Shown here: positions 1-64,000 of the stretch, piece after piece
Numbering within the stretch: position 1 is the stretch's first letter
Layout of the letters: the number at the start of each line of letters is the position of its first letter
From: Candidatus Multivoradales bacterium
Lineage (GTDB): Bacteria > Acidobacteriota > Thermoanaerobaculia > Multivoradales > J023
DNA: 64,000 nt
Direction: 5' to 3'
Assembly: GCA_965248925.1 (NCBI GenBank)
Contig: CBDFLE010000006.1
Span: forward strand, 1,952,001 to 2,016,000
Notes under the pieces: generated by a model
The model's database searches: none
What the model saw: the letters and a program-made list of their open reading frames with translations, nothing else
Told to the model about the DNA's origin: nothing
Position numbers and translations under genes: made by a program

Positions 1-293
1 ACGAAAACCACCGCGTCCGCGTCCCGCAGCAGGTGCTCGCGCCGCTTGCGGAGAATGCTCTGGCCGGGGACCGATACCACCTGACAGCGGAGAGTTCGGC
101 CCTCGTACCTTCCTCCGTAGTACTCTAGCCAGTCGAAGTAGAGCGTCCGTCCCTGCGTCTCTTCTGGGGTTTGGACCTCGACTCCAAGGAGTTCCGCCAA
201 GGCCCGAAGGGTCGTCGTCTTTCCCGCCTGGCTGGCTCCGTCGTAGGCGATCTTCAGGACGTAGCAATCGGTCTCTGTTTCCTTGCTCGACAT
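1..293 (-). CDS. MglA-like small Ras-family GTPase (3' end runs off the window)
   Basis: Not in the ORF track; translated by hand from ATG at 293: MSSKETETDCYVLKIAYDGASQAGKTTTL...GRTLYFDW...VVSVPGQ...DADAVVF. P-loop GxxxxGKT plus MglA-type RTLYFD and xPGQ switch motifs; sits downstream of two roadblock genes. Confidence 0.85.
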   Translation of the reverse strand, partial: MSSKETETDCYVLKIAYDGASQAGKTTTLRALAELLGVEVQTPEETQGRTLYFDWLEYYGGRYEGRTLRCQVVSVPGQSILRKRREHLLRDADAVVF

Positions 294-415
294 CGTCTGC
301 TCGGTTGCAACACATGGGACGCTGCTGGGCGTCCCATGTTCTTCTAGAGGCTCTTCAGGATCGTCCGTTTCTTGAACAGAACCTTGGTTCCAAGTCGTCC
401 CCGATCAAAGGCGGA

Positions 416-784
416 TCAGATAAGTCCTTCGGCGTGCTTGTTGACAATGTTGCGAACAATCGCAAGATTCGAGCCGGCGCTGTCGGCGGCAAGATAAAGG
501 AAGGCTGAATTGCCTACCATCTTGATTAGATGAAGTTGGTCGCTTAGTGTCAACAACATGTCGTCTAGAGTCGAGTTGAGTTTCAAGGCCTTCATGGTCT
601 TGAGTTTTTGCTTCACCATTTCGCTGTTGAACGCGCTGGCTGCTGGAAGATCGAAGTCAGGACGAACGCTATGGACAGCCAGGGTCATTCCTGTGTCCAG
701 ATCGACCAGTGAAACGGCAATGAATCCCGGGACCTCAGTGGCGATGCTTTCGAAAATGGAAATGTAGTCTTTTTCTGAAGCCAT
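416..784 (-). CDS. Roadblock/LC7 (MglB-like) protein
   Basis: 122 aa; pattern VPGFIAVSLVDLDTGMTL...AFNSEMVKQK...DDMLLTL..QLHL; RBS AGGAG upstream; adjacent to the GTPase. Confidence 0.8.
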   Translation of the reverse strand: MASEKDYISIFESIATEVPGFIAVSLVDLDTGMTLAVHSVRPDFDLPAASAFNSEMVKQKLKTMKALKLNSTLDDMLLTLSDQLHLIKMVGNSAFLYLAADSAGSNLAIVRNIVNKHAEGLI

Positions 785-801
785 GTATTTCTCCTAGTCG
801 G

Positions 802-1167
802 TCAAAGTACCAAGTCACCCTCAGCGGAGGCCAGTTGGTGCCTAGACATAGCGAGGTTGCTCTTGTTCTTGTCGAGAACCAAGTAGATGAACAGCCCTTC
901 TTTCTTTTCGATCGGACGGATCAAGTGGTATTGCTTTTGGAGGGTAATGAGGATGTCCTCGATCGAGTCTTTCAGACCAAGCGTGGTCATCGTCTTGCGT
1001 TTGGCACGGACCACTTCGGTGTTGCCAGCAGCCGCGAGCTCCAGGTCAATGACGCCGCCGCCACCCTCGGAACCGAGCGTCATGCCGCTGTTGCTGTCGA
1101 CGATGCAGCTGCCCACGAAGCCGTCGATCTCTGCCAGTTTAGATAGACATTGTTTAATGTCAGCCAT
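802..1167 (-). CDS. Roadblock/LC7 (MglB-like) protein
   Basis: Start moved to ATG 1167 (GAAGGAGAGG RBS); IDGFVGSCIVDSNSGM...AAAGNTEVVRAK...IEDILITL..QYHL; paralogue of 416-784 and of the C-terminus of 1623-2780. Confidence 0.85.
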   Translation of the reverse strand: MADIKQCLSKLAEIDGFVGSCIVDSNSGMTLGSEGGGGVIDLELAAAGNTEVVRAKRKTMTTLGLKDSIEDILITLQKQYHLIRPIEKKEGLFIYLVLDKNKSNLAMSRHQLASAEGDLVL

Positions 1168-1327
1168 TTGCCTCTCCTTCAATGAGTTGGTGTTTCGCCC
1201 GGCAACTATTGCCGATTGCGAAAGTGGAACTGGCTGGGTCTCCCGCGGGGGGTCTCTGTTCTTCACCAGCGCCTCCGCAGGGATTGCATTGAGCCCCAAT
1301 CAAATTTTGCACACCCCACAGCAGTTG

Positions 1328-1343
1328 TGCAGAAGCCGTGCCA
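1328..1343 (-). promoter_or_regulatory. sigma54 (-24/-12) promoter for the roadblock-roadblock-GTPase operon
   Basis: Minus strand reads TGGCACGGCTTCTGCA; GG-N10-GC spacing is correct; a sigma54 activator gene lies in the divergent operon. Confidence 0.7.
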
Positions 1344-1622
1344 AGTCGCGCCAGCGGACCGCCCAGACGCGCTGGCTGTGATCACCTTTCCCAGCTGAAA
1401 CCCATCTGCTGAAGGCCCGAAGGTGCTGGTGGCTTCGCGGCTGTTCTGACCTCTGATGGCTAGCCCGCGAGCATCCAAGCTGCCCTGTCTTTGGCCAAAC
1501 GTCGCAAATTGGGTGACTCGTTTTGCTACAGTAAGACGCTACGCAGCGTCAAGAGTGCCGAAGTGATCGAACCTGCGCCCGCTGAGCGTGCTGGCATCGA
1601 GCTTGCTCGTAATCCGTTCACG

Positions 1623-2780
1623 ATGGCACAGATCCTTATCGTTGAAGACGAGAGCGGGCTGCGAGAATCTCTACTGGAGGGTCTTTCGGTGGCTTTCCCC
1701 GACTCTAGTTTCGGCGCCCATGGCACTGTCGAAGAAGCCTTGGAGGCCATCGAGGGTCAGCAGCCAGAGCTAATTATCAGCGACATCCGGCTCCCGGGTA
1801 AGAGCGGTATCGATTTCTTGTTCATTGCCAAGAACCTCTGGCCGGGCATCCGGTTCATTCTGATCACGGCCTACGCCAACGTTGCAACCTACGCGCAAGC
1901 GAGCGAGTACGAAGCCACTCGACTGCTGAAGAAGCCTTTCGCACTGCACGACCTGGTCAAAGCTGTGCGGGAAGCTCTCCGCAACGGATCTTCGAGCCAA
2001 GGCGAAGACACGTCGATTCTCGAGTTGGTTCAGCTTGCCAATCTGGGGAAGAAGAGCCTGGAGATTCACCTTCGACGAGGCGCGACTCGCGGAGAAATCT
2101 GCCTCGTCAATGGCGATTTGATCCATGCCCGCGCTGGGGGTCAAGAAGGCATCGCAGCGTTCATGGAGATGGTGCGGTGGCAGAGGCGAGATGCCGAGAT
2201 CAGGACTTTGAGGAAGGCCCCCAGGACCACGGTTGAGGAGCCGATTCAATTCCTGGTCCACGAGGCTCTCCGGATCCTCGACGAAAAGGATGGAGATACC
2301 GAGAAACCAACCAGGAGCGTCCCTAGTGAATCTTCATTGCTGTCGGCGAAAGAGCCGCTCCAGGTTTCCTCAGCCCCGAAGCTACCTCTAGCGGCGCAAT
2401 CCGAGGAGACTCTGGCCCAAGCCGGCCTCGATGCCTTGGTTGGGATCGACGGCTACCTCGGCGCCTGCTTGATGAACAGTGAAAGCGGAAGAGTTCTCAG
2501 CGCGCGGAGCGCAGCATCTCTCGACGTCGAAGTTGCCGCGGCATGCAACACCGAGGTGATCCGAGCCGAGAGAGCGACTCTAGTCTCCCTTGGGCTCCAG
2601 GATCGAATTGAGGACATCCTGATCAGCTTGGGAAGGCAGTATCACCTCCTATGCCTCATCGATTCGAATCCGGACCTCGTGCTCTACCTGATTCTAGATC
2701 GCGCCCAAGCGAATCTTGCAGTGGCTCGCTACGAACTCTCCACCCTCGCCAGCGCTCTAGACCTTGGGCGCAACCCATGA
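1623..2780 (+). CDS. Response regulator: REC + DUF4388/PatA-N-like + C-terminal roadblock domain
   Basis: MAQILIVEDE...IISDIRLP...KPF receiver; central SILELVQLA...GEICLVNGDLIHA segment; C-terminal IDGYLGACLM...AACNTEVIRA...IEDILISL..QYHL matches the neighbouring roadblocks. ORF is open from 1491. Confidence 0.8.
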   Translation: MAQILIVEDESGLRESLLEGLSVAFPDSSFGAHGTVEEALEAIEGQQPELIISDIRLPGKSGIDFLFIAKNLWPGIRFILITAYANVATYAQASEYEATRLLKKPFALHDLVKAVREALRNGSSSQGEDTSILELVQLANLGKKSLEIHLRRGATRGEICLVNGDLIHARAGGQEGIAAFMEMVRWQRRDAEIRTLRKAPRTTVEEPIQFLVHEALRILDEKDGDTEKPTRSVPSESSLLSAKEPLQVSSAPKLPLAAQSEETLAQAGLDALVGIDGYLGACLMNSESGRVLSARSAASLDVEVAAACNTEVIRAERATLVSLGLQDRIEDILISLGRQYHLLCLIDSNPDLVLYLILDRAQANLAVARYELSTLASALDLGRNP

Positions 2781-2884
2781 GAAGCCTTGGTTGATGAGTT
2801 TCTCTGGCCAATACCCTTTGCCAGATAGACTCACTCGCGTCTCATGGTACAAATGGTAGGGACCAGGCAAGAAGGGGCGGAACC

Positions 2885-3994
2885 ATGAACAGGGCGGTTG
2901 GGGAGAACGGTTTCAAGCAGTGGGAGCTTGCGGTCGATTCCATCAGTGACTTGCTGGTCTTGCTGGACAGCAGCGGCAAGGTAATGCGAGCGAATCGGGC
3001 GGTTGAGCATTGGTCCTTGGTCTCGGTCTTCGAGGTGCAGGGCATGGATGTTCATCGTCTCTTGCATCGGGATTGCGATGATCCATCGTGCTACCTATTG
3101 CGACTTCACCCGGAGAAGAGCCCAACGATCGAAACCGAGCTTCTCGATCCCAAGCTGGGTTGCTGGATCCACATGGCCCTCGAGCCATTCACCGAGGGCG
3201 CAACACCTTACCGTCTACTCACAGTTCGCGATATCACCGAAATTCGCGAGCGGCGAATCCAGGAAGGCCGCCGGACTCGCTTCGAGGCGCTCCACATCGT
3301 CGCTCGCAACCTCGCTCACGAGATTGGCAATCCTCTCGCCGCGATGCAGACGACGACCGAAGTTCTGGCGGCGAACATAGACCGGTTCGAGCCCGCCAAG
3401 GTCAACACCTACCTGGAGAGGATCTTGGAGGGGACCCAGCGGATTCAGACCATCGTCGAGCGGACGATCCGCGACCAACAGTTCACCGACCTGGCGCCCA
3501 AGGTGTTCGATCTCGAAGCCTTCTTGCGCCGCATGTACCGGCTCTTTCAGGACGAGGTCTCGATCCGTGGAGTCCATCTGGAGCTCAAGCCCTTCTCCTC
3601 TCCGGAGCTCTTTGCTTTCGCCGATTCGACGGCAGCCGAGGAAGTGTTGATCAACGTCCTGCGCAACGCCCTCGACGCGACATCAGCTGGCGGGTCGATC
3701 TCTCTCTGTGCTCGCTCAGAGGCAGATCAGGTTGAAATCCTCATCCGCGACACCGGTCGAGGAATGAGCCGGCACCAGATGGCCAACATCTTCCAGCCTT
3801 TCTTTACTACCAAGGCCGAAGGTGCCGGTATCGGGCTCGCTTACTCGAGCTACCTGATGAGAAAGATGGGTGGTACCATCGCGATCGACAGTCAGGTCGG
3901 TGAGGGGACGACCGTGACCGTTCAGCTCCCCGAAGGCAAACCAGAGAATCGAGGGCTGGCCGATGAATCACCGAGACCTTCTCCTCATCGTTGA
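2885..3994 (+). CDS. Cytoplasmic PAS-domain sensor histidine kinase
   Basis: H-box LAHEIGNPL, N-box NVLRNALDA, G1 DTGRG, F-box IFQPFFTTK, G2 GAGIGL; N-terminal PAS-like region. Confidence 0.9.
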   Translation: MNRAVGENGFKQWELAVDSISDLLVLLDSSGKVMRANRAVEHWSLVSVFEVQGMDVHRLLHRDCDDPSCYLLRLHPEKSPTIETELLDPKLGCWIHMALEPFTEGATPYRLLTVRDITEIRERRIQEGRRTRFEALHIVARNLAHEIGNPLAAMQTTTEVLAANIDRFEPAKVNTYLERILEGTQRIQTIVERTIRDQQFTDLAPKVFDLEAFLRRMYRLFQDEVSIRGVHLELKPFSSPELFAFADSTAAEEVLINVLRNALDATSAGGSISLCARSEADQVEILIRDTGRGMSRHQMANIFQPFFTTKAEGAGIGLAYSSYLMRKMGGTIAIDSQVGEGTTVTVQLPEGKPENRGLADESPRPSPHR

Positions 3995-5315
3995 GGACGA
4001 GCCGTTCCTGAGGGAGTCCCTGAGGGATCAGCTAATGGCGGATGGCTACGCTGTGGAGGCCACGGACACCCTGGCCGGAGCGAGGAAACTCTTGCGGGCC
4101 AAGAACCCGGCCCTGATACTGCTCGACCTCTCACTGCCGGACGGATCGGGGCTGAAACTACTTCAAGAGCTCGACCGCGAGCCACTGGCACCTGCGGTCG
4201 TAGTGTTGAGCGCGGATACCACGCTCGATTCTGCCGTGCAAGCGGTTCGCAGCGGTGCCAGCGACTACCTGCCGAAGCCGTTCTCCCTGGAGCTACTGAG
4301 CCACCGGATTCGGCAAGCACTTCAACATCGGGCGGCGAGCCTGGACCGACTGGTAACTCGCCGCCAGGGGACTCTCTCGCGTGCGAGCTCGAAGACGATT
4401 GAGCCAGTATCCGCTGCTATGACCGCGGTTCTGGCAAGAGTTTCCGCGGTGGCGAAACACGATTCGATGCCGGTTTTGGTCTTTGGCGAAACGGGCGTCG
4501 GGAAAGAGTCCATATGTCGCCGCATCCACGAGGAATCCCCCCGTGCGCATGAGCCGTTCATTGCCGTGAATTGTGCCGAACTCGACCGCGGTCTCCTGCG
4601 CTCCGAGTTGTTTGGCCACGAGCGTGGCGCCTTCACCGGCGCCTCAGATCGTCGAGTCGGGCTCTTTGAACTGGCGAGCCGCTGAACCCTGATGCTCGAC
4701 GAGGTCAGCGAGCTGCCTCTCGAGGTGCAAGCGCTCTTTCTAAGAGTCCTCGAAGACGGCACTTTCCGCCGCCTGGGTGGATCGAGAGAGTTCGAAACCC
4801 ATGCCCGAACGATTGCAGTGAGCAATAAGCCGCTCAACGACCTCGCCCAGAGCGGCCGCTTTCGCCAGGATCTCCTTTTTCGCCTGAATACTATTGAGAT
4901 CGTCATTCCGCCGCTGCGGCAGCGATGTGAGGACATTCGCTTGCTGGCCCAGCACTTCTGCCAACGAATGGTCCGCGCCTCGGGTGTCGAGACCCATCTA
5001 ACACCTGAGGCGATCTCTGCGCTGATGGCCTATCCCTGGCCCGGCAACGTTCGTGAGTTGCGCAACGTCATTGAGCGCAGCGTGCTCTTGAGCAAGGGTG
5101 AAGCCTTGACTCCGGAACTCCTCGAGCTACCGAATCGAGCCATTCGCGAGCCGATCACAAGAGAAGCCTCATCCCAGCGTGACCTACCCACGTTGAAGGA
5201 AGTCGAGCGCCGCCATATCACCGCGGTCATGTCCAGTTCAGGGGGCAACCGCACCCATGCGGCGGCGATTCTTGGAATCTCCCGCTCGACGTTGGCCCGA
5301 AAGTTGGACATGTGA
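3963..5315 (+). pseudogene. NtrC-family sigma54-dependent response regulator interrupted by an in-frame TGA at 4683-4685
   Basis: REC, Walker A GETGVGKE, GAFTGA, then ELASR*TLMLDEV (normally GGTLFLDE); 4692-5315 continues in the same frame with WPGNVREL and a Fis-type HTH. Confidence 0.85.
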
Positions 5316-5365
5316 CCCTACGGGTGTGCATCCCCCGAACACGGTCCGCCGATGAAGTCAGCGAC

Positions 5366-8017
5366 TTAGGGCCCGCGAAGGATGGCTTCGATCCCTATGG
5401 ACGGGAGTCTGCGGGAGGCTTCGCCCCCGTAGAACGACAGATCGGTATCGACCGGCGCTTGCAGGCTGCGCTTCTCTTTGACAAAAGAAAGCAGCTCGTC
5501 GTCGCTGTCGATCTCTAAGTGGCGTTCGAGTTCGTCGGCGCCAGGAAAGCGCCCCAGCCCTCGCCGCCAAGCGCGGCGGGCCTCGTCGTAGCGGCCCGCC
5601 TTGGCATAGGCTTGGCCGAGAGCGACGTAGACTCGCTGCTGGTAGGGCGCCACCACTCCGCTCTGCTCTTGCAGTTCGGCACAGCGTTCCAGGTCGCGAG
5701 CAGCGTCGTCGGAATGACGCAGCGCCCGCGGCCAATGCAGATGGTTCATCCCCCGCGAGTAAAGCGCCAGCCAAGAATCCGGCTGGGCCGCCAGCACCTT
5801 GTCGGCCTCGTCCAGACCGCGCTTGGCCACGCTGCCCTTGCAGACGATCGCCGCCAGCCCGCCGCAGGCCGGGATCTTGTCGACGTAGGCCACCGACAGC
5901 TCGATCCGCCAAGCCGGGTTCTTGGTGGTGTCGGCGCGCTCGGTAAGAAAGGCGATCGCCCGGTCGTGAGCATCGTACTCGGCCGCCAGACGCCGGTAGT
6001 CGCTGGCTTCGCGAGCCTGGTAGACACCTCTCAGCAGGCTCTCAAGTTCTGCCAACTGACCCTCGATCTCAGCCGCCGAGGGCAGCGCCCGCTTGGCTAC
6101 CTGGGTGCCCGGCAAGGGACTCAGGCGCCGCGGCTGGGAGATCTCCAGCTCCCGCCGCTCGGCATAGCTGCCGGGATCCTGGTGCAAAGTGAGTATTTGA
6201 TCGACTGCCACGTCCTCGAAATACTGTAAACCGCCGTCTGGCCAGCGTACTTCCAGCATCTCCACCAGATCCACCGTACCGAGACCAAAATGTAGTCTCG
6301 GCTCGCTCTGCCCCGCGAAACCGTTGCCTCCATCGCGCTCACGCACCAGCACCCCGGCGGCGGTCGCCAGGGTCACCCGCGTGCCGATGCCGTCGCGATT
6401 GACCCCGCTCGACGGATCGGTCACCAGCGCCACCCGCAGCCAATGCGCCCCTGCCGCCGTCTGGCGGTGATCTAGCAAACCATTGCGAAACAGCTGCGGA
6501 GCGTCGCCCTGATTGGCGATGAACAGATCCAGGTCGCCATCGTTGTCATAGTCCACCACCGCGATGCCGCGGCCATCCCGGTCGCTGTCCAGGCCGGTCG
6601 GGCCGGCGTTTTCAGTGAAGGCTAGCAGCCCCTCGTTGCGCCACAGCCGAGTGCGTTCGTAGCCCGAGAACGAGCGGTCGCCGATCGCCGGCCAGTTGCG
6701 GGCGTCGTCGGAATGCTCGCCGGTCACCGTCCACGACGCCAGGTCGTACCAATAGCTGCCCTCGCCGGCACTGATGAAGCCGTTGACCGCCACGATGTCC
6801 AAATCGCCATCGTTGTCGTAGTCGAAGAACTTCGCCCCCCAACCCCAACCGCCATCGTAGGCCCGCGCCTCCAGGCCGACATCGGTGAAGTGGATCTCGC
6901 CCGACTCGTCCGGGCCCTCGTTGTACCAGAGCATGTTGCCCTCTTGCAGGTACTCGGCGGTGGTGATGTTGGAGACGTAGATATCTAGCCAGCCATCGTT
7001 GTTGAAGTCACCAAAGTCGACGTTCATGCCCTTCTTGGTGTCGTAGCCCAGAGCACTCTCGGTGGCGTTGCGCCAGCTGCCCTCGCCGTCTGAAAGGAAG
7101 AGCTGGTCGGGACCGAAATCGTCGGCGGCATAGAGATCGGGCCAGCCGTCGCCGTCCAAATCCGCCGCTCCCACCGCCAGAGTCCAGCCCGGGTCAGCGA
7201 CCCCGTGCTTCTCGGCGACCTCGACAAAGCTGCCGTCCCCCTGCTGCTGGTAGAGGTAGTTGGCGCCGCCGTTGCGGGCGCGCTCGAAGTCTTCGTGCAT
7301 GATCCGGGTCGACCCCAGATGCCACAGATCGACCTCGCGGAAGTAGTTGCCAACGTAGATATCCAAAAGACCATCGCGGTCGAAATCGAGAAAGATCGCC
7401 GCGTTGCCATTCGCCCACTCGGTGCCCGGCTGGCCATCGCGACGCTGGAACACCTCGGCGGTGACCTCACGGAAGGTGCCGTCGCCCTGGTTGCGATATA
7501 GCGAGTCCGTGCCCCAACGCACCAGGTAAAGATCCACCAGACCATCGTTGTCGTAGTCCCCCCACACCGCGTCCATGCTGGTGCCGCGAGCATCGTTGGC
7601 TTGCGCCAAGCCGGCCTGCTCCCCCACCTCGGCGAAGCTGCCGTCGCCCTGGTTGCGATACAGCAGGTTGGGCTCCCCCTTGCGCGACTCGGTGACGAAG
7701 AAATCTTGCCAGCCGTCGCCATCGTAGTCGGCACTGGCCACCGCCGCGCCGACGCTCGCCATCCACGACATGATGTTCGACAACTGAGCGTCCAACACCG
7801 GCCGATGATGGCGGTGGGTAATCCCCGCGCTCAACGCCACGTCGACGAAGAGCGGTTCTTCCGCCTCTGGCGGTAACGACTGCGAGGGCGAGGAGCAGGC
7901 CGCAAACCAGCCTGCCAGCAGCAACAACCCGACGGTCGAAAGTCCAACAGCAGTCACCGACGCGAATTTCTTGAAACAGCCATTCCAAACACTAAGAGTC
8001 ACAAAGCTCTTGCTCAC
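5366..8017 (-). CDS. unbV: UnbV/E4-like (CRTAC1: FG-GAP propeller + ASPIC/UnbV) lipoprotein with C-terminal TPR domain, copy 1
   Basis: Many DxDxDGxxD repeats; ASPIC/UnbV signature NRDGIGTRV...GGNGFAGQSEPRLHFGLG...VRWPDG; lipobox-like FAAC; TPR-like helices at the C-terminus; follows pksE-unbL. Start chosen at GTG 8017 (GGAGG RBS); ORF open to 8074. Confidence 0.85.
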   Translation of the reverse strand: MSKSFVTLSVWNGCFKKFASVTAVGLSTVGLLLLAGWFAACSSPSQSLPPEAEEPLFVDVALSAGITHRHHRPVLDAQLSNIMSWMASVGAAVASADYDGDGWQDFFVTESRKGEPNLLYRNQGDGSFAEVGEQAGLAQANDARGTSMDAVWGDYDNDGLVDLYLVRWGTDSLYRNQGDGTFREVTAEVFQRRDGQPGTEWANGNAAIFLDFDRDGLLDIYVGNYFREVDLWHLGSTRIMHEDFERARNGGANYLYQQQGDGSFVEVAEKHGVADPGWTLAVGAADLDGDGWPDLYAADDFGPDQLFLSDGEGSWRNATESALGYDTKKGMNVDFGDFNNDGWLDIYVSNITTAEYLQEGNMLWYNEGPDESGEIHFTDVGLEARAYDGGWGWGAKFFDYDNDGDLDIVAVNGFISAGEGSYWYDLASWTVTGEHSDDARNWPAIGDRSFSGYERTRLWRNEGLLAFTENAGPTGLDSDRDGRGIAVVDYDNDGDLDLFIANQGDAPQLFRNGLLDHRQTAAGAHWLRVALVTDPSSGVNRDGIGTRVTLATAAGVLVRERDGGNGFAGQSEPRLHFGLGTVDLVEMLEVRWPDGGLQYFEDVAVDQILTLHQDPGSYAERRELEISQPRRLSPLPGTQVAKRALPSAAEIEGQLAELESLLRGVYQAREASDYRRLAAEYDAHDRAIAFLTERADTTKNPAWRIELSVAYVDKIPACGGLAAIVCKGSVAKRGLDEADKVLAAQPDSWLALYSRGMNHLHWPRALRHSDDAARDLERCAELQEQSGVVAPYQQRVYVALGQAYAKAGRYDEARRAWRRGLGRFPGADELERHLEIDSDDELLSFVKEKRSLQAPVDTDLSFYGGEASRRLPSIGIEAILRGP
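5428..7871. repeat. 2.44 kb near-identical direct repeat, copy 1 (partner 16578-19021)
   Basis: Constant offset of 11150 bp; only 7 substitutions spotted by eye, apparently all silent. Confidence 0.95.
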
Positions 8018-8036
8018 GGACGGCCTCCAGACGAGG

Positions 8037-8995
8037 TTAGGCAGTAGCAGGGAAGGGCAGGGGAACGGCAACATCCGGCAAGAAACATGCCTCGATGCGC
8101 TGTCGCCAGACCTCGAAAGCGGGCAACTCTGCGCTGCCCCGAGGCAGACCGAGCAGCGTTTGAGAGGTCACTTCGGCCGCCTCACCAGCACTCATGCCGC
8201 AGAAGACGCGGCTAGCCTGCTCGGTGTGCTCGGTGACAATGCCCGCCCGTATCCTGGCCTCGGCGGCAAAAGCGGCGCCCTGGGCGAGAGCCGAAGCAAA
8301 GTCCGCCGCCACGGTGCGCAGGGTTTCGAGAGCCACCCGGTCGACGCCGCCGGCATAGCTGGCGGCGAGACCGACTCCAGCCCACAAATCAGCGTGGCGA
8401 GTGTCCGCGAAGGTAGCGATGGTCCGCGGAATTTGCCGCACGTCGGCGCCTTCGACAAACCACAGACTACGCCCCAGGCCCTGGTCGAAGGCCCGCCGAG
8501 CGTAGCCCCGCACCCGCCGAGGAATCCGCTGTGGCCCGTCTACAGAATTTCGCCCATGGAAGAACCCTTGATGAAAGCCATAGCCATCGTAGGCCAGCCA
8601 AACCAGTAGCGGATCGAGCCGCGCCACGTTGCGCTGCAGGCCAAATGGCAGGCGAGCCAACGCCCAGCCAGCCCCGACTTGCACCATGTAAATGTGGGCG
8701 CTACCGCCCCCTTGGCAAAATTCTTCGAAACGCCGTCGTGGCCAAGGGCTCAAGCGATCCACCAAAAAGAGCGACATCGCCGCACCCTCGTAGGCAAAGC
8801 CGCGAAATTCCTCGTCGACTTCGTCAAGCTGGCGGCAGAGGGGAACACTGGCACTTTCTCCAAGCGCCGCGTGATAGCCCTCAAGGAAGGTCAAACCAAC
8901 CCGCTCGATCCGTTCCCAAACCTGGGCATCGCCACCACGAAATCCGCGCCGAGAGAAACGCACCTGATCGGTAGACAGAGACAATAAGCGACGGG

Positions 8996-9008
<13 letters not shown>
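8037..9008 (-). CDS. unbL: DUF1702 family enediyne-cluster protein (E3/UnbL), copy 1
   Basis: RGFAYEGAAM, HIYMVQVGAGWA, WLAYDGYGFHQGFF, DQGLGRSLWF, DLWAGVGLAASYAGG, LAQGAAFAA motifs; overlaps the pksE stop by 13 nt. Confidence 0.88.
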
Positions 9009-15010
<6,002 letters not shown>

Positions 15011-15357
15011 CAATCCTCCCGTTCTAGGTGTTAAAAGAACCCAGGCGGAGTCAAATTAGAGGAGTGACTATATACGAATACATCAATTAGCGTTGTTTTT
15101 CCCTACTCTTTTGCTGACCGAAAAAACCACGCTATTTCGCAAGATCGAAGAAGTCAAATAAGCCTCCCAAGAGATATGAGAACCCCCTGCTCCAGCCCAG
15201 CCGACAACAGAGTCGCAATCCAGTCAACCATGAAGTCGACAGGTTGTTCCCCTCTCGGCTCGGACACCGAGCGGGTTTCACCAACGCTTGCCGGATGAGC
15301 TAACAGCACGAGAGCACTTCCTCAAGAACAAAAGAAAAATCATTGCTGGCCGTCTAG

Positions 15358-16230
15358 TTAGGCGGAACTCTCCATCTCAAGTTCCAAACGCTGCGCCAGG
15401 CGTTCGTCGATCAGCAGCGGCAGAGCCATCAACAGTGGGGGATTGAGCAGCCGTGGAGGTTGCAGCACTAAGTGAGGTCTGGCGGTCAATTGGCCCGCTG
15501 CGTCGGGCTCGAAAGGGCCGGCACTGGCCAGCCCACGGATCGCCTCGCTGTGGCGCAGAAAATCGAGCGGCCCTTCAAAGCGGTCCATGCCGGCGGCAAA
15601 AACAAAGAATCGCTCACCCGGAGGAATCGCCAGCTTGAAGTCGCCGATGGCCGAAAGAATGGTGCAAGATCGGGGTCTCGACTGCGGAATCGGTGAGTCG
15701 AACAGGCCGATGAAGATAAATCCCGCCAACGGCTGCTCGGCTTCAATCGTACCTTCGAGCATGGCTACCGTGGTATTCGGCACCTCGGGCTCCACCAACA
15801 TTTGCACTTGTTCGGCATCGGTGGCGTACACCCGGCATAACTGGCGAAACTGGCCCGGCGCCAAACCCACCAGTTGAGTGAATCGGCTACTGAAGGTTCC
15901 CAGGCTGTTGTAGCCGACTTCGAAACAGATATCGAGCACACTCTGCTCGGTGGTCATCAACAACTTCTTTGCTGCTTCCAAACGCAAAGCACCGAGAAAC
16001 TGCATCGGTGGAATTCCGACTAGCTCACGAAAAATGCGATTGAAATAGTAGGGGCTCATGCAAGCCAGGTCAGCCATCTCGTCGAGAGTGACCTCTTCGG
16101 TCAGGTGCTGGTGCATGTGCTTGACGACCCGTTCGATAGCTTGCTGATGACTAGCGAGGGTTTCCTCGTGGGCCACCTGGTGGGAAGGCCACAGCGCCTC
16201 GGCGGTGGTAGCACTGCCAACATTCGGCAT
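15358..16230 (-). CDS. AraC-family transcriptional regulator (N-terminal HTH pair, C-terminal effector domain)
   Basis: TLDEMADLACMSPYYFNRIF...RLEAAKKLL...ICFEVGYNSLGTFSSRFTQLVG; GGAGG RBS; lies directly upstream of pksE copy 1. Confidence 0.9.
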   Translation of the reverse strand: MPNVGSATTAEALWPSHQVAHEETLASHQQAIERVVKHMHQHLTEEVTLDEMADLACMSPYYFNRIFRELVGIPPMQFLGALRLEAAKKLLMTTEQSVLDICFEVGYNSLGTFSSRFTQLVGLAPGQFRQLCRVYATDAEQVQMLVEPEVPNTTVAMLEGTIEAEQPLAGFIFIGLFDSPIPQSRPRSCTILSAIGDFKLAIPPGERFFVFAAGMDRFEGPLDFLRHSEAIRGLASAGPFEPDAAGQLTARPHLVLQPPRLLNPPLLMALPLLIDERLAQRLELEMESSA

Positions 16231-16560
16231 CAGAATCAACCTCCACGGTTAAGCAAACTGGTACCCAGAAAGAGCGAGCCAGAGTGCGAATAACAACTCG
16301 AACAGCGATTAATGCATCGATAGGTCTCTATGAGAGTACTGGAGAAATTCTGATTCTCAAAATAGAGATAAATTTCAAGCCTGATAGGTAAAGACTTGGC
16401 GCCCTGGCGCTTCGGCAAGTAATGCCGGGGCCTCTTGGCTTTGAGGAGATCGGGGCGGTGGCGAATTCCGCCCAGCTACGCCGGGGGGCGAGAGGACTAG
16501 GGGACGAAACCCCTCGCTAGATCATGACGTCCCCGGTGGGACGGAGAATCCCCACTCTGG

Positions 16561-19137
16561 TCAGCTGCCTTCGCTGTCGTAGAACGATAGGTCGGTATCG
16601 ACCGGCGCTTGCAGGCTGCGCTTCTCTTTGACAAAAGAAAGCAGCTCGTCGTCGCTGTCGATCTCTAGGTGACGTTCGAGTTCGTCGGCGCCAGGAAAGC
16701 GCCCCAGCCCTCGCCGCCAAGCACGGCGGGCCTCGTCGTAGCGGCCCGCCTTGGCATAGGCCTGGCCGAGAGCGACGTAGACTCGCTGCTGGTAGGGCGC
16801 CACCACTCCGCTCTGCTCTTGCAGTTCGGCACAGCGTTCCAGGTCGCGAGCAGCGTCGTCGGAATGACGCAGCGCCCGCGGCCAATGCAGATGGTTCATC
16901 CCCCGCGAGTAAAGCGCCAGCCAAGAATCCGGCTGGGCCGCCAGCACCTTGTCGGCCTCGTCCAGACCGCGCTTGGCCACGCTGCCCTTGCAGACGATCG
17001 CCGCCAGCCCGCCGCAGGCCGGGATCTTGTCGACGTAGGCCACCGACAGCTCGATCCGCCAAGCCGGGTTCTTGGTGGTGTCGGCGCGCTCGGTAAGAAA
17101 GGCGATCGCCCGGTCGTGAGCATCGTACTCGGCCGCCAGACGCCGGTAGTCGCTGGCTTCGCGAGCCTGGTAGACACCTCTCAGCAGGCTCTCAAGTTCT
17201 GCCAACTGACCCTCGATCTCAGCCGCCGAGGGCAGCGCCCGCTTGGCTACCTGGGTGCCCGGCAAGGGACTCAGGCGCCGCGGCTGGGAGATCTCCAGCT
17301 CCCGCCGCTCGGCATAGCTGCCGGGATCCTGGTGCAAAGTGAGTATTTGATCGACTGCCACGTCCTCGAAATACTGTAAACCGCCGTCTGGCCAGCGTAC
17401 TTCCAGCATCTCCACCAGATCCACCGTACCGAGACCAAAATGTAGTCTCGGCTCGCTCTGCCCCGCGAAACCGTTGCCTCCATCGCGCTCACGCACCAGC
17501 ACCCCGGCCGCGGTCGCCAGGGTCACCCGCGTGCCGATGCCGTCGCGATTGACCCCGCTCGACGGATCGGTCACCAGCGCCACCCGCAGCCAATGCGCCC
17601 CTGCCGCCGTCTGGCGGTGATCTAGCAAACCATTGCGAAACAGCTGCGGAGCGTCGCCCTGATTGGCGATGAACAGATCCAGGTCGCCATCGTTGTCATA
17701 GTCCACCACCGCGATGCCGCGGCCATCCCGGTCGCTGTCCAGGCCGGTCGGGCCGGCGTTTTCAGTGAAGGCTAGCAGCCCCTCGTTGCGCCACAGCCGA
17801 GTGCGTTCGTAGCCCGAGAACGAGCGGTCGCCGATCGCCGGCCAGTTGCGGGCGTCGTCGGAATGCTCGCCGGTCACCGTCCACGACGCCAGGTCGTACC
17901 AATAGCTGCCCTCGCCGGCACTGATGAAGCCGTTGACCGCCACGATGTCCAAATCGCCATCGTTGTCGTAGTCGAAGAACTTCGCCCCCCAACCCCAACC
18001 GCCATCGTAGGCCCGCGCCTCCAGGCCGACATCGGTGAAGTGGATCTCGCCCGACTCGTCCGGGCCCTCGTTGTACCAGAGCATGTTGCCCTCTTGCAGG
18101 TACTCGGCGGTGGTGATGTTGGAGACGTAGATATCTAGCCAGCCATCGTTGTTGAAGTCACCAAAGTCGACGTTCATGCCCTTCTTGGTGTCGTAGCCCA
18201 GAGCACTCTCGGTGGCGTTGCGCCAGCTGCCCTCGCCGTCTGAAAGGAAGAGCTGGTCGGGACCGAAATCGTCGGCGGCATAGAGATCGGGCCAGCCGTC
18301 GCCGTCCAAATCCGCCGCTCCCACCGCCAGAGTCCAGCCCGGGTCAGCGACCCCGTGCTTCTCGGCGACCTCGACAAAGCTGCCGTCCCCCTGCTGCTGG
18401 TAGAGGTAGTTGGCGCCGCCGTTGCGGGCGCGCTCGAAGTCTTCGTGCATGATCCGGGTCGACCCCAGATGCCACAGATCGACCTCGCGGAAGTAGTTGC
18501 CAACGTAGATATCCAAAAGACCATCGCGGTCGAAATCGAGAAAGATCGCCGCGTTGCCATTCGCCCACTCGGTGCCCGGCTGGCCATCGCGACGCTGGAA
18601 CACCTCGGCGGTGACCTCACGGAAGGTGCCGTCGCCCTGGTTGCGATATAGCGAGTCCGTGCCCCAACGCACCAGGTAAAGATCCACCAGACCATCGTTG
18701 TCGTAGTCCCCCCACACCGCGTCCATGCTGGTGCCGCGAGCATCGTTGGCTTGCGCCAAGCCGGCCTGCTCCCCCACCTCGGCGAAGCTGCCGTCGCCCT
18801 GGTTGCGATACAGCAGGTTGGGCTCCCCCTTGCGCGACTCGGTGACGAAGAAATCTTGCCAGCCGTCGCCATCGTAGTCGGCACTGGCCACCGCCGCGCC
18901 GACGCTCGCCATCCACGACATGATGTTCGACAACTGAGCGTCCAACACCGGCCGATGATGGCGGTGGGTAATCCCCGCGCTCAACGCCACGTCGACGAAG
19001 AGCGGTTCTTCCGCCTCTGGCAGCCCTGAATGGGCTTCCTCGGCGCAACCACCGAGCACGACGACCAGAGCGACGGCCAACAGCCCGACGAGCAACACAA
19101 GACTCGCGACGGCGAAATGGAGGGGGGCAGTCTTCAA
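16561..19137 (-). CDS. unbV: UnbV/E4-like lipoprotein with C-terminal TPR domain, copy 2
   Basis: Mature sequence identical to copy 1 in the ORF track but with a different signal peptide (lipobox LGGC) and a different last few residues. Start uncertain: TTG 19137 with a GGGAGA RBS, or GTG 19287. Confidence 0.85.
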   Translation of the reverse strand: MKTAPLHFAVASLVLLVGLLAVALVVVLGGCAEEAHSGLPEAEEPLFVDVALSAGITHRHHRPVLDAQLSNIMSWMASVGAAVASADYDGDGWQDFFVTESRKGEPNLLYRNQGDGSFAEVGEQAGLAQANDARGTSMDAVWGDYDNDGLVDLYLVRWGTDSLYRNQGDGTFREVTAEVFQRRDGQPGTEWANGNAAIFLDFDRDGLLDIYVGNYFREVDLWHLGSTRIMHEDFERARNGGANYLYQQQGDGSFVEVAEKHGVADPGWTLAVGAADLDGDGWPDLYAADDFGPDQLFLSDGEGSWRNATESALGYDTKKGMNVDFGDFNNDGWLDIYVSNITTAEYLQEGNMLWYNEGPDESGEIHFTDVGLEARAYDGGWGWGAKFFDYDNDGDLDIVAVNGFISAGEGSYWYDLASWTVTGEHSDDARNWPAIGDRSFSGYERTRLWRNEGLLAFTENAGPTGLDSDRDGRGIAVVDYDNDGDLDLFIANQGDAPQLFRNGLLDHRQTAAGAHWLRVALVTDPSSGVNRDGIGTRVTLATAAGVLVRERDGGNGFAGQSEPRLHFGLGTVDLVEMLEVRWPDGGLQYFEDVAVDQILTLHQDPGSYAERRELEISQPRRLSPLPGTQVAKRALPSAAEIEGQLAELESLLRGVYQAREASDYRRLAAEYDAHDRAIAFLTERADTTKNPAWRIELSVAYVDKIPACGGLAAIVCKGSVAKRGLDEADKVLAAQPDSWLALYSRGMNHLHWPRALRHSDDAARDLERCAELQEQSGVVAPYQQRVYVALGQAYAKAGRYDEARRAWRRGLGRFPGADELERHLEIDSDDELLSFVKEKRSLQAPVDTDLSFYDSEGS
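16578..19021. repeat. 2.44 kb near-identical direct repeat, copy 2 (partner 5428-7871)
   Basis: Direct comparison of the two sequences. Confidence 0.95.
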
Positions 19138-19408
19138 GGTCGGTCTCCCGATTGCACCGCCACTGTGGCCTGGCGGTAAGTAGTCGCTAGGGTAGCCGCG
19201 GCTGGGCCTCTGCGGGCCAAGCCGAGACCACCTACTGAGTTGCTCTACTTGAAAAGGGAGTGTCGCCAGACGATCTTTATCCACCACCTACCGGCAATTT
19301 CCCCCCATCGGCGACAAAAATCCAAGACAATGACTCCGACTAGAACAAGGACTCCCTCGATCCTGGGAATCCGATGTTCAAGAACCTAGCGCTTGGGAAC
19401 TCAATACC

Positions 19409-21793
19409 GTGAGTCACCGAACAGCGGACAGCTTCGCCAGACCTTTCCTGCGGCTCAGCGAGGCGGCGATTCGCCGGCCTCGATTGGCCCTCACTAGCGT
19501 GCTACTGGTGACCCTGCTGGCGCTACCCGGCCTGTGGCGGCTCGAGCTGCGCACCGATGGCCATGCGCTGGTGCCGTCGGCAGACCCGGTGGTGCTTTTC
19601 GACCGCCAAGTACGCCAGCACTTCAAGCTGCGCGATCCGTTGGTGGTGATGCTGAGCACCTCCCATCCGGACGGCATCTACAACGCCGCCACGATGCGCC
19701 GAGTGCGCAATTTGTCGCAGGCGCTGGCGGCGCTACCAGAGGTTGGCGAGGGGCGGGTCACCAGTCTCGCCACCGAGCGTCGCGATCGAGTCTACGAGGG
19801 TACCTTGAACTTCCGCCCCTACCTCGATCCACTGCCGGAGGACCGCCGGCTGCTCGACCAGCTGCGCGGCGACATCGCCGCCGTCGGCCTGCTTGAGGGC
19901 ACCTTGGTGTCAACCGACCAACACGCCACCGCCATCTTGGTGGGAGTGCCCACGACTACCTCCGACAATGCCCGCCGAGCGCTCGACCGAGTGGCGATCT
20001 TCCGCCAAGTGGAGCACACCGCCAAGGCTTTCGCAAGCCCGCTCGATCGCATCGAGGTGGTGGGGGCGCCGGCCGCCGAGGCCCTGCTCGGCCTGCACCT
20101 TTTGCAGGACCTTGTCCTGCTGGTACCCCTGTCCATGCTGTTGATCGCCACGGTGATGTGGTTGGGCTGCCGGCGACTCTGGGGAGTCGCGTTGGGAATG
20201 ATGGAGATCGGTGCCTGTCAGCTATTTACTTTCGGCCTCTTGGGTTGGTCGGGGGTGCCGGTCTACCTCACTTTGGCAGTCTTGCCGGTAATCTTGACCA
20301 CCATCGGTCTAGCTGACGAGATCCATCTGCTGTGGCACCAGCAAGGAGAACTGGCCAGCGAGCCGGCAGGGGTCAGTCGGCGGCAAACCGTGCGCGCAAC
20401 GATGACCGCCATGACCCGGCCGATCGTCCTTACCACTCTGACCACCAGTCTTGGCTTTGCCTCATTCCTGCTCTCGCCGATCGTCCCGGTGCGCTTCTTT
20501 GGCTTGTTCGCCGCCCTCGGCATCCTCTTCTGCATGCTGTGGTCCCTGGTCGCCGTCCCGGCGTTGATGGTGCTGTCACCGAAGCGCTGGCTGCTCCGCA
20601 AGCGAGCTCCGCGTCAGCCCTCACGGCACTCCTTGCTGACTCTCGGCAGCCGCCACCCACGCTGGGTTCTGGGGCTGCTGGCACTGCTCAGTTTGGGCTT
20701 GGGAGCAGGAGTTTTTCGCCTCCAGGTTCAAGACAGCTGGATCGATGGCTTCGCCCCCAAGAGTACGTTCCGGCAAGCGACAGACGAGGTCAACGAGCGC
20801 TTTTTCGGCACCCACCTGCTCCTCGCTCACCTGACTTTCAACACCCCCGAGGAGCAAATCCCGGCGGTCCTGGATCACCGCGGCCCGCTTCTCGACCCGG
20901 AGCTGCTAAACAAGATTGGCGGCTTCGAGACCTTCGCCCGGCAACGGCCCGAAGTCGGCGGCGTGATTGGGCCGCACAGCCGGCTGGCGGCGGCCAACGC
21001 GCTGCTCACCGGCCGCAAGGAAGAGAACCGCCGGATCCCCGACACGGTGTATTGGGTGTGGAAACTGCTGGGCCACTTCAAGACCGCTCAAGGCGAGCTG
21101 CGGCTGCGGCAGATGATCAACGCCGAACTCGACCAGGCGGTGGTGACGATCTTCCTCAAAGACGCCAACTACCGCCAGACCGAGACTCTGATGGAAGCGC
21201 TGCACAGCTACGCTGAGGAGCATCTGGAAGCCGGTCTCGTCCAACTGCGGCTAGCTGGTGACGTGGCGGTCAGCCAAGCAATGATCCCCGCCATCGTCAA
21301 GACTCAAGTGCTGTCTCTGCTGCTCGCTTTGGGCGGCGCGACCTTGCTGCTAGCGCTGATCTACCGCTCGCTGGCGGCGGCGCTGGCAGCGGTCGGCCCG
21401 GCCATGGTGGCGGTGTTGTGGACCTTTGGCGCCATGGGCTGGACCGGCATTCCCTTAGGCGTCGCCACCTCGATGTTCTGCGCCATCACCCTGGGTATTG
21501 GCGTCGACTATGGCATCCATTTCTTCGAGCGCTACCGACTGGCGGCCAGCCACGGCGCTGAGCAACCGGTGGCGGTCGCGCTGGCCGAAGCCGGCCCGGC
21601 GATCATCACCGACAGCCTGGCGATCGCCATAGGCTTCGGCCTACTCGGTTTTTCGCAAGTGCCGGCCAACGCCCGCTTGGGCCTGCTGGTGGCGCTGGCT
21701 CTAGGCGCCGCCTGCCTGCTGACTCTGCTCGGCCTAGCCGCACTGTTGGAAACTCGCGGCGAGCCGGCGGCAAAGAGCTTGGAATCTATCTGA
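19409..21793 (+). CDS. MMPL/RND-superfamily exporter
   Basis: Two repeats of 1 TM + large loop + 5 TM; conserved TIGLADEIHL and LGIGVDYGIHF helices. Confidence 0.88.
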   Translation: MSHRTADSFARPFLRLSEAAIRRPRLALTSVLLVTLLALPGLWRLELRTDGHALVPSADPVVLFDRQVRQHFKLRDPLVVMLSTSHPDGIYNAATMRRVRNLSQALAALPEVGEGRVTSLATERRDRVYEGTLNFRPYLDPLPEDRRLLDQLRGDIAAVGLLEGTLVSTDQHATAILVGVPTTTSDNARRALDRVAIFRQVEHTAKAFASPLDRIEVVGAPAAEALLGLHLLQDLVLLVPLSMLLIATVMWLGCRRLWGVALGMMEIGACQLFTFGLLGWSGVPVYLTLAVLPVILTTIGLADEIHLLWHQQGELASEPAGVSRRQTVRATMTAMTRPIVLTTLTTSLGFASFLLSPIVPVRFFGLFAALGILFCMLWSLVAVPALMVLSPKRWLLRKRAPRQPSRHSLLTLGSRHPRWVLGLLALLSLGLGAGVFRLQVQDSWIDGFAPKSTFRQATDEVNERFFGTHLLLAHLTFNTPEEQIPAVLDHRGPLLDPELLNKIGGFETFARQRPEVGGVIGPHSRLAAANALLTGRKEENRRIPDTVYWVWKLLGHFKTAQGELRLRQMINAELDQAVVTIFLKDANYRQTETLMEALHSYAEEHLEAGLVQLRLAGDVAVSQAMIPAIVKTQVLSLLLALGGATLLLALIYRSLAAALAAVGPAMVAVLWTFGAMGWTGIPLGVATSMFCAITLGIGVDYGIHFFERYRLAASHGAEQPVAVALAEAGPAIITDSLAIAIGFGLLGFSQVPANARLGLLVALALGAACLLTLLGLAALLETRGEPAAKSLESI

Positions 21794-22005
21794 GACGACC
21801 CCACCCAAAGCCTCCTCTTGAGGCTCTATCTTCCCTGCCGGGGGTCAAGGCGAGCCGCGGCTGACTCCGTTTAGAGCAGAGAAGGTAAGAGGTGTCCGGC
21901 CAACCGTTCTCGACTCGATCGAGAGTCCAGCGGAAGGCCCGTCGTCAAAGAGCTTTCGACCTTCGTCGAAACGCTCAAATCAATCCTCCCAGGAAGGAGA
22001 TCCTG

Positions 22006-22881
22006 ATGAAGAGAAGCTTCAAACTAGGTGTTCTGTGCCTTGTCGCAGCCACCCTCCTATTGATCGTCCCGGCCCAGGCACACGATGTCAACGCCGGCAT
22101 TGACTTGTGGAAGACGGTCGGCGCCAACAACGGTACCTACGTCGATTTCAGCTCGCAGAGCATCCCGCTGAACTTCTTCTGCGCCGGCTATGGCGGGTAC
22201 ACGGGAACGATCGCTCTCAAAGGTAAGGCGATTGCCGCCACCAAGAGCCTGCAGGGTGCCGACACCGTCATCGAGCGCACCACAGACGAAGACGTCAACG
22301 GCAACGCAAACATGATCGTTCGGGTGCTCTCGCTGCAAGGCAAGACGCAGTTCTCTGCCGGCGTGTGTGGCACTTCGCACACCGTCAAAGTAGGGCTCGA
22401 CCCGAGCCGCGTCCAGGACAACACCAACATCAACTTCGTCCATTCGGCCTCGACCGGCGGCGTTTTCAGCGCCACTATCTCGGTCAAGGGCGAAGTCGTG
22501 TTCACCGAGGTGGGCAGCGGTGTGGTACGTGCGATCTCCAACGACATCGTCATGCAGACCAGCAATGCTTGCTGGAATCACACCACCGGCAGCGGCGGCA
22601 TCACGGTCTCCGGCCCGGTGACCGTCGATACCACCTGTGACGGCATTCCCGACCTCACCTTGCCGGGCACTTCCAACTTCCACGCCGGTTGGTGCCCGCC
22701 GTCCGGTGGCAGTGGCCCGCCGACCGCGTCGACGATCAACCACACCGGTCCTCACCCGACCAAGCCACCGAAGAAGAAGTGCAGCATCCGGCCGGTCGAT
22801 GACTGGATTGGGATCGAGTTCGGCTTTGACGAGTTCGGCAAGGCGATCGCTATCGAGACCTGCCAGGTCTTGAACCAGTAG
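22006..22881 (+). CDS. Secreted Cys-rich, beta-rich hypothetical protein SP1
   Basis: AAGGAG RBS; Sec signal ending AQA; strong C-ending codon bias; clear paralogue of 23267-24190. Confidence 0.85.
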   Translation: MKRSFKLGVLCLVAATLLLIVPAQAHDVNAGIDLWKTVGANNGTYVDFSSQSIPLNFFCAGYGGYTGTIALKGKAIAATKSLQGADTVIERTTDEDVNGNANMIVRVLSLQGKTQFSAGVCGTSHTVKVGLDPSRVQDNTNINFVHSASTGGVFSATISVKGEVVFTEVGSGVVRAISNDIVMQTSNACWNHTTGSGGITVSGPVTVDTTCDGIPDLTLPGTSNFHAGWCPPSGGSGPPTASTINHTGPHPTKPPKKKCSIRPVDDWIGIEFGFDEFGKAIAIETCQVLNQ

Positions 22882-22884
22882 AAA

Positions 22885-22938
22885 TCCGACGGGGAGGCGG
22901 CATCTTGGTTTGCCGTCCACGAGCCGCCCCCCGCCGGA
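22885..22938 (+). terminator. Long GC-rich imperfect stem-loop immediately after SP1 (terminator or mRNA stabiliser)
   Basis: TCCGACGGGGAGGCGG pairs imperfectly with CCGCCCCCCGCCGGA; no U-tract. Confidence 0.4.
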
Positions 22939-23266
22939 GGTAGGCATCGTTCCCGGGTTCTAGGTTGGTCGAGCTGATCGCGTCATCGGTGACGGACACC
23001 TCGATAACCAAGCCCCCGACGGGGCAGCTGACGTGCAGCTCTCCCAGCCGAGGCCCGGGGCCGATGGTTCTTATCTTAGCAATGAGGCAGCAGCCGGAGA
23101 GACCTCTCGCTGGTGGGCTGCTCAAGAGCCAGATGGGGTGCAATCTAGCCACGGTGAGGTCATCTCTATCGCGCTCGTCACAGTGGGCGAGCAGGCGAAG
23201 GCTGATCTCCGGCGAGCGCCGTTGTTGGCGACTCGCAAACCGCGGCTCTAACGTTTGGAGGAAAAC

Positions 23267-24190
23267 ATGTTTAGAAGTCATTCCCAGTCAATTCTGTGCC
23301 TCTGTGCCGCTCTCGTCTTGCTAGCGGTGCCAGCCGCGGCATCCAACGTCAACTCCGGCATCGACCTGTGGGTCACCGTTGCCAACGGCACCAGTGTCAA
23401 CTTTTCGGGTCAGGCCATCCCCGCCGGATTTTTCTGCGCCGGCTCGAATTCGTTCAGCGGCTCGATCTCGCTCAAGGGCAAGAACATCGCCGCCAACATG
23501 GGTCTGCAGGGAGCTGACACGATCCTCGAGCGGCCAGTGACCGCGGTGCTGGGTTCGGTAGCTACGGTTCCACTGGTCCTCAGGGTTCTATCGTTGCAGG
23601 ACGTGACACCGCATTCGGTTCCCGAGTGTGGATCGAGCTACGACGTCTTCGTACGGCTCAACCAGTCGATCAGCCAGCCGCAGGGCAGCATTACGATCAG
23701 CCATTCGATGGCCACCGGCGGTACTTTCAACTCGGTGCTACCGGTAGAGACCGAGGTGATCTTCACCAACACCGTGAGCGGTGATGTCAAGACGATCACC
23801 AACAGCACCGTCCTGACCACCACGACCGCTTGCTGGAACCACACTCCGGGCCCCGGCGGCATTGTCGTCAACGGCCCGGTGACCGTCGACAGTGACGGCG
23901 ACGGCATCATCGACCTCACCCTGCCGGGGACCTCGAACTTCGCCCCGGGCTGGTGTGCACCGGCCGGCGGTACTGGTAACCCGACCTTCAGCCCGCCGAC
24001 CCATCAGGCGCCGACTCACGCCCACAAGGTGAAGGCGCCGAAGAAGAAGTGCAGCATCCGGCCGATCGAGATCGATCTCACCGAGTTCGGCGACGAGCAG
24101 GTTGGTGGCAAGGCCACCAGCACGCAGATTGGCGAGATCGGCTTTGTCAACCTCATCGCTTGTGATGCGGTGGTGCTCAGCCCCAGGTAG
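23267..24190 (+). CDS. Secreted Cys-rich, beta-rich hypothetical protein SP2
   Basis: GGAGG RBS; Sec signal ending AAA; shares GIDLWxTV, IPxxFFCAG, LQGADT, RVLSLQ, ACWNHT, DLTLPGTSNF, GWC and PKKKCSIRP with SP1. Confidence 0.85.
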   Translation: MFRSHSQSILCLCAALVLLAVPAAASNVNSGIDLWVTVANGTSVNFSGQAIPAGFFCAGSNSFSGSISLKGKNIAANMGLQGADTILERPVTAVLGSVATVPLVLRVLSLQDVTPHSVPECGSSYDVFVRLNQSISQPQGSITISHSMATGGTFNSVLPVETEVIFTNTVSGDVKTITNSTVLTTTTACWNHTPGPGGIVVNGPVTVDSDGDGIIDLTLPGTSNFAPGWCAPAGGTGNPTFSPPTHQAPTHAHKVKAPKKKCSIRPIEIDLTEFGDEQVGGKATSTQIGEIGFVNLIACDAVVLSPR

Positions 24191-24295
24191 CTGAACTCCG
24201 GCGGCATCGTCCTTGCTCGACAGCGACACGGGACGATGCCCCCCTCTTGGGTGTCAAAACAGCGCACAAGGACTACCAGCGATAGGTCCTCAAAG

Positions 24296-27200
24296 ATGAA
24301 TCACAGCAGCCCAGCCATCGCCATCGTCGGCCTCGCCTGCCACTATCCCGACGCTCGCAATCCTCGCCAGCTGTGGGAAAACGCGCTCAGCCAGCGCCGT
24401 GCATTCCGCGCCATCCCGCCACAGCGCCTCGATCTCGAGGACTATGGCCGTCTGGTCAGTGACCAGGCCGACGGCACTTATGTCGCCGAGGCAGCGCTGC
24501 TCGATGGTTTTGAATTCGATCGGGTGAAGTTCCGCGTCAGCGGCAGCACCTATCGCAGCACCGACCTGGCCCATTGGCTGGCCCTCGATATCGCCTCACG
24601 TGCGCTCGCCGACGCCGGCTTCGCCAACGGCGATCGACTACCCCGCGACCGCGTCGGCGTCCTGGTGGGCAACACTCTGACCGGCGAATTCTCCCGCGCC
24701 CAGCAAATGCGTCTGCGCTGGCCTTACGTTCGCCGGCAGGTCGCCGCCGAGCTCGCCGCCGAAGGCTGGGACGAGCAACGAAGCAGTGCCTTTCTCGGCC
24801 GCTTGGAGCAGAACTACAAGGCACCCTTCCCAGCACCCACCGAAGACACTTTGGCCGGCGGCCTGGCGAACACCATCGCCGGCCGCATCTGCAACCACTT
24901 CGATCTCCACGGCGGCGGCTACACCGTCGATGGCGCTTGTGCTTCGTCCCTGCTGGCCACCGCTCAAGCCTGCACGGCACTAGCCAACGGCGACCTGGAG
25001 ATGGCTTTGGCCGGCGGCGTCGACCTCAGCCTGGATCCCTTCGAGCTGGTCGGATTTGCCCGCAACGGCGCCCTTTCGCCCGGCGAAATGTTGGTGTTCG
25101 ATCAACGATCCCAGGGTTTCTTGCCCGGCGAGGGCTGCGGCTTCGCAGTGCTAATGCGTCATCGCGATGCGTTGCACCAAGGCTTGCGAGTTTACGCCGT
25201 GATCCGTGGTTGGGGGATCTCCTCCGATGGCAGCGGCGGCATCACCCGGCCAGAGGTCGATGGCCAGGTATTGGCTCTGCAACGGGCCTACCAGCGGGCC
25301 GGTTTCGGTATCGACACCGTCGACTTGATCGAGGGGCACGGCACCGGCACGGCGGTCGGCGACACCACCGAACTCACCGCCCTCAACCGCGCCCGGCGCA
25401 ACTCTACCCCCGGTGAGGCCACGCCGCACCACGCTGCTGTGGGTTCGATCAAGGCCAACATCGGCCACACCAAAGCCGCCGCCGGCCTGGCCAGCTTGAT
25501 CAAAGCCAGCCTGGCGCTCGACTCTCAAGTGCTGCCACCGACCACCGGCTGCAAGCTGCCCCACACCCAGATCACCGGCCCCGCCTCAACCTTACGGACC
25601 TTGCGCCAACCCGAGCCCTGGCCTCTTGGGCGGCCGTTGCGTTGCGGGGTGAGCGCGATGGGTTTTGGCGGCATCAACAGCCATCTGGTGTTGGAGAGTG
25701 CCGAGCCGCCTCGGCGAACTTCGGGCCGGCGCATCGACAGCCGCTTCGGCCCCACCCCCCAAGACTGCGAGATGCTGCTCTTCGCCGGCGCGGATAGCGC
25801 GGAACTGAAACAGAAAGTCGAGCGAGTGAAAGTACGGGTGACCAGCCTGACCCACGCCGAACTCGGCGATTTGGCGGCCGAACTCGCCCGCCGGCTGCCG
25901 GCCGACGCCAACTACCGGTGCGCGCTGATCGCCGCCACTCCCAAGCAGCTGCAAGAGCGCCTCGGCAAGCTACGCCAGGCCCTCGACCACCCCTTGGCCC
26001 GCGGTGCCTCGCATCTCGACCCTGAGCATGGCCTGTTCCTCGGTCATGGCGGCCGCCCACCACGGATCGGCCTGCTCTTCCCTGGTCAGGGCTCGCCCGC
26101 CAGGCTCGGTGGAGGTTTATGGCGCCAACGCTTTGCCAGCGCCGCCGAGGTCTATGCCGGCAGCGACTTGCCCAGCGCCGGGGATGGAGTGGACACCGCC
26201 ATCGCTCAGCCTGCCATCGCCACCGCGGCACTGGCCGGCCTGGAGGTTCTGGACAGCCTCGGCGTCCACGCCACCACCGCCATCGGCCATAGCCTCGGCG
26301 AGCTGATCGCCCTCCAGTGGGCCGGCGCCTATGACAGCGCCGCTCTGCTGCGCTTGACTCATGCCCGCGGCCAGGCGATGGCCGAACTCGGTGAGGCCAC
26401 CGGCGCGATGGCCAGCCTGGGCGCCTCGGCGGCTGATGTGGCGCGGCTGATCGACCGCCTTGGGGTCGACAACCTGACCCTGGCCGGCCTCAACTCGCCG
26501 CGTCAAACGGTCATTTCGGGACCGGCGGAGCAAGTTGTCAACGCCCTCGAGCAGGCTGCCAAACAAGGTTGGCAGACCACCCGCTTGGCGGTTTCGCACG
26601 CCTTTCACTCACCCCTGGTGGCGGCCGCCGTGCCGCGCCTGGAAGAAGCCCTGGCGGCTGAGACTTGGGAGACGCCACGGCGAAGGGTGATCTCGACCAT
26701 CACTGGCCAAGTGCTCGATCCGCAAGCTACCCTAGCGCCGCTACTCGCCGCGCAGGTGACCTCGCCAGTACGATTCGTCGAGGCCTTGCAGCTCGCCGCC
26801 GAACACTGTGACGTGTTCCTAGAGGTCGGCCCTGGCGAAGTCTTGACTGGGCTAGCCAGGGCCACCGTCACCCAGCCGATCCTTGCCCTCGATGTCGGCG
26901 GACCGTCACTAGCCGGCCTACTGCAAGCTAGCGGCGCGCTGTGGGCTCTAGGAGCATCGATCCGGCCGGCGGTTCTGTTTGCCGATCGCTACCACCGGCC
27001 GTTGGACCTGGACCACCAACCCGCCCTGCTGAGCAATCCGTGCGAAGAGGCACCGCGACTGGGCGAAGCGCTGGCCAGAGCCACCCGGCCGCCCAACCCC
27101 CCAGCCTCCGACGACCCTGACCTTGCTCCACCGAGCCTCGCCACAACAGTCGTCAGCAGCGCGACCTCGCCCCTCGAAGTGGTCCACCAGTTGGTCTGTC

Positions 27201-30178
27201 AACGCACCGAGCTACCGATCTCCGCGGTGGACGCGGACAGCCGCATGCTGAGCGACTTGCACCTCAGCTCGATCACCGTCGGGGCACTGGTTTCCGAGGC
27301 CGCGCGGCAGCTCGAGTTGCCGCCGCCAGCGGCTCCCAACGAATACGCCAACGCCACCCTCGGCACCATCGCTCAAGCCTTCGAAGAGCAGCTCAAGAGC
27401 GGCGGCGGCGGGGGCAATACCGATCGCGACACCTTGCCTGCCGGGGTCGACCAGTGGGTCCGGGCGTTCACTGTCGAGCTGCTCGCCCGAGACCTCGAAC
27501 AACGCCCCAGCGAGATGCTCCAGGGCGGGTGGCAAGTGTTTGGCAGCGATCGACATGCACTGCGCGCGACCTTGCCTGAAGTCCTGGCGCAAGCCGCGCC
27601 GGGCGGCGGCATCGTGCTGCTGCTAGCAGTAGGCGATACCGACCGACAGCTCGATTTGATCCTCGAAGCGGCCCGTACCGGGCTCGACCTCGAGCGCTTC
27701 CTGCTGGTCCACCACGGCCACTCGGCGGCCGCAATGGCCCGTACCCTGCATCTCGAATCGCCCTCAACCGCGGTCGGGGTAATCTGTCTACCGGCCTTGC
27801 TCGGCACCGGCGAAGAAGAAGGATGGTGCCACCGGATCGCCGCCGAAGCCAAGGGCCTGAAGGGCTATCGCGAAGCCACCTACGACCTCGATGGGCAACG
27901 CTGGGAACCGCGCCTGCGGACTCTCTCCGAACCGCCCGGGCAGCAGTCCCAAGCCCCGCCCCTCGAAGCCGACGAGGTATTGGTGGTCAGTGGCGGCGGC
28001 AAAGGCATCGGCGCCGAATGTGCCCTCGCCCTGGCCCAAAGTTGGGGCGTGCGCTTGGCGATCCTCGGTCGCTCCGAACCCCAGCAAGACAGCGAACTGG
28101 CGGAGAACCTGCAACGTTTTGCCGCCCAAGGGGTCACCGCGCGCTACTTCGTCGCTGATGTCGGCGATGCCACCGCCGTGGCTCATGCCATCAGCGCCGC
28201 CAGAGCCGAGCTGGGGGAGATTCGCGGCCTGGTGCACAGTGCGGGCGCTAACCGTCCCCAACTACTGGCCAACCTGGGGCGAGCCGATGTCGAGGGTACC
28301 CTGGCGCCCAAAGTGGCCGGCCTCGACAACCTGCTGGCGGCGATCGACTGTGAATCACTCAAGTTGTTGGTCGGCTTCGGCTCGATCATTGCCCGCTCGG
28401 GAATGCCGGGAGAAGCCCACTACGCGCTGGCCAACGAACGCCTGCGGCGGCGACTCGAGGGCTTCGCTGAACTCTTCCCGGAATGCCGCAGCCTATGTGT
28501 TGAATGGTCGGTGTGGTCGGGAGTGGGCATGGGCGAGCGGCTGAGCCAGCTCGAAGCTCTGGCGCGCCAGGGCATCACACCGATTCCCCTCGCCGACGGG
28601 GTCGCCGCGCTGCTGCAGCTGCTCGAACGGCCGACGCCGGTGGCGGTGCTGGTGAGCAGCCGCTTCGGCGAACCGCCAACCCTCGAGATCGAACGACCAG
28701 AGATGCCGCTGCTGCGTTTCCTGGAACGCCGCCGGGTGCATGTCCCGGACGTCGAACTAGTGGTCGATTGTGCAATATCAGAAGACACCGACCCCTACCT
28801 GGCCGACCACATTTTCGACGGCGAGCGCCTGTTCCCAGCGGTGATGGGCTTAGAAGCCATGACTCAGGCTTGGACCGCGCTCACCGGCGGCAGCGGCCCA
28901 CCGCAGATCCGCGACATCCGCTTCGCTCACCCGATCACCGTTGCCAAGGGCAGCACCGCGCAACTGCGATTGGCGGCTTTGACCCGACCCGACGGTGCCA
29001 CCGAAGTAGTGCTGCGCAGCGCAGCGACCGGCTTTGCGGTCGATCACTTCCGCGCCATCTTCGAGCCCGTCGCGGACCCTGCTACCCAGGACGGGGCCGA
29101 CGACGACGTCAATGACCTCTGCGCCGTCGCCATGGCTGAAAGCCAGCTGCTACCCCTCGAACCCCAACGCGACCTCTACGGACCGGTGCTATTTCAACAA
29201 GGGATGTTCCAGCGTCTGCGCGGCTACCGCTGGCTACGTGCTCGCGCTTGCCTAGCCGAGGTCGAAGGCGACCCGCGGGCCCAGTGGTTCTCTACCTACC
29301 TACCGAGCGAGCTGCTGCTGGGCGACCCCGGCGCTCGCGACGCCACCATTCACGCTATCCAAGCCTGCATTCCCCACGCCACCGTACTGCCGGTAGCGCT
29401 CGCCAAGTTGGAACTCGGTGAAGCGCGGCTCGGCGAACGCCGGGTGTTCGGCGCCTGGGAGCGCCAGCGCAACGGAAAAACCCTGATCTACGATTTAGAG
29501 GTGCGCTACGCTGACGGCCGCTTGGCTGAAAGATGGAGGGGGTTGGAACTGCGGGTGGTCGATCAGGCTACTCAAGCTCCGCCCTTGGCAGAGCCGCTCC
29601 TAGGACCCTACTTGGAACGCCGCCTGGGCGATTTGCTGCCCGAGGCAGAGCTTTCAGTGGTGATAAATCGCGACCAGACACCGCAGGCAGAGCGCCGCCA
29701 ACGGAGCGATCAAGCGATCAAGCGCTTGGTCGGGGTGCGGCAGCAGATCTTCCGCCGTCCCGATGGCAAGCCCGAGCTGCCCAGCGGCCATCAGGTATCG
29801 ATTGCCCATGCGGGCGATCTGCTGATGGCGGTCAGCAGCTGTGGCCCGATCGGCTGCGATGTCGAAGCGGTGGCGGAGCGCTCCGAAGAACTGTGGAGTG
29901 ATCTGCTCGGAAAAGGAAGACTCCAACTCTTGCAACTGATGATGCGCAAGTACAGCGAAGATCGCGACCGCGCCGCGACCCGGCTGTGGACGGTGCTCGA
30001 GAGCCTCAAGAAAGCCGGCCGAGCGCCCGACGCGCCGTTGACCCTCGTCGACTCCAGCGAAGACGGCTGGCTGACTTTCGCTTCCGGCCGCCACTGGGCC
30101 GCCAGCGTGGTCATGCCGGCCACAGACGGCGGCCCGGCTACCGCCTTCGCCGTGTTGTCTGAGAGGCCAGAGTGTTGA
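24296..30178 (+). CDS. pksE: Enediyne-type iterative type I polyketide synthase PKSE (KS-AT-ACP-KR-DH-PPTase), copy 2
   Basis: KS DGACASS; AT GHSLG/AFHS; ACP DLHLSSI; KR GGGKGIG and GEAHYALAN; DH YLADHIFDGERLFP; PPTase GCDVE...WTVLESLKKAG. ORF is open from 24236. Confidence 0.92.
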   Translation: MNHSSPAIAIVGLACHYPDARNPRQLWENALSQRRAFRAIPPQRLDLEDYGRLVSDQADGTYVAEAALLDGFEFDRVKFRVSGSTYRSTDLAHWLALDIASRALADAGFANGDRLPRDRVGVLVGNTLTGEFSRAQQMRLRWPYVRRQVAAELAAEGWDEQRSSAFLGRLEQNYKAPFPAPTEDTLAGGLANTIAGRICNHFDLHGGGYTVDGACASSLLATAQACTALANGDLEMALAGGVDLSLDPFELVGFARNGALSPGEMLVFDQRSQGFLPGEGCGFAVLMRHRDALHQGLRVYAVIRGWGISSDGSGGITRPEVDGQVLALQRAYQRAGFGIDTVDLIEGHGTGTAVGDTTELTALNRARRNSTPGEATPHHAAVGSIKANIGHTKAAAGLASLIKASLALDSQVLPPTTGCKLPHTQITGPASTLRTLRQPEPWPLGRPLRCGVSAMGFGGINSHLVLESAEPPRRTSGRRIDSRFGPTPQDCEMLLFAGADSAELKQKVERVKVRVTSLTHAELGDLAAELARRLPADANYRCALIAATPKQLQERLGKLRQALDHPLARGASHLDPEHGLFLGHGGRPPRIGLLFPGQGSPARLGGGLWRQRFASAAEVYAGSDLPSAGDGVDTAIAQPAIATAALAGLEVLDSLGVHATTAIGHSLGELIALQWAGAYDSAALLRLTHARGQAMAELGEATGAMASLGASAADVARLIDRLGVDNLTLAGLNSPRQTVISGPAEQVVNALEQAAKQGWQTTRLAVSHAFHSPLVAAAVPRLEEALAAETWETPRRRVISTITGQVLDPQATLAPLLAAQVTSPVRFVEALQLAAEHCDVFLEVGPGEVLTGLARATVTQPILALDVGGPSLAGLLQASGALWALGASIRPAVLFADRYHRPLDLDHQPALLSNPCEEAPRLGEALARATRPPNPPASDDPDLAPPSLATTVVSSATSPLEVVHQLVCQRTELPISAVDADSRMLSDLHLSSITVGALVSEAARQLELPPPAAPNEYANATLGTIAQAFEEQLKSGGGGGNTDRDTLPAGVDQWVRAFTVELLARDLEQRPSEMLQGGWQVFGSDRHALRATLPEVLAQAAPGGGIVLLLAVGDTDRQLDLILEAARTGLDLERFLLVHHGHSAAAMARTLHLESPSTAVGVICLPALLGTGEEEGWCHRIAAEAKGLKGYREATYDLDGQRWEPRLRTLSEPPGQQSQAPPLEADEVLVVSGGGKGIGAECALALAQSWGVRLAILGRSEPQQDSELAENLQRFAAQGVTARYFVADVGDATAVAHAISAARAELGEIRGLVHSAGANRPQLLANLGRADVEGTLAPKVAGLDNLLAAIDCESLKLLVGFGSIIARSGMPGEAHYALANERLRRRLEGFAELFPECRSLCVEWSVWSGVGMGERLSQLEALARQGITPIPLADGVAALLQLLERPTPVAVLVSSRFGEPPTLEIERPEMPLLRFLERRRVHVPDVELVVDCAISEDTDPYLADHIFDGERLFPAVMGLEAMTQAWTALTGGSGPPQIRDIRFAHPITVAKGSTAQLRLAALTRPDGATEVVLRSAATGFAVDHFRAIFEPVADPATQDGADDDVNDLCAVAMAESQLLPLEPQRDLYGPVLFQQGMFQRLRGYRWLRARACLAEVEGDPRAQWFSTYLPSELLLGDPGARDATIHAIQACIPHATVLPVALAKLELGEARLGERRVFGAWERQRNGKTLIYDLEVRYADGRLAERWRGLELRVVDQATQAPPLAEPLLGPYLERRLGDLLPEAELSVVINRDQTPQAERRQRSDQAIKRLVGVRQQIFRRPDGKPELPSGHQVSIAHAGDLLMAVSSCGPIGCDVEAVAERSEELWSDLLGKGRLQLLQLMMRKYSEDRDRAATRLWTVLESLKKAGRAPDAPLTLVDSSEDGWLTFASGRHWAASVVMPATDGGPATAFAVLSERPEC

Positions 30179-30236
30179 CTGAGAGACCCCAAGCCATCCC
30201 TGGCCAAGTCCACTGAACCGACGCCCAGGAGAATTT

Positions 30237-31196
30237 ATGAGCCGACTGACCCGCCGGCTACTCGGCCTCTCAGAACGCGAGGTGAACTTCGAACATCGCG
30301 GTTTCCGCGGCGGTACCCCTGCCATCCGCGAACACATCGAGACCATCGGCCGCAGCTTTCTCCAGGGCTATCACGCGGCCCTACTCGACCCACGACTCGA
30401 CCGACTAGTGCCCAGGTTGGAAGCTGCGCCCGAGAACCACCGCGGATTCGTCTTCGAGGGCGCGGCCTTGGCCTTGGCCATACTCGATACCCTGGTACCC
30501 GGCCGCCGCAATCGTCTCGGCCGGCTGCTCGCCGACCGCGGCGCCAACCACGTCTACATGGCCCACGTCGGCGCTGGCTGGGCTCTGGCCCGCCTACCCT
30601 TTGGCGGCGCGAGCTTGCTAGCCCGCCTCGACCCCACCCTGCGCTGGCTGGCCTACGACGGTTGGGGTTTTCACCAGGGCTTCTTTGTCTGGCACAAGGC
30701 TGTCGAAGGTCGGCAACAAATACCGCGCCGGGTCGCTAGCGGCTATGCCCGACGGGCTTTCGACCAGGGTCTCGGCCGCAGCTTGTGGTTCCTCGAAGGT
30801 ACCGAAGTAGCACGTATCCCACGGACCATCGCCAGCTTTGCCGACCACCGCCAGAACGATCTTTGGAGCGGTATCGGATTGGCCGCGGCCTACGCTGGCG
30901 GCGTCGACCGGGCGGCACTAGAAACCCTGCGCGCCGCCGCCCGCGGCTGCACCGCCGAGCTAGCCCAGGGAGCCGCCTTCGGCGCCGAAGCCCGCCAGCT
31001 CGCCGGCAATCTCGGCCCACACACTGAACTCGCCTGCCAGGTGCTGTGTGGGCGAGACGCCGCGACCGTGGTCGAAATTACCCGCCAAACCGGTTGCGAC
31101 CTACCGCCGGGATCCGAGGAGTTGCCCGACTACGAAATCTGGCGTCAGCGCCTGCGCCACGCCTTCTCAGACGAGGCCCGCAGCGCGGTGGCCTGA
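30237..31196 (+). CDS. unbL: DUF1702 family enediyne-cluster protein (E3/UnbL), copy 2
   Basis: Same motifs as copy 1 (HVYMAHVGAGWA, WLAYDGWGFHQGFF, DQGLGRSLWF); AGGAG RBS. Confidence 0.88.
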   Translation: MSRLTRRLLGLSEREVNFEHRGFRGGTPAIREHIETIGRSFLQGYHAALLDPRLDRLVPRLEAAPENHRGFVFEGAALALAILDTLVPGRRNRLGRLLADRGANHVYMAHVGAGWALARLPFGGASLLARLDPTLRWLAYDGWGFHQGFFVWHKAVEGRQQIPRRVASGYARRAFDQGLGRSLWFLEGTEVARIPRTIASFADHRQNDLWSGIGLAAAYAGGVDRAALETLRAAARGCTAELAQGAAFGAEARQLAGNLGPHTELACQVLCGRDAATVVEITRQTGCDLPPGSEELPDYEIWRQRLRHAFSDEARSAVA

Positions 31197-31542
31197 GCTT
31201 GCACCGCAGAAGCTTACCGACCGGACAAGCCCAAGCGAACAGCTGTCAAGATTCACCATGTCATAGTGGCAATATGACAGCCTCTGCTGACTGATCTTGC
31301 CCAGCGCTTAAAGTCCTGCCTCTAACACCCCCGAACTTTGCAACCGAGCCGAGAGTTCTGGTAGCGACCTGCGTGTCCAGAACCTGCTGTCGGTACCCGA
31401 ATCCAGAGCATTGAGCGTTTCGGTTGAAATTCAGTGGCAGAAAAACTCCTGCATTCCCGTGGATAGACAAGGAACGGCGACGAGCCCGCAGGGCCGATCT
31501 TGCGCGTTCCTCACTTCTATCTCAACTTCAGGAGAAGCACCC

Positions 31543-33897
31543 ATGAACTTGCAACGCTGTTCAACCAGCAAGAACTCCATCAACCGCACCCCTAGGACAC
31601 TGGGCCGACGGTGGTTATTGGTTTTCTTGCTCCTTTCGAGGGTCGCAATAGCAGCCCCGGCAATGGCTCAGGTCGTACCGCAGCCGCAAAGGGTTATCCC
31701 GCTGCGCATCATCCAGCCCTATGCCTGTGATGTGCTGGCGAATCCCAGCCCAAGATGCAGTTCGATCAAGAGTTTCCAGGCTACCGTCCAGCGCGGCACA
31801 AAGACTTTCGAAGCTGCTGGCATTCGCTTCTGGATCAAATCCATCGAGTACTACGATTTGCCTCTGACACGACTCCACGACACGGTCAACGACTACTCCT
31901 GGGCACAGGTTCGAGGCGAGTTGAGCCAGGTTTTTCCGAACATCCTCCTCAATGCCTACACCCCGAGCGAGACCAAGAGAGGGCATCATTGGATGATAGC
32001 CGCAACGATTTTCTGGGGCGATCCGACCGAGGTGGTGGTCATCCTCCATGAGGAAAAGCCCAACTACAGCTATGGCCAGGGACCGTGGGGTGGCAAGGTA
32101 GTCTACTTACGCTACAACCACGTCGGCGGTTCAGATCCGCTAACCGCATCTACGTTCTTGCCCCATGAACTCGGTCATTTTCACGGCTTGACTCATCTCG
32201 ATGGCGGACCTGGCAACGTTTTCTACAACCCGCAAACAGGCCAGCCGTACAGCAATTGCGATTTCTGAGACCAACTCTATCTGCCGGGCAACCCACCCAC
32301 CTTTTTCCCCAGCCCAACCAGCACCGGATGCAACAACTCGGCTCTGAAGCGAATCGCGCCGAATTTGCTAACCAACTACGCTACTTCTTCCAGCATGCCG
32401 ACTCTGACTATCGGCGGCGCCACCTTCCAGACCTCTGACTGGCAGACTCAGGTCATCGCCGCGCCCACCGGCCTGGCGCATTTGCCCCCCAACCAGTGGG
32501 GCTATTCGCTCAACCTGATGACCGGCTGGAAGAACGCACCGGGTAGCGCTGGTCCCGATGGCCGGGTCCCCCGCCACTTCAGCGAGTCGCAACTCGAGGT
32601 CATCGGCGACTTCCTGCACTTCGAGCACCCATTCATTCAGAAGAACATAGATCTCTTCGAGCGCGCCGATGGCACCCTGCCGGTAGGGGCGTCGCAGTCC
32701 AGTCTGACTTCGAACCGCCCCCTGCTCGGTAAAGCCCAGGACGATTTTCTCTGGTGGTCCAACGGCAAGCTCACCGGTGAGTTCTCCTTCGCCAAGGAAA
32801 CCAAGAATCTCGGTCCCGGCTATCGGCCGGTGGCGGGTGATTTCGATGGCGACGGCGACACGGATATCTTCTGGTATCGAAACGAAGCCGAGCGCTGGGT
32901 CGACAACTTCGGCTACAGCGCCTCCACCGGCTCCTGGCGCATCGACACCCACCCGCGAGTGCTGGCGGACGTCAACGGTGACGGCAAAGACGATGTGGTC
33001 GGCTTTAGTAACTCCGGGGTTTGGGTTGCTCCCTCCACCGGCTCGCGTTTCCTGCCCATGAGCCAATGGGTCAGCGGCTACGGCTACAGCAACGGCTGGC
33101 GACTCAACAAACATCTGCGAGTCTTGGCCGAAGTAGATGGCGACGAACGCATGGTCGTAGTTGGATTCGCCCACTCAGGGGTCTAGGTGTCGCTCTCGAC
33201 CGGGTCCGGCTTCGCCACTTCGACAAAATGGGTGAACCAGTTCGGCTACAACCACAATTGGCGGATCGATCGTCACCCGCGCTACCTGATGGATGTCGAC
33301 GGCGATCAGAAAGCTGACATTGTCGGTTTTGGCAACGCCGGTGTGTGGGTGGCCCTTTCCACCGGTTCGAGCTTTGCCCCTCCACAGATCTGGTTGAACG
33401 ACTTCGGTTATTCGGCCGGCGGCTGGAGAGTCGATAAGAACCCGCGCTTCGTTACCGATGTCGACGGCGACGGCAAGGCCGATATCGTTGGTCTCAGCCC
33501 AGGCGGCGGCCAGAAACTGATGGTCTCGGCATCGACCGGCAGCGCCTTCACCACGCCAAGGGAGTGGGCCGACTTCGTCGACATCTTGGAACCCGCCACC
33601 GTCTCTGAGACCGTGACCATGGCCGACATCAACGGCGACGGCAGGGCCGACGCGGTAGCCTTCGGCGGCTACGAAGGCACCTACTTCGCCCTTTCCACCG
33701 GCACCACCTTCACCACCTTCACCAAGTCTCGGCCGTGGATCAACGAATTCGGTGTCGACGCCGGCTGGAAGGTGAGCCAGCACCTACGCACCCTGGCCGA
33801 TATCGACGGCGACGGCCGCGCCGACATCGTCGGCTTCGGTGGCTCCGGTGTCTGGGTCTGGCAGGCCGATTTCTGCTTCGCTGGGGAGGAGAACTAG
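31543..33897 (+). pseudogene. Secreted metzincin zinc protease fused to FG-GAP/VCBS (PVL-lectin-like) repeats, broken by two in-frame stops
   Basis: Three ORF-track pieces share one frame, joined across TGA 32266-32268 (CDF*DQL) and TAG 33184-33186 (SGV*VSL, versus GVWV in sister repeats). HELGHFHGLTH zinc motif; repeats of GWRxDxHPR..ADVxGDGxADIVGFG. Confidence 0.8.
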
Positions 33898-33985
33898 GAG
33901 GGTATCGAGCACGTTCGGCAAGCGCCCGGAGAAGACTAGATGCCGATCGGCCCGGCTTCTCCTTGCGACCTCCCTTGGTACCACC

Positions 33986-36900
33986 TCAGCCGGCTTCCTC
34001 CACCCGCTGATCGAATCGAATGGGACCCTCGAACCGTTCCCGACCGCCTACAAGAGCCTCTTCAATAGGTTCGTCTTCAATCATATCAACTGCACTCGCC
34101 GCAGAGAGCCGCAACCTGAAGTCGGCCCGGGACAGGCCTCCAGAATAGAACACGGTACCAACATAGGTCGGATCGCTCACCGCGGAAGCCGATGCTACCG
34201 GCTCCCATGGCTGAATCCGTACTCCGTCCGCCAGCCCGACCCTTTCCCCGAGTCGGAGATCCGCAAGGCTGTCGACAATCTGAAAGCGACCGGAATCAGC
34301 GCGAAGGCTACTACAGAAAAACCTCGTATATTCTGACTGGGCCTGGCTGCTCTCGAGTTGAATCACCCCATCTTCGATGAGTGTCGAGACCGTCACACTC
34401 TGACCATCCAGTAGAACTGCCCGGCTCGCGGAGGCGATCACGTCAATGGCTCCAATCTGGCCCCCTTCAGCAACCGTGATCTGGAAAAGAGACCAGGAAC
34501 TGAAACGGAGAGGGCGCTGATCTACTGCAAGAACTCTGACATCTGGCCTCGACCAAGCACGGGCATCGTTGGCCGCCGCGAGTCGTAAATGGCGCTCGGC
34601 CTCGACTTGGCCCAAAGCCTCCCAGGAATCCGGCAGCAAGCGGAGCGGCCGGAGAAACGGAGTCCCGCAATAGTCGCTCATTAGGCGGTCGAAATCGAGA
34701 CTCTCGAGATCAGGGGTCGGCGACTGCCAAAACTCCCTACTGCTCTCGGCTTCGGCCTCTTCCGCCAGCCTCTTCTCCGCTGCGCGCAGGAAGCCTGACC
34801 TCTCGACCGATCTCTCCTCTTCAAACAGGTTCTCTATCCAAGGCTCGAGCAGACCTCGTTCTTCCCTGGCCAAGCGAAGAAGGGCGCGGCGATCGCCCGT
34901 GGTACGATACTCGACCCCGGCAGCAAGCAGCCTCAAAGGCACAGCCAACTCGTCGACATCGCCAGCTCGCTCTTGCCAAGTCGCGTACCAGGTCTTAGCT
35001 ACTTCATCACTGATCTGAGGCCGCCGCAGTACCCTCAAACTATAGACGAGACCTTTGCCGAGTTCGGAGAGGCCATGATGGCGCTGAAATAGTTCCAGCC
35101 AAACCGCAATAAAAGATCTCCAGACGCTCGAATTTGGACTCTTTATTAACGGACCACCTACAAGCCCACCAAGTTCCTTCGTGCTCCAGAAACGCGGCTT
35201 GTACTGCTCCAGAATACGGTTCAACTCCCCTCGCCCCCCCTCCCAGTCGCCAAGATTAAATTGCATTTTCATACGAGCAGTTTCGAACCTCCGCCTAGCT
35301 CTTCCAGCTTCTATGGGCATATTCTTCTCAAGAAGTTCAAGAGCTTCTTGAGACCGCCCCAGATCGTCGAGGGTTATTGCCTGATACAGCAACGCGGGTT
35401 CCCCAGTCTGATCCAACATCGGATCAAGCTCCAGGGCTGCCTCAAATGAGGTCAGCGCCTTCTCAAATTTATCATTAGCTGAATAGGCAGTTCCGAGCTT
35501 AGAGTGAAAAAACGCCTCCTGTGGAAAAAGCTCGACCAAGCGAGAAGTCATTCTCATGATTGGGAGAAACTTCCCTTGCTCTTGCAACACACCCCACAAG
35601 TGATCCCACGTAGAAGTTCGATGAGGATCCAGCTCAAGTGCATTACGAAACGCATCCATCGATTCATCGACCTTTCCCAACTCCCAAAGATCAATTGCCT
35701 TCCAATCCCAGTCGGAGGCCGTGGATGGGTTACCGCTCAGGGCTAGGGCCTTCCTACGATACTCTCTCGCCTCGTTAGCGCGGCCAACTCTGGCCAGACC
35801 TGAACTATAGTTTCGGCAGATTGTTGAATCGGCCGGCTTCAGCTTCAAAGCCTTCTCCGCGGCCTCTAGAGCACGCTCAAAGCGCTCTAGCTCAGTATAG
35901 ATGATATCCTGTCTATTCCAAACTAGTGAGTCTTCTGGATCGATCTCGGCGACACGCTGCCAGCATTTGAGACGCTCGTGGAGATCGCCACCCAGCGCTT
36001 CCAGACATTGCGCCTTCCGTGTCCAATTCTCCTTGAGTTCTGGATTCCGACTAGTAGAATGCTCAGCCGCCACCAGTGCTTGTTCGTAGTTGCCGACTGC
36101 CTGGTAGCTGAAGAACTCATGCAACAGCGAGCTTTGCAGGGGATCTTTCTCGGACATCGCTAGCTGGGCAACCTGCGAGTCCGCAGACTCGGCGTCTGCC
36201 AATCGACCAAGCTCTGCCTGCGAATACCAGACACGAAGAAACTGCACGAAAATCTCTACGTTGCGTCCTTTCTGCTCCTTCACGTCCAGGCAGAGTCGCA
36301 TCAGGGGCTCCCGCATCTCGTAGTAATTCGAGCGTCCCAGAGAATCTACTTGGATGACATAGCCCAGGCCTTTGAGCTTACCGAGCTGCTTGGAAATAGT
36401 CTGAGAACTACTCATAGTCTGGCGAGCGATTTCCGACACATTGGAAGCTCCTCGCAAGCGTCGTAGGACGTCGATGATGCGTCGTTGGAGCGGAGCGAGG
36501 CGACTCATCCGCGCTTGATAGTAAGGCGTAAGTTCGTCCATGAGTTTCATGAATGGCCTTGCTAGGTCATCCAGGGAGTCGCGATTGAGGAAATCATAAA
36601 AGATCACGTATATACGAGGATTACCACCCGCCAGATAGTGTATGGCGCGAAGCCGCGCTTTGCCCATCTGGCTCTGAATGGCGCCGGCGAGTTCACTATC
36701 ATGAACTCGATTTGCCAGACGAACGAGCAATTCTGCGGCTTCATCAACACTGAGAGGGCTAAGCGTATGAATCCTGAAGAACCCGAAGAACGTCTCCTTG
36801 CGTTCTGTCACAGCTTCTACCAGGCTGGTAGCGGTAGCCAGAATCGTCACCGATCTCTGATTCTGAATGAAGGCGCGCAGCTTCTGCTGCCCTTCCGCCT

Positions 36901-37384
36901 TCAAGTCGGTCAGTAGATCGTCCAGATTCTCGGCGACAATGAGTAAAGTCTTATCGCCAATGATTTCCACAAGCAACTGTTCTAGGACAGCTTCTCGCTG
37001 CCGCGACTCGGTGAGATCGAGAGCCCCATCGAGACGCAACTCCAGCTCCGGCAAAGAGTATTCCAGAATCAGCCGGCGTAGGGTTTCCAACAAGAGATCA
37101 GGATAGCCAGCGACATAGAGATCCTCACGTAGCCAAGCGATCCTGAGTCGCTTACTTAAATTCTTTTCGGCGAAGATCCGGTTGTAGATCAGCGAAACAA
37201 AGTGGGTCTTTCCTATCCCACGAGGTCCGATCAGAAGGCGTTGATGTTTGTTGCCAGAGTTCGTACTTTCAGCAATACCCTCCATAACATTCCGAGCAAG
37301 ATCTTCACGAGCAACGAAGAGATACTCCAACGTCTGCGGGTCACTTTCGCTGGGCGTGAAAGTGGAGTGATAGTCGGTGTTCAC
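33986..37384 (-). CDS. P-loop NTPase (STAND-like) + winged HTH + TPR repeats + unknown C-terminal domain
   Basis: Walker A GPRGIGKT; Walker-B-like LIVAENLDDL; GGNPR motif; HTH-like VSEIARQ...ISKQLGKLKGLGYV; several TPR-like units; lower GC; GTGA overlap with the upstream gene. Confidence 0.8.
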   Translation of the reverse strand: MNTDYHSTFTPSESDPQTLEYLFVAREDLARNVMEGIAESTNSGNKHQRLLIGPRGIGKTHFVSLIYNRIFAEKNLSKRLRIAWLREDLYVAGYPDLLLETLRRLILEYSLPELELRLDGALDLTESRQREAVLEQLLVEIIGDKTLLIVAENLDDLLTDLKAEGQQKLRAFIQNQRSVTILATATSLVEAVTERKETFFGFFRIHTLSPLSVDEAAELLVRLANRVHDSELAGAIQSQMGKARLRAIHYLAGGNPRIYVIFYDFLNRDSLDDLARPFMKLMDELTPYYQARMSRLAPLQRRIIDVLRRLRGASNVSEIARQTMSSSQTISKQLGKLKGLGYVIQVDSLGRSNYYEMREPLMRLCLDVKEQKGRNVEIFVQFLRVWYSQAELGRLADAESADSQVAQLAMSEKDPLQSSLLHEFFSYQAVGNYEQALVAAEHSTSRNPELKENWTRKAQCLEALGGDLHERLKCWQRVAEIDPEDSLVWNRQDIIYTELERFERALEAAEKALKLKPADSTICRNYSSGLARVGRANEAREYRRKALALSGNPSTASDWDWKAIDLWELGKVDESMDAFRNALELDPHRTSTWDHLWGVLQEQGKFLPIMRMTSRLVELFPQEAFFHSKLGTAYSANDKFEKALTSFEAALELDPMLDQTGEPALLYQAITLDDLGRSQEALELLEKNMPIEAGRARRRFETARMKMQFNLGDWEGGRGELNRILEQYKPRFWSTKELGGLVGGPLIKSPNSSVWRSFIAVWLELFQRHHGLSELGKGLVYSLRVLRRPQISDEVAKTWYATWQERAGDVDELAVPLRLLAAGVEYRTTGDRRALLRLAREERGLLEPWIENLFEEERSVERSGFLRAAEKRLAEEAEAESSREFWQSPTPDLESLDFDRLMSDYCGTPFLRPLRLLPDSWEALGQVEAERHLRLAAANDARAWSRPDVRVLAVDQRPLRFSSWSLFQITVAEGGQIGAIDVIASASRAVLLDGQSVTVSTLIEDGVIQLESSQAQSEYTRFFCSSLRADSGRFQIVDSLADLRLGERVGLADGVRIQPWEPVASASAVSDPTYVGTVFYSGGLSRADFRLRLSAASAVDMIEDEPIEEALVGGRERFEGPIRFDQRVEEAG

Positions 37385-38571
37385 CGTATCCCCAATTCAA
37401 AACGCCACCAGCGACGTATGAGATTGGAGCGGAAGGAGTATTCCCCGTGATCCCCCAGGTGAAGGTAGTGGTCGCGCCGCATGAGCTTCACCAACGCACG
37501 CAGGTTCTCGGGGCTGCCTTCGGCAATACGGCGGGAGGCCTCATTGTCGGCACGGAAGCCAACTTGCAAGCGGTCCTGTAGGTCTTCGAGACTGAGAGGA
37601 CTCTCGGCAAGTTGATCGAGAATTCCTCTGGCCACTCCTGCTTGTTCACCATAATACGGTCGCAGCCGTTCTCGGTAGTGCTCTAAGTCCCATGGATCCT
37701 GCGCCCCGGTAAGCGCTCGTTTGACCACTTCGGCAGCCAACTCGGGACTTGCGGCCTGGCCCTGGTCAGCCAAGCTCGCAACGACATGATGGATGTAATA
37801 GGGCACACAGTCCACCAGCGTAGCAATTGCCTCGGCAGCCTTGCCCTGTGGGTCAGACTTCAGCCCTTCGCCGTGCAGCAGGACCTTGGCGAGGGAGGTA
37901 GCGCTCACGAGACTGAGTGGCGGCACTTCGACGGTTCGCAGGTCATTCACCGCCGAGGTGGCGTACTCGCCATCATGCGGCCCCCTGATGACGTGATGAA
38001 GACCGATGGAGCCTGTGTAGACCATGCGCAGATTGTTATTTTTCTACCTTTGGGCCCGCAACACGTCGAGTAGGTCTACGACCGCGGCCTGGCCTTCCGC
38101 CCGGACGATCTTTTGCAGCATCCAAGGAAGCTCATCCCAGATGAAGACCACACGCCGGTCCTGATGTTTGACAAAATTGTTGAGCACTTTTGCCAGGTGT
38201 GTTTTCCAATGCGGCACCGCCGCCTGCGGCAACCTGAGCACGCCACCGATTTCTGTTCCTCCAATGGACTCCCAGAACGTCTTGACATGGGTAGCTGTCT
38301 TTGTGGCGGTATTCTGGTAGCTATGCATATCGCTGATCAGGGTCTCGACGAACTCATGGGCTCGACTAACACCCTCCACGTCGGAGAAGAGGACCAGAGA
38401 ATCTTGCGGTACCTCTGCGGCCATCTTGTTGATGATGCTGGTCTTTCCCATTCGCCGCTCAGACACCATGATCACTCCGACCTGGCTGAGAGTAGCCCAA
38501 AGACGCTCAATGAACCGCTCGCGCCCGATTACATTTTGTGGGGAGACGAGCCCTCCTGGATTGGCTTTCAT
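37381..38571 (-). pseudogene. AAA/archaeal-ATPase-like P-loop protein interrupted by an in-frame TAG at 38044-38046
   Basis: MKANPGG...VIGRE...SERRMGKTS (Walker A), VVFIWDELP (Walker B), LRAQR*KNNNLRMVYTGSIGLHHV; both ORF-track halves are in one frame; GAGGAG RBS. Confidence 0.8.
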
Positions 38572-38786
38572 AGATTTCTCCTCTGTTGTTGACGTACGTC
38601 TAATCTGACGTGCGTCAACGGTGACGTGCTTCTGCCGGAGTGTCAAGTTTCCCGGCTGTAGCGGGGCGAGGAGGATCCGCTCAGTCTGCTCCAGAGAGAA
38701 CTGATCGGCGTTGCATCCGATACACCCAACGCCAAACGCCGCCTCGGCGGGCGGCGTTAACTGCTTCTCTGCTAGAGACTTATAAC

Positions 38787-38862
<76 letters not shown>

Positions 38863-38873
38863 ACGGGGAGCGG

Positions 38874-38903
38874 AGTGTACCCAGAGCGGGGACAGGCTGT
38901 CAA
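38874..38903 (-). promoter_or_regulatory. sigma70-type promoter of tRNA-Ala
   Basis: TTGACA-18 nt-TACACT immediately upstream of the tRNA. Confidence 0.7.
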
Positions 38904-38969
38904 TTGTTGCTTGGCGAAATGGGCCGTCAGCGCTTCCCGATGGCGGGTGGGATGGGCTAAGGTCCAAGG

Positions 38970-39530
38970 ATGGCCGACGAAACCCCCGACAAGACCGAAG
39001 CTGGCGGCGAAGCTAAAGTGATCTCCTGGTTGCAGCGGGTGGGAGTGTTAGTGATCGCCGCCGCCGCGCTGGCGGTGCTGTTTTGGCCGGAGGGTGATGG
39101 CCGCCGGCCGGGCCCACCGGGACTGCTGATCGATACCACCGGCCAGCAAGTGACCCTGGGATCGCGTATGGCGCCGGTCACCCTGGTGCATTTCTGGGCC
39201 ACCTGGTGTCCGCCCTGCCTCCAAGAAGTACCCTCGATCCGGCGGCTCAACACCGACATGGCGGGCAATCACAACTTCTCTCTGCTGATGATCGCGGTCA
39301 ACGACGACCACGAGAAAGTGAAAAACTTCCTCGGCGAGTTCGGTCATGACTCGCTATTTGACCAAGGCTGGAAGCTGGCCCACAGCTACGACACTCGCAA
39401 GCTGCCGGAAACCCACTTGGTGGTGCGCGGCGAGATTGTCGAGAGCTTCATCGGCGCCACCAACTGGGATGATCCGAAGATCCGGCAGAAGATTCAGGAC
39501 GCCTTGGCCGAAGCCAACCAGGCCGGCTGA
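38970..39530 (+). CDS. TlpA/ResA-family membrane-anchored thiol:disulfide oxidoreductase
   Basis: N-terminal TM; LVHFWATWCPPC; cis-Pro loop LPET. Confidence 0.9.
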   Translation: MADETPDKTEAGGEAKVISWLQRVGVLVIAAAALAVLFWPEGDGRRPGPPGLLIDTTGQQVTLGSRMAPVTLVHFWATWCPPCLQEVPSIRRLNTDMAGNHNFSLLMIAVNDDHEKVKNFLGEFGHDSLFDQGWKLAHSYDTRKLPETHLVVRGEIVESFIGATNWDDPKIRQKIQDALAEANQAG

Positions 39531-39565
39531 TCAGAAGGTGCTAATCAGAATGTGCTAATCAGAAT
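39530..39565. repeat. 14-bp tandem repeat (ATCAGAAKGTGCTA, ~2.5 copies) between convergent genes
   Basis: Seen directly in the sequence. Confidence 0.7.
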
Positions 39566-40077
39566 TTGAAGGCCAAGCCCGCGTGGCCCATCAAGAAGAC
39601 GTTGGCGCGATCGAAGTCGGCATAGTGGCCCGAGAACTCGGCCAGGAAACTGAAGCGGTCGGAGAGGCGAAAATCGCCGCTAACCCCCAAAGTAATACCC
39701 AAGGCACTCTCGCCCTCGATCAGCGGGGTGTCGTCAAGATCGTAGACGCCAATGCCGAAAAACAACCCCGATTCGTAGTAACCGGCGGTGACCATGTACT
39801 CACCGGTCAAAGTGACGTAGGTCAACTCGCTGTCGAACAAGCCGCTGCCTTCACCGGCTTCCATATCGAGGCGGCCGGCGCGGATCGCGAAATTGACATC
39901 GCTGTCGGTAGTCATCGCGAACATCAGCTGAAAACCTGCATTGTCGAGATCGACGTCGGGCTCGGCATCAGTGGCGCCACCCAAGCCCCCCATCAGGGCA
40001 AACTTGAAGCTATGGGACTCCCGCGCCGCCGCGGCTGCCGGGAGCAATAGGATGAGGAGCCCCAAAACAACGGGCAT
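39559..40077 (-). CDS. Small outer-membrane beta-barrel protein
   Basis: Signal peptide, alternating amphipathic strands, C-terminal GLAFKF; start uncertain. Confidence 0.7.
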   Translation of the reverse strand: MPVVLGLLILLLPAAAAARESHSFKFALMGGLGGATDAEPDVDLDNAGFQLMFAMTTDSDVNFAIRAGRLDMEAGEGSGLFDSELTYVTLTGEYMVTAGYYESGLFFGIGVYDLDDTPLIEGESALGITLGVSGDFRLSDRFSFLAEFSGHYADFDRANVFLMGHAGLAFKF

Positions 40078-40280
40078 GGTGCGCAGGATTGCGCTGGCTC
40101 TGTGGATCAACGGCTGGCCTCCTTGTAGGTGACGACTAGATCTCGGGCAACGATGAGGGCTCGATGGACGAATGCCGATTCTGCTCGCTCGCACCGACCG
40201 CTGCATTCTCGCAGAGCCGGCGCCGCAGGCCAACCGTCAGACAGCTAAGATCGCGGACCTGATTCGCGTCTCTTGGGGGT

Positions 40281-41090
40281 ATGGAGAAAAACCACCGCCA
40301 CAACCCTGCCCGCTCTCCCGCCATCGGTGTCGATAGCTCATACGCGCCAGCCTGGCGCGGTGTCACAAGCCGTTTGCTCAGCTCAACACTGGACCTACTG
40401 CTTCCAGCCCCCTGCCTGGCCTGCGATGCACCGGCCCAGAGTCCACAAACCACCCTGGGATTGTGTAACCACTGCCGTCAGCTGCTCGAGCCTTGGCCGG
40501 CCGGCTGCCCCCGTTGTGGTGGCCTGGGACCACTCGAGATCTGCGGCCAATGTCGCCTAGAGCCTCCGCCCTTCAGCCGCTTGCTCAACGGCTGGAGCTA
40601 CCAGCCGCCACTGGATCGGGTGCTGACCTCACTGAAGTTTGAGGGCTTGGACTACCTCGGAGGACAACTCGGCAAAGCGCTGAGCGAACGTCTTGGCGAA
40701 GCACTGGCGCCTTGCGACCTGGTATGCCCGATCCCCCTGCACTGGACCCGCCGATGGAACCGCGGCTTCGACCAGGCGCTAGAGATTGCCCGCACTCTGG
40801 CTCGCCAACGCCACCTCCCCCTGGCGACTCTCTTGCGTCGGCGACGCCCTACTCGTGCGCAAAGCCGCCTCGGCCGCCGAGCGCGGCAGCGCAACCTGCG
40901 TGACGCCTTCGTAGTGCGTCGTCCAGCGGCTTGCCTAGGCCGCCGTCTGCTGCTGGTCGACGACGTCTACACCACCGGCTCCACTTTGCAGGCAGCCGCC
41001 CACGTTTTGCTGGCCACAGGCGCCGAATCTGTGATCGGGGTCACGGTAGCTCGGACCCCTGCGGAGGGAGGGCTGGCCTCCAGCAGCTGA
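40281..41090 (+). CDS. comF: ComF-family protein (double zinc ribbon + phosphoribosyltransferase)
   Basis: Four CxxC motifs; IPLH, RGFDQ, LLVDDVYTTGST. Confidence 0.9.
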   Translation: MEKNHRHNPARSPAIGVDSSYAPAWRGVTSRLLSSTLDLLLPAPCLACDAPAQSPQTTLGLCNHCRQLLEPWPAGCPRCGGLGPLEICGQCRLEPPPFSRLLNGWSYQPPLDRVLTSLKFEGLDYLGGQLGKALSERLGEALAPCDLVCPIPLHWTRRWNRGFDQALEIARTLARQRHLPLATLLRRRRPTRAQSRLGRRARQRNLRDAFVVRRPAACLGRRLLLVDDVYTTGSTLQAAAHVLLATGAESVIGVTVARTPAEGGLASSS

Positions 41091-41238
41091 GCAGGCGACA
41101 GATTTCCGACTCGGGAGATCGCGCTGCCAGCCTGAGGAGACAGCAACTCGTCCCACCATGACCGCGTTTCATGCATCCTGGGTTGTCGTTCGCACGTATC
41201 AGGCGTATAGTCTGGCGTCAGAAGTTCTAGGTTTAGCC

Positions 41239-43293
41239 ATGAAGCGCTCATCCACAGACATTAGCTTGCGCTCTCGGATCGCCACCCAGCGGTGGGGACT
41301 CGGGGCACCGAGCCTGCTGGCTTGGACCACTGTGCTAGCTTGGACCACTGTGCTGGCTTGGACCACTGTGCTGGCTTGGACCCCTGTGGCCAGCGCAGCA
41401 GAACCACCCAAGAGCAAAACCGAGATTGAGCCCGTGGCTTTGAGCGGCCTGGTTTTGTCTGGCAAAGAGCCACTCGAAACAGCCAGCGTCTATGTCTACG
41501 AGGCCCACACTGCTTACCTGCATAAACTGGTCACCGATGTCGGCGGGCGCTTCCTACTTTCTCGACTACCCGCTGGGCTGTTCCAGATCATCGCCTCCAA
41601 AAAAGGCTTCTTGCCCCACGTCGAGAAGCTGGTTCGCGACCATGCCGATCTGCAACAGACTCTAAAGCTATCTCTGATCCCGGAGGATCCGCGCGATATC
41701 GCACAGCTGGAAAGCTATTGGGAGGTCCGCAGCCGCATTCCGGCGGACATATTGCGCGACATCTCGATCGCCGACCTGGTCGGGCGCGAGCACCTGCTAC
41801 AGCCGGTAGAGATCGCTGGCGGAGATGGGAAGTACTCGATGCTCACCCCCTCGGATTCGCGCCTGCAAGCCAACATGATCGTCCACAGCGGCATCGAGAG
41901 ACTCGGTGGCGATTTCGGCGACTTACAGATGACGGGCGGTGGCGTCGGCCTGCGCGGCGAGATTGGCAACTTGGAATTCGATGTTAGCGGCCAGATCCAG
42001 CAAATGGAGTCGAAGGCGCCGGGGCCCTCCTTCGCCCAGGGCACGCGGCGTCAACTGGAAGTTCGCATCGACAGCCCACAGAATTCACGGGTCAGGATCG
42101 TCACTTCGGCCGCCGATCTGTCTGGGCGTGGTGAGGTCGGCCAGCTTGCCGCGGTCGATTTGGAGCACTACCAGGTGCAGTGGTCCGGGCCCACCGGCAA
42201 GAAAGCGCAGAGTGGAGTGACCGCCAACTACATCGCCGAAAGCAACTTCTACCAGACCAGCGGTGGGATTGACCCGGCCTACGTCCCCGGCGCCTCCCAG
42301 ACTCTCGACCTGGAAGCCTTTTATCAGCGCCAGCTCAGCACCCGCACCAAATTCGAGACCGGCGTTCGCTTCCGGCAACGGAGTGGACTGACTAGCGATG
42401 CCGCGGTAGGCAGTTTCGATCAGCAGATGTCTGAGGAGACCATGGGTCTCTTCGGTAAGGGTAGCTCCCAGATTCAGCCGCGGGTGTTGGTGGAATACGG
42501 CCTTTACAGCCAGTATCAAGACGGTGACCTCTCGCTGATGCCCCACGTCGGCCTGGTGGTCGATCTCGGCAATACGTGGAAGGCGCGCAGTGCATTTTCC
42601 AACCGCACACTCGATGAGCGTTCCTCGCCCTATCAGCGATTTCATTCCGCCTTTTACAGCGACCGTCAAACCTGTGATGAGGTCGGTCAGAGTTGCTATG
42701 AGGTGTCCTTCACTCACCAGGGGCAAAGCGACGACGAGATTCGTCTTGGCGCCGTACATCGGGAGTACGCCGAAACCCTGCGGGTCTATTTTAGCCGCGA
42801 TTTCTTTGACCGCCTGGAAAGCCTCTACATGGTGCGTGGCGACGTGCTACCGGAACTCCAATTCAGCATGGTGCGCAGATTGGCACCCAAGATTCTTGCC
42901 CGCCTAGAGTCAAATCTGGCCGCGGGCGGTGGTGGGATCTTTTACGCCACCGACCAACGACCCTACGAGAATTCGGTGCGCTACCTGGTGACCTCCCTCG
43001 ACACTCGCTTTCAGCAAACTTCTACCGGGGTTTTCGTCGCCTTCCACCATCTCGAGCAGGAATACCAACCGCTTGATGAAAAGGGTCTGGAAGATTCCAC
43101 CTCGGGCACAAATCTTGATATTCAGCGACTAGAGTTGATGCTCACTCAGGATTTGCGTGTGCTCGCCAATCTTGCTGCCAATTGGACCGTGCAGGTCAAC
43201 ATGGAAGTCAGCCGCGGCTCGACGCCGTATCAGCTGACCAACAATAACGAGCTATTCAAGAAACTAACCGCTGGATTTTCGGTTTCCTTCTAG
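41239..43293 (+). CDS. Outer-membrane/secreted protein with N-terminal carboxypeptidase-regulatory-like domain and probable beta-barrel
   Basis: Signal region; LSGLVLS...TDVGGRFLLSRLPAGLFQIIASKKGF domain; beta-rich remainder ending GFSVSF. ORF is open from 41158. Confidence 0.65.
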   Translation: MKRSSTDISLRSRIATQRWGLGAPSLLAWTTVLAWTTVLAWTTVLAWTPVASAAEPPKSKTEIEPVALSGLVLSGKEPLETASVYVYEAHTAYLHKLVTDVGGRFLLSRLPAGLFQIIASKKGFLPHVEKLVRDHADLQQTLKLSLIPEDPRDIAQLESYWEVRSRIPADILRDISIADLVGREHLLQPVEIAGGDGKYSMLTPSDSRLQANMIVHSGIERLGGDFGDLQMTGGGVGLRGEIGNLEFDVSGQIQQMESKAPGPSFAQGTRRQLEVRIDSPQNSRVRIVTSAADLSGRGEVGQLAAVDLEHYQVQWSGPTGKKAQSGVTANYIAESNFYQTSGGIDPAYVPGASQTLDLEAFYQRQLSTRTKFETGVRFRQRSGLTSDAAVGSFDQQMSEETMGLFGKGSSQIQPRVLVEYGLYSQYQDGDLSLMPHVGLVVDLGNTWKARSAFSNRTLDERSSPYQRFHSAFYSDRQTCDEVGQSCYEVSFTHQGQSDDEIRLGAVHREYAETLRVYFSRDFFDRLESLYMVRGDVLPELQFSMVRRLAPKILARLESNLAAGGGGIFYATDQRPYENSVRYLVTSLDTRFQQTSTGVFVAFHHLEQEYQPLDEKGLEDSTSGTNLDIQRLELMLTQDLRVLANLAANWTVQVNMEVSRGSTPYQLTNNNELFKKLTAGFSVSF
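41317..41388 (+). repeat. 18-bp in-frame tandem repeat x4 (LAWTTV) in the signal peptide
   Basis: CTGGCTTGGACCACTGTG, four copies with two substitutions. Confidence 0.95.
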
Positions 43294-43496
43294 CTTCCCT
43301 CTTGCCCCGAAGAACTTGCAGATTGGACCGAACCCTCTTGGTTCTGGTGGGGTCGATGAGTTTTGCAAAAGAACCCGCCGTCTTTTTGAATCCAGCCTTC
43401 TGTATGGCATTCACTAGATTGGAGGTTGTTCCCCCCAAAGATCGGCCAGGCCCAGCAATACGGTGTTTCCTTTGGCTATCCAATTCCTTGGGGTGA

Positions 43497-43512
43497 TGGC
43501 ATAAAACCTGCA
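43497..43512 (+). promoter_or_regulatory. Putative sigma54 promoter upstream of the HK/NtrC pair
   Basis: TGGCATAAAACCTGCA with GG-N10-GC spacing, ending 23 nt before the ATG. Confidence 0.6.
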
Positions 43513-43535
43513 CATCGCCTGGGCAGGGAGAGGAA

Positions 43536-46376
43536 ATGCACGCAGCGCCACAAATCACCGCCAGCCACCGGGAGATGACCACCAGCCGGTTGATCGCCAT
43601 CGGCTTCGCGCTGCTGCTCGCAATCGGCCTGGCGGCCCTCGGTACGCTGAGCTTCGAACGCCGAGTAAACGGCTTTCAGCCGCTGGGCTTTAGTGTCGAG
43701 CACGGTAGCGGCAAGCACAGCGGCCAGCCTTGGCGAATCCTGACTGTCGACAGCACCCCAAGCGAGCTGCAGCCTGGCGATCTCCTACTGCTGGTCAATG
43801 GCACCCGACCGCAGAGTTACGACCATCTGGCAACCTTGGTGACCAGCCAGCCGCAGAGTGAGATTCTGGTGCAGCGAGGCGCAGGACGAGCACCGACGAT
43901 CCGCTATCAACGCCCGGCGCTAAACATCGACTTCGCCTACTTGCTGCTGACCGCGAGCGGGCTCTTGTACCTACTGATCGGCCTCTACACCGCGCTGCGG
44001 GGCAGCGGGGCCACCGTTCGTATTTTCTACCTTTGGTGCTTGGCGGCGGCGGCCTATTTCATCTTGTCGCCGCGGCTTGGCCCGCCGGACCGAGCCGACC
44101 AAGCGATCTTGCTGGTCGAGCAGTTGGCGCGACTCCTCTTGCCGGCTCTGACCCTGCATCTATTTCTGGTCTTTCCCAACCGCCCGGCAATCACCTGGCT
44201 GCGCCGGGCGACGCCATTTCTCTACCTGCCAGCGGCTCTGCTGACCGCCTTGCATAGCGACTTGTTTTTCTTTCAAGGACGCTATTTCGCAGGCTCTCTT
44301 TCGGCAGCGAAACTGCAACTATTAGACCGGATTGACCTGCTGCTGCTAGTGGCATTCACCGCGCTGGCGGTGATCGTGCTGGCCTTTCGCCGGGCGCGCC
44401 AGAAAGGCTGGGAAGCCCGCCGGCAAATGCAGTGGATGGCGATCGGCCTGGTGACCGGTTACGGACCGTTCCTAGTCCTCTATGTCGCCCCGTGGAGCCT
44501 GGGACTCTCCTGGCCCGGCTGGACCAGCACTTTGGCGGTTCTCTTCCTCGGCTTGGTACCGGTGACTTTCGCCTGGGCCATTCTGCGCTACAAACTGCTC
44601 GAGATCGGCAGCATCGTTCGCCAGAGCGTGGCCTTGACCTTGGCCGCCATCGCCGGTCTGTTTACTTTTGCACTGCTGCAGCTCGGACTGGAACGGGCGC
44701 TGTCAGATTCTCAAGAGCTGGCCCGTAACCTACTGACCTTCTCTGGCGGCCTGGCCATTGCCGGCGTATTATTGCCACTTCGCTCGGCGGTTTCAGCCGG
44801 CCTCGAGAGGCTCCAGTACGGCAACCACCTAGGCTCACGACGAGCCCTTCACGAACTTGGCCGTGAGTTGCTCGGTGAGCACCAATTAGCCCAGCTGGCA
44901 CCACGCCTGGTCGACAGCCTGGCCAGCGGACTCGCCGTCGAACCGGTGGAGCTTTACTTGAAGAACGCCGCCGGTGAATTCGTGGCCTCGGCACCGCAGG
45001 CCGATTTATCTCGCCTACCCCGAGGATCCTTCACCGGCCGATTTTGGAACTGTGAAGTCGACAGCCTCTCTCCGGTCGAGCTTTCAGAGGGCGAGCTAAC
45101 CAGCACGCAAGAACTGTTCTTACTTGGTTTCCGGTATGCCTTTCCTCTGCTCACCCGCCATCCCGATGGAGATCCGAACCCGATCGGGGTACTAGTCACC
45201 GGCTACCACACCGACCAAGAGCCGCTGTCGAACGACGATTTGAACTTGACTCGCGGGCTGCTCAATCAAGCGGCGCTAGCGATCGAAAACGCGCGCCTGC
45301 TGGGGGAAGTTCGCCAGCAGCTAACCCAAGTCACCCAGCTTCGGGAGCACAGTCGAGGCATTATTGAATCCTCTCCGGCGGGGATCGTGGTGCTCGACGC
45401 TGGCTGTCGAATCACCTCGGCCAACCGCGCTTTTTGCGCGATCGTCGGTTGCCGCGAAGCGATCGAAGGGCAGCCGTTGAAAGAAGTCCTACCGGTCTCC
45501 CCCCTGCCCCTCGTCGAGGGCGGCTCGGTGGAAGTCAGCTATTGCGAAATGAACGGCAGAGAGCGCCACCTGCGGCTCAGCATCGCCCCCTTCAATAGCC
45601 CCGATTCGCAGACCGAGGGATTCCGCATTTTGGTGTTACACGACTCGTCGGAGCGGGTGGCGCTAGAACAGGAACTGGCAGAAAAGGAACGCCTGGCCGC
45701 CCTCGGCATGCTTGCCGCCGGAGTTGCCCACGAGGTCAACACCCCTCTGACCGGCATCTCGAGTTATGCCCAGATGCTGATGCAGGGGATGACGGCGAAC
45801 GATCCCCGCCGCGAGCTGCTGAAAAAGGTCGAGCAACAGACTTTCCGCGCCTCACAGATCGTCAACAACCTGCTGGAGTTCTCCCGCAATCGGCGTCATG
45901 AGCCGCGGTTGGTGGATCTGGTCGGGGTGCTCAGCGAGTGCGTGGAACAACTCGCCCCAAGAACCTACGAAGCCGCGGTGGAGGTGCTGTGGAATCCACC
46001 GACCGAGCCGCTGCGGGTGCTCGGCAATGAAGGCGAACTTGGCCAAGTGTTCACCAACCTGCTAGCGAATGCCGTAGAAGCGATGGCACCCCTTGGCGGC
46101 GGGCGTCTACAGATCGGTGCCCGACAGCAAAACCAGCGCTTACTGATCGAGATTCGTGACCAAGGCCCAGGGATTGCCAAAGAACGGATCGAGCGCATCT
46201 TCGAGCCCTTCTTCTCCAGTAGACTGGGGCGCGGCGGCACCGGTTTGGGCCTGGCGATCTGCCAAAACATCGTTCGCCGCCATCGCGGCACCCTGCGAGC
46301 AAGAAATCGCCGCGAGGGAACGGGTTCGACCTTCACCGTCGAATTGCCGAGCAGCGACTCCGGCAACCGCGGCTAG
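43536..46376 (+). CDS. Membrane sensor histidine kinase (PDZ-like + multi-TM + GAF + PAS + HisKA/HATPase)
   Basis: LQPGDLLLLVNG (PDZ-like), about 8-9 TM helices, QAALAIENARL (GAF end), AHEVNTPLT, NLLANA, DQGPG, GTGLGL. Confidence 0.9.
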   Translation: MHAAPQITASHREMTTSRLIAIGFALLLAIGLAALGTLSFERRVNGFQPLGFSVEHGSGKHSGQPWRILTVDSTPSELQPGDLLLLVNGTRPQSYDHLATLVTSQPQSEILVQRGAGRAPTIRYQRPALNIDFAYLLLTASGLLYLLIGLYTALRGSGATVRIFYLWCLAAAAYFILSPRLGPPDRADQAILLVEQLARLLLPALTLHLFLVFPNRPAITWLRRATPFLYLPAALLTALHSDLFFFQGRYFAGSLSAAKLQLLDRIDLLLLVAFTALAVIVLAFRRARQKGWEARRQMQWMAIGLVTGYGPFLVLYVAPWSLGLSWPGWTSTLAVLFLGLVPVTFAWAILRYKLLEIGSIVRQSVALTLAAIAGLFTFALLQLGLERALSDSQELARNLLTFSGGLAIAGVLLPLRSAVSAGLERLQYGNHLGSRRALHELGRELLGEHQLAQLAPRLVDSLASGLAVEPVELYLKNAAGEFVASAPQADLSRLPRGSFTGRFWNCEVDSLSPVELSEGELTSTQELFLLGFRYAFPLLTRHPDGDPNPIGVLVTGYHTDQEPLSNDDLNLTRGLLNQAALAIENARLLGEVRQQLTQVTQLREHSRGIIESSPAGIVVLDAGCRITSANRAFCAIVGCREAIEGQPLKEVLPVSPLPLVEGGSVEVSYCEMNGRERHLRLSIAPFNSPDSQTEGFRILVLHDSSERVALEQELAEKERLAALGMLAAGVAHEVNTPLTGISSYAQMLMQGMTANDPRRELLKKVEQQTFRASQIVNNLLEFSRNRRHEPRLVDLVGVLSECVEQLAPRTYEAAVEVLWNPPTEPLRVLGNEGELGQVFTNLLANAVEAMAPLGGGRLQIGARQQNQRLLIEIRDQGPGIAKERIERIFEPFFSSRLGRGGTGLGLAICQNIVRRHRGTLRARNRREGTGSTFTVELPSSDSGNRG

Positions 46377-46384
46377 ACCGCTCA

Positions 46385-47803
46385 ATGACACCAGCTCTTG
46401 CAGATGAATACTCGCATCATTGTATGAACATCCTCATTATCGACGACGAAGAAGTCCTGCAAGACATCCTCGGCGCCTTGGTGCGCGGTGAGGGCTGGAA
46501 TCCCATCCGCGCAATGAGCGGCGAGGAGGGGCTCCGCCTGCTCGAGACCGAAGACGTCGAGCTGGTGTTGCTCGACATGATGTTGCCCACCTTGTCTGGC
46601 CGGGAGGTTCTTCAGCAGCTACGGGCCGAGCACCCTGAATTAGTGGTGGTAGTGATCACCGCCTTCTCCTCGATCGAGGGAGCCATCGAGGCGATGCGCG
46701 AGGGCGCTTTTCACTACATCCCCAAGCCGTTCAAAAACGAAGAAGTGCTGATCACTATTCGCAAGGGGCTGGAGCAACGCCGGCTGAAGCGGGAAAACCG
46801 CGAGCTGCGCCAACAACTGCGCCAGGTCTATGGCTTTGACAACATCATCGGTAAGTCGAAACCGATGCAGAAAATCTTCGAGCTGGTTCGCCTGGCGGCA
46901 CCCTCGAAATCCAACATCCTGGTGCTCGGCGAGAGCGGTACCGGCAAAGAACTGGTGGCCAAGGCGATCCACCACCACTCGCGGCGCGCTGGCGGACCCT
47001 TCGTCACCGTCAACTCGGGCTCGATGCCCCACGAGCTACTCGAATCGAACCTCTTCGGCCACATCAAAGGGGCCTTCACCGGCGCCGTGGCGAGCAAGAA
47101 GGGACTTTTCGAGATGGCCGCCGGCGGCTCGATCTTCTTCGACGAAATCGGCAACATTCCGATCGAGACTCAGGCCAAGCTACTGCGGGTGATTCAGGAG
47201 AAGGAGTTCATGCGCCTCGGCGGCGTTGACACCATGCAGGCCGACGTGCGCCTGATCGCCGCCACCAACGCGGATCTGGAGGCTCTGGTTCGCGATGGCA
47301 AGTTCCGCGAGGACCTCTTCTACCGCCTCAACGTGATCAATCTGCAGCTGCCGCCACTACGCAAACGGGCCGAGGATATTCCGCTGCTGGCACTGCACTT
47401 TCTCGGCCGCTATGCGCGCGAGAACGAAAAGCAGATCGACACCATAACCTCCCGCGCCATGGAAATGCTGATCGACCATCGCTGGCCCGGCAATGTGCGC
47501 GAATTGGAGAACATCATTGAGCGGGCCGTCGTGCTGTCCACCGGTGACAGCGTTGATGTCGACTTGCTCGCCCCGTCAGTGCGAGAACCGCGCTATTTCG
47601 ACCTGCCTTCCCCCACCCTGCAGAAAAACGGCATCTCCTTCAAGGAAGCGGTAGCGAGCTACGAGCGGCTGCTGATCACCCACGCTCTGCGCGCCGCCGG
47701 CGGAGTGCAGAAGCGGGCTGCCGAGAAGCTCAAAGTCAAGCCCACCACCCTGCACGAGATGATGAAACGCCTGCGGGTCCGCGCCGACACGCTCGACCTC
47801 TGA
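46385..47803 (+). CDS. NtrC-family sigma54-dependent response regulator
   Basis: REC; GESGTGKE; GAFTGA; FFDEIG; WPGNVREL; C-terminal HTH. True start may be MNILIIDDE at 46424. Confidence 0.93.
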   Translation: MTPALADEYSHHCMNILIIDDEEVLQDILGALVRGEGWNPIRAMSGEEGLRLLETEDVELVLLDMMLPTLSGREVLQQLRAEHPELVVVVITAFSSIEGAIEAMREGAFHYIPKPFKNEEVLITIRKGLEQRRLKRENRELRQQLRQVYGFDNIIGKSKPMQKIFELVRLAAPSKSNILVLGESGTGKELVAKAIHHHSRRAGGPFVTVNSGSMPHELLESNLFGHIKGAFTGAVASKKGLFEMAAGGSIFFDEIGNIPIETQAKLLRVIQEKEFMRLGGVDTMQADVRLIAATNADLEALVRDGKFREDLFYRLNVINLQLPPLRKRAEDIPLLALHFLGRYARENEKQIDTITSRAMEMLIDHRWPGNVRELENIIERAVVLSTGDSVDVDLLAPSVREPRYFDLPSPTLQKNGISFKEAVASYERLLITHALRAAGGVQKRAAEKLKVKPTTLHEMMKRLRVRADTLDL

Positions 47804-47877
47804 TCACTTGCGAAACCCCTTGTGCCGCGCTGCGGCAGAGCTAACTTCTGTACTTTCAACACTTCCACGCGTTGTTA

Positions 47878-47893
47878 TGTTTCACATGGAACA
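47878..47893. other. parS-like ParB-binding palindrome
   Basis: TGTTTCACATGGAACA versus consensus TGTTTCACGTGAAACA; intergenic, between convergent genes. Confidence 0.65.
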
Positions 47894-48035
47894 CTCTCTG
47901 AGTCAGGGCGCGGCAGAAGCGAGCAGCGCTCGAAGCAGAAAAAGAGAGAAAACGCAACATATTGCGGTAGCTCAATTCGCACCCCCCTACCGAATGTGAC
48001 AGCACCTCGGCTCAATCCAAGCCTCTCTAGACAGC

Positions 48036-49232
48036 CTACTCGGCCCGCAGGGCCTCTAGAGGGCTCAGCCGAGCCGCTCGGCGGGCCGGCAGGACGCCAG
48101 AGACCAAGCCGGTCAAGACACTGACCGCGACCGCCGCAACGACAAATTGCGGCGGTGTGCTGATCGGCAATGCCGGCACCGCGGCGCGCAGCAGCAGACA
48201 GGCGAACCACCCTGCCGCCAAGCCGGCCAAACCACCCAAGGTGGAGAGCAAAGCTGCTTCGGCCAGGAACAGCCCTTGCACCTGTCGCCGGGTAGCGCCC
48301 AGGGAGCGCAGCACGCCGATCTCTTGGGTGCGCTCACCGACCGCGATCCACATCATGGTCAAGATGCCCACCGCCCCCACCAGCAGCGAGATACCGGCGA
48401 TGGCGCCCACCGAAGCGGTGATCATTCCCATGACATTGCCAAAGACCTCAACCATCGCCGCTTGGCTGATGATGGTGAAGTCCTCGTTGCCACCATGGCG
48501 TTCGATCAACACTGCGCGAATCGCCTTCTCGACCTGCTCTGCCTGGCGCGCAGTGCCGTAGAGAATATCGATCTCAGTGAGTTCTTCGCGGTTGAACAAC
48601 CGCAGGGCGCTGGCGACTGGAATGTAAGCGGCGTCGTCGATGTCGAAACCCAGCATGCGGCCCTTGGGCTCCATCACTCCGACCACGCGGAACCTGCCGC
48701 CGCCAATGCGCAACCAGCGTCCCAATGGATTGAGATCGCTGAAGAGTTCCCGCTTCAGGGTGGGGCCGATCACTGCCACAGGGGCGGTACGCTGCGGATC
48801 GCCAGGCGCCAGGAAGGTGCCTTGACGCACCCCCCACTGCCACACTTTGGGAGCGGCGGCGGTGCTGCCGTAAACCACCACGCTACGCCCCCGGGGGCCG
48901 GCTTCCACCCGTGCCGTGCCAACAACCAGCGGCACGACTCCCTCGACCCCCGGTATGCGTTCTAGAGCCACCGCATCATCGATTGTCAGCTGGTGGGTGG
49001 TGCCCCCCAAGACTCCTGGCAGGCCGACGGTCTCGGTCTTGCCCGGATTGACCTGAAATAACTTGGTGCCGAATTGGGTGAATTGGGTGAGCATGTACTG
49101 TCGGGTGCCTTCGCCGATCGACGTCAGCAGCACTACCGAGGCAATACCGATCGCAATTCCCAGCAGGGACAGGCCAGAGCGCAGACGATGCCCCCAGATG
49201 GCGCCAGCGGTCATTTTCCACAGATCGATCAT
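48036..49232 (-). CDS. MacB/FtsX-type ABC transporter permease
   Basis: LRSGLSLLGIAIG...ERTQEIGVLRSLGA...PARRAARLSPLEALR. Confidence 0.92.
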   Translation of the reverse strand: MIDLWKMTAGAIWGHRLRSGLSLLGIAIGIASVVLLTSIGEGTRQYMLTQFTQFGTKLFQVNPGKTETVGLPGVLGGTTHQLTIDDAVALERIPGVEGVVPLVVGTARVEAGPRGRSVVVYGSTAAAPKVWQWGVRQGTFLAPGDPQRTAPVAVIGPTLKRELFSDLNPLGRWLRIGGGRFRVVGVMEPKGRMLGFDIDDAAYIPVASALRLFNREELTEIDILYGTARQAEQVEKAIRAVLIERHGGNEDFTIISQAAMVEVFGNVMGMITASVGAIAGISLLVGAVGILTMMWIAVGERTQEIGVLRSLGATRRQVQGLFLAEAALLSTLGGLAGLAAGWFACLLLRAAVPALPISTPPQFVVAAVAVSVLTGLVSGVLPARRAARLSPLEALRAE

Positions 49233-49236
49233 CGTT

Positions 49237-50439
49237 CTAGCCCTTGCTCAGCGCTTCTACTGGATCGAGTGCCGCGGCCCGCCGCGCTGGCAACAAGCCA
49301 AAAATCGCCCCCACCAGCAGCGACACGGTGAAGGCCGACACCACCGCCCACAGCGGCGGCGCCGCCGGCAAGGCGGGGAAGATGCGCACCATCAGCCGCA
49401 CCGCCAAGCCGCCAAGGGCCAGCCCCAGCACCCCGCCGCAGCCGGACAACATCACTGCCTCGATTAAAAAGGCGGCCAAAATCTGCCGCTTGGCGGCCCC
49501 TAGAGCCCGCAACAGACCAATCTCCGAAGTGCGCTCGGAAGCCGCCACTAGCATCACGTTCATGATGCCCAGACCGGCGACCGACAGCGACACCGCGGCG
49601 ATACCTCCCAATGCAAAGGTCAAGGCACCGAGAATCGACGAGAAGGTGCTGGCCAAGGCTTCCTCGGTCTGCACCGTGAAGTCTTCCTCGCCGTGGCGCT
49701 CCAGCAGCAGCCGACGCACCGCCTCTCTAGATCTCTCGATATCGTCGTAGGCACCCACCTTGATCAACAGCCGAAAAAGGGTGTGCGTGTCGAACATGCG
49801 CATCGCGGTGGCGGTCGGTACCATCACCAACTCATCGAGATCAATACCTAGCTGAGTGCCGGTGGGAGCCAGCACACCGATCACCCGCATGCGAAACTCA
49901 CCCACCCGCACCACCGAACCGACCGGCTCGTCGAGAGGAAACAACTCTCGCGCCACGGCGTGACCCAGCACCACCACCGCGGTGCCGCGATCGACCTCGC
50001 CCACCGGCAGAAAACTGCCATAGGCCAGCTCCAGATCGCGCACCTCGAGGTATTGGTGATTGGTGCCGATCACCGCCACTTGGCGCTGCAACTCGCCGTG
50101 AGACACCACATCGGTACTCATGGCGATCGGCGCCACCTGGCGCGCCTGGGCGATCCGCCGAGCCACTGCACGGGCATCGTCGAGAGTCAGATCGTTGGGG
50201 GTGCCGATCACCCCCGGCAACGCCCCGGTGGTTTCGGTGCGCCCCGGCACCACCGCCAGCAAATTAGTGCCGAGGGTCGAGAATTGATCCACCACATAGC
50301 GCCGGGCACCTTCACCAAGAGCGGTCAAGATGACCACCGCCGCCACCCCGATACTCACCCCAAGCAGCGACAACAGACTGCGCAGTCGCGCTCCAGATAG
50401 CGCCCCGGCGGCAAAGCGCAGCAAGTCGGCAAAGCTCAC
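49237..50439 (-). CDS. MacB/FtsX-type ABC transporter permease
   Basis: LRSLLSLLGVSIG...GIMNVML...ERTSEIGLLRALGA...PARRAAALDPVEAL. Confidence 0.92.
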   Translation of the reverse strand: MSFADLLRFAAGALSGARLRSLLSLLGVSIGVAAVVILTALGEGARRYVVDQFSTLGTNLLAVVPGRTETTGALPGVIGTPNDLTLDDARAVARRIAQARQVAPIAMSTDVVSHGELQRQVAVIGTNHQYLEVRDLELAYGSFLPVGEVDRGTAVVVLGHAVARELFPLDEPVGSVVRVGEFRMRVIGVLAPTGTQLGIDLDELVMVPTATAMRMFDTHTLFRLLIKVGAYDDIERSREAVRRLLLERHGEEDFTVQTEEALASTFSSILGALTFALGGIAAVSLSVAGLGIMNVMLVAASERTSEIGLLRALGAAKRQILAAFLIEAVMLSGCGGVLGLALGGLAVRLMVRIFPALPAAPPLWAVVSAFTVSLLVGAIFGLLPARRAAALDPVEALSKG

Positions 50440-51182
50440 CCCTTGGCCTCCTCGGGAGCGTCGTCGTCCACCGATCCGAGCAGGATCTCGACCACCTGAC
50501 CCACCTCCTCACCCGGTACCTGCTCGACCACCCGACCGTCGACCAGCACCAAGATGCGGTCGGCGCGGCGCGCCACCTTCGGATCGTGGGTCACCACCAC
50601 CAGGGTGAGACCATCCTCGTTAAGCCGTTCGAGCAGCTCCAAGACCTGCTTGCCAGAGCCTGAATCCAGGTTGCCCGTCGGCTCGTCGGCAAGCAGGACT
50701 CGTGGCCCCATCACCGTCGCCCGCGCCAAAGCAACCCGCTGGCGCTCACCGCCTGACAGCTGCGAGGGCCGGTGATCGGCTCGATCCGCCAACCCTACCG
50801 CCGCGAGCTGCGCTCGCACCCGCTGGCGCCGCTGGCGCCGGGCAATGCCGGCGAAGATCATCGGCAACTCCACATTGCCGGCGGCATCGAGACGCTCCAC
50901 CAGATGAAAGAACTGGAAGACGAAGCCGATCAGATTGCGCCTGACCAGGGTGAGTTGCCTGTCGTCGAGTTCCCCCACCGCCCGCCCATCCAGGGTGTAA
51001 GTACCCGCGGTGGGCTGATCCAGACAGCCGACAATGTTCAGCAGGGTCGACTTGCCCGATCCCGACGGACCCATGATTGCCACGTGCTCCCCTGGACGGA
51101 TGTGGATATCGACCTCGCGCAGCGCCTTGACTGGCCGGCCACCGACCTCGAAAGTGCGCGACACGCCACGCAGCTGAATCAC
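50436..51182 (-). CDS. ABC transporter ATP-binding protein (LolD/MacB type)
   Basis: GPSGSGKS, LSGGERQR, LLADEPTGNLD, VTHD. Confidence 0.95.
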   Translation of the reverse strand: MIQLRGVSRTFEVGGRPVKALREVDIHIRPGEHVAIMGPSGSGKSTLLNIVGCLDQPTAGTYTLDGRAVGELDDRQLTLVRRNLIGFVFQFFHLVERLDAAGNVELPMIFAGIARRQRRQRVRAQLAAVGLADRADHRPSQLSGGERQRVALARATVMGPRVLLADEPTGNLDSGSGKQVLELLERLNEDGLTLVVVTHDPKVARRADRILVLVDGRVVEQVPGEEVGQVVEILLGSVDDDAPEEAKG

Positions 51183-52324
51183 CGATCAACCTCGTCGTCG
51201 GACTCGATCAGAGCTCCGGCGATAACTTCGGCCCGATCGAGGGAGGTGACCACTTGCTCACCAGCCTTGACGCCGCTCAAGATCTCGGTGAAGTCCCAAT
51301 TGCGCAAGCCGACCTCGACCTCTCGCTCGGTCAAATGGTCGCCGTCGATGATCAGCACTTTGCTGCCATCGATCAAGGCCAGGGTAGGCACGCGCAAGGA
51401 TTCCTCGCGCACCTCCTGCACCACCTCGACATCGGCCGAGGTACCGGGCAGCAAACTGGCGGCGAACTCGGCGTCGTCGAAGATGACTTCGATTTCCACC
51501 GTGCGGTTCTGCTGCTCGACATCGAGCACGTAGGGCGCCACCCGCGCCACCCGGGCGGCGAGCGATCGGTGGCGATGGGAATCGACCGTCAAGCGGGCCT
51601 CCATGCCGGCGAAAATACGTGCCGAATCAACCTCGTCCATCGGTGCGCTGACGTAGATCGAAGACGGGTCGATCAGATCGATCACCGCCGGCACCGCCAT
51701 CACCGGTGGCGAGGGGGTCGACCACTCGCCGAGTTCGATCGACAGCTCGGCGACGATGGCGTCAAAAGGCGCTCGCAGTACCGTCTGCCGCAACTCGGTG
51801 CGCGCCACCACCACCGCCGCTTCAGCCCGGGCGATACCGGCGGCGGCTGCGCGGCAGGATGCCGCCGCGGTCTCGGCTTGGCTGGCCAGTTGGTCGAGCC
51901 GATCGGCGGAGACGATGTCGGTCAGTAGCCGGCTGCGCTCAAGTTCGCGCTGTGCCCGGTCGGCCGCCAGACAAGCTCGCTCGTTGTCAGCTCGGGCGAC
52001 CGCCAAATCCCCCTCGGTCAGGCGCAACCGAGCTTGCTGGATGTCGTCTTCGAGACGCAGCAGCAAGTCGCCGGCCACCACCCTCTCACCCTCGCGAAAA
52101 GGCAGTTCCATCACCCGCCCCCCGACTTCCGGCGACAGCCGAGCGCGGCGCCGGCTGCGCACCGTGCCGGCGCGGGAATTGGTCACCGTCTCCTCCACCC
52201 GGCCGAGTTCTACCGCGACCGTCTCGACGGCGACCGGCTTCGGTGCCAACACGGAGTTGCGCAACCAGAGCACCAACAGCACCACGGCCAGCAACAAGAG
52301 TGCACGAATGATCCATTTACCCAT
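51179..52324 (-). CDS. Efflux periplasmic adaptor (MacA/HlyD-type membrane fusion protein)
   Basis: N-terminal TM; lipoyl-like halves (GRVMELPFREGERV, LRAPFDAIV); coiled-coil hairpin. Confidence 0.9.
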   Translation of the reverse strand: MGKWIIRALLLLAVVLLVLWLRNSVLAPKPVAVETVAVELGRVEETVTNSRAGTVRSRRRARLSPEVGGRVMELPFREGERVVAGDLLLRLEDDIQQARLRLTEGDLAVARADNERACLAADRAQRELERSRLLTDIVSADRLDQLASQAETAAASCRAAAAGIARAEAAVVVARTELRQTVLRAPFDAIVAELSIELGEWSTPSPPVMAVPAVIDLIDPSSIYVSAPMDEVDSARIFAGMEARLTVDSHRHRSLAARVARVAPYVLDVEQQNRTVEIEVIFDDAEFAASLLPGTSADVEVVQEVREESLRVPTLALIDGSKVLIIDGDHLTEREVEVGLRNWDFTEILSGVKAGEQVVTSLDRAEVIAGALIESDDEVDR

Positions 52325-52406
52325 GTCTTGAAACTAGCATTGCTGGCAGCGGAAGACGACACCTTGGAGGGCCGTGGGCGCCAAGAATTTCGCTCAGTTC
52401 GCGGTC

Positions 52407-52799
52407 TCAGCCCAGCGGGGCGGTGACGATCAGAGTGCGTCCCTGGCGACAAGCGACAGCCCGACTCCACGGCGGCAAGCCGTCCTTGCGTACCACCAGC
52501 TCGACTGGGTGACCTTCTTCACAAGCGACATTGGTGATCAGCGGCGTGATGCCGCGCGAAACGCCGTCGATCCACACCGCCGCTCCAGCCGGCGCCGACT
52601 TCACTGACAGGACAAAGCCGGCCGCCGCCGGATTCTCTGGCTGTGTTAGCCGACTCAAACCAGCGCGATAAAGCCAAACTCTGGCGCGGGCGCCGAACAC
52701 CGCCTCGAACGGTCCGGCAAACATCGCCACCGACAGCCACAGAGCCGCCGCCGCCGACAACAGTCGCCATCGCGCCGCCCAACGCCAGGGATCGCTCAT
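52407..52799 (-). CDS. Membrane-anchored PEGA-domain protein
   Basis: LSVKSAPAGAAVWIDGVSRGITPL...VRKDG; ATGA overlap with the upstream ATPase stop. Confidence 0.75.
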   Translation of the reverse strand: MSDPWRWAARWRLLSAAAALWLSVAMFAGPFEAVFGARARVWLYRAGLSRLTQPENPAAAGFVLSVKSAPAGAAVWIDGVSRGITPLITNVACEEGHPVELVVRKDGLPPWSRAVACRQGRTLIVTAPLG

Positions 52800-54328
52800 C
52801 CGGCCACCCGCAGCGCTTCTTCGAGGCTGATCCGGCCAGCCGCGGCAAGACCCACCGCGGCTTTGAGTAAGGAAGTCGCGCCCGCCTGGGCAGCGGCAGC
52901 CGCCAACTGCGGCGTCGTCGACCGGTCGAGCACCAGCAAGCGCAGATCGTCGTCCATCCGCAGCAACTCGAATATCGCCACCCGGCCGCCATGGCCGCTT
53001 TGGGCACATTCGCTACAGCCCGCCGCCTGCTGGAAGACCAGTCCTTCGAAGTGAACTTGGCGACGGCGCAGCACTTCAAGTTGGGCGGGCTCGACCGCCG
53101 CTGGCTGGCTGCAAGCCACACACAAGCCGCGAGCCAGGCGTTGAGAGATCGCCGCCCGCACCGCCGAAGCGGCCAGAAACGGCTCGACATCGCTGTCGTA
53201 GAGGCGACTGAAGACCCCGGCTGCCGACTCCGCATGCAGCGTGCTGAGGATGAGGTGACCACTGAGCGCCGCTCGCACCGCGACACGAGCGGTGTCGGCA
53301 TCGCGGATCTCTCCCACCATCAACACGTCGGGATCCTGGCGCAGCACCGCTCGCAAGCCCTCGGCAAAGCCCAGGCCCGCACTGCCCTGCACCTGGGTCT
53401 GGTTGAGAAAGGGCAGCTCGACCTCCACTGGATCTTCCAACGTCGACAGGCTGACGGTGTCACCCCGGCTTTGGTGGATGTGCTCGAGGGCGGCATACAA
53501 AGTGGTGGTCTTGCCGCAGCCGGTCGGACCAGTGAGCAGGATCATCCCCTGGGTTTCGGCCAGCAACTGGCGCAACTCCTCCAGCATGACCACCGGCAAC
53601 CCGAGATCGTCGAGCCCGAGCCGCGCCGCGCCGCGCATGGCCAGCCGTAGCACCGCCCGCTCACCATGCTGGGTGGGCAAGACAGACAGCCGAAAATCCA
53701 CCGACCCGGCATCGCTTGAGACCACAAAATGCCCATCCTGCGGCTGCCTGGTTTGATATGACACCAGCTCAGAGAGCACCTTCAAGCGGCGCAGCAGTGG
53801 ATCGTGCAAAGCTACCGGCAAGTTGCCGATCTCGTGCAACTCCCCCCGCAGTCTCAAGGTCACCCGAGTAGCCTCGGCCAGAGGTTGAATGTGGATATCG
53901 CTGGCCGCCACCGTGATCGCCCCGGCCAGCAAGCGATCGAGTAGCGCCGGCACGTCAGGTCGACGGTCGAGAGCCGCCAGCAAGGTCTGCCGCAAGCGGT
54001 CTACGGAGTCGTCATCAGCCCGCGCCACCGGCGGCGTCCGAAGCCCCTCAACCGCAGAGTCGGCCGGCTCGGTGGCCACCTGCAAGACATGCCGACGAGC
54101 CGGCTCGGTCTCAAAAATCAGCCTCCGTTCGACCCACCAGCGAGCCAGGCTGCTAGAAGCGAACAAGGCCGCCGCCGCCCACACCATCGGCCGGGCAATA
54201 GCAGAAGCTCCGAAATGGATCACCACCCGCGACAATTCAAATAGGTTGGTCGGCCGATAGAGCAGATAGCAAGTCAACACGCCCGCCAGTACCACCAGTA
54301 CGGCCAGCCAACGCAGCAAGCGAGCCAT
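52796..54328 (-). CDS. GspE/PulE/PilB-family secretion ATPase with N-terminal hydrophobic segments
   Basis: ASDIHIQP, PQDGH, GPTGCGKTTTLY, TLEDPVE, LRQDPDVLMVGEIRD, GHLILSTLH, two CxxC. Start set just after the dehydratase stop; ORF open to 54433. Confidence 0.88.
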   Translation of the reverse strand: MARLLRWLAVLVVLAGVLTCYLLYRPTNLFELSRVVIHFGASAIARPMVWAAAALFASSSLARWWVERRLIFETEPARRHVLQVATEPADSAVEGLRTPPVARADDDSVDRLRQTLLAALDRRPDVPALLDRLLAGAITVAASDIHIQPLAEATRVTLRLRGELHEIGNLPVALHDPLLRRLKVLSELVSYQTRQPQDGHFVVSSDAGSVDFRLSVLPTQHGERAVLRLAMRGAARLGLDDLGLPVVMLEELRQLLAETQGMILLTGPTGCGKTTTLYAALEHIHQSRGDTVSLSTLEDPVEVELPFLNQTQVQGSAGLGFAEGLRAVLRQDPDVLMVGEIRDADTARVAVRAALSGHLILSTLHAESAAGVFSRLYDSDVEPFLAASAVRAAISQRLARGLCVACSQPAAVEPAQLEVLRRRQVHFEGLVFQQAAGCSECAQSGHGGRVAIFELLRMDDDLRLLVLDRSTTPQLAAAAAQAGATSLLKAAVGLAAAGRISLEEALRVAG

Positions 54329-54329
54329 T

Positions 54330-55337
54330 CTATCCACCACCGGTACTCTCGAGACCAGCCAGCAAGTAGCGGCTGAAGCTAGCGCCATCAATGTTGGTAC
54401 CACAGACCACCAAACCGACTTTGCGGCCGGCAAGGCGCTCGGCGAGCGGCCCCAAGAGCGCCGCCGTACTGGCTGCCCCAGCCGGCTCTACCGCCAGCTT
54501 GAGATCGGCGAAAAGCAGGGCCAGAGCACGACATAAGGCAGGATCGTCGACCCGCACCAACTGATCGACATAGCTCCGGCACATGGCGAAGGTGTAGGGC
54601 ATTGCGTAGGGAGCACCGAGACTGTCGGCTATGGTCTTCACTCGCTCGATCGAGCGCGGCTGGCCGGCGGCAAGACTGCGGTGCATGCTGTCAGCCCCTT
54701 CGGGCTCGACGCCATACACCCGGCAGTTGGGCTGAAGCAGCTTGACCGCTTGCGCCACCCCGGCGCACAGACCGCCGCCACCAATCGGTACCACCACCGC
54801 ATCGAGATCGGCGACTTGCTCGGCAAATTCAAGGCCCACGGTGGCGGTCCCCAGAGCCGTATTGCGCCCCTCGAAAGGATGCACAAAGTAGCGCTCTTCC
54901 TCACGTTCCAGGCGTTCAGCCTCGGCAAACGCCTGGTGAACATCGTCACAGAGCACGACTGCGGCGCCATAGGCACGGCAAATCTCGACCCGCGCCGGGC
55001 TAGCGTTGCTCGGCATCGCCACCTTGGCCGTAGTGCCCAGCTGGGCGGCGGCAAAGGCCACCGCGATGGCATGATTGCCGGCACTGACCGCGGTGACCCC
55101 GCGCGCCAGCGCCGCGTCTCCGAGGTCCATCATGTTAAGCAGGGCGCCCCGCGGCTTGAAAGTGCCACCGTATTGAAAGAGCTCGAGCTTCAGATGGATC
55201 TCGGTGCCGGCAGCCAGCCGCCGCTCGATCTCGCGACCCTGCCAGCGCCACACCGGGGTGGTCCGCACCCGCTCGCCGAGGCGCCGGCGAGCGTCGCGGA
55301 TTTCTGCCAAGGAAGGAAAGTCGTCCGCAGCCAGCAT
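54330..55337 (-). CDS. PLP-dependent threonine/serine dehydratase family protein
   Basis: LKLELFQYGGTFKPRGA (PLP lysine), SAGNHA, PIGGGGL, VEPAGA. Confidence 0.9.
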   Translation of the reverse strand: MLAADDFPSLAEIRDARRRLGERVRTTPVWRWQGREIERRLAAGTEIHLKLELFQYGGTFKPRGALLNMMDLGDAALARGVTAVSAGNHAIAVAFAAAQLGTTAKVAMPSNASPARVEICRAYGAAVVLCDDVHQAFAEAERLEREEERYFVHPFEGRNTALGTATVGLEFAEQVADLDAVVVPIGGGGLCAGVAQAVKLLQPNCRVYGVEPEGADSMHRSLAAGQPRSIERVKTIADSLGAPYAMPYTFAMCRSYVDQLVRVDDPALCRALALLFADLKLAVEPAGAASTAALLGPLAERLAGRKVGLVVCGTNIDGASFSRYLLAGLESTGGG

Positions 55338-56209
55338 GGGCGCATCATAACGCCCTCGAGACAACCGGTCAGGGCGAAGGTCAGGGCGAAGGTCAGGGCG
55401 AAGGTCAGAGTCGAGAAAACACTCTGCCATTCGGCCAGGTGGCGAAATTCTGGCGCACTGCGCTCCATGTGCACCACCGCCGCCATCCACTGCCCGCCAC
55501 TGATCGGCAAACGCAGCCGCCCGCCACTGTCGGTGCGCCCCGACAGCATCTTGTCGTCGCCGGTGAGCGAGTGCAGATCGATCAGCGCCAGCGCCAGCGG
55601 CTTGCCCTGCCACCAGGCCCGCAGAGTGATCTCGCGCTGCGCCGGCAGCGGCAGCCTTTCAAGCACCAGTTCCAAGGGCAGGCCCACCGCTCGGTCGGCG
55701 GTGGTCTGCACACCGATCCGGATCAGGCTCTTCAGCGACCGGCGGTAGAGTTCACGCCCCGGCAGCTCGCTCTCCCCCCGCTGCTGCCGCCAGCGGACGA
55801 TTTGCTCGAGTCCCTCCTCCTGCAAGTAGCCGGTGAAGGCTTCGGCGGCAAGTGCTGAGAATGCCTCGGCACTCTCATAGACCACCGTCCACAGACCCGC
55901 CGCGTCAGGGCGCAAATAACCGGCCGGGTCGCTGCCGACCCTACCCGGCACCGCGCTGAGCTTTCCATCGGGCCCCAGGGCCTCGAAACGGACGATCCGT
56001 GATGGTTGCCTGGCCTCCGATTCAGCTTGGCCGGCATCGCCCACCGCAAGAGCCACCGACAACAATTCGCCGGGAACTGCGACGTAACTCGACGGCAGCA
56101 GGGTCATGTCGTGCGCCCTCAAGGAAACGGTGGCAGCGGGTAACAAAAGGACGGTAGCCCCGAACCAAAAAAGAGGCTGCCGCCTACCCCCCAGAACCCG
56201 ATCGAACAT
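55190..56209 (-). CDS. DUF4198-family periplasmic protein (C-terminus runs on into the next gene)
   Basis: Signal peptide then AHD; FTGYLQEEGL...GRELYRRSLKSL; GLPLELV; W.S.FSTLTF end motif followed by a repeat and run-on. Confidence 0.7.
   Translation of the reverse strand: MFDRVLGGRRQPLFWFGATVLLLPAATVSLRAHDMTLLPSSYVAVPGELLSVALAVGDAGQAESEARQPSRIVRFEALGPDGKLSAVPGRVGSDPAGYLRPDAAGLWTVVYESAEAFSALAAEAFTGYLQEEGLEQIVRWRQQRGESELPGRELYRRSLKSLIRIGVQTTADRAVGLPLELVLERLPLPAQREITLRAWWQGKPLALALIDLHSLTGDDKMLSGRTDSGGRLRLPISGGQWMAAVVHMERSAPEFRHLAEWQSVFSTLTFALTFALTFALTGCLEGVMMRPCWLRTTFLPWQKSATLAGASASGCGPPRCGAGRVARSSGGWLPAPRSI
55367..55408. repeat. 12-bp tandem repeat x3.5 (GGTCAGGGCGAA; encodes LTFA on the minus strand)
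   Basis: Seen directly in the sequence. Confidence 0.9.
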
Positions 56210-56996
56210 CAGTTTGGCGAGCCTGGAATCGGAGTTGTCAGATAAGGGAAAGCGTTGTCGAACTGATCGGCATGCTGGCGCGCTCCATCGGTGAAGGGCA
56301 GCAGGCCGCTAGGGGCATCGGCGGGATTGCAACCCACTCCCAGGTGACAGAGAACGCCCATCATCGCGCGCAGCGAGATATCCACCGTGTCGTCGCCAGG
56401 ACGGCGACCGTTGGGATAGCCAGCGGCATCGCCCGCCGCCACGCCCAGTTCCATCTGGGCATGCCGAAGACCTTAAGGCCGTTGCGATTGTTAATCACGA
56501 AATCCGAGCTGTTGGGATTGTCCACCGAGCCGCGAACGACCTCCAGGGTGAAAGATCGCCGCTCACTCAGCGCACCGAGCCCTAGACCGGGACCAAACTG
56601 GCCAATATTAACCAGTGGCACCGCCACGCCGACTCCACCGATCGACAGCACGAACGGGTTGCGGCGCTGGCGAAAACGGAAACGGAAAGTCAGATCCTCG
56701 GTGATGTCGGCACCGTTGTTGTTGATGTGGATGTCATACACGGCATCCGCATCGAGGGGAAAGTAGTTCGGCCCACCGTAGGGGTCCTGCAGCGGGTTGT
56801 AGTTGGCGATCAAGGTGACGAAGCCTTGGCGGCCAGGTTCGTAGCTGCGAAACATGTAGAAATCGGTGCCGTCTACCTGCGGTGTTCTGGTGATCGACGG
56901 CGCTTCCCGGTGACTGGAAGCAAATAGCGGCAGAGTGCTGAAGCAGCCGATAATCAAGGCGATGGCGATGATCTGGCGGCAAGTAAATCGTTTCAT
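56209..56996 (-). pseudogene. DUF4331-family secreted protein with a large internal deletion and frameshift (~56455)
   Basis: N-terminal ASSHREAP...DGTDFYMFRSYE...GGPNYF in one frame; C-terminal GYPNGRRPGDDTVDISL...FPYL in another; the middle is missing. Confidence 0.8.
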
Positions 56997-57047
56997 TGCA
57001 TTTTCCCTCGACTAGAGGTTATTTATCGGGCGAATGAAACAGCACTT

Positions 57048-57063
57048 AGCAACTCCCGTGCCA
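57048..57063 (-). promoter_or_regulatory. sigma54 promoter for the DUF4331-DUF4198 operon
   Basis: TGGCACGGGAGTTGCT, an exact match to TGGCACG-N4-TTGCW, ~50 nt upstream of the ATG. Confidence 0.85.
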
Positions 57064-57211
57064 CGGCGGAAGAGATCACCTGCAAGCCTCAAATACAGGC
57101 ATCTAGGGCCTTGCCGGCTCCTGGAGGCGGGGGAAGTCTCAAGCGGCTGCGAGACTGGATGAAGTTGGCTGAGACAAGATGAGACGTCGCAGCCGATCAG
57201 CGGCCAGTCGC

Positions 57212-57909
57212 CTAGAAATCGAGCTGCCAGCGCAGCAGGAAGAAGTTTGCATCGCCGACTTTGTCGACCTCGGAGTGGACGAAGTTGAGCATCCCACGCA
57301 GCGCCGGATTGGGATACCAATTGAGCGCCAGCGTCAATTCGCTCATTTCACCCCCGGCAACCGGAGCGGAGAATCGCCGAGATCTTTGTGGCTGATGCCG
57401 ACACCGACATGCAAGAGCCACCCGCTATCGTCCTGGTAGATCGGCGTGAAGGCGATCCGACCGGTCAAGTTGAGCCGGTCGTCGCCCACCACCCGGCCCG
57501 AATCGTCAGTTTCGTGGAAAGCGCCCAGCGCCCAGCTGTACTTCTCTCCCCGATCGCTGAGCTGCACTCCCACGTTGCGACCGGGAGCAAAGGCAGTGGG
57601 CAGGGAGCGCTCGAGAAAAGTGGTGTGCTTGGAGCTGGTCAGCTCCTCCATGCTGAAGGGTTCATTGGTGTGACCGAAGCGCAAGGCCCCGACGGGAGTG
57701 GCGGCCAAATCGACATAGAGATCTTTGATCTTGGCGGTGCCACCGCCGGCAAAATCGAACTTGAGCTTGAATTCGCCATCCTCCGACTCGACCAGAAAAC
57801 CATTTTCTCAGCTACTCGCCCAACCCTCGGCGCCAGCAGCCCGAGCCCAAGCCAGCAGGGCCAGCGCAAGGAAAAAGCTGAGCTGGCGGATTGCCATCCA
57901 GGTACTCAT
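57212..57909 (-). pseudogene. OprO/OprP-family porin remnant (nonsense codon, deletions, frameshift)
   Basis: AGGAGG RBS and ATG 57909; signal peptide, ASS*ENGFLVESEDGEFKLK (TGA at 57808-57810), DFAGG..KDLY, EPFSMEELTSSK...FLERS; the C-terminal LNWYPNP...RWQLDF is in another frame; far shorter than a full porin. Confidence 0.8.
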
Positions 57910-57993
57910 CAACAAACCTCCTGGGGGCTTCAACGATCTCCGGCGCAGCGGATGTTAACCGCAGAAGATGAAAGTCAGGAAGTTGCCGTCGAA

Positions 57994-59391
57994 TTATCGC
58001 GGGGCGGCACCCACCACCTCGGTCCAACTGCTGAATCCGACGTCTTCGAAGTCACCGCGGAAGATCCCCGCCGTGCTGGTGTTGATCTGAATCTGAGTCC
58101 CCGAGCAGGTCCCCAGCCAGAGATCGAGATTGCCGTCGCCGTCCAGATCGACCAGCTCGATATCAAAAGTGCCATTGGTCAACCAAGAGCGATCGGCGCC
58201 TTTCAGCGGATCGCTGTAGCTGACTGTCGGGCCTGAGCGCTGCCCGCGCAGGATGACCATGCGGCGGTCACAGCCGGCCAGATCGGTGTCGACATCGGCC
58301 ACCACCACATCGACAATGCCATCGCCATCGAGGTCGCCGATCTTGACGTTGCCACCAAAGCCCTCGGTGATCGGGCTGTTGGTCACCGCGGTGGTGATCC
58401 ACGTCGCCCGCCCATCGACATCGTTGCCCTGGTTGGTCAGATAAACATCTTGCTCGTCGTCGACGACGTAGAAGTCTGGCCGACCGTCGCTATTCCAATC
58501 CGCGGGCTCGACCATGTAAGGCCCGCCGGAGCCAGGACTGTAGATCAGGTCCATGAAGGTGAAATTGCCAGTGCCGTCGTTATACAGCACTCGCACCGAG
58601 GGCACCGTTCCCGGTGGCGCGCCGTTGCCACTGGCGTAGTTCTTCACCAGATCGTTCCAGCCATCGCCGTTGACATCGAGAATGTGGGAATCGGTGCCGA
58701 ACACCGACTCGGACATGGCGGCGGTCATCCGGGTGGCGGTCTGGTCGGTGAAAAAGCCACTGCCGTTGTTGATCAGCAGCCGGTCTTCGAGGTTGTTGTC
58801 ATAGTCGACGAAAAACAGATCCGGCGCGCCATTGCCGGTGACATCGCCGAAGCCTACGGCGCAGAATTTCGGCGCTGGCGAGAAGGTCGGCAGCCGGTTG
58901 TCGGCCGCGGTGTAGAGGAAACCTTGCCAAGTACCTCCCCCATCGTTGCCCAGATTCATCAAGATGCGCGGCTGCTCGCTGAAGGTGGTCACGGTCACCA
59001 GATCAAGCCAACCGTCACCGTCCACATCGACCAGGACCACGTCGCGGCTGTCGTCGGGATCAAGAAAATCCGGAGCCAGGGTCGAGGTGCGGTCGACCAT
59101 CGTCCCGGCCTCGTTCATGAACAGCACATTGGGCTCCGCTCCGGGGGTCGAGAATCGAGCCTTGCGAGCGACGATCACATCCTTGTCGCCATCGCGGTCG
59201 ACATCCCCGGAGACAATGTCCTTCTCCACCGGATCCGTCGCCCCAACACCACTGTCCGCCACCAAGCGAGTCGCGGTCTGATCAGCGAACTCAACCCAAT
59301 CGCCACCCAGCGACGGCAAGGCAAAGCAGGAGGTGAGGACCAGACAGAGCAACACCGGTTCGATGCGGCGATGGCGATTCGAAGGTTCCAT
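57994..59391 (-). CDS. Secreted FG-GAP/VCBS-repeat beta-propeller protein
   Basis: Signal peptide; seven DxDxDGxxD repeats; C-terminal IFRGDFEDVGFSSW. Confidence 0.85.
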   Translation of the reverse strand: MEPSNRHRRIEPVLLCLVLTSCFALPSLGGDWVEFADQTATRLVADSGVGATDPVEKDIVSGDVDRDGDKDVIVARKARFSTPGAEPNVLFMNEAGTMVDRTSTLAPDFLDPDDSRDVVLVDVDGDGWLDLVTVTTFSEQPRILMNLGNDGGGTWQGFLYTAADNRLPTFSPAPKFCAVGFGDVTGNGAPDLFFVDYDNNLEDRLLINNGSGFFTDQTATRMTAAMSESVFGTDSHILDVNGDGWNDLVKNYASGNGAPPGTVPSVRVLYNDGTGNFTFMDLIYSPGSGGPYMVEPADWNSDGRPDFYVVDDEQDVYLTNQGNDVDGRATWITTAVTNSPITEGFGGNVKIGDLDGDGIVDVVVADVDTDLAGCDRRMVILRGQRSGPTVSYSDPLKGADRSWLTNGTFDIELVDLDGDGNLDLWLGTCSGTQIQINTSTAGIFRGDFEDVGFSSWTEVVGAAPR

Positions 59392-59525
59392 TCCTGACTC
59401 CTTGGCGACAGCTCAGATCCACCGAACAGCACGTCTTGGCGAGACCTGTCTTGACTTGGTATTTAGGGCCGAGCTAGAAGTATAGCCGGCTGACAATTTC
59501 TTGCCTAGCCAGCTAGCCGCGACCC

Positions 59526-60260
59526 TCAGCTCCCCTCTACCAGCTCCAAAGGACGCGGATGCCGCGCCCAGATCCGCCTGAGGATCTCGCTCTCGCGACC
59601 GGTGATGGCGTCGAGAAAAAGCTCAGAACCGCGAATCTTGCGGAAGGCTTCAAAACCTCGCACCAGAAACTCCTGTAAATCACCAAGCCCGGCCAGCCGC
59701 GCCGGTTGGCGGCCCAGGCGCAGGGCAAAGTAGACTCCGGGCTTGCTGACAATGCGATCGAGATCCTCCCCCACGCGGCGGATCAAGTCGATCTGTCTTA
59801 GACGCTGCGCACGATCCTCGCAACGGCGTATCGCGGCAGCCCACAGCTGATCGTCGAGCTCACCGTCGAGAGCCGCACCCAATTCGCCGAGCAGGCTCTC
59901 ATCCAGGTCCAGGGTCAGCACGTTCATCTCCACCGCCAGAGCAAGAGTTTGAATCACTTCCCGCGGCAAGGTGCGCACCAACAGCGGCGCAATACGCTGC
60001 AAGTCGCGATAGCGCTGAGTGAAGTCGCGGGGGGCATAGAGATCGCTGAGAAAGAATCGTACCGCCGCTCCAAATCGCGGGCTCTGCAGCAGATCGTGGT
60101 GAGTGCGAGCCAAGCGAGCGGACTGCCAAGCTGCGAGGCGATAACGCCGCTGGGCGGTGCCCGGTTCGTCTTCCCGGCGGCGCAACTCCCCCAGGCGCCG
60201 CAGATGGTGCGCTAGCAGCTCGGCCCCCTGAAGGCCACTCGGCCGCTCCTCACTCGCCAA
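59526..60260 (-). CDS. Conserved hypothetical protein (FFLEELY-motif-like)
   Basis: WQSARLARTHHDLL..PRFGAAVRFFLSDLYAPRDF; GLGDLQEFLVRGFEAF. Confidence 0.7.
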   Translation of the reverse strand: MASEERPSGLQGAELLAHHLRRLGELRRREDEPGTAQRRYRLAAWQSARLARTHHDLLQSPRFGAAVRFFLSDLYAPRDFTQRYRDLQRIAPLLVRTLPREVIQTLALAVEMNVLTLDLDESLLGELGAALDGELDDQLWAAAIRRCEDRAQRLRQIDLIRRVGEDLDRIVSKPGVYFALRLGRQPARLAGLGDLQEFLVRGFEAFRKIRGSELFLDAITGRESEILRRIWARHPRPLELVEGS

Positions 60261-60371
60261 GATCGCCCTACCTCCTGCCTATTGGGAACACGTTGGGATC
60301 AACTGCGTGGATTGTCGCACGCCGAGCCCACCCTCGGTATAGTCGCAGGAACCAACCGCTGGGGAGCATCC

Positions 60372-60833
60372 ATGGCGCAGGAGATCGAACGTAAATTTCT
60401 GGTCCGCGGCCAACAGTGGCAAGCAACGCCCGGCAAGCTCTACCGCCAAGGTTACCTGTCGACCGACCCCGAACGCAGCGTGCGAGTGCGCATCGTCGGC
60501 AACTGCGGCCTGTTGACTATCAAAGGCAAGAGTGTCGGCATCAGTCGGTTGGAGCTGGAGTATGAGATCCCGCTCGCCGAAGCCAACCAACTGCTTGAGC
60601 AGCTCTGCTGGCGGCCGTTGATCGAAAAGACCCGGCGGCGGATCGAGCACCGCGGTCATCTCTGGGAGGTCGACCAATTTCACGGCATCAATGAAGGCCT
60701 GGTGGTCGCCGAGGTCGAACTGGAGCGAGCCGGTGAAGCCGTCGATCTGCCACCGTGGGTGGGCGAAGAAGTCTCCCACGATCCGCGCTATTTCAATTCC
60801 AACCTGATCGCCCACCCGTTCAGCGATTGGTAA
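60372..60833 (+). CDS. CYTH-domain protein (triphosphate tunnel metalloenzyme)
   Basis: MAQEIERKFLV (ExExK), QGYL, LTIKG, ELEYEIP, IEKTR, WEVDQF, AEVEL. Confidence 0.92.
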   Translation: MAQEIERKFLVRGQQWQATPGKLYRQGYLSTDPERSVRVRIVGNCGLLTIKGKSVGISRLELEYEIPLAEANQLLEQLCWRPLIEKTRRRIEHRGHLWEVDQFHGINEGLVVAEVELERAGEAVDLPPWVGEEVSHDPRYFNSNLIAHPFSDW

Positions 60834-60835
60834 AC

Positions 60836-62257
60836 ATGAAGAAGAATGAACTCGACAAGATCGGCATCCCCCAGGGCCCAGTGCGGGCCGGTGTTGCCAA
60901 ATTCGCTCGCCAGCAGGCTGCCAGAGGCGTGGCCTCGGCCACCATCCGTCAGCAACTCGAACAGGTTGTCGCCCAGCCGGATCAATTCCTTGGCCAACAG
61001 CCCTTGGGCGAGTTGGCCAGCGCACTGCTGGCGCCAGCTGCGAGGCCCCAATTCAAGGGCCAATCGCCACCGGCACCGTTCAAGCAGTGGGGAGCCGATC
61101 TCGACGAAGCATCGCTCGATCAGCTGCGCAACGCCTGTCAGCTGCCGATCGCGGTCCGCGGCGCGATCATGCCCGACGCCCACCGCGGCTACGGCTTGCC
61201 GATCGGTGGCGTGCTGGCCACTCGCGCCGCGGTGATTCCTTACGCGGTAGGGGTCGACATTGCTTGCCGGATGAAACTCACCGTGCTCGACCTCCCAGTC
61301 TCCGCCCTCGACGAGCAAGAAGATCGGTTGATCCAGGCGATCGAGAGCGAAACCCGCTTCGGGATCGGCTCCAAGTTCAAGGCTCGCCGCCAGCACCCGG
61401 TGCTGGACCGGGACTGGTCGATCACCCGCCTGACCCGCAACCTCAAAGACAAAGCCTGGTCACAGTTGGGCTCGAGCGGTAGCGGCAACCACTTCGTCGA
61501 ATTCGGCGTTCTGGAAGCAACACTCGACAACCAAGCACAGGCCGTCGGCCCCGAACTAGGCTTAGAAGCAGGCCGCCGGTACCTGGCCCTACTCAGCCAC
61601 AGTGGCAGCCGCGGCGCAGGCGCCACGGTGGCGGCCCACTACTGCAAGCTAGCGCAACAGCAACATCCCGAACTACCGCGCCAGCTCAAGCATCTCGCCT
61701 GGTTGGACCTCGACTCGCAAGAGGGCGAGGAATACTGGCAAGCGATGAGCCTGATGGGTCACTACGCCGCCGCCAATCACGCTTGCATCCACCGCCACAT
61801 CGCCAGCAACCTGGGCGTGGAAGTGCTCCTCGATGTAGAGAATCACCACAACTTCGCATGGAAAGAGACCCACGACGGCGAAGAGGTCGTGGTGCACCGC
61901 AAAGGCGCCACCCCGGCCGGCAAAGGCGTGTTGGGAGTGATTCCGGGCTCGATGGCCGACAACGCCTACATCGTGCGCGGCAAAGACGGCACGGGTTCCC
62001 TCTCCTCGGCCAGCCACGGCGCCGGCCGGGTGATGAGCCGTACCCAGGCCAAGAAGAAGCTGAACTGGGAACAGGCCAACCAGCTCCTGCGGCGCAAGAA
62101 AGTCAAGCTGCTATCGGCCGGCATCGACGAAGTGCCGATGGTCTACAAGAACATCGAGACCGTGATGAGCGAACAACGAGACCTGGTGCAGCCCCTGGCC
62201 CGCTTCGCCCCGCGACTGGTAAAAATGGCCCCGGCCGGCGAGCGACCCGAAGGCTGA
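60836..62257 (+). CDS. rtcB: RtcB-family RNA 3'-phosphate/5'-OH ligase
   Basis: MPDAHRGYGLPIGG, VGVDIAC, GSGNHF, HSGSRG, HHNFAW, HRKGAT, SHGAGR, DEVPMVYK. Confidence 0.93.
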   Translation: MKKNELDKIGIPQGPVRAGVAKFARQQAARGVASATIRQQLEQVVAQPDQFLGQQPLGELASALLAPAARPQFKGQSPPAPFKQWGADLDEASLDQLRNACQLPIAVRGAIMPDAHRGYGLPIGGVLATRAAVIPYAVGVDIACRMKLTVLDLPVSALDEQEDRLIQAIESETRFGIGSKFKARRQHPVLDRDWSITRLTRNLKDKAWSQLGSSGSGNHFVEFGVLEATLDNQAQAVGPELGLEAGRRYLALLSHSGSRGAGATVAAHYCKLAQQQHPELPRQLKHLAWLDLDSQEGEEYWQAMSLMGHYAAANHACIHRHIASNLGVEVLLDVENHHNFAWKETHDGEEVVVHRKGATPAGKGVLGVIPGSMADNAYIVRGKDGTGSLSSASHGAGRVMSRTQAKKKLNWEQANQLLRRKKVKLLSAGIDEVPMVYKNIETVMSEQRDLVQPLARFAPRLVKMAPAGERPEG

Positions 62258-62266
62258 GAGCCTCTT

Positions 62267-62294
62267 CGTCCGGCCCCCAGCCGGACGTTATCTC
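62267..62294 (+). terminator. Stem-loop after rtcB (probable terminator)
   Basis: CGTCCGGC-CCCCA-GCCGGACG followed by TTATCTC. Confidence 0.45.
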
Positions 62295-62302
62295 TGAGGG
62301 AT

Positions 62303-62475
62303 ATCGGGTGGATCTGGATGGCTGCCCACCCAGGCCCTCCACAGATCCGGAAGTGCGAGTTTCCCGCATCCGGCTCCTCGAAACATAGATTCACTACGTG
62401 CATAGCGGTGGAGGATCCGGGCCTCTGGGAGAGGATAACGTTCGCTCAAGCGTTTGAACTTCCCCTATGTGCCAA
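62303..62475 (-). mobile_element. Group II intron 3' remnant (end of RT/maturase ORF, domains V and VI)
   Basis: Minus strand GAGCCGGATGCGGGAAACTCGCACTTCCGGATC (DV with AGC triad), then a DVI-like hairpin ending ACCCGAT; preceded by T*GKFKRLSERYPLPEARILHRY, resembling maturase C-termini. Confidence 0.8.
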
Positions 62476-62739
62476 GGTAAGTGAGACACTCAAGTAGCGA
62501 GAAACTAGTGAGGGCGTGGAGAGCCTCGCTCGGCTGGCAGAGCGTAGGTCATAACGTGCACCGATAGTCCTAGGGCTCGATACGATGCGAGCAGCGACAG
62601 GGGTTGTCTTGCCCACCGACCGGCGCCAACTGACACGATTCGGTTGCCGCGACCGCCGCCTCCACCACCGGTATACAGGATCTTGCCACCAGCCAAACAC
62701 ATCCCAGCGCTGCCACTAGCAACAGCGACCGCAAGAGCT

Positions 62740-64000
62740 TCATCGGCTCACTTCCTGGGCAACAACCCGCCCATCGCTAGCGATCCGAGAGCGGCGCTCG
62801 ACCGCGAAACCTGGCAAGCGAATCACCGGTCGTGACTCGGGCGACAGGGAGAGGATGTAGGCCACCAGACTCCATCGATCATTCTGTTCCGGAAGCGCGC
62901 TGTCGAATGCCGGCATCGGCGTACCGTTGAAGCCTGCCACCAGGGTCCGGTAGACATCCTCGGGCTCGTGGCCATTGCGAAACACCCACTTGTTGGTCAG
63001 GTTGATCAACCGAATCGGCTGTCCCCAACTATCTTCGAGAGTAGCCGCGGAAGGCCCGTCCCCCAACCCACCATCGCCGTGACACAGTGCGCATTGAATA
63101 TCGGTGTAGATCTCCATGCCGCGGGCAACCAAGATCTCCAGATCCGCTGGCGGCGGCGGCACCTCGATCGTCCGCGGCCCAGCGCCACTCCTCAGCTGGT
63201 CGCGGAAATCCTCCGAGAAGACGATCAAGTAGCTCGACACATCGCGAATCTGATCGGCGGTGAGAAACTGCCCCCAGGCCGGCATCGTGGTGCCTGGAAC
63301 TCCCTCGCGAACCACCCGTTCGATGTCCTTCAGCAGTGGCAACTCGCCGTTTGCGGTCGTCCGGAATTTGTAGACCCCGCCGGTGAAATCACGCGGCTTG
63401 ACATCGAAACCGGCCGCCAAGAATCCTTGGCCGTCGCCCTGAATGCCGTGGCAAACAGCACATTGTTGGAGATAGATCTGCTGCCCGCGGCGCATCGACT
63501 CAGCCGCTGGCAGATCCTCCGCAACCGCGACCGGCGGCGGGTTGGGATCGTACTTCTGGCCTGGCCGCGAAGCCGTTCCCGGCTCGAGATAGCGAATCGC
63601 CTCGAGTGAAATCTTAGGCGGCTGCTGGCGGGCCCAGTTGCCCTCGGCAGCGAAACCCTGCCCGAGCATGTCGTACAGCTTGAAGAAGTCGACCGCCCGG
63701 CAATCGGTCAGTACCTCCCTGAGTTCATGGTAGTAGCGTTCGAAGGAGTAGCTGAACGACACTCCCTGACCACCCAGCAAGTGGATCAGGCCAGTGGCCG
63801 AGTCGACTACCGCTTCTTGGTGGAAAAGGTACCGATAGTAGGGGCTAGTAGGACCACCAATATGCTCCAGAAACTCCACCCAGGGGACCGGAGAGGCAGG
63901 ATCGATGTCCACCAAACGATCCTTGACATTGACCCCGTACACCCCACCATAGGCCTCGAAGAAGTCCGGGAACATGGTGTCCATCCAGCGGTGCTCACCG
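62740..64000 (-). CDS. c-type cytochrome with at least two haem-binding domains (5' end outside the window)
   Basis: CAVCHG...PRDFT...GTTMPAW and CALCHG...GTPMPAF; frame is open to the window edge. Confidence 0.85.
   Translation of the reverse strand, partial: GEHRWMDTMFPDFFEAYGGVYGVNVKDRLVDIDPASPVPWVEFLEHIGGPTSPYYRYLFHQEAVVDSATGLIHLLGGQGVSFSYSFERYYHELREVLTDCRAVDFFKLYDMLGQGFAAEGNWARQQPPKISLEAIRYLEPGTASRPGQKYDPNPPPVAVAEDLPAAESMRRGQQIYLQQCAVCHGIQGDGQGFLAAGFDVKPRDFTGGVYKFRTTANGELPLLKDIERVVREGVPGTTMPAWGQFLTADQIRDVSSYLIVFSEDFRDQLRSGAGPRTIEVPPPPADLEILVARGMEIYTDIQCALCHGDGGLGDGPSAATLEDSWGQPIRLINLTNKWVFRNGHEPEDVYRTLVAGFNGTPMPAFDSALPEQNDRWSLVAYILSLSPESRPVIRLPGFAVERRSRIASDGRVVAQEVSR

Follow-up and report, generated by a model that had tools for sequence, protein, structure and literature searches.

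Twin enediyne-type polyketide synthases among envelope proteins: a candidate remodeled cassette in a probable acidobacterium

Gene content of the locus

The window considered here, a 64,000-nucleotide stretch of a genome that probably belongs to the Acidobacteriota, carries ten genes at 5366-31196, and the coordinates first read for them are confirmed. On the minus strand lie UnbV1 (5366-8074), a probable, CRTAC1-like lipoprotein in which Pfam recognizes an FG-GAP beta-propeller, UnbV_ASPIC and a C-terminal TPR region; E3a (8037-9008), a DUF1702 protein of the UnbL/E3 type (PF08012, E 6e-112); PKSE1 (8996-15013), an enediyne-type iterative type I polyketide synthase of 2005 aa, the end of which is overlapped by the start of E3a; an AraC-family regulator (15358-16239; HTH_18/HTH_AraC); and UnbV2 (16561-19287), nearly identical to UnbV1 except at its signal/lipobox end. 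Divergent from UnbV2, across a gap of 121 bp, the plus strand begins with an MMPL/HAE3-type RND transporter (19409-21793). It continues with two secreted paralogues: SP1, which has two possible starts (21892 or 22006, the latter adopted here), ends at 22881 and bears the signal peptide ...PAQA/HD, and SP2 (23255 or, as adopted here, 23267, to 24190), with the signal peptide ...PAAA/SN. PKSE2 (24236-30178), a second enediyne-type iterative synthase of 1980 aa in which, as in PKSE1, Pfam finds KS, AT, KR and DH domains, is followed 58 bp 3' by the DUF1702 gene E3b (30237-31196; PF08012, E 4e-105).

The first-pass annotation had called two intact PKSEs, each with a DUF1702/E3 partner, together with two UnbV lipoproteins, two secreted paralogues, one MMPL exporter and one AraC regulator, and all ten were located. 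Its 2:2:2:2:1:1 layout holds for these genes, but omits three that lie upstream of the 64-kb window: genes for an E10 thioesterase and for a TPR/FG-GAP protein, and a third, frameshifted SP gene. In-frame stops interrupt two further genes nearby, a sigma-54 activator and an FG-GAP gene; together with the frameshift, they point to some decay or sequencing error in the region.

Two synthase-E3 pairs from an old inverted duplication

The two PKSE-E3 pairs are the product of an old inverted duplication. In pairwise comparison PKSE1 and PKSE2 are 53% identical and E3a and E3b 58%; the synthases are sisters in the PKSE tree (SH-aLRT 100), the E3 proteins are each other's nearest neighbors in theirs, and the two arms of the cluster still align as inverted repeats at 71-77%. 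The two synthases do not represent separate acquisitions. Nearest to them in the PKSE tree are a pair from Lysobacterales and genomes of Thermoanaerobaculia.

That both synthases are truly of the PKSE type, as proposed from the outset, is borne out beyond their Pfam domains. PKSE1 and PKSE2 are respectively 44% and 46% identical, end to end, to a cassette PKSE of Streptomyces (gene order E4-E5-PKSE-E10), aligned over its residues 1-1960 of 1963, and the top AT-only PDB match of PKSE2 is the DynE8 AT domain (E 6e-61). Each retains 292 of 300 near-invariant columns, and the KS Cys/His/His, AT GHSxG and KR NADPH-site motifs, with patterns based in part on the PKSE1/PKSE2 alignment, are found in both, so far as sequence can tell leaving both synthases looking catalytically intact. 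The domain order is KS-AT-ACP-KR-DH-C-terminal domain, the ACP being placed from the alignment alone; PKSEs characteristically have this order in a single protein of about 1,900-2,000 aa that ends in a PPTase-like domain. Phosphopantetheinyl transferase (PPTase) matches at the C-terminus of PKSE2 are sub-threshold (4PPT_N, E 0.0027; ACPS, E 0.0062), while the PKSE1 C-terminus yields none, sub-threshold matches included. E3a is 44% identical to a Streptomyces E3.

Comparable loci place this arrangement in context. In all, 527 E3 loci were found; the best 80, to which the counts below refer, are mostly ordered E3-E4-E5-PKSE-E10, and 64 of them bear a PKSE, with E4 in 62 of the 64 and E5 in 60. 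PKSE cassettes beyond the actinomycetes are common and have been published before, and one survey places PKSE-type KS domains in many phyla other than that group (PMC10308959); the initial description of characterized systems as single-PKSE and actinobacterial leaves this record and the 527 loci out of account. Within this set, the locus is a rare variant devoid of E4 and E5 that recurs in one metagenome genome, L047. The L047 counterpart has two MMPL proteins (54% identical each to the host's), a UnbV-TPR protein (61% over 883 aa), AraC (54%), E3 (54%), PKSE (50.5%), E10 (65%) and an SP, and has no E5. Units without E4 and E5 also occur in L043 (E3-PKSE-E10) and L109 (E3-PKSE), while a genome of the host's order has E4-E5-PKSE-AraC-SP adjoining MMPL and E10. 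Homologues of the accessory genes do co-occur with PKSE/E3, as the first-pass annotation would have it: SP in 26 of the 80 loci and MMPL in 11, with the whole set in L047. AraC homologues are found in 16 of the 80, and one Streptomyces cassette carries an annotated AraC gene as well.

The remainder of the cassette is dispersed or missing. A true E10, taken at first to be absent, is present in the genome as a single copy (G000:C6:1941204-1941638; L032:9204-9638). The gene lies beyond the window, 16 kb upstream of the cluster, from which some 11 kb of genes for regulators and ABC transporters separate it. This hot-dog thioesterase matches CalE7 (E 2.9e-49), SgcE10 (3.7e-46) and DynE7 (1.8e-38), is the sole strong E10 match in the host genome and is 55% identical to a Streptomyces E10. 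It adjoins neither PKSE; E10 is adjacent in 39 of the 80 loci. No E5 orthologue was detected in the host genome by tblastn with four E5 queries, three acidobacterial and one from Streptomyces. The top E5-like match, an RnfD-family gene at C5:1463072-1464304 that adjoins a DUF2330 gene, is 29-33% identical, against 45-66% among E5 orthologues across phyla. Likewise, the genome yields no E4 orthologue, its best matches being UnbV1 and UnbV2 at 30-33% identity; a genome completeness of 96.9% bounds both searches.

Envelope proteins in place of E4 and E5

The only proteins that the cluster offers in place of E4 and E5 are envelope proteins: two UnbV-TPR lipoproteins, an HAE3/MMPL transporter and two SP barrels. 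The UnbV pair, described initially as diverged, is 97% identical in protein sequence, and blastn pairs a 2,453-bp repeat within UnbV1 (5419-7871) with one within UnbV2 (16569-19021) at 99.6% identity, or 10 mismatches. The repeat copies are a recent duplication or gene conversion, with differences between the two genes confined to the signal/lipobox ends (lipobox-like '...AGWFAAC' in UnbV1 and '...VVVLGGC' in UnbV2). UnbV1 matches the CRTAC1 structure (9etn) at E 3e-18. These proteins cannot keep their original label of UnbV/E4: Pfam domains are common to both groups, but UnbV1 and UnbV2 are far below orthologue level, since true E4s across phyla share 42-63% and UnbV1 only 30% with the Streptomyces E4. 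UnbV1 is closer to a paralogue elsewhere in the host genome (43%) than to E4, and the canonical type accounts for 68 of 69 E4-class ORFs linked to E3, the one of UnbV-TPR type being that of L047.

A true enediyne pathway of unconventional composition is nonetheless an alternative to be weighed, in which UnbV-TPR would serve for E4, the RND pump or the RnfD-like protein for E5, and the SP proteins as carriers or apoproteins. The chromoprotein idea of the first-pass annotation is close to this. UnbV1 and UnbV2 are, narrowly, the genome's best matches to the Streptomyces E4 (146 versus 119 bits), the RnfD-family gene is distantly E5-like, E3 and E10 are retained and have the enediyne cassette as their sole known setting, and the predicted SP fold is like that of DynF, from a 10-membered enediyne pathway. 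Against this, the near-constant presence of E4 and E5 in PKSE-bearing loci implies that both are necessary for the usual chemistry, and the likeness of UnbV-TPR to E4 lies far under the orthologue range. Moreover, the window, unlike the Streptomyces loci, contains none of the enediyne tailoring genes (P450, flavin reductase E6, epoxide hydrolase, sugar or aromatic-moiety genes), and neither a self-resistance nor an apoprotein homologue was detected. We consider such a pathway unlikely.

SP1 and SP2 are 52% identical, have Sec-type signal peptides as read off the sequence, and belong to a family of 411 representative clusters that lacks a Pfam model; neither protein matched any Pfam family. SP1 has a TSP3-like Asp-rich loop and seven cysteines, and its AF2 model (pLDDT 89.2) predicts an eight-stranded beta-barrel. 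Among 48,161 chains, the top VIA-align match of this model is DynF (6ubl; Z 9.1, rmsd 3.6 Å, 142 residues, 13% identity), although NspA (8.9) and OmpA (8.8) score within one Z unit, such that the match indicates fold class only. Foldseek returned nothing significant for the model, with DynF at rank 5 and E 0.5, and a profile of 99 SP sequences against PDB sequences did not list 6ubl at E up to 10. Enediyne apoproteins, the small secreted Ig-like beta-sandwiches known from neocarzinostatin and C-1027, are absent from the 50 VIA-align, the Foldseek and the PDB sequence matches listed. According to one report (PMC8725005), DynF binds palmitate and a DynF orthologue is required early in the processing of the PKSE product. 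A chromophore might conceivably be loaded onto SP1 and SP2.

Linkage between SP and PKSE across many phyla is the most useful result of the analysis. The 26 SP-bearing loci among the best 80 of 527 span at least five phyla, SP adjoins a cassette gene in each, and in 17 of the 26 it lies no more than 600 bp from E3; no SP homologue was found in two Streptomyces cassettes or in the plasmid collection. It could be argued that SP proteins are surface or outer-membrane barrels of a general, OmpA/NspA-like kind, unrelated to polyketides and near PKSE genes through regulation or chance, and indeed PagL, OprF and OmpW, as well as NspA and OmpA, score close to DynF. Of the roughly seven SP paralogues in the host genome, most lie outside the cluster, distant from any PKSE, UnbV or MMPL gene; some family members bear PEP-CTERM or IPTL-CTERM sorting tags, and four other genomes carry the SP domain inside large proteins and lack a PKSE in the 10 kb around them. 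Direct adjacency to cassette genes in 26 of the 80 loci nevertheless makes this doubtful, the more so as a sample of 401 genomes from the host's phylum has SP in just 11. The conserved cysteines, the Asp-rich calcium-type loop, the long variable C-terminal tails and the PEP-CTERM tags also seem more in keeping with a secreted domain, soluble or anchored, than with a barrel integral to the membrane.

The transporter matches PF03176 (MMPL) in two stretches (E 1e-25) and the Patched and Sterol-sensing models as well. Twelve helices are expected of MMPL/HAE3 RND transporters. Every NCBIfam score lies under its cut-off, that for HAE3 (TIGR00921, E 2.4e-51) being 174.7 bits against 351.9. MMPL and SP occur together in just 2 of the 80 loci (best 80 of 527), so the direct hand-over of an exported product from MMPL to SP that was first proposed finds no backing in co-occurrence. 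A genome of the host's order has an MMPL-SP pair without any PKSE.

A proposed exported polyene-derived lipid and the relation of the locus to known systems

We favor, with a probability of roughly 58%, the reading that the locus is a duplicated and remodeled enediyne-type PKSE cassette for an exported polyene-derived lipid that is handled in the envelope. Each PKSE would prime itself and build a conjugated polyene bound to its ACP, and the single E10 would then release it, release of the PKSE polyene being the role of CalE7, SgcE10 and DynE7. PKSEs typically build such a polyene on their ACP, and the thioesterase sets it free as a heptaene. E3 would act on the polyene in the cytoplasm, the RND pump may carry the hydrophobic product over the inner membrane, and the DynF-like SP barrels and lipid-anchored propellers could hold or process it outside the cytoplasm. 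Because E4 and E5 are absent, a polyene-derived lipid or pigment is a more likely end product than a cyclized 9- or 10-membered enediyne. A decaying or silent remnant that has lost E4 and E5, seen E10 split off and no longer makes a defined product would account for those absences, the frameshifted third SP and the stops in the neighboring sigma-54 activator and FG-GAP gene, but is improbable given that the reading frames of both 6-kb PKSE genes and of both E3 genes are uninterrupted, that retention of 292 of 300 near-invariant positions in copies diverged to 53% identity points to prolonged purifying selection on each, that L047 has an intact version of this gene set, likewise without E5, and that L043 and L109 also lack E4 and E5.

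The remodeled cassette that we favor can be set beside several known systems. The minimal cassette of actinomycetes, as in C-1027, calicheamicin and dynemicin, comprises PKSE, E3/UnbL, E4/UnbV, E5/UnbU and E10. Relative to two Streptomyces plasmid loci (L113 and L115), which served for the actinomycete comparison, the end-to-end PKSE similarity, the PKSE-adjacent E3, the E10 and the AraC regulator are the same. In contrast, the locus here has no E4 or E5 orthologue, an unlinked E10, an inverted duplication of PKSE-E3 and no E6, P450 or other tailoring gene, and adds an RND pump, UnbV-TPR proteins and SP barrels in a diderm host.

Two further systems illuminate the envelope proteins. MmpL3, HpnN and the BstA sterol system—names drawn from the NCBIfam rows for the MMPL gene—are lipid exporters of the RND class that work with lipid-binding partners outside the cytoplasm, and, like them, this locus places an HAE3/MMPL transporter with a sterol-sensing-like domain near secreted candidate lipid binders; the MMPL protein here differs in its sub-cut-off scores and its infrequent pairing with SP. 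DynF, from the dynemicin pathway of Micromonospora chersina, is an eight-stranded up-and-down beta-barrel, the fold class predicted for SP1, in which unrelated barrels score about as well, and like SP1 it has a PKSE-adjacent gene. SP differs from DynF in its signal peptide, its conserved cysteines and its Asp-rich loop, and the two are not similar at sequence level. A further point of comparison is the non-actinobacterial orphan cassettes recorded in KS surveys (PMC10308959). These mostly keep the order E3-E4-E5-PKSE-E10, whereas the window holds PKSE-E3 only, yet those of Cyanobacteriota, Acidobacteriota, Planctomycetota, Verrucomicrobiota and Pseudomonadota fall in the same PKSE and E3 clades as the genes described here, with SP, AraC and MMPL recurring as accessories.

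Twin PKSE–E3 arms and their origin

The first-pass annotation assigned ten genes to the locus, and ORF listing together with Pfam and NCBIfam scans of the window finds every one of them in place. The minus arm reads UnbV2 (16561-19287), AraC (15358-16239), the enediyne-type synthase PKSE1 (8996-15013), the DUF1702 gene E3a (8037-9008) and UnbV1 (5366-8074), all called from ORF and Pfam evidence. The plus arm, which begins 121 bp off UnbV2, comprises an MMPL/HAE3-type RND transporter (19409-21793; ORF with Pfam/NCBIfam), the paralogous secreted proteins SP1 (22006-22881) and SP2 (23267-24190), both called as ORFs, and then PKSE2 (24236-30178) and E3b (30237-31196), again by ORF and Pfam.

That both synthases are of the PKSE type, as first proposed, is borne out by several comparisons. 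Each carries KS, AT, KR and DH domains in Pfam, and PKSE2, over its AT region, hits the solved AT domain of DynE8 (E 6e-61). As a reference we used the type I PKS of a Streptomyces plasmid cassette that also encodes a CRTAC1 protein, an "enediyne biosynthesis protein", a thioesterase, a flavin reductase and two DUF1702 proteins; residues 1-1960 of its 1963 align with PKSE2 at 46% and with PKSE1 at 44% identity. Across 43 aligned PKSEs, the 41 others share 300 invariant columns (at most one exception), of which each synthase here retains 292. Both contain the KS Cys/His/His, AT GHSLG and KR glycine-rich motifs; a C-terminal PPTase domain is represented by sub-threshold Pfam matches, in PKSE2 alone.

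The two arms are well diverged—53% identity between the PKSEs, 58% between E3a and E3b, 52% between SP1 and SP2—and inverted-repeat pairing between them is still detectable at 71-77%. PKSE1 and PKSE2 pair as sisters with SH-aLRT 100 in a Streptomyces-rooted tree of 44 full-length PKSEs, on which ground two separate acquisitions are rejected; a Lysobacterales pair stands as sister to both (SH-aLRT 100). E3a and E3b are likewise mutual nearest rows, in the same neighbourhood as the PKSE placement. Since both gene pairs group in this way, the twin arrangement goes back to an old inverted duplication within this lineage. The UnbV genes do not share this divergence: window 5419-7871 and 16569-19021 are 99.6% identical (10 mismatches over 2,453 bp), with the differences confined to the 5' ends, each of which codes a hydrophobic stretch terminating at a lipobox-like Cys. 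This pattern suggests that duplication or gene conversion affected the UnbV pair recently, long after the remaining genes were duplicated. Two scans of metagenome contigs returned no close relatives of the twin layout. Double cassettes per se do occur beyond this genome: another genome of the phylum holds two complete sets on separate contigs, each with an SP gene, and the megaplasmids of Streptomyces clavuligerus carry E3 at two places.

Several neighbouring genes deserve mention in their own right. An NtrC-type sigma-54 activator (3963-5315, plus strand) is interrupted by an in-frame TGA at 4683-4685, at what we take to be the conserved Walker-B "GGTL" glycine; its halves, 3963-4685 and 4692-5315, share one frame, and the TGA is either a nonsense mutation or a sequencing error. 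An FG-GAP/VCBS-repeat gene (32365-33897, plus strand) with five 75-nt repeat units has an in-frame TAG at 33184-33186, where adjacent units encode Trp ("GVWV"). Just 3' of E3b, the ORF at 31411-32268 (plus strand) encodes a hydrophobic N-terminal stretch and a metzincin-like zinc motif, "HELGHFHGLTH"; it has no Pfam or NCBIfam match and no second copy in the genome. The 1,132-aa STAND-like protein at 33986-37384 (minus strand), with an AAA_16 NTPase, a winged-helix domain and TPR repeats, may be a regulator; in another genome's cassette a CHAT-TPR protein (L027:10215-13598) adjoins the SP gene. A MacB-type exporter (48036-52324, minus strand) comprises two FtsX/MacB permeases, an HlyD adaptor and a presumed ABC ATPase (ORF 50436-51182), and may form part of a wider export machinery because a similar set lies directly 3' of the E10 thioesterase gene in another genome (L029:1972-4828).

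The rest of the cassette, in this genome and elsewhere

The genome (7.98 Mb in six contigs, 96.9% complete) encodes exactly two PKSEs and exactly two DUF1702 proteins, alongside about seven SP paralogues and about 30 UnbV_ASPIC paralogues. The latter, FG-GAP/UnbV_ASPIC proteins of CRTAC1-like type, represent a large expansion, with several clustered near C6:4.25-4.27 and 4.70-4.75 Mb.

When the remainder of a conventional cassette was sought genome-wide, E10 was found. With the thioesterase 3' of PKSE in a related genome as query, the search identified a 144-aa hot-dog protein (G000:C6:1941204-1941638), 10.4 kb ahead of the window start and 16 kb from UnbV1, that matches CalE7 (E 2.9e-49), SgcE10 (3.7e-46) and DynE7 (1.8e-38). 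Its stop overlaps the start of a gene for a 1,120-aa TPR/FG-GAP protein, to which it is translationally coupled; next comes a third SP gene, frameshifted once near L032:13540. Between this group (L032:9204-14277, equivalent to G000:C6:1941204-1946277) and the main genes lie two-component, sigma-54 and ABC-permease genes totalling about 11 kb. The group is probably a part of the same cluster that became detached; the cluster therefore extends beyond 5366-31196.

E4 and E5 orthologues were not found in the genome. Four E5 queries, three acidobacterial and one from Streptomyces, reach only an RnfD-family gene, which is unlikely to be an E5: it is 29-33% identical to the queries, against 45-66% for true E5s between phyla, adjoins a DUF2330 gene and lies on another contig, C5. 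The UnbV-TPR lipoproteins had been labeled E4, a label that identity calibration does not sustain, as UnbV1/2 are 30-33% identical to E4 versus 42-63% among true E4s between phyla, and UnbV1 is closer to another paralogue in its own genome (43%). Taking these searches together, the locus comprises PKSE, E3 and E10 without E4 or E5.

The locus had been contrasted with characterised single-PKSE clusters, which are actinobacterial. PMC10308959 already documents PKSE-type KS domains from many other phyla, and a wider survey finds PKSE cassettes there as well. Scanning an E3 alignment over one genome per species yielded 527 loci encoding an E3 relative, and the best 80 are led by Acidobacteriota (about 50) and Cyanobacteriota (11), with Planctomycetota, Verrucomicrobiota, Pseudomonadota and others. 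Annotation of these 80 took in flanks of up to 10 kb each; as contig ends cut many of them, gene counts are lower bounds. Beside E3 in all 80, E4 occurs in at least 72, E5 in at least 65, PKSE in at least 64, E10 in at least 39, SP in at least 26, AraC in at least 16 and MMPL in at least 11. The order E3-E4-E5-PKSE-E10 is near-universal among them and matches both Streptomyces loci; E3 was also found in six of 151 genomes searched from the window's class, all six in one order. Adjacent DUF1702 pairs resembling E2/E3 appear in some acidobacterial cassettes (L035, L039, L061) and in the Streptomyces plasmid loci L113 and L115.

Departures from this plan are few. E5 is missing from four of 64 PKSE-bearing loci (L043, L047, L049, L109) and E4 from two (L043, L109). 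The UnbV-TPR type accounts for one of 69 E4-class ORFs (61% identity over 883 aa) and lies in L047, a locus of a metagenome genome that also encodes two MMPL proteins (54%), AraC (54%), SP, E3 (54%), PKSE (50.5%) and E10 (65%), and in which E5 was not found. By gene content, L047 is a single-copy form of the window's set.

A secreted, predicted barrel family beside the cassette

Both SP1 and SP2 begin with a Sec-type signal peptide and carry seven cysteines plus an Asp-rich "VDTxxDGxPD" loop. Neither matches Pfam, where 99 family members give single stray matches only, and NCBIfam likewise returns nothing. A word-indexed search of 5.8 billion proteins recovered 18 members, including proteins 79-84% identical, and a full HMMER scan gave 411 representative clusters at E ≤0.001, among which the few with names belong to Thermoanaerobaculia genomes. 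The ESM Atlas offers nameless clusters, commonest in Acidobacteriota (0.89-0.91), and weak leads to DUF6073 and DUF6004 (0.76-0.80).

Sampling 401 genomes of the phylum turned up the family in 11. At nine places in other genomes, which may be among the genomes that supplied the 80 E3 loci so that the two counts are not fully independent, PKSE adjoins SP in four and MMPL without PKSE in one; in the other four SP forms a domain inside a larger protein, and PKSE is absent out to 10 kb. Approached from E3, in every one of the at least 26 of the best 80 loci that hold it, SP lies directly beside a cassette gene, 17 times within 600 bp of E3. It sits between E4 and E5 in cyanobacterial loci and immediately 3' of E10 in three loci, and tandem pairs occur in three. 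These SP-holding loci span Acidobacteriota, Cyanobacteriota (6), Planctomycetota, Armatimonadota, Nitrospirota and one other phylum; no homologues were detected in two Streptomyces cassettes (HMM, E up to 10) or in a plasmid collection (tblastn). At L019/L020 (G365:C1:2020438-2023569), an MMPL protein 47% identical to the window's adjoins an SP-family gene, with PKSE absent out to 20 kb, which suggests an MMPL-SP module able to function without PKSE. The papers searched contained no description of the SP family, of a cassette lacking E4 and E5, or of a non-actinobacterial PKSE product, and within them the link between this barrel family and PKSE cassettes in different phyla appears to be undescribed.

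An AlphaFold2 model of SP from a 99-sequence input is all-beta and of high confidence (pLDDT 89.2, pTM 0.82). Foldseek against the PDB found nothing at E 0.001 or better. An exhaustive VIA-align comparison with 48,161 chains placed DynF first (Z 9.1, rmsd 3.6 Å over 142 residues, 13% identity), ahead of NspA (8.9), OmpA (8.8), and then avidins, YceI-like polyisoprenoid binders and designed barrels. At the level of the model, this establishes the predicted fold as an up-and-down barrel of eight strands; homology to DynF does not follow from it, and the SP sequence profile does not reach DynF. We take SP to be more likely a secreted barrel, soluble or anchored, than an integral outer-membrane one because of the cysteines, calcium-type loop, variable tails and sorting tags, including a PEP-CTERM tag on one member.

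A proposed pathway and its closest known relatives

Two intact PKSE–E3 pairs, a single genomic E10, the lack of E4 and E5 and a set of envelope-located accessory genes, found again in L047 and partly at many other loci, form the basis of a proposed mechanism. Each PKSE would make a polyene that E10 would release and E3 would modify; the RND pump would export it, and the SP barrels and UnbV-TPR lipoproteins would hold or process it outside the cytoplasm. The product would be a lipid or pigment derived from the polyene, not a cyclised enediyne. We put the probability of this mechanism as a whole at a little under six in ten. Its weakest link is direct MMPL-SP coupling: among the best 80 E3 loci, the two genes occur together in only two. 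The original observation stands with corrections, and the interpretation placed upon it holds in part.

To our knowledge, no PKSE cassette outside actinomycetes has a known product. The locus is a natural dissection of the cassette, keeping PKSE, E3 and E10 without E4 or E5 in two diverged copies, and so could reveal a stand-alone role for E3. The SP family, secreted and adjacent to cassette genes at one-third of the examined loci, is a concrete new candidate for study. Should the product be only a polyene lipid, the find would add modestly to the orphan clusters already listed.

A bolder reading takes the SP family as a hitherto unrecognised, secreted, DynF-like carrier of PKSE polyenes in at least five non-actinomycete phyla, with the twin synthases here feeding SP1 and SP2 as dedicated carriers through the RND pump to give protein-bound polyene or enediyne-like chromophores on the diderm envelope. 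We consider this unlikely; if true, part of the chemistry, or the storage, of these orphan pathways would occur outside the cytoplasm. We know of no other solved lipid-binding protein from an enediyne pathway than DynF, of the dynemicin pathway. PMC8725005 describes palmitate bound in the DynF lumen, and its orthologue Sgd15 as required before any intermediate of sungeidine biosynthesis appears. Of the chains compared, DynF lies nearest to the predicted SP fold, albeit without a sequence-level match. What is new in the locus is a duplicated, E4/E5-less, UnbV-TPR-bearing form of a known, uncharacterised kind of cassette.

Follow-up and report, generated by a model that had tools for sequence, protein, structure and literature searches.

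Two adjacent genes of a Candidatus Multivoradales bacterium (Acidobacteriota), here called A and B, encode exported paralogs whose cores are predicted, on the basis of a structure model, to be water-soluble eight-stranded up-and-down β-barrels with a conserved hydrophobic inner face. The genes sit inside a locus of PKSE-type iterative polyketide synthases, between an MMPL-type exporter gene and one of two PKSE genes, and belong to a large domain family, part of which is linked to such loci. As a tentative assignment, to which we give somewhat less than an even chance, the two proteins might serve as extracytoplasmic carriers that receive the hydrophobic product of the PKSE after its export through the MMPL pump.

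Organization of the locus

The window, i.e., the whole stretch of 64,000 nucleotides that was analyzed, contains two PKSE-DUF1702-UnbV cassettes (Table 1), whose DUF1702 genes we take to be of the UnbL type. The FG-GAP/UnbV_ASPIC/TPR proteins of the two cassettes are 96.7% identical. The MMPL gene, A, B, and the PKSE 2 gene follow one another on the same strand, as already noted in the preliminary description, with intergenic gaps of 212, 385, and 45 nt. Within positions 21700-24400, no terminator-like site was found on the plus strand (all four sites there are on the minus strand), and a promoter scan found no sigma-70-like site.

Table 1. Coordinates of genes and protein features in the window
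Feature	Coordinates	Strand	Length or position	Remarks and basis
FG-GAP/UnbV_ASPIC/TPR protein 1	5366..8074	-		Pfam
DUF1702 cassette gene 1	8037..9008	-		PF08012, 1.1e-111
PKSE-type iterative PKS 1	8996..15013	-		Pfam
AraC-type regulator	15358..16239	-		Pfam; kept beside the cassette in relatives
FG-GAP/UnbV_ASPIC/TPR protein 2	16561..19287	-		Pfam; lipobox-like N-terminus (VVLGGC)
MMPL / HAE3-type RND exporter	19409..21793	+	directly upstream of A	Pfam MMPL 1e-25, Patched, Sterol-sensing
Gene A	22006..22881	+	291 aa, stop codon within coordinates	ORF; paralog of B; no Pfam/NCBIfam match
Signal peptide of A	22006..22080	+	aa 1-25	AQA/HD; read from sequence; helix 5-19 in the model
Barrel core of A	22087..22584	+	aa ~28-193	GIDLW, FFC, ADTVIER, CG, GGVF, ACWNHT; DSSP strands, fold matches
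DxDxDG-type loop of A	22624..22680	+		VDTTCDGIPD, then LPGTSNF
His/Cys tail of A	22741..22782	+		HTGPHPTKPPKKKC
Gene B	23267..24190	+	307 aa, stop codon within coordinates	ORF; paralog of A
Signal peptide of B	23267..23341	+	aa 1-25	AAA/SN; read from sequence
DxDxDG-type loop of B	23885..23941	+		VDSDGDGIID, then LPGTSNF
PKSE-type iterative PKS 2	24236..30178	+	KS-AT-KR-DH	Pfam
DUF1702 cassette gene 2	30237..31196	+		PF08012, 4.3e-105

The exporter matches the NCBIfam model TIGR00921 (HAE3) at 2.4e-51, which falls under the cut-off of that model. Its orthologs adjoin the cassette in G037, G025, G008, and G010 (E 1e-161 to 1e-254), while an MMPL match in G039 is much weaker (2.1e-65). The AraC-type regulator adjoins the cassette in G010, G020, G342, and G073.

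A minimal enediyne PKSE cassette comprises the PKSE, a thioesterase (TE), and three conserved genes (PMC9992847). In each of the two sets of the window, genes for a PKSE, a DUF1702 protein (E3/UnbL-type), and an UnbV-type protein (E4) are adjacent; neither a hot-dog thioesterase (E10) nor an UnbU-type membrane protein (E5) was detected among the 39 window ORFs scanned. A thioesterase homolog is encoded at positions 1941204-1941632 of contig C6 of this genome (G000), 10.4 kb before the window, and shares 59-72% identity with those beside the PKSE in relatives, nine of whose loci have a 4HBT_2 thioesterase in this position. The sole UnbU-like match is weak (29-30% identity) and falls on a different contig of this genome. 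A third copy of the A/B family lies ~6-10 kb before the window, after a cassette-type thioesterase and an FG-GAP gene.

Sequence features of A and B

A and B share 147/283 identical residues (52%, BLASTP E 1e-81). Ribosome-binding sites, AGGAAGGAG for A and GGAGG for B, precede the ATG by 5-7 nt (the longest ORF of gene B begins at TTG 23255), and GC3 amounts to 0.815 and 0.80, respectively, versus 0.54 in the 385-nt gap between the two genes. Read by eye from the sequence, both N-termini show a basic n-region and a hydrophobic core ahead of an AxA site (MKRSFKLGVLCLVAATLLLIVPAQA followed by HD in A, MFRSHSQSILCLCAALVLLAVPAAA followed by SN in B), and a simple heuristic recognizes a signal-like N-terminus in 118/122 family members. 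Six cysteines are aligned (A 59/121/189/230/259/286; B 57/121/189/230/262/299), and a seventh, Cys211, is present in A only, within the DxDxDG-type loop. This loop, presumably a Ca2+ loop in A and B, is well preserved in the family (Asp208 in 111/122 sequences, Asp212 in 99/122, Gly213 in 85/122, Asp216 in 86/122, and Phe225 in 113/122), as is the tail (His246 in 95/122, His250 in 114/122, and Cys259 in 93/122), which includes the stretches HTGPH at residues 246-250 of A and HQAPTHAH at residues 246-253 of B. The two proteins end in ...VLNQ and ...LSPR, respectively. These features bear out what the preliminary description had read from the letters, namely a paralogous secreted pair with strong ribosome-binding sites, biased codons, six cysteines, a DxDxDG loop, and a His-containing stretch. 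Both proteins are predicted to be exported and disulfide-stabilized, and they probably bind Ca2+. Mature A begins with His, and a copper "histidine brace" was considered; it was rejected, as B and most relatives start with another residue.

The earlier statement that no known family could be recognized holds: neither A nor B matches Pfam or NCBIfam at E ≤ 0.01, no relevant Pfam family appears at E ≤ 10 for the 18 family members tried, and hmmsearch with profiles of 18 and 122 sequences returned 0 matches among PDB sequences at E ≤ 10. The family itself comprises 2747 cluster representatives, with the conserved motifs GxDLW, PxxFFC, DTxxxR, CG, GGxF, DxDxDG, GTSNF, and HxxxH..C. Among the closest orthologs (P0002-P0004 and P0006), P0002 and P0006 are each listed with a longest contig of 3507 nt, which hints that the tandem pair may be conserved. 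Searches with protein A retrieved no confirmed relative in genome contigs or metagenome contigs, and neither did a search with the family alignment in metagenome contigs. The nearest clusters in a protein atlas are acidobacterial proteins without names (scores 0.89-0.91); DUF6073 and DUF6004 follow at only 0.76-0.80 and are leads, no more. No protein of this genome matches PF19550, and the names DUF6073, DUF6004, and PF19550 were not found in the open-access literature searched. In the open-access literature searched on enediyne/PKSE genes in Acidobacteria or Thermoanaerobaculia, proteins of the A/B type are not described.

Predicted fold

The AlphaFold2 model computed from a 122-sequence alignment (pLDDT 89.8, pTM 0.83) is all-β, with an eight-stranded barrel of ~165 aa and a non-barrel tail of ~100 aa. 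Over the eight strands in the 122 sequences, conservation is higher on the hydrophobic face (mean entropy of 1.88 bits, with 9% of residues charged) than on the polar face (2.39 bits and 26%). The mean column identity of the alignment is 14%; Pro54, Asp86, and Arg91 are invariant, and Asp33, Thr87, Gln137, Trp190, and His250 nearly so.

In a comparison with 48,161 PDB chains, the highest Z scores are shared by DynF (6ubl_B) and the outer-membrane barrels NspA (9.3) and OmpA (9.1), followed by PagL (8.2) and OprF (8.1). The DynF match (Z 9.3, 139/211 residues aligned, rmsd 3.5, 14% identity) lies near the range of best scores, Z 7-8, reported for models without a true relative. A first model ranked the matches alike, with DynF at Z 8.6 (rmsd 2.9-3.5 across both models). 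Foldseek placed DynF at rank 1 of 350,542 chains with E 0.12 (0.12-0.24 over the two models), and no chain was matched at E ≤ 0.001 by either model. DynF, named as a possible look-alike in the preliminary description, is therefore the joint-best structural match, at scores of background level. The β-barrel part of the original barrel-carrier proposal is now predicted with high confidence, whereas most homologs turned out to be unlinked to PKSE loci (see below).

DynF (PDB ID: 6UBL) stems from the dynemicin enediyne cluster of Micromonospora chersina. As described in PMC8725005, it is a barrel protein of a PKSE cluster, crystallized with palmitate inside and proposed to bind the PKSE polyene; the same paper gives it as a 22.6-kDa dimer, obtained from E. 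coli lysate as an N-terminally His-tagged protein (PMC8725005). A and B resemble it in their predicted eight-stranded barrel and in being encoded in a PKSE cluster, with relatives in 4 other cassettes; however, the structural match is at background level and no sequence similarity is detectable. Unlike DynF, A and B possess signal peptides, 6-7 cysteines, the DxDxDG loop, and the His/Cys tail, and their family is a multi-copy one, found in giant proteins as repeats as well. Barrels of the YceI-like/calycin type, which bind hydrophobic chains (lipids or polyisoprenoids), are likewise soluble, exported, and eight-stranded; their Z scores (4.2-5.4 for the chains 1y0g, 1wub, and 2x34, and 4.5-5.4 for the YceI-like fold) are nevertheless far under those of DynF and the outer-membrane barrels, and A and B have no Pfam match to PF04264. 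At the G010 locus, a YceI-domain gene adjoins a family member.

Linkage and co-occurrence with PKSE cassettes

A family member is present within the stretch examined at 5/19 DUF1702 loci (the window, G010:C242, G342:C10, G342:C214, and G073:C58), which come from two distant acidobacterial families; none was found at the other 14. The G010:C242 locus contains two family genes together with the same MMPL/AraC/UnbV/DUF1702/PKSE set. The three loci of G342 and G073 belong to a distant family of the phylum, and at G342:C214 the family gene overlaps the start of the DUF1702 gene on the same strand. In a tree of 46 domains, a single clade of 8 rows holds 5/7 PKSE-linked rows, including A and B. The linkage of homologs to PKSE genes, on which the preliminary description had made its proposal depend, is thus real at some cassettes elsewhere, but it does not extend to the bulk of the family: of the 77 family matches that the relatives contain, only 2 have a DUF1702 gene nearby, and this genome has ~11 copies or fragments, 8 of which are located elsewhere, beside unrelated genes (among them those for transposases, RHS proteins, glycosyltransferases, and an AMP-binding enzyme).

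At the level of whole genomes, the family co-occurs with DUF1702, the marker of the cassette, an outcome for which the preliminary description had suggested looking. With G000 left out, the relatives include 9 genomes with both, 3 with the family only, 3 with DUF1702 only, and 25 with neither, while the corresponding numbers in the phylum sample are 4, 4, 4, and 388; because these genomes are related to one another, Fisher p-values make the association look stronger than it is. In the class sample, 7/7 family-bearing genomes (6 further ones and G000) carry DUF1702. In the phylum sample, 4/8 further family-bearing genomes are without DUF1702, and in all four the match falls within an open frame of 419-1770 aa. 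In each of the genera g5, g9, g10, and g16, strong family matches (best E of at most 1e-68) are confined to a single genome, which also has DUF1702, and most other genomes of the genus lack both. Exceptions are G004 (g5) and G016 (g10), with weak partial family matches (E about 1e-14) and without DUF1702, and G018 (g10), with DUF1702 and without the family.

Alternative functions

The most serious competitor of the carrier assignment, though we consider it rather unlikely, is a general secreted or surface domain that binds carbohydrate, protein, or a surface, has multiplied in tandem, and forms part of giant adhesin-like proteins. A PKSE locus would then be just one setting among many, and the domain would take no part in handling the polyketide. 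The family is often found as tandem arrays or as repeats within giant surface proteins. Among the best 150 representatives, 38 exceed 500 aa and contain 2-6 domain copies, and the 18 long ones that were scanned include TSP3-type repeats (8 proteins), a subtilase domain (2), FG-GAP_2 with DUF11 (1), and a T9SS-associated galactose-binding-like domain (1). Such a long multi-copy architecture with surface-type domains suggests a general surface module. Arrays of 7 (G036:C53) and 4 (G037:C1) copies away from any PKSE, a PEP-CTERM-like anchor at the end of one relative, and the heterogeneous contexts in this genome point in the same direction. What this explanation leaves unaccounted for is the adjacency to cassettes in two distant families, the presence of DUF1702 in all 6 further family-bearing genomes of the class sample and in 9/12 relatives with the family, and the pairing of strong family matches with DUF1702 within genera.

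Less probable still is a periplasmic enzyme or dirigent-type scaffold acting on an exported polyene by cyclization, coupling, or oxidation. The invariant and near-invariant residues across 122 diverse sequences would suit such a role, the HxxxH...C tail could, judging from the sequence, bind a metal, and the barrel Diels-Alderases AbnU and Cyc15 as well as a dirigent protein are among the fold matches. However, their scores are weak (Z 4.1-5.1), no recognizable catalytic motif or cofactor site was found, and large tandem arrays and repeats in giant proteins would be unusual for a pathway enzyme.

The preliminary description favored carriers that sequester a reactive chromophore, possibly one per PKSE. 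Neocarzinostatin-type apoproteins are secreted, disulfide-bonded, seven-stranded Ig-like sandwiches of ~110 aa, which bind and stabilize the product of their pathway. A and B would share with them the nature of secreted, Cys-rich β proteins (disulfide-bonded by prediction in A and B) encoded with a PKSE, and the 52% identity between the two is close to that of the PKSE pair (53%) and the DUF1702 pair (58%). One barrel per PKSE fits this genome and G342, with one barrel at each of two cassettes, but not G010, where two barrels accompany one PKSE. Mature A and B are larger than the apoproteins (~265-280 aa). A self-protection protein for an enediyne chromophore, analogous to neocarzinostatin apoprotein or CalC, is nonetheless improbable: A, B, and the 18 family members tried show no similarity to the Pfam apoprotein family (which we take to be Neocarzinostat), and the locus and its surroundings revealed neither tailoring genes for a finished enediyne nor an UnbU-type gene. 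The fold matches listed include no apoprotein chain, although absence from the list does not exclude one. In passages of PMC10308959, enediynes are reported only from Actinobacteria and ascidian extracts. Neither the neocarzinostatin-type proposal nor the proposed role as acyl acceptors is supported by these results.

Small outer-membrane barrels that pass the product through the outer membrane are very improbable: NspA, OmpA, OmpX, and PagL do have the strand number and topology of the A/B model (Z 8-9.3), but such barrels display a hydrophobic, uncharged lipid-facing outer face and an aromatic C-terminal signal, whereas in A and B it is the polar, charged, presumably outer face that varies and the hydrophobic one that is preserved (the reverse of what is expected of lipid-facing strands), the C-terminus is not aromatic, 6-7 cysteines and the non-barrel tail are present, the domain is repeated inside long soluble-type proteins, and no outer-membrane protein family of Pfam is matched.

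Proposed role and implications

For extracytoplasmic carriers, the tentatively preferred assignment, the following sequence of events might be envisaged. In the cytoplasm, the PKSE and the hot-dog thioesterase would make a conjugated polyene, which the MMPL/RND pump encoded directly upstream of A would carry across the inner membrane. The barrels, if they bind a ligand at all, would receive the polyene from the pump, enclose and protect it, whether in the periplasm or extracellularly, and serve either the lipoprotein FG-GAP/UnbV propellers or the release of the compound. DynF, with a fatty chain inside its barrel, and the enediyne apoproteins, which hold a chromophore, provide the analogies. 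RND/MMPL lipid exporters with periplasmic partner proteins, such as the BstA/B/C sterol and HpnN hopanoid systems, offer a further parallel, as an HAE-type RND pump gene stands there, too, beside small exported proteins that would receive the lipid; however, the MMPL protein of the window matches the BstA and HpnN models weakly, far under their curated cut-offs, and the partner proteins of these systems are unrelated in sequence to A and B.

A bolder version of the carrier role, which we regard as unlikely, makes the family an acidobacterial counterpart of the enediyne apoproteins, i.e., multi-copy secreted barrels inherited with the PKSE cassette that stabilize a reactive polyene or polyyne extracellularly. 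If true, chromoprotein-like delivery would have its first example outside Actinobacteria, and the family, as a distant structural relative of DynF, would suggest that the partnership between barrels and PKSE products is ancient.

Whatever its function, the family is a large, well-defined domain family without a Pfam or NCBIfam model. According to passages of PMC10308959, enediyne-type PKS genes are widespread outside actinomycetes, with no product known from those lineages, and the fate of the released PKSE polyene is described as an open question even in well-studied pathways (passages of PMC8725005 and PMC9992847). An exported barrel family that is co-inherited with the cassette, and sometimes located inside it beside a lipid exporter, offers a concrete way into both problems. 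Should the barrels bind the product, they could act as bait for isolating the metabolite, and their binding would suggest that part of PKSE chemistry takes place outside the cytoplasm.

Locus and sequence features of A and B

Two enediyne-type cassettes lie within the window, and A and B, which are paralogous secreted Cys-rich proteins, are encoded beside the second of them. The gaps MMPL-A, A-B, and B-PKSE2 measure 212, 385, and 45 nt, respectively, and no terminator-like sites were found on the + strand across them. Both UnbV-type proteins have a lipobox-like N-terminus.

Genes and open reading frames around A and B (window positions)
Feature	Position	Strand	Remarks
NtrC-type sigma-54 activator	3963-5315	+	two ORFs
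FG-GAP/UnbV_ASPIC/TPR protein 1	5366-8074	-	cassette gene
DUF1702, copy 1	8037-9008	-	cassette gene
PKSE1	8996-15013	-	cassette gene
AraC regulator	15358-16239	-	neighbour gene
Second UnbV-type gene (FG-GAP/UnbV_ASPIC/TPR)	16561-19287	-	neighbour gene
MMPL/HAE3-type RND exporter	19409-21793	+	followed by A, B
A	22006-22881	+	ORF, 291 aa
B	23267-24190	+	ORF, 307 aa
PKSE2	24236-30178	+	after B
DUF1702, copy 2	30237-31196	+	after PKSE2
ORF with signal-like segment	31411-32268	+	285 aa, after DUF1702; no Pfam match
FG-GAP ORFs	32365-33897	+	two adjoining ORFs
AAA_16/MarR-like/TPR (BTAD-like) putative regulator	33986-37384	-	1132 aa, locus flank

Both ORFs are real, and their paralogy, proposed in the preliminary description, is confirmed by 52% identity (147/283 residues, E 1e-81, protein comparison). 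The six aligned cysteines, the DxDxDG-like loop (VDTTCDGIPD in A, VDSDGDGIID in B), and the His stretch also lie where that description placed them; a seventh cysteine, present only in A, sits within its loop. The Sec-type signals and strong ribosome-binding sites can likewise be recognized: both N-termini read as basic, then hydrophobic, then AxA (AQA/HD in A, AAA/SN in B), and the sites are AGGAAGGAG and GGAGG. GC3 reaches 0.80-0.82 in A and B, compared with 0.54 for the intergenic gap. Searches against Pfam and NCBIfam gave no match for either protein.

According to PMC9992847, the published minimal cassette consists of PKSE and a thioesterase plus three conserved genes of unknown function. 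In the source genome (G000), a cassette-type hot-dog 4HBT thioesterase (C6:1941204-1941632), 59-72% identical to those after PKSE in relatives, lies outside the window, 10.4 kb before it. Behind it stand a 1120-aa FG-GAP/TPR gene and a third member of the barrel family (A, B, and all their profile relatives); the whole group, thioesterase included, occupies C6:1941204-1946121 (L012:8204-13121), 6-10.8 kb before the window. A 1-nt frameshift within a C run (..PIPP/GFFCPG..) divides this third member in two, which may reflect either pseudogenization or a homopolymer sequencing error. A search around the G000 locus gave no UnbU-type gene.

The two UnbV-type proteins are 96.7% identical (97% over the 300-nt repeat found), whereas the PKSEs share 53% and the DUF1702 pair 58%, a pattern suggesting that the UnbV gene alone was recently duplicated or underwent gene conversion. 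The 285-aa ORF carries HELGHFHGLTH, a putative metzincin-like zinc-protease motif (HExxHxxGxxH). The two FG-GAP ORFs form a single frame broken by an in-frame TAG (33184-33186) at the Trp position of the repeat motif GVWV.LSTGS.F (..GFAHSGV(stop)VSLSTGSGF..), either a nonsense mutation or a sequencing error. The sigma-54 activator is interrupted by an in-frame TGA near 4686 within its ATPase domain (..GLFELASR(stop)TLMLDEV..), the first part of Sigma54_activat (Pfam) being in one ORF and the rest, with HTH_8, in the other. TPR or TPR-kinase genes related to the 1132-aa putative regulator are present at cassette flanks in G005, G002, and G342.

Size, architecture, and conservation of the barrel family

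A word-indexed search recovered just 18 relatives. Searched exhaustively with a profile, 1.84 billion cluster representatives yielded 2747 matches at E <= 0.001, of which 1745 pass E <= 1e-10 and 364 pass E <= 1e-30. Among the best 150 of the 2747, 110 have at most 400 aa and 38 more than 500 aa, including 20 longer than 1000 aa; the long members contain 2-6 matched stretches each. A Pfam scan of 18 long members revealed TSP3-type repeats (8), DUF7901 (3), a subtilase domain (2), and, in one each, FG-GAP_2 with DUF7507 and DUF11, a T9SS-associated galactose-binding-like domain, and DUF4215 with Dicty_CTDC; five of the 18 had no Pfam match. The family itself is without any Pfam or NCBIfam model, and no description of these proteins was found in the open-access papers and preprints searched. 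Close relatives belong to Acidobacteriota according to source names and a protein atlas, two being labelled 'Thermoanaerobaculia bacterium'.

Across 122 single-domain members, P54, D86, and R91 (A numbering) are invariant, and G31, D33, T87, C121, G152, W190, and H250 nearly so. C59 is present in 104/122 and C121 in 120/122, and the two are conserved as a pair; counted column by column, C189 and C230 occur in only 17 and 16 members. The loop consensus is D208-x-(D/N)210-x-D212-G213-x-x-D216, and a simple heuristic finds signal-like N-termini in 118 of the 122.

Association with PKSE cassettes

The preliminary description expected homologs to be linked to PKSE loci; most copies are not. The 13 matches in G000 represent about 11 genes or fragments, 8 of which adjoin transposases, an RHS gene, an AMP-binding enzyme with DegV, or glycosyltransferases. 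In 40 relatives, 77 matches occur in 12 genomes, with tandem arrays of seven (G036:C53) and four copies (G037:C1), and just two, both on G010:C242, lie near a gene of the cassette marker DUF1702. Such scatter would suit a general surface module with an incidental PKSE neighbourhood, a possible though rather unlikely reading, against which the genome-level distribution may be set.

Genome co-occurrence of the family with DUF1702 is stronger than adjacency. Because the genomes compared are related, the samples share members, and scoring in the large samples was limited to the top 5-11 candidates of each genome, the Fisher p-values are indicative only: with G000 left out throughout, the relatives comprise 9 genomes with both, 3 with the barrel family only, 3 with DUF1702 only, and 25 with neither (p = 1.3e-4), the phylum sample giving 4, 4, 4, and 388 (p = 4.5e-6). 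In the class sample (201 genomes), all six further barrel-family genomes have DUF1702, which occurs alone in two. The three barrel-family-only relatives have weak partial matches alone (E 1e-14 to 1e-21), and in all four such phylum-sample genomes the match is part of an open frame 419-1770 aa long. In each of the genera g5, g9, g10, and g16, the single genome with strong family matches also has DUF1702, and most congeners have neither; the exceptions are G004 (g5) and G016 (g10), with weak partial matches and no DUF1702, and G018 (g10), with DUF1702 and no barrel family.

At 5 of 19 DUF1702 loci (the window plus 12 plus 6; those of G018, G396, G363, and G077 were left out of this count), the sequence fetched, up to ~20 kb each side, includes a family member. 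Besides the window, with A and B, these are G010:C242, where two barrel genes, one adjoining a YceI-domain gene, accompany the same MMPL, AraC, UnbV, DUF1702, and PKSE set; G342:C10, with a barrel gene divergent from DUF1702; G342:C214, with one on the DUF1702 strand overlapping its start; and G073:C58, with one at the end of a co-directional array containing a P450 gene. The last three belong to family f46, which has only the phylum in common with G000, and their proteins keep the barrel motifs and have no loop or tail. On the DUF1702-bearing contigs of G482, G490, G506, and G545, no family match was found at E <= 1e-20. A maximum-likelihood tree built from 46 domains places five of the seven PKSE-linked rows, among them A and B, in a single eight-row clade (ultrafast bootstrap 96, SH-aLRT just 62); the linkage label requires five changes on the tree, and 17 of 500 shuffles require no more. 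The MMPL gene is conserved beside the cassette in G037, G025, G008, and G010.

Several further features accompany these loci. The G342:C214 member (L071:9970-10749) ends in VPEPTTLLLLGSGLTGIAGFCRKRLSRKT, a PEP-CTERM-like sorting signal, which implies putative exosortase-dependent surface display. Among the cassette loci of relatives L068, L069, L071, L073, L051, L057, L059, L048, L060, and L065, a 4HBT_2 thioesterase gene stands beside PKSE at nine, and P450 genes occur in two (G073, G020). In f46 and G377, a membrane protein of ~300 aa with weak NQR2_RnfD_RnfE matches, encoded between the UnbV-type gene and PKSE, is probably the UnbU-type gene. Elsewhere in G000, a tandem group of two barrel-family genes and fragments (L010:11984-14733, C6:1323184-1325933) directly follows an AMP-binding enzyme of the acyl-activating type and a histidine phosphatase, with a DegV (fatty-acid-binding family) gene next; it is a second, lipid-flavoured context for the family.

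Predicted fold and structural neighbours

Two AF2 models (18-sequence input, pLDDT 79.6; 122-sequence input, pLDDT 89.8) agree on an all-beta barrel of eight strands (aa ~28-193); beyond it come a loop-rich segment, placed with confidence to ~aa 260, and a tail of low confidence. A beta-barrel or beta-sandwich had been inferred beforehand, with likeness to DynF-like barrels as a point to check; the predicted fold is a barrel, and DynF (6ubl) ranked second and then first in Foldseek, but at E of only 0.24 and 0.12, no match reaching E <= 0.001 with either model. Profile searches of PDB sequences returned nothing at E <= 10. When the two models were aligned exhaustively with the structures of 48,161 chains, Z was 9.2/9.3 for NspA, 8.6/9.3 for DynF, 8.5/9.1 for OmpA, and 8.1/8.2 for PagL; since best values of 7-8 are usual for models without a true relative, the matches of the predicted structures show fold class, not homology. 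The predicted barrel of A aligns with DynF over 139 residues at 14% identity, with Z close to that 7-8 range; DynF, too, is encoded in a PKSE cluster.

In PMC8725005, the DynF crystal structure is described as a dimeric barrel that holds palmitate in its interior; the same source proposes binding of the PKSE polyene and reports the orthologue Sgd15 as essential. Lower matches include avidins, de novo barrels, YceI proteins, and small Diels-Alderases (the latter two at Z ~5). A periplasmic enzyme or dirigent scaffold appears unlikely. A true chromophore apoprotein or self-protection protein, one of the roles first envisaged for A and B, is quite doubtful.

Among the top nine structural matches, DynF is the sole soluble natural protein and a de novo designed transmembrane barrel also appears. 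An outer-membrane barrel is highly improbable for A and B given the face conservation, the cysteines, the use of the barrel as an internal repeat, and C-termini ending in VLNQ and LSPR. With strand faces assigned by plain alternation without coordinates, the conserved face of the eight strands in 122 sequences is the hydrophobic one (1.88 bits, 9% charged), and the other is variable (2.39 bits, 26% charged). Together, these features argue for a water-soluble barrel with a predicted hydrophobic interior.

Functional interpretation

Taken most simply, the data describe a large family of exported barrels whose interior is predicted to be hydrophobic; in this acidobacterial lineage the family is inherited along with the PKSE cassette, and it has repeatedly come to lie within the cassette, next to a lipid-type RND pump. 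Enediyne-type KS genes outside Actinobacteria are described in PMC10308959 as widespread, with no product known. We class A and B with small beta-barrel partners of PKSE pathways; as the interior, the co-inheritance, and the placement beside the pump favour a carrier, we tentatively suggest that they may be extracytoplasmic carriers that would bind a PKSE-derived hydrophobic product.
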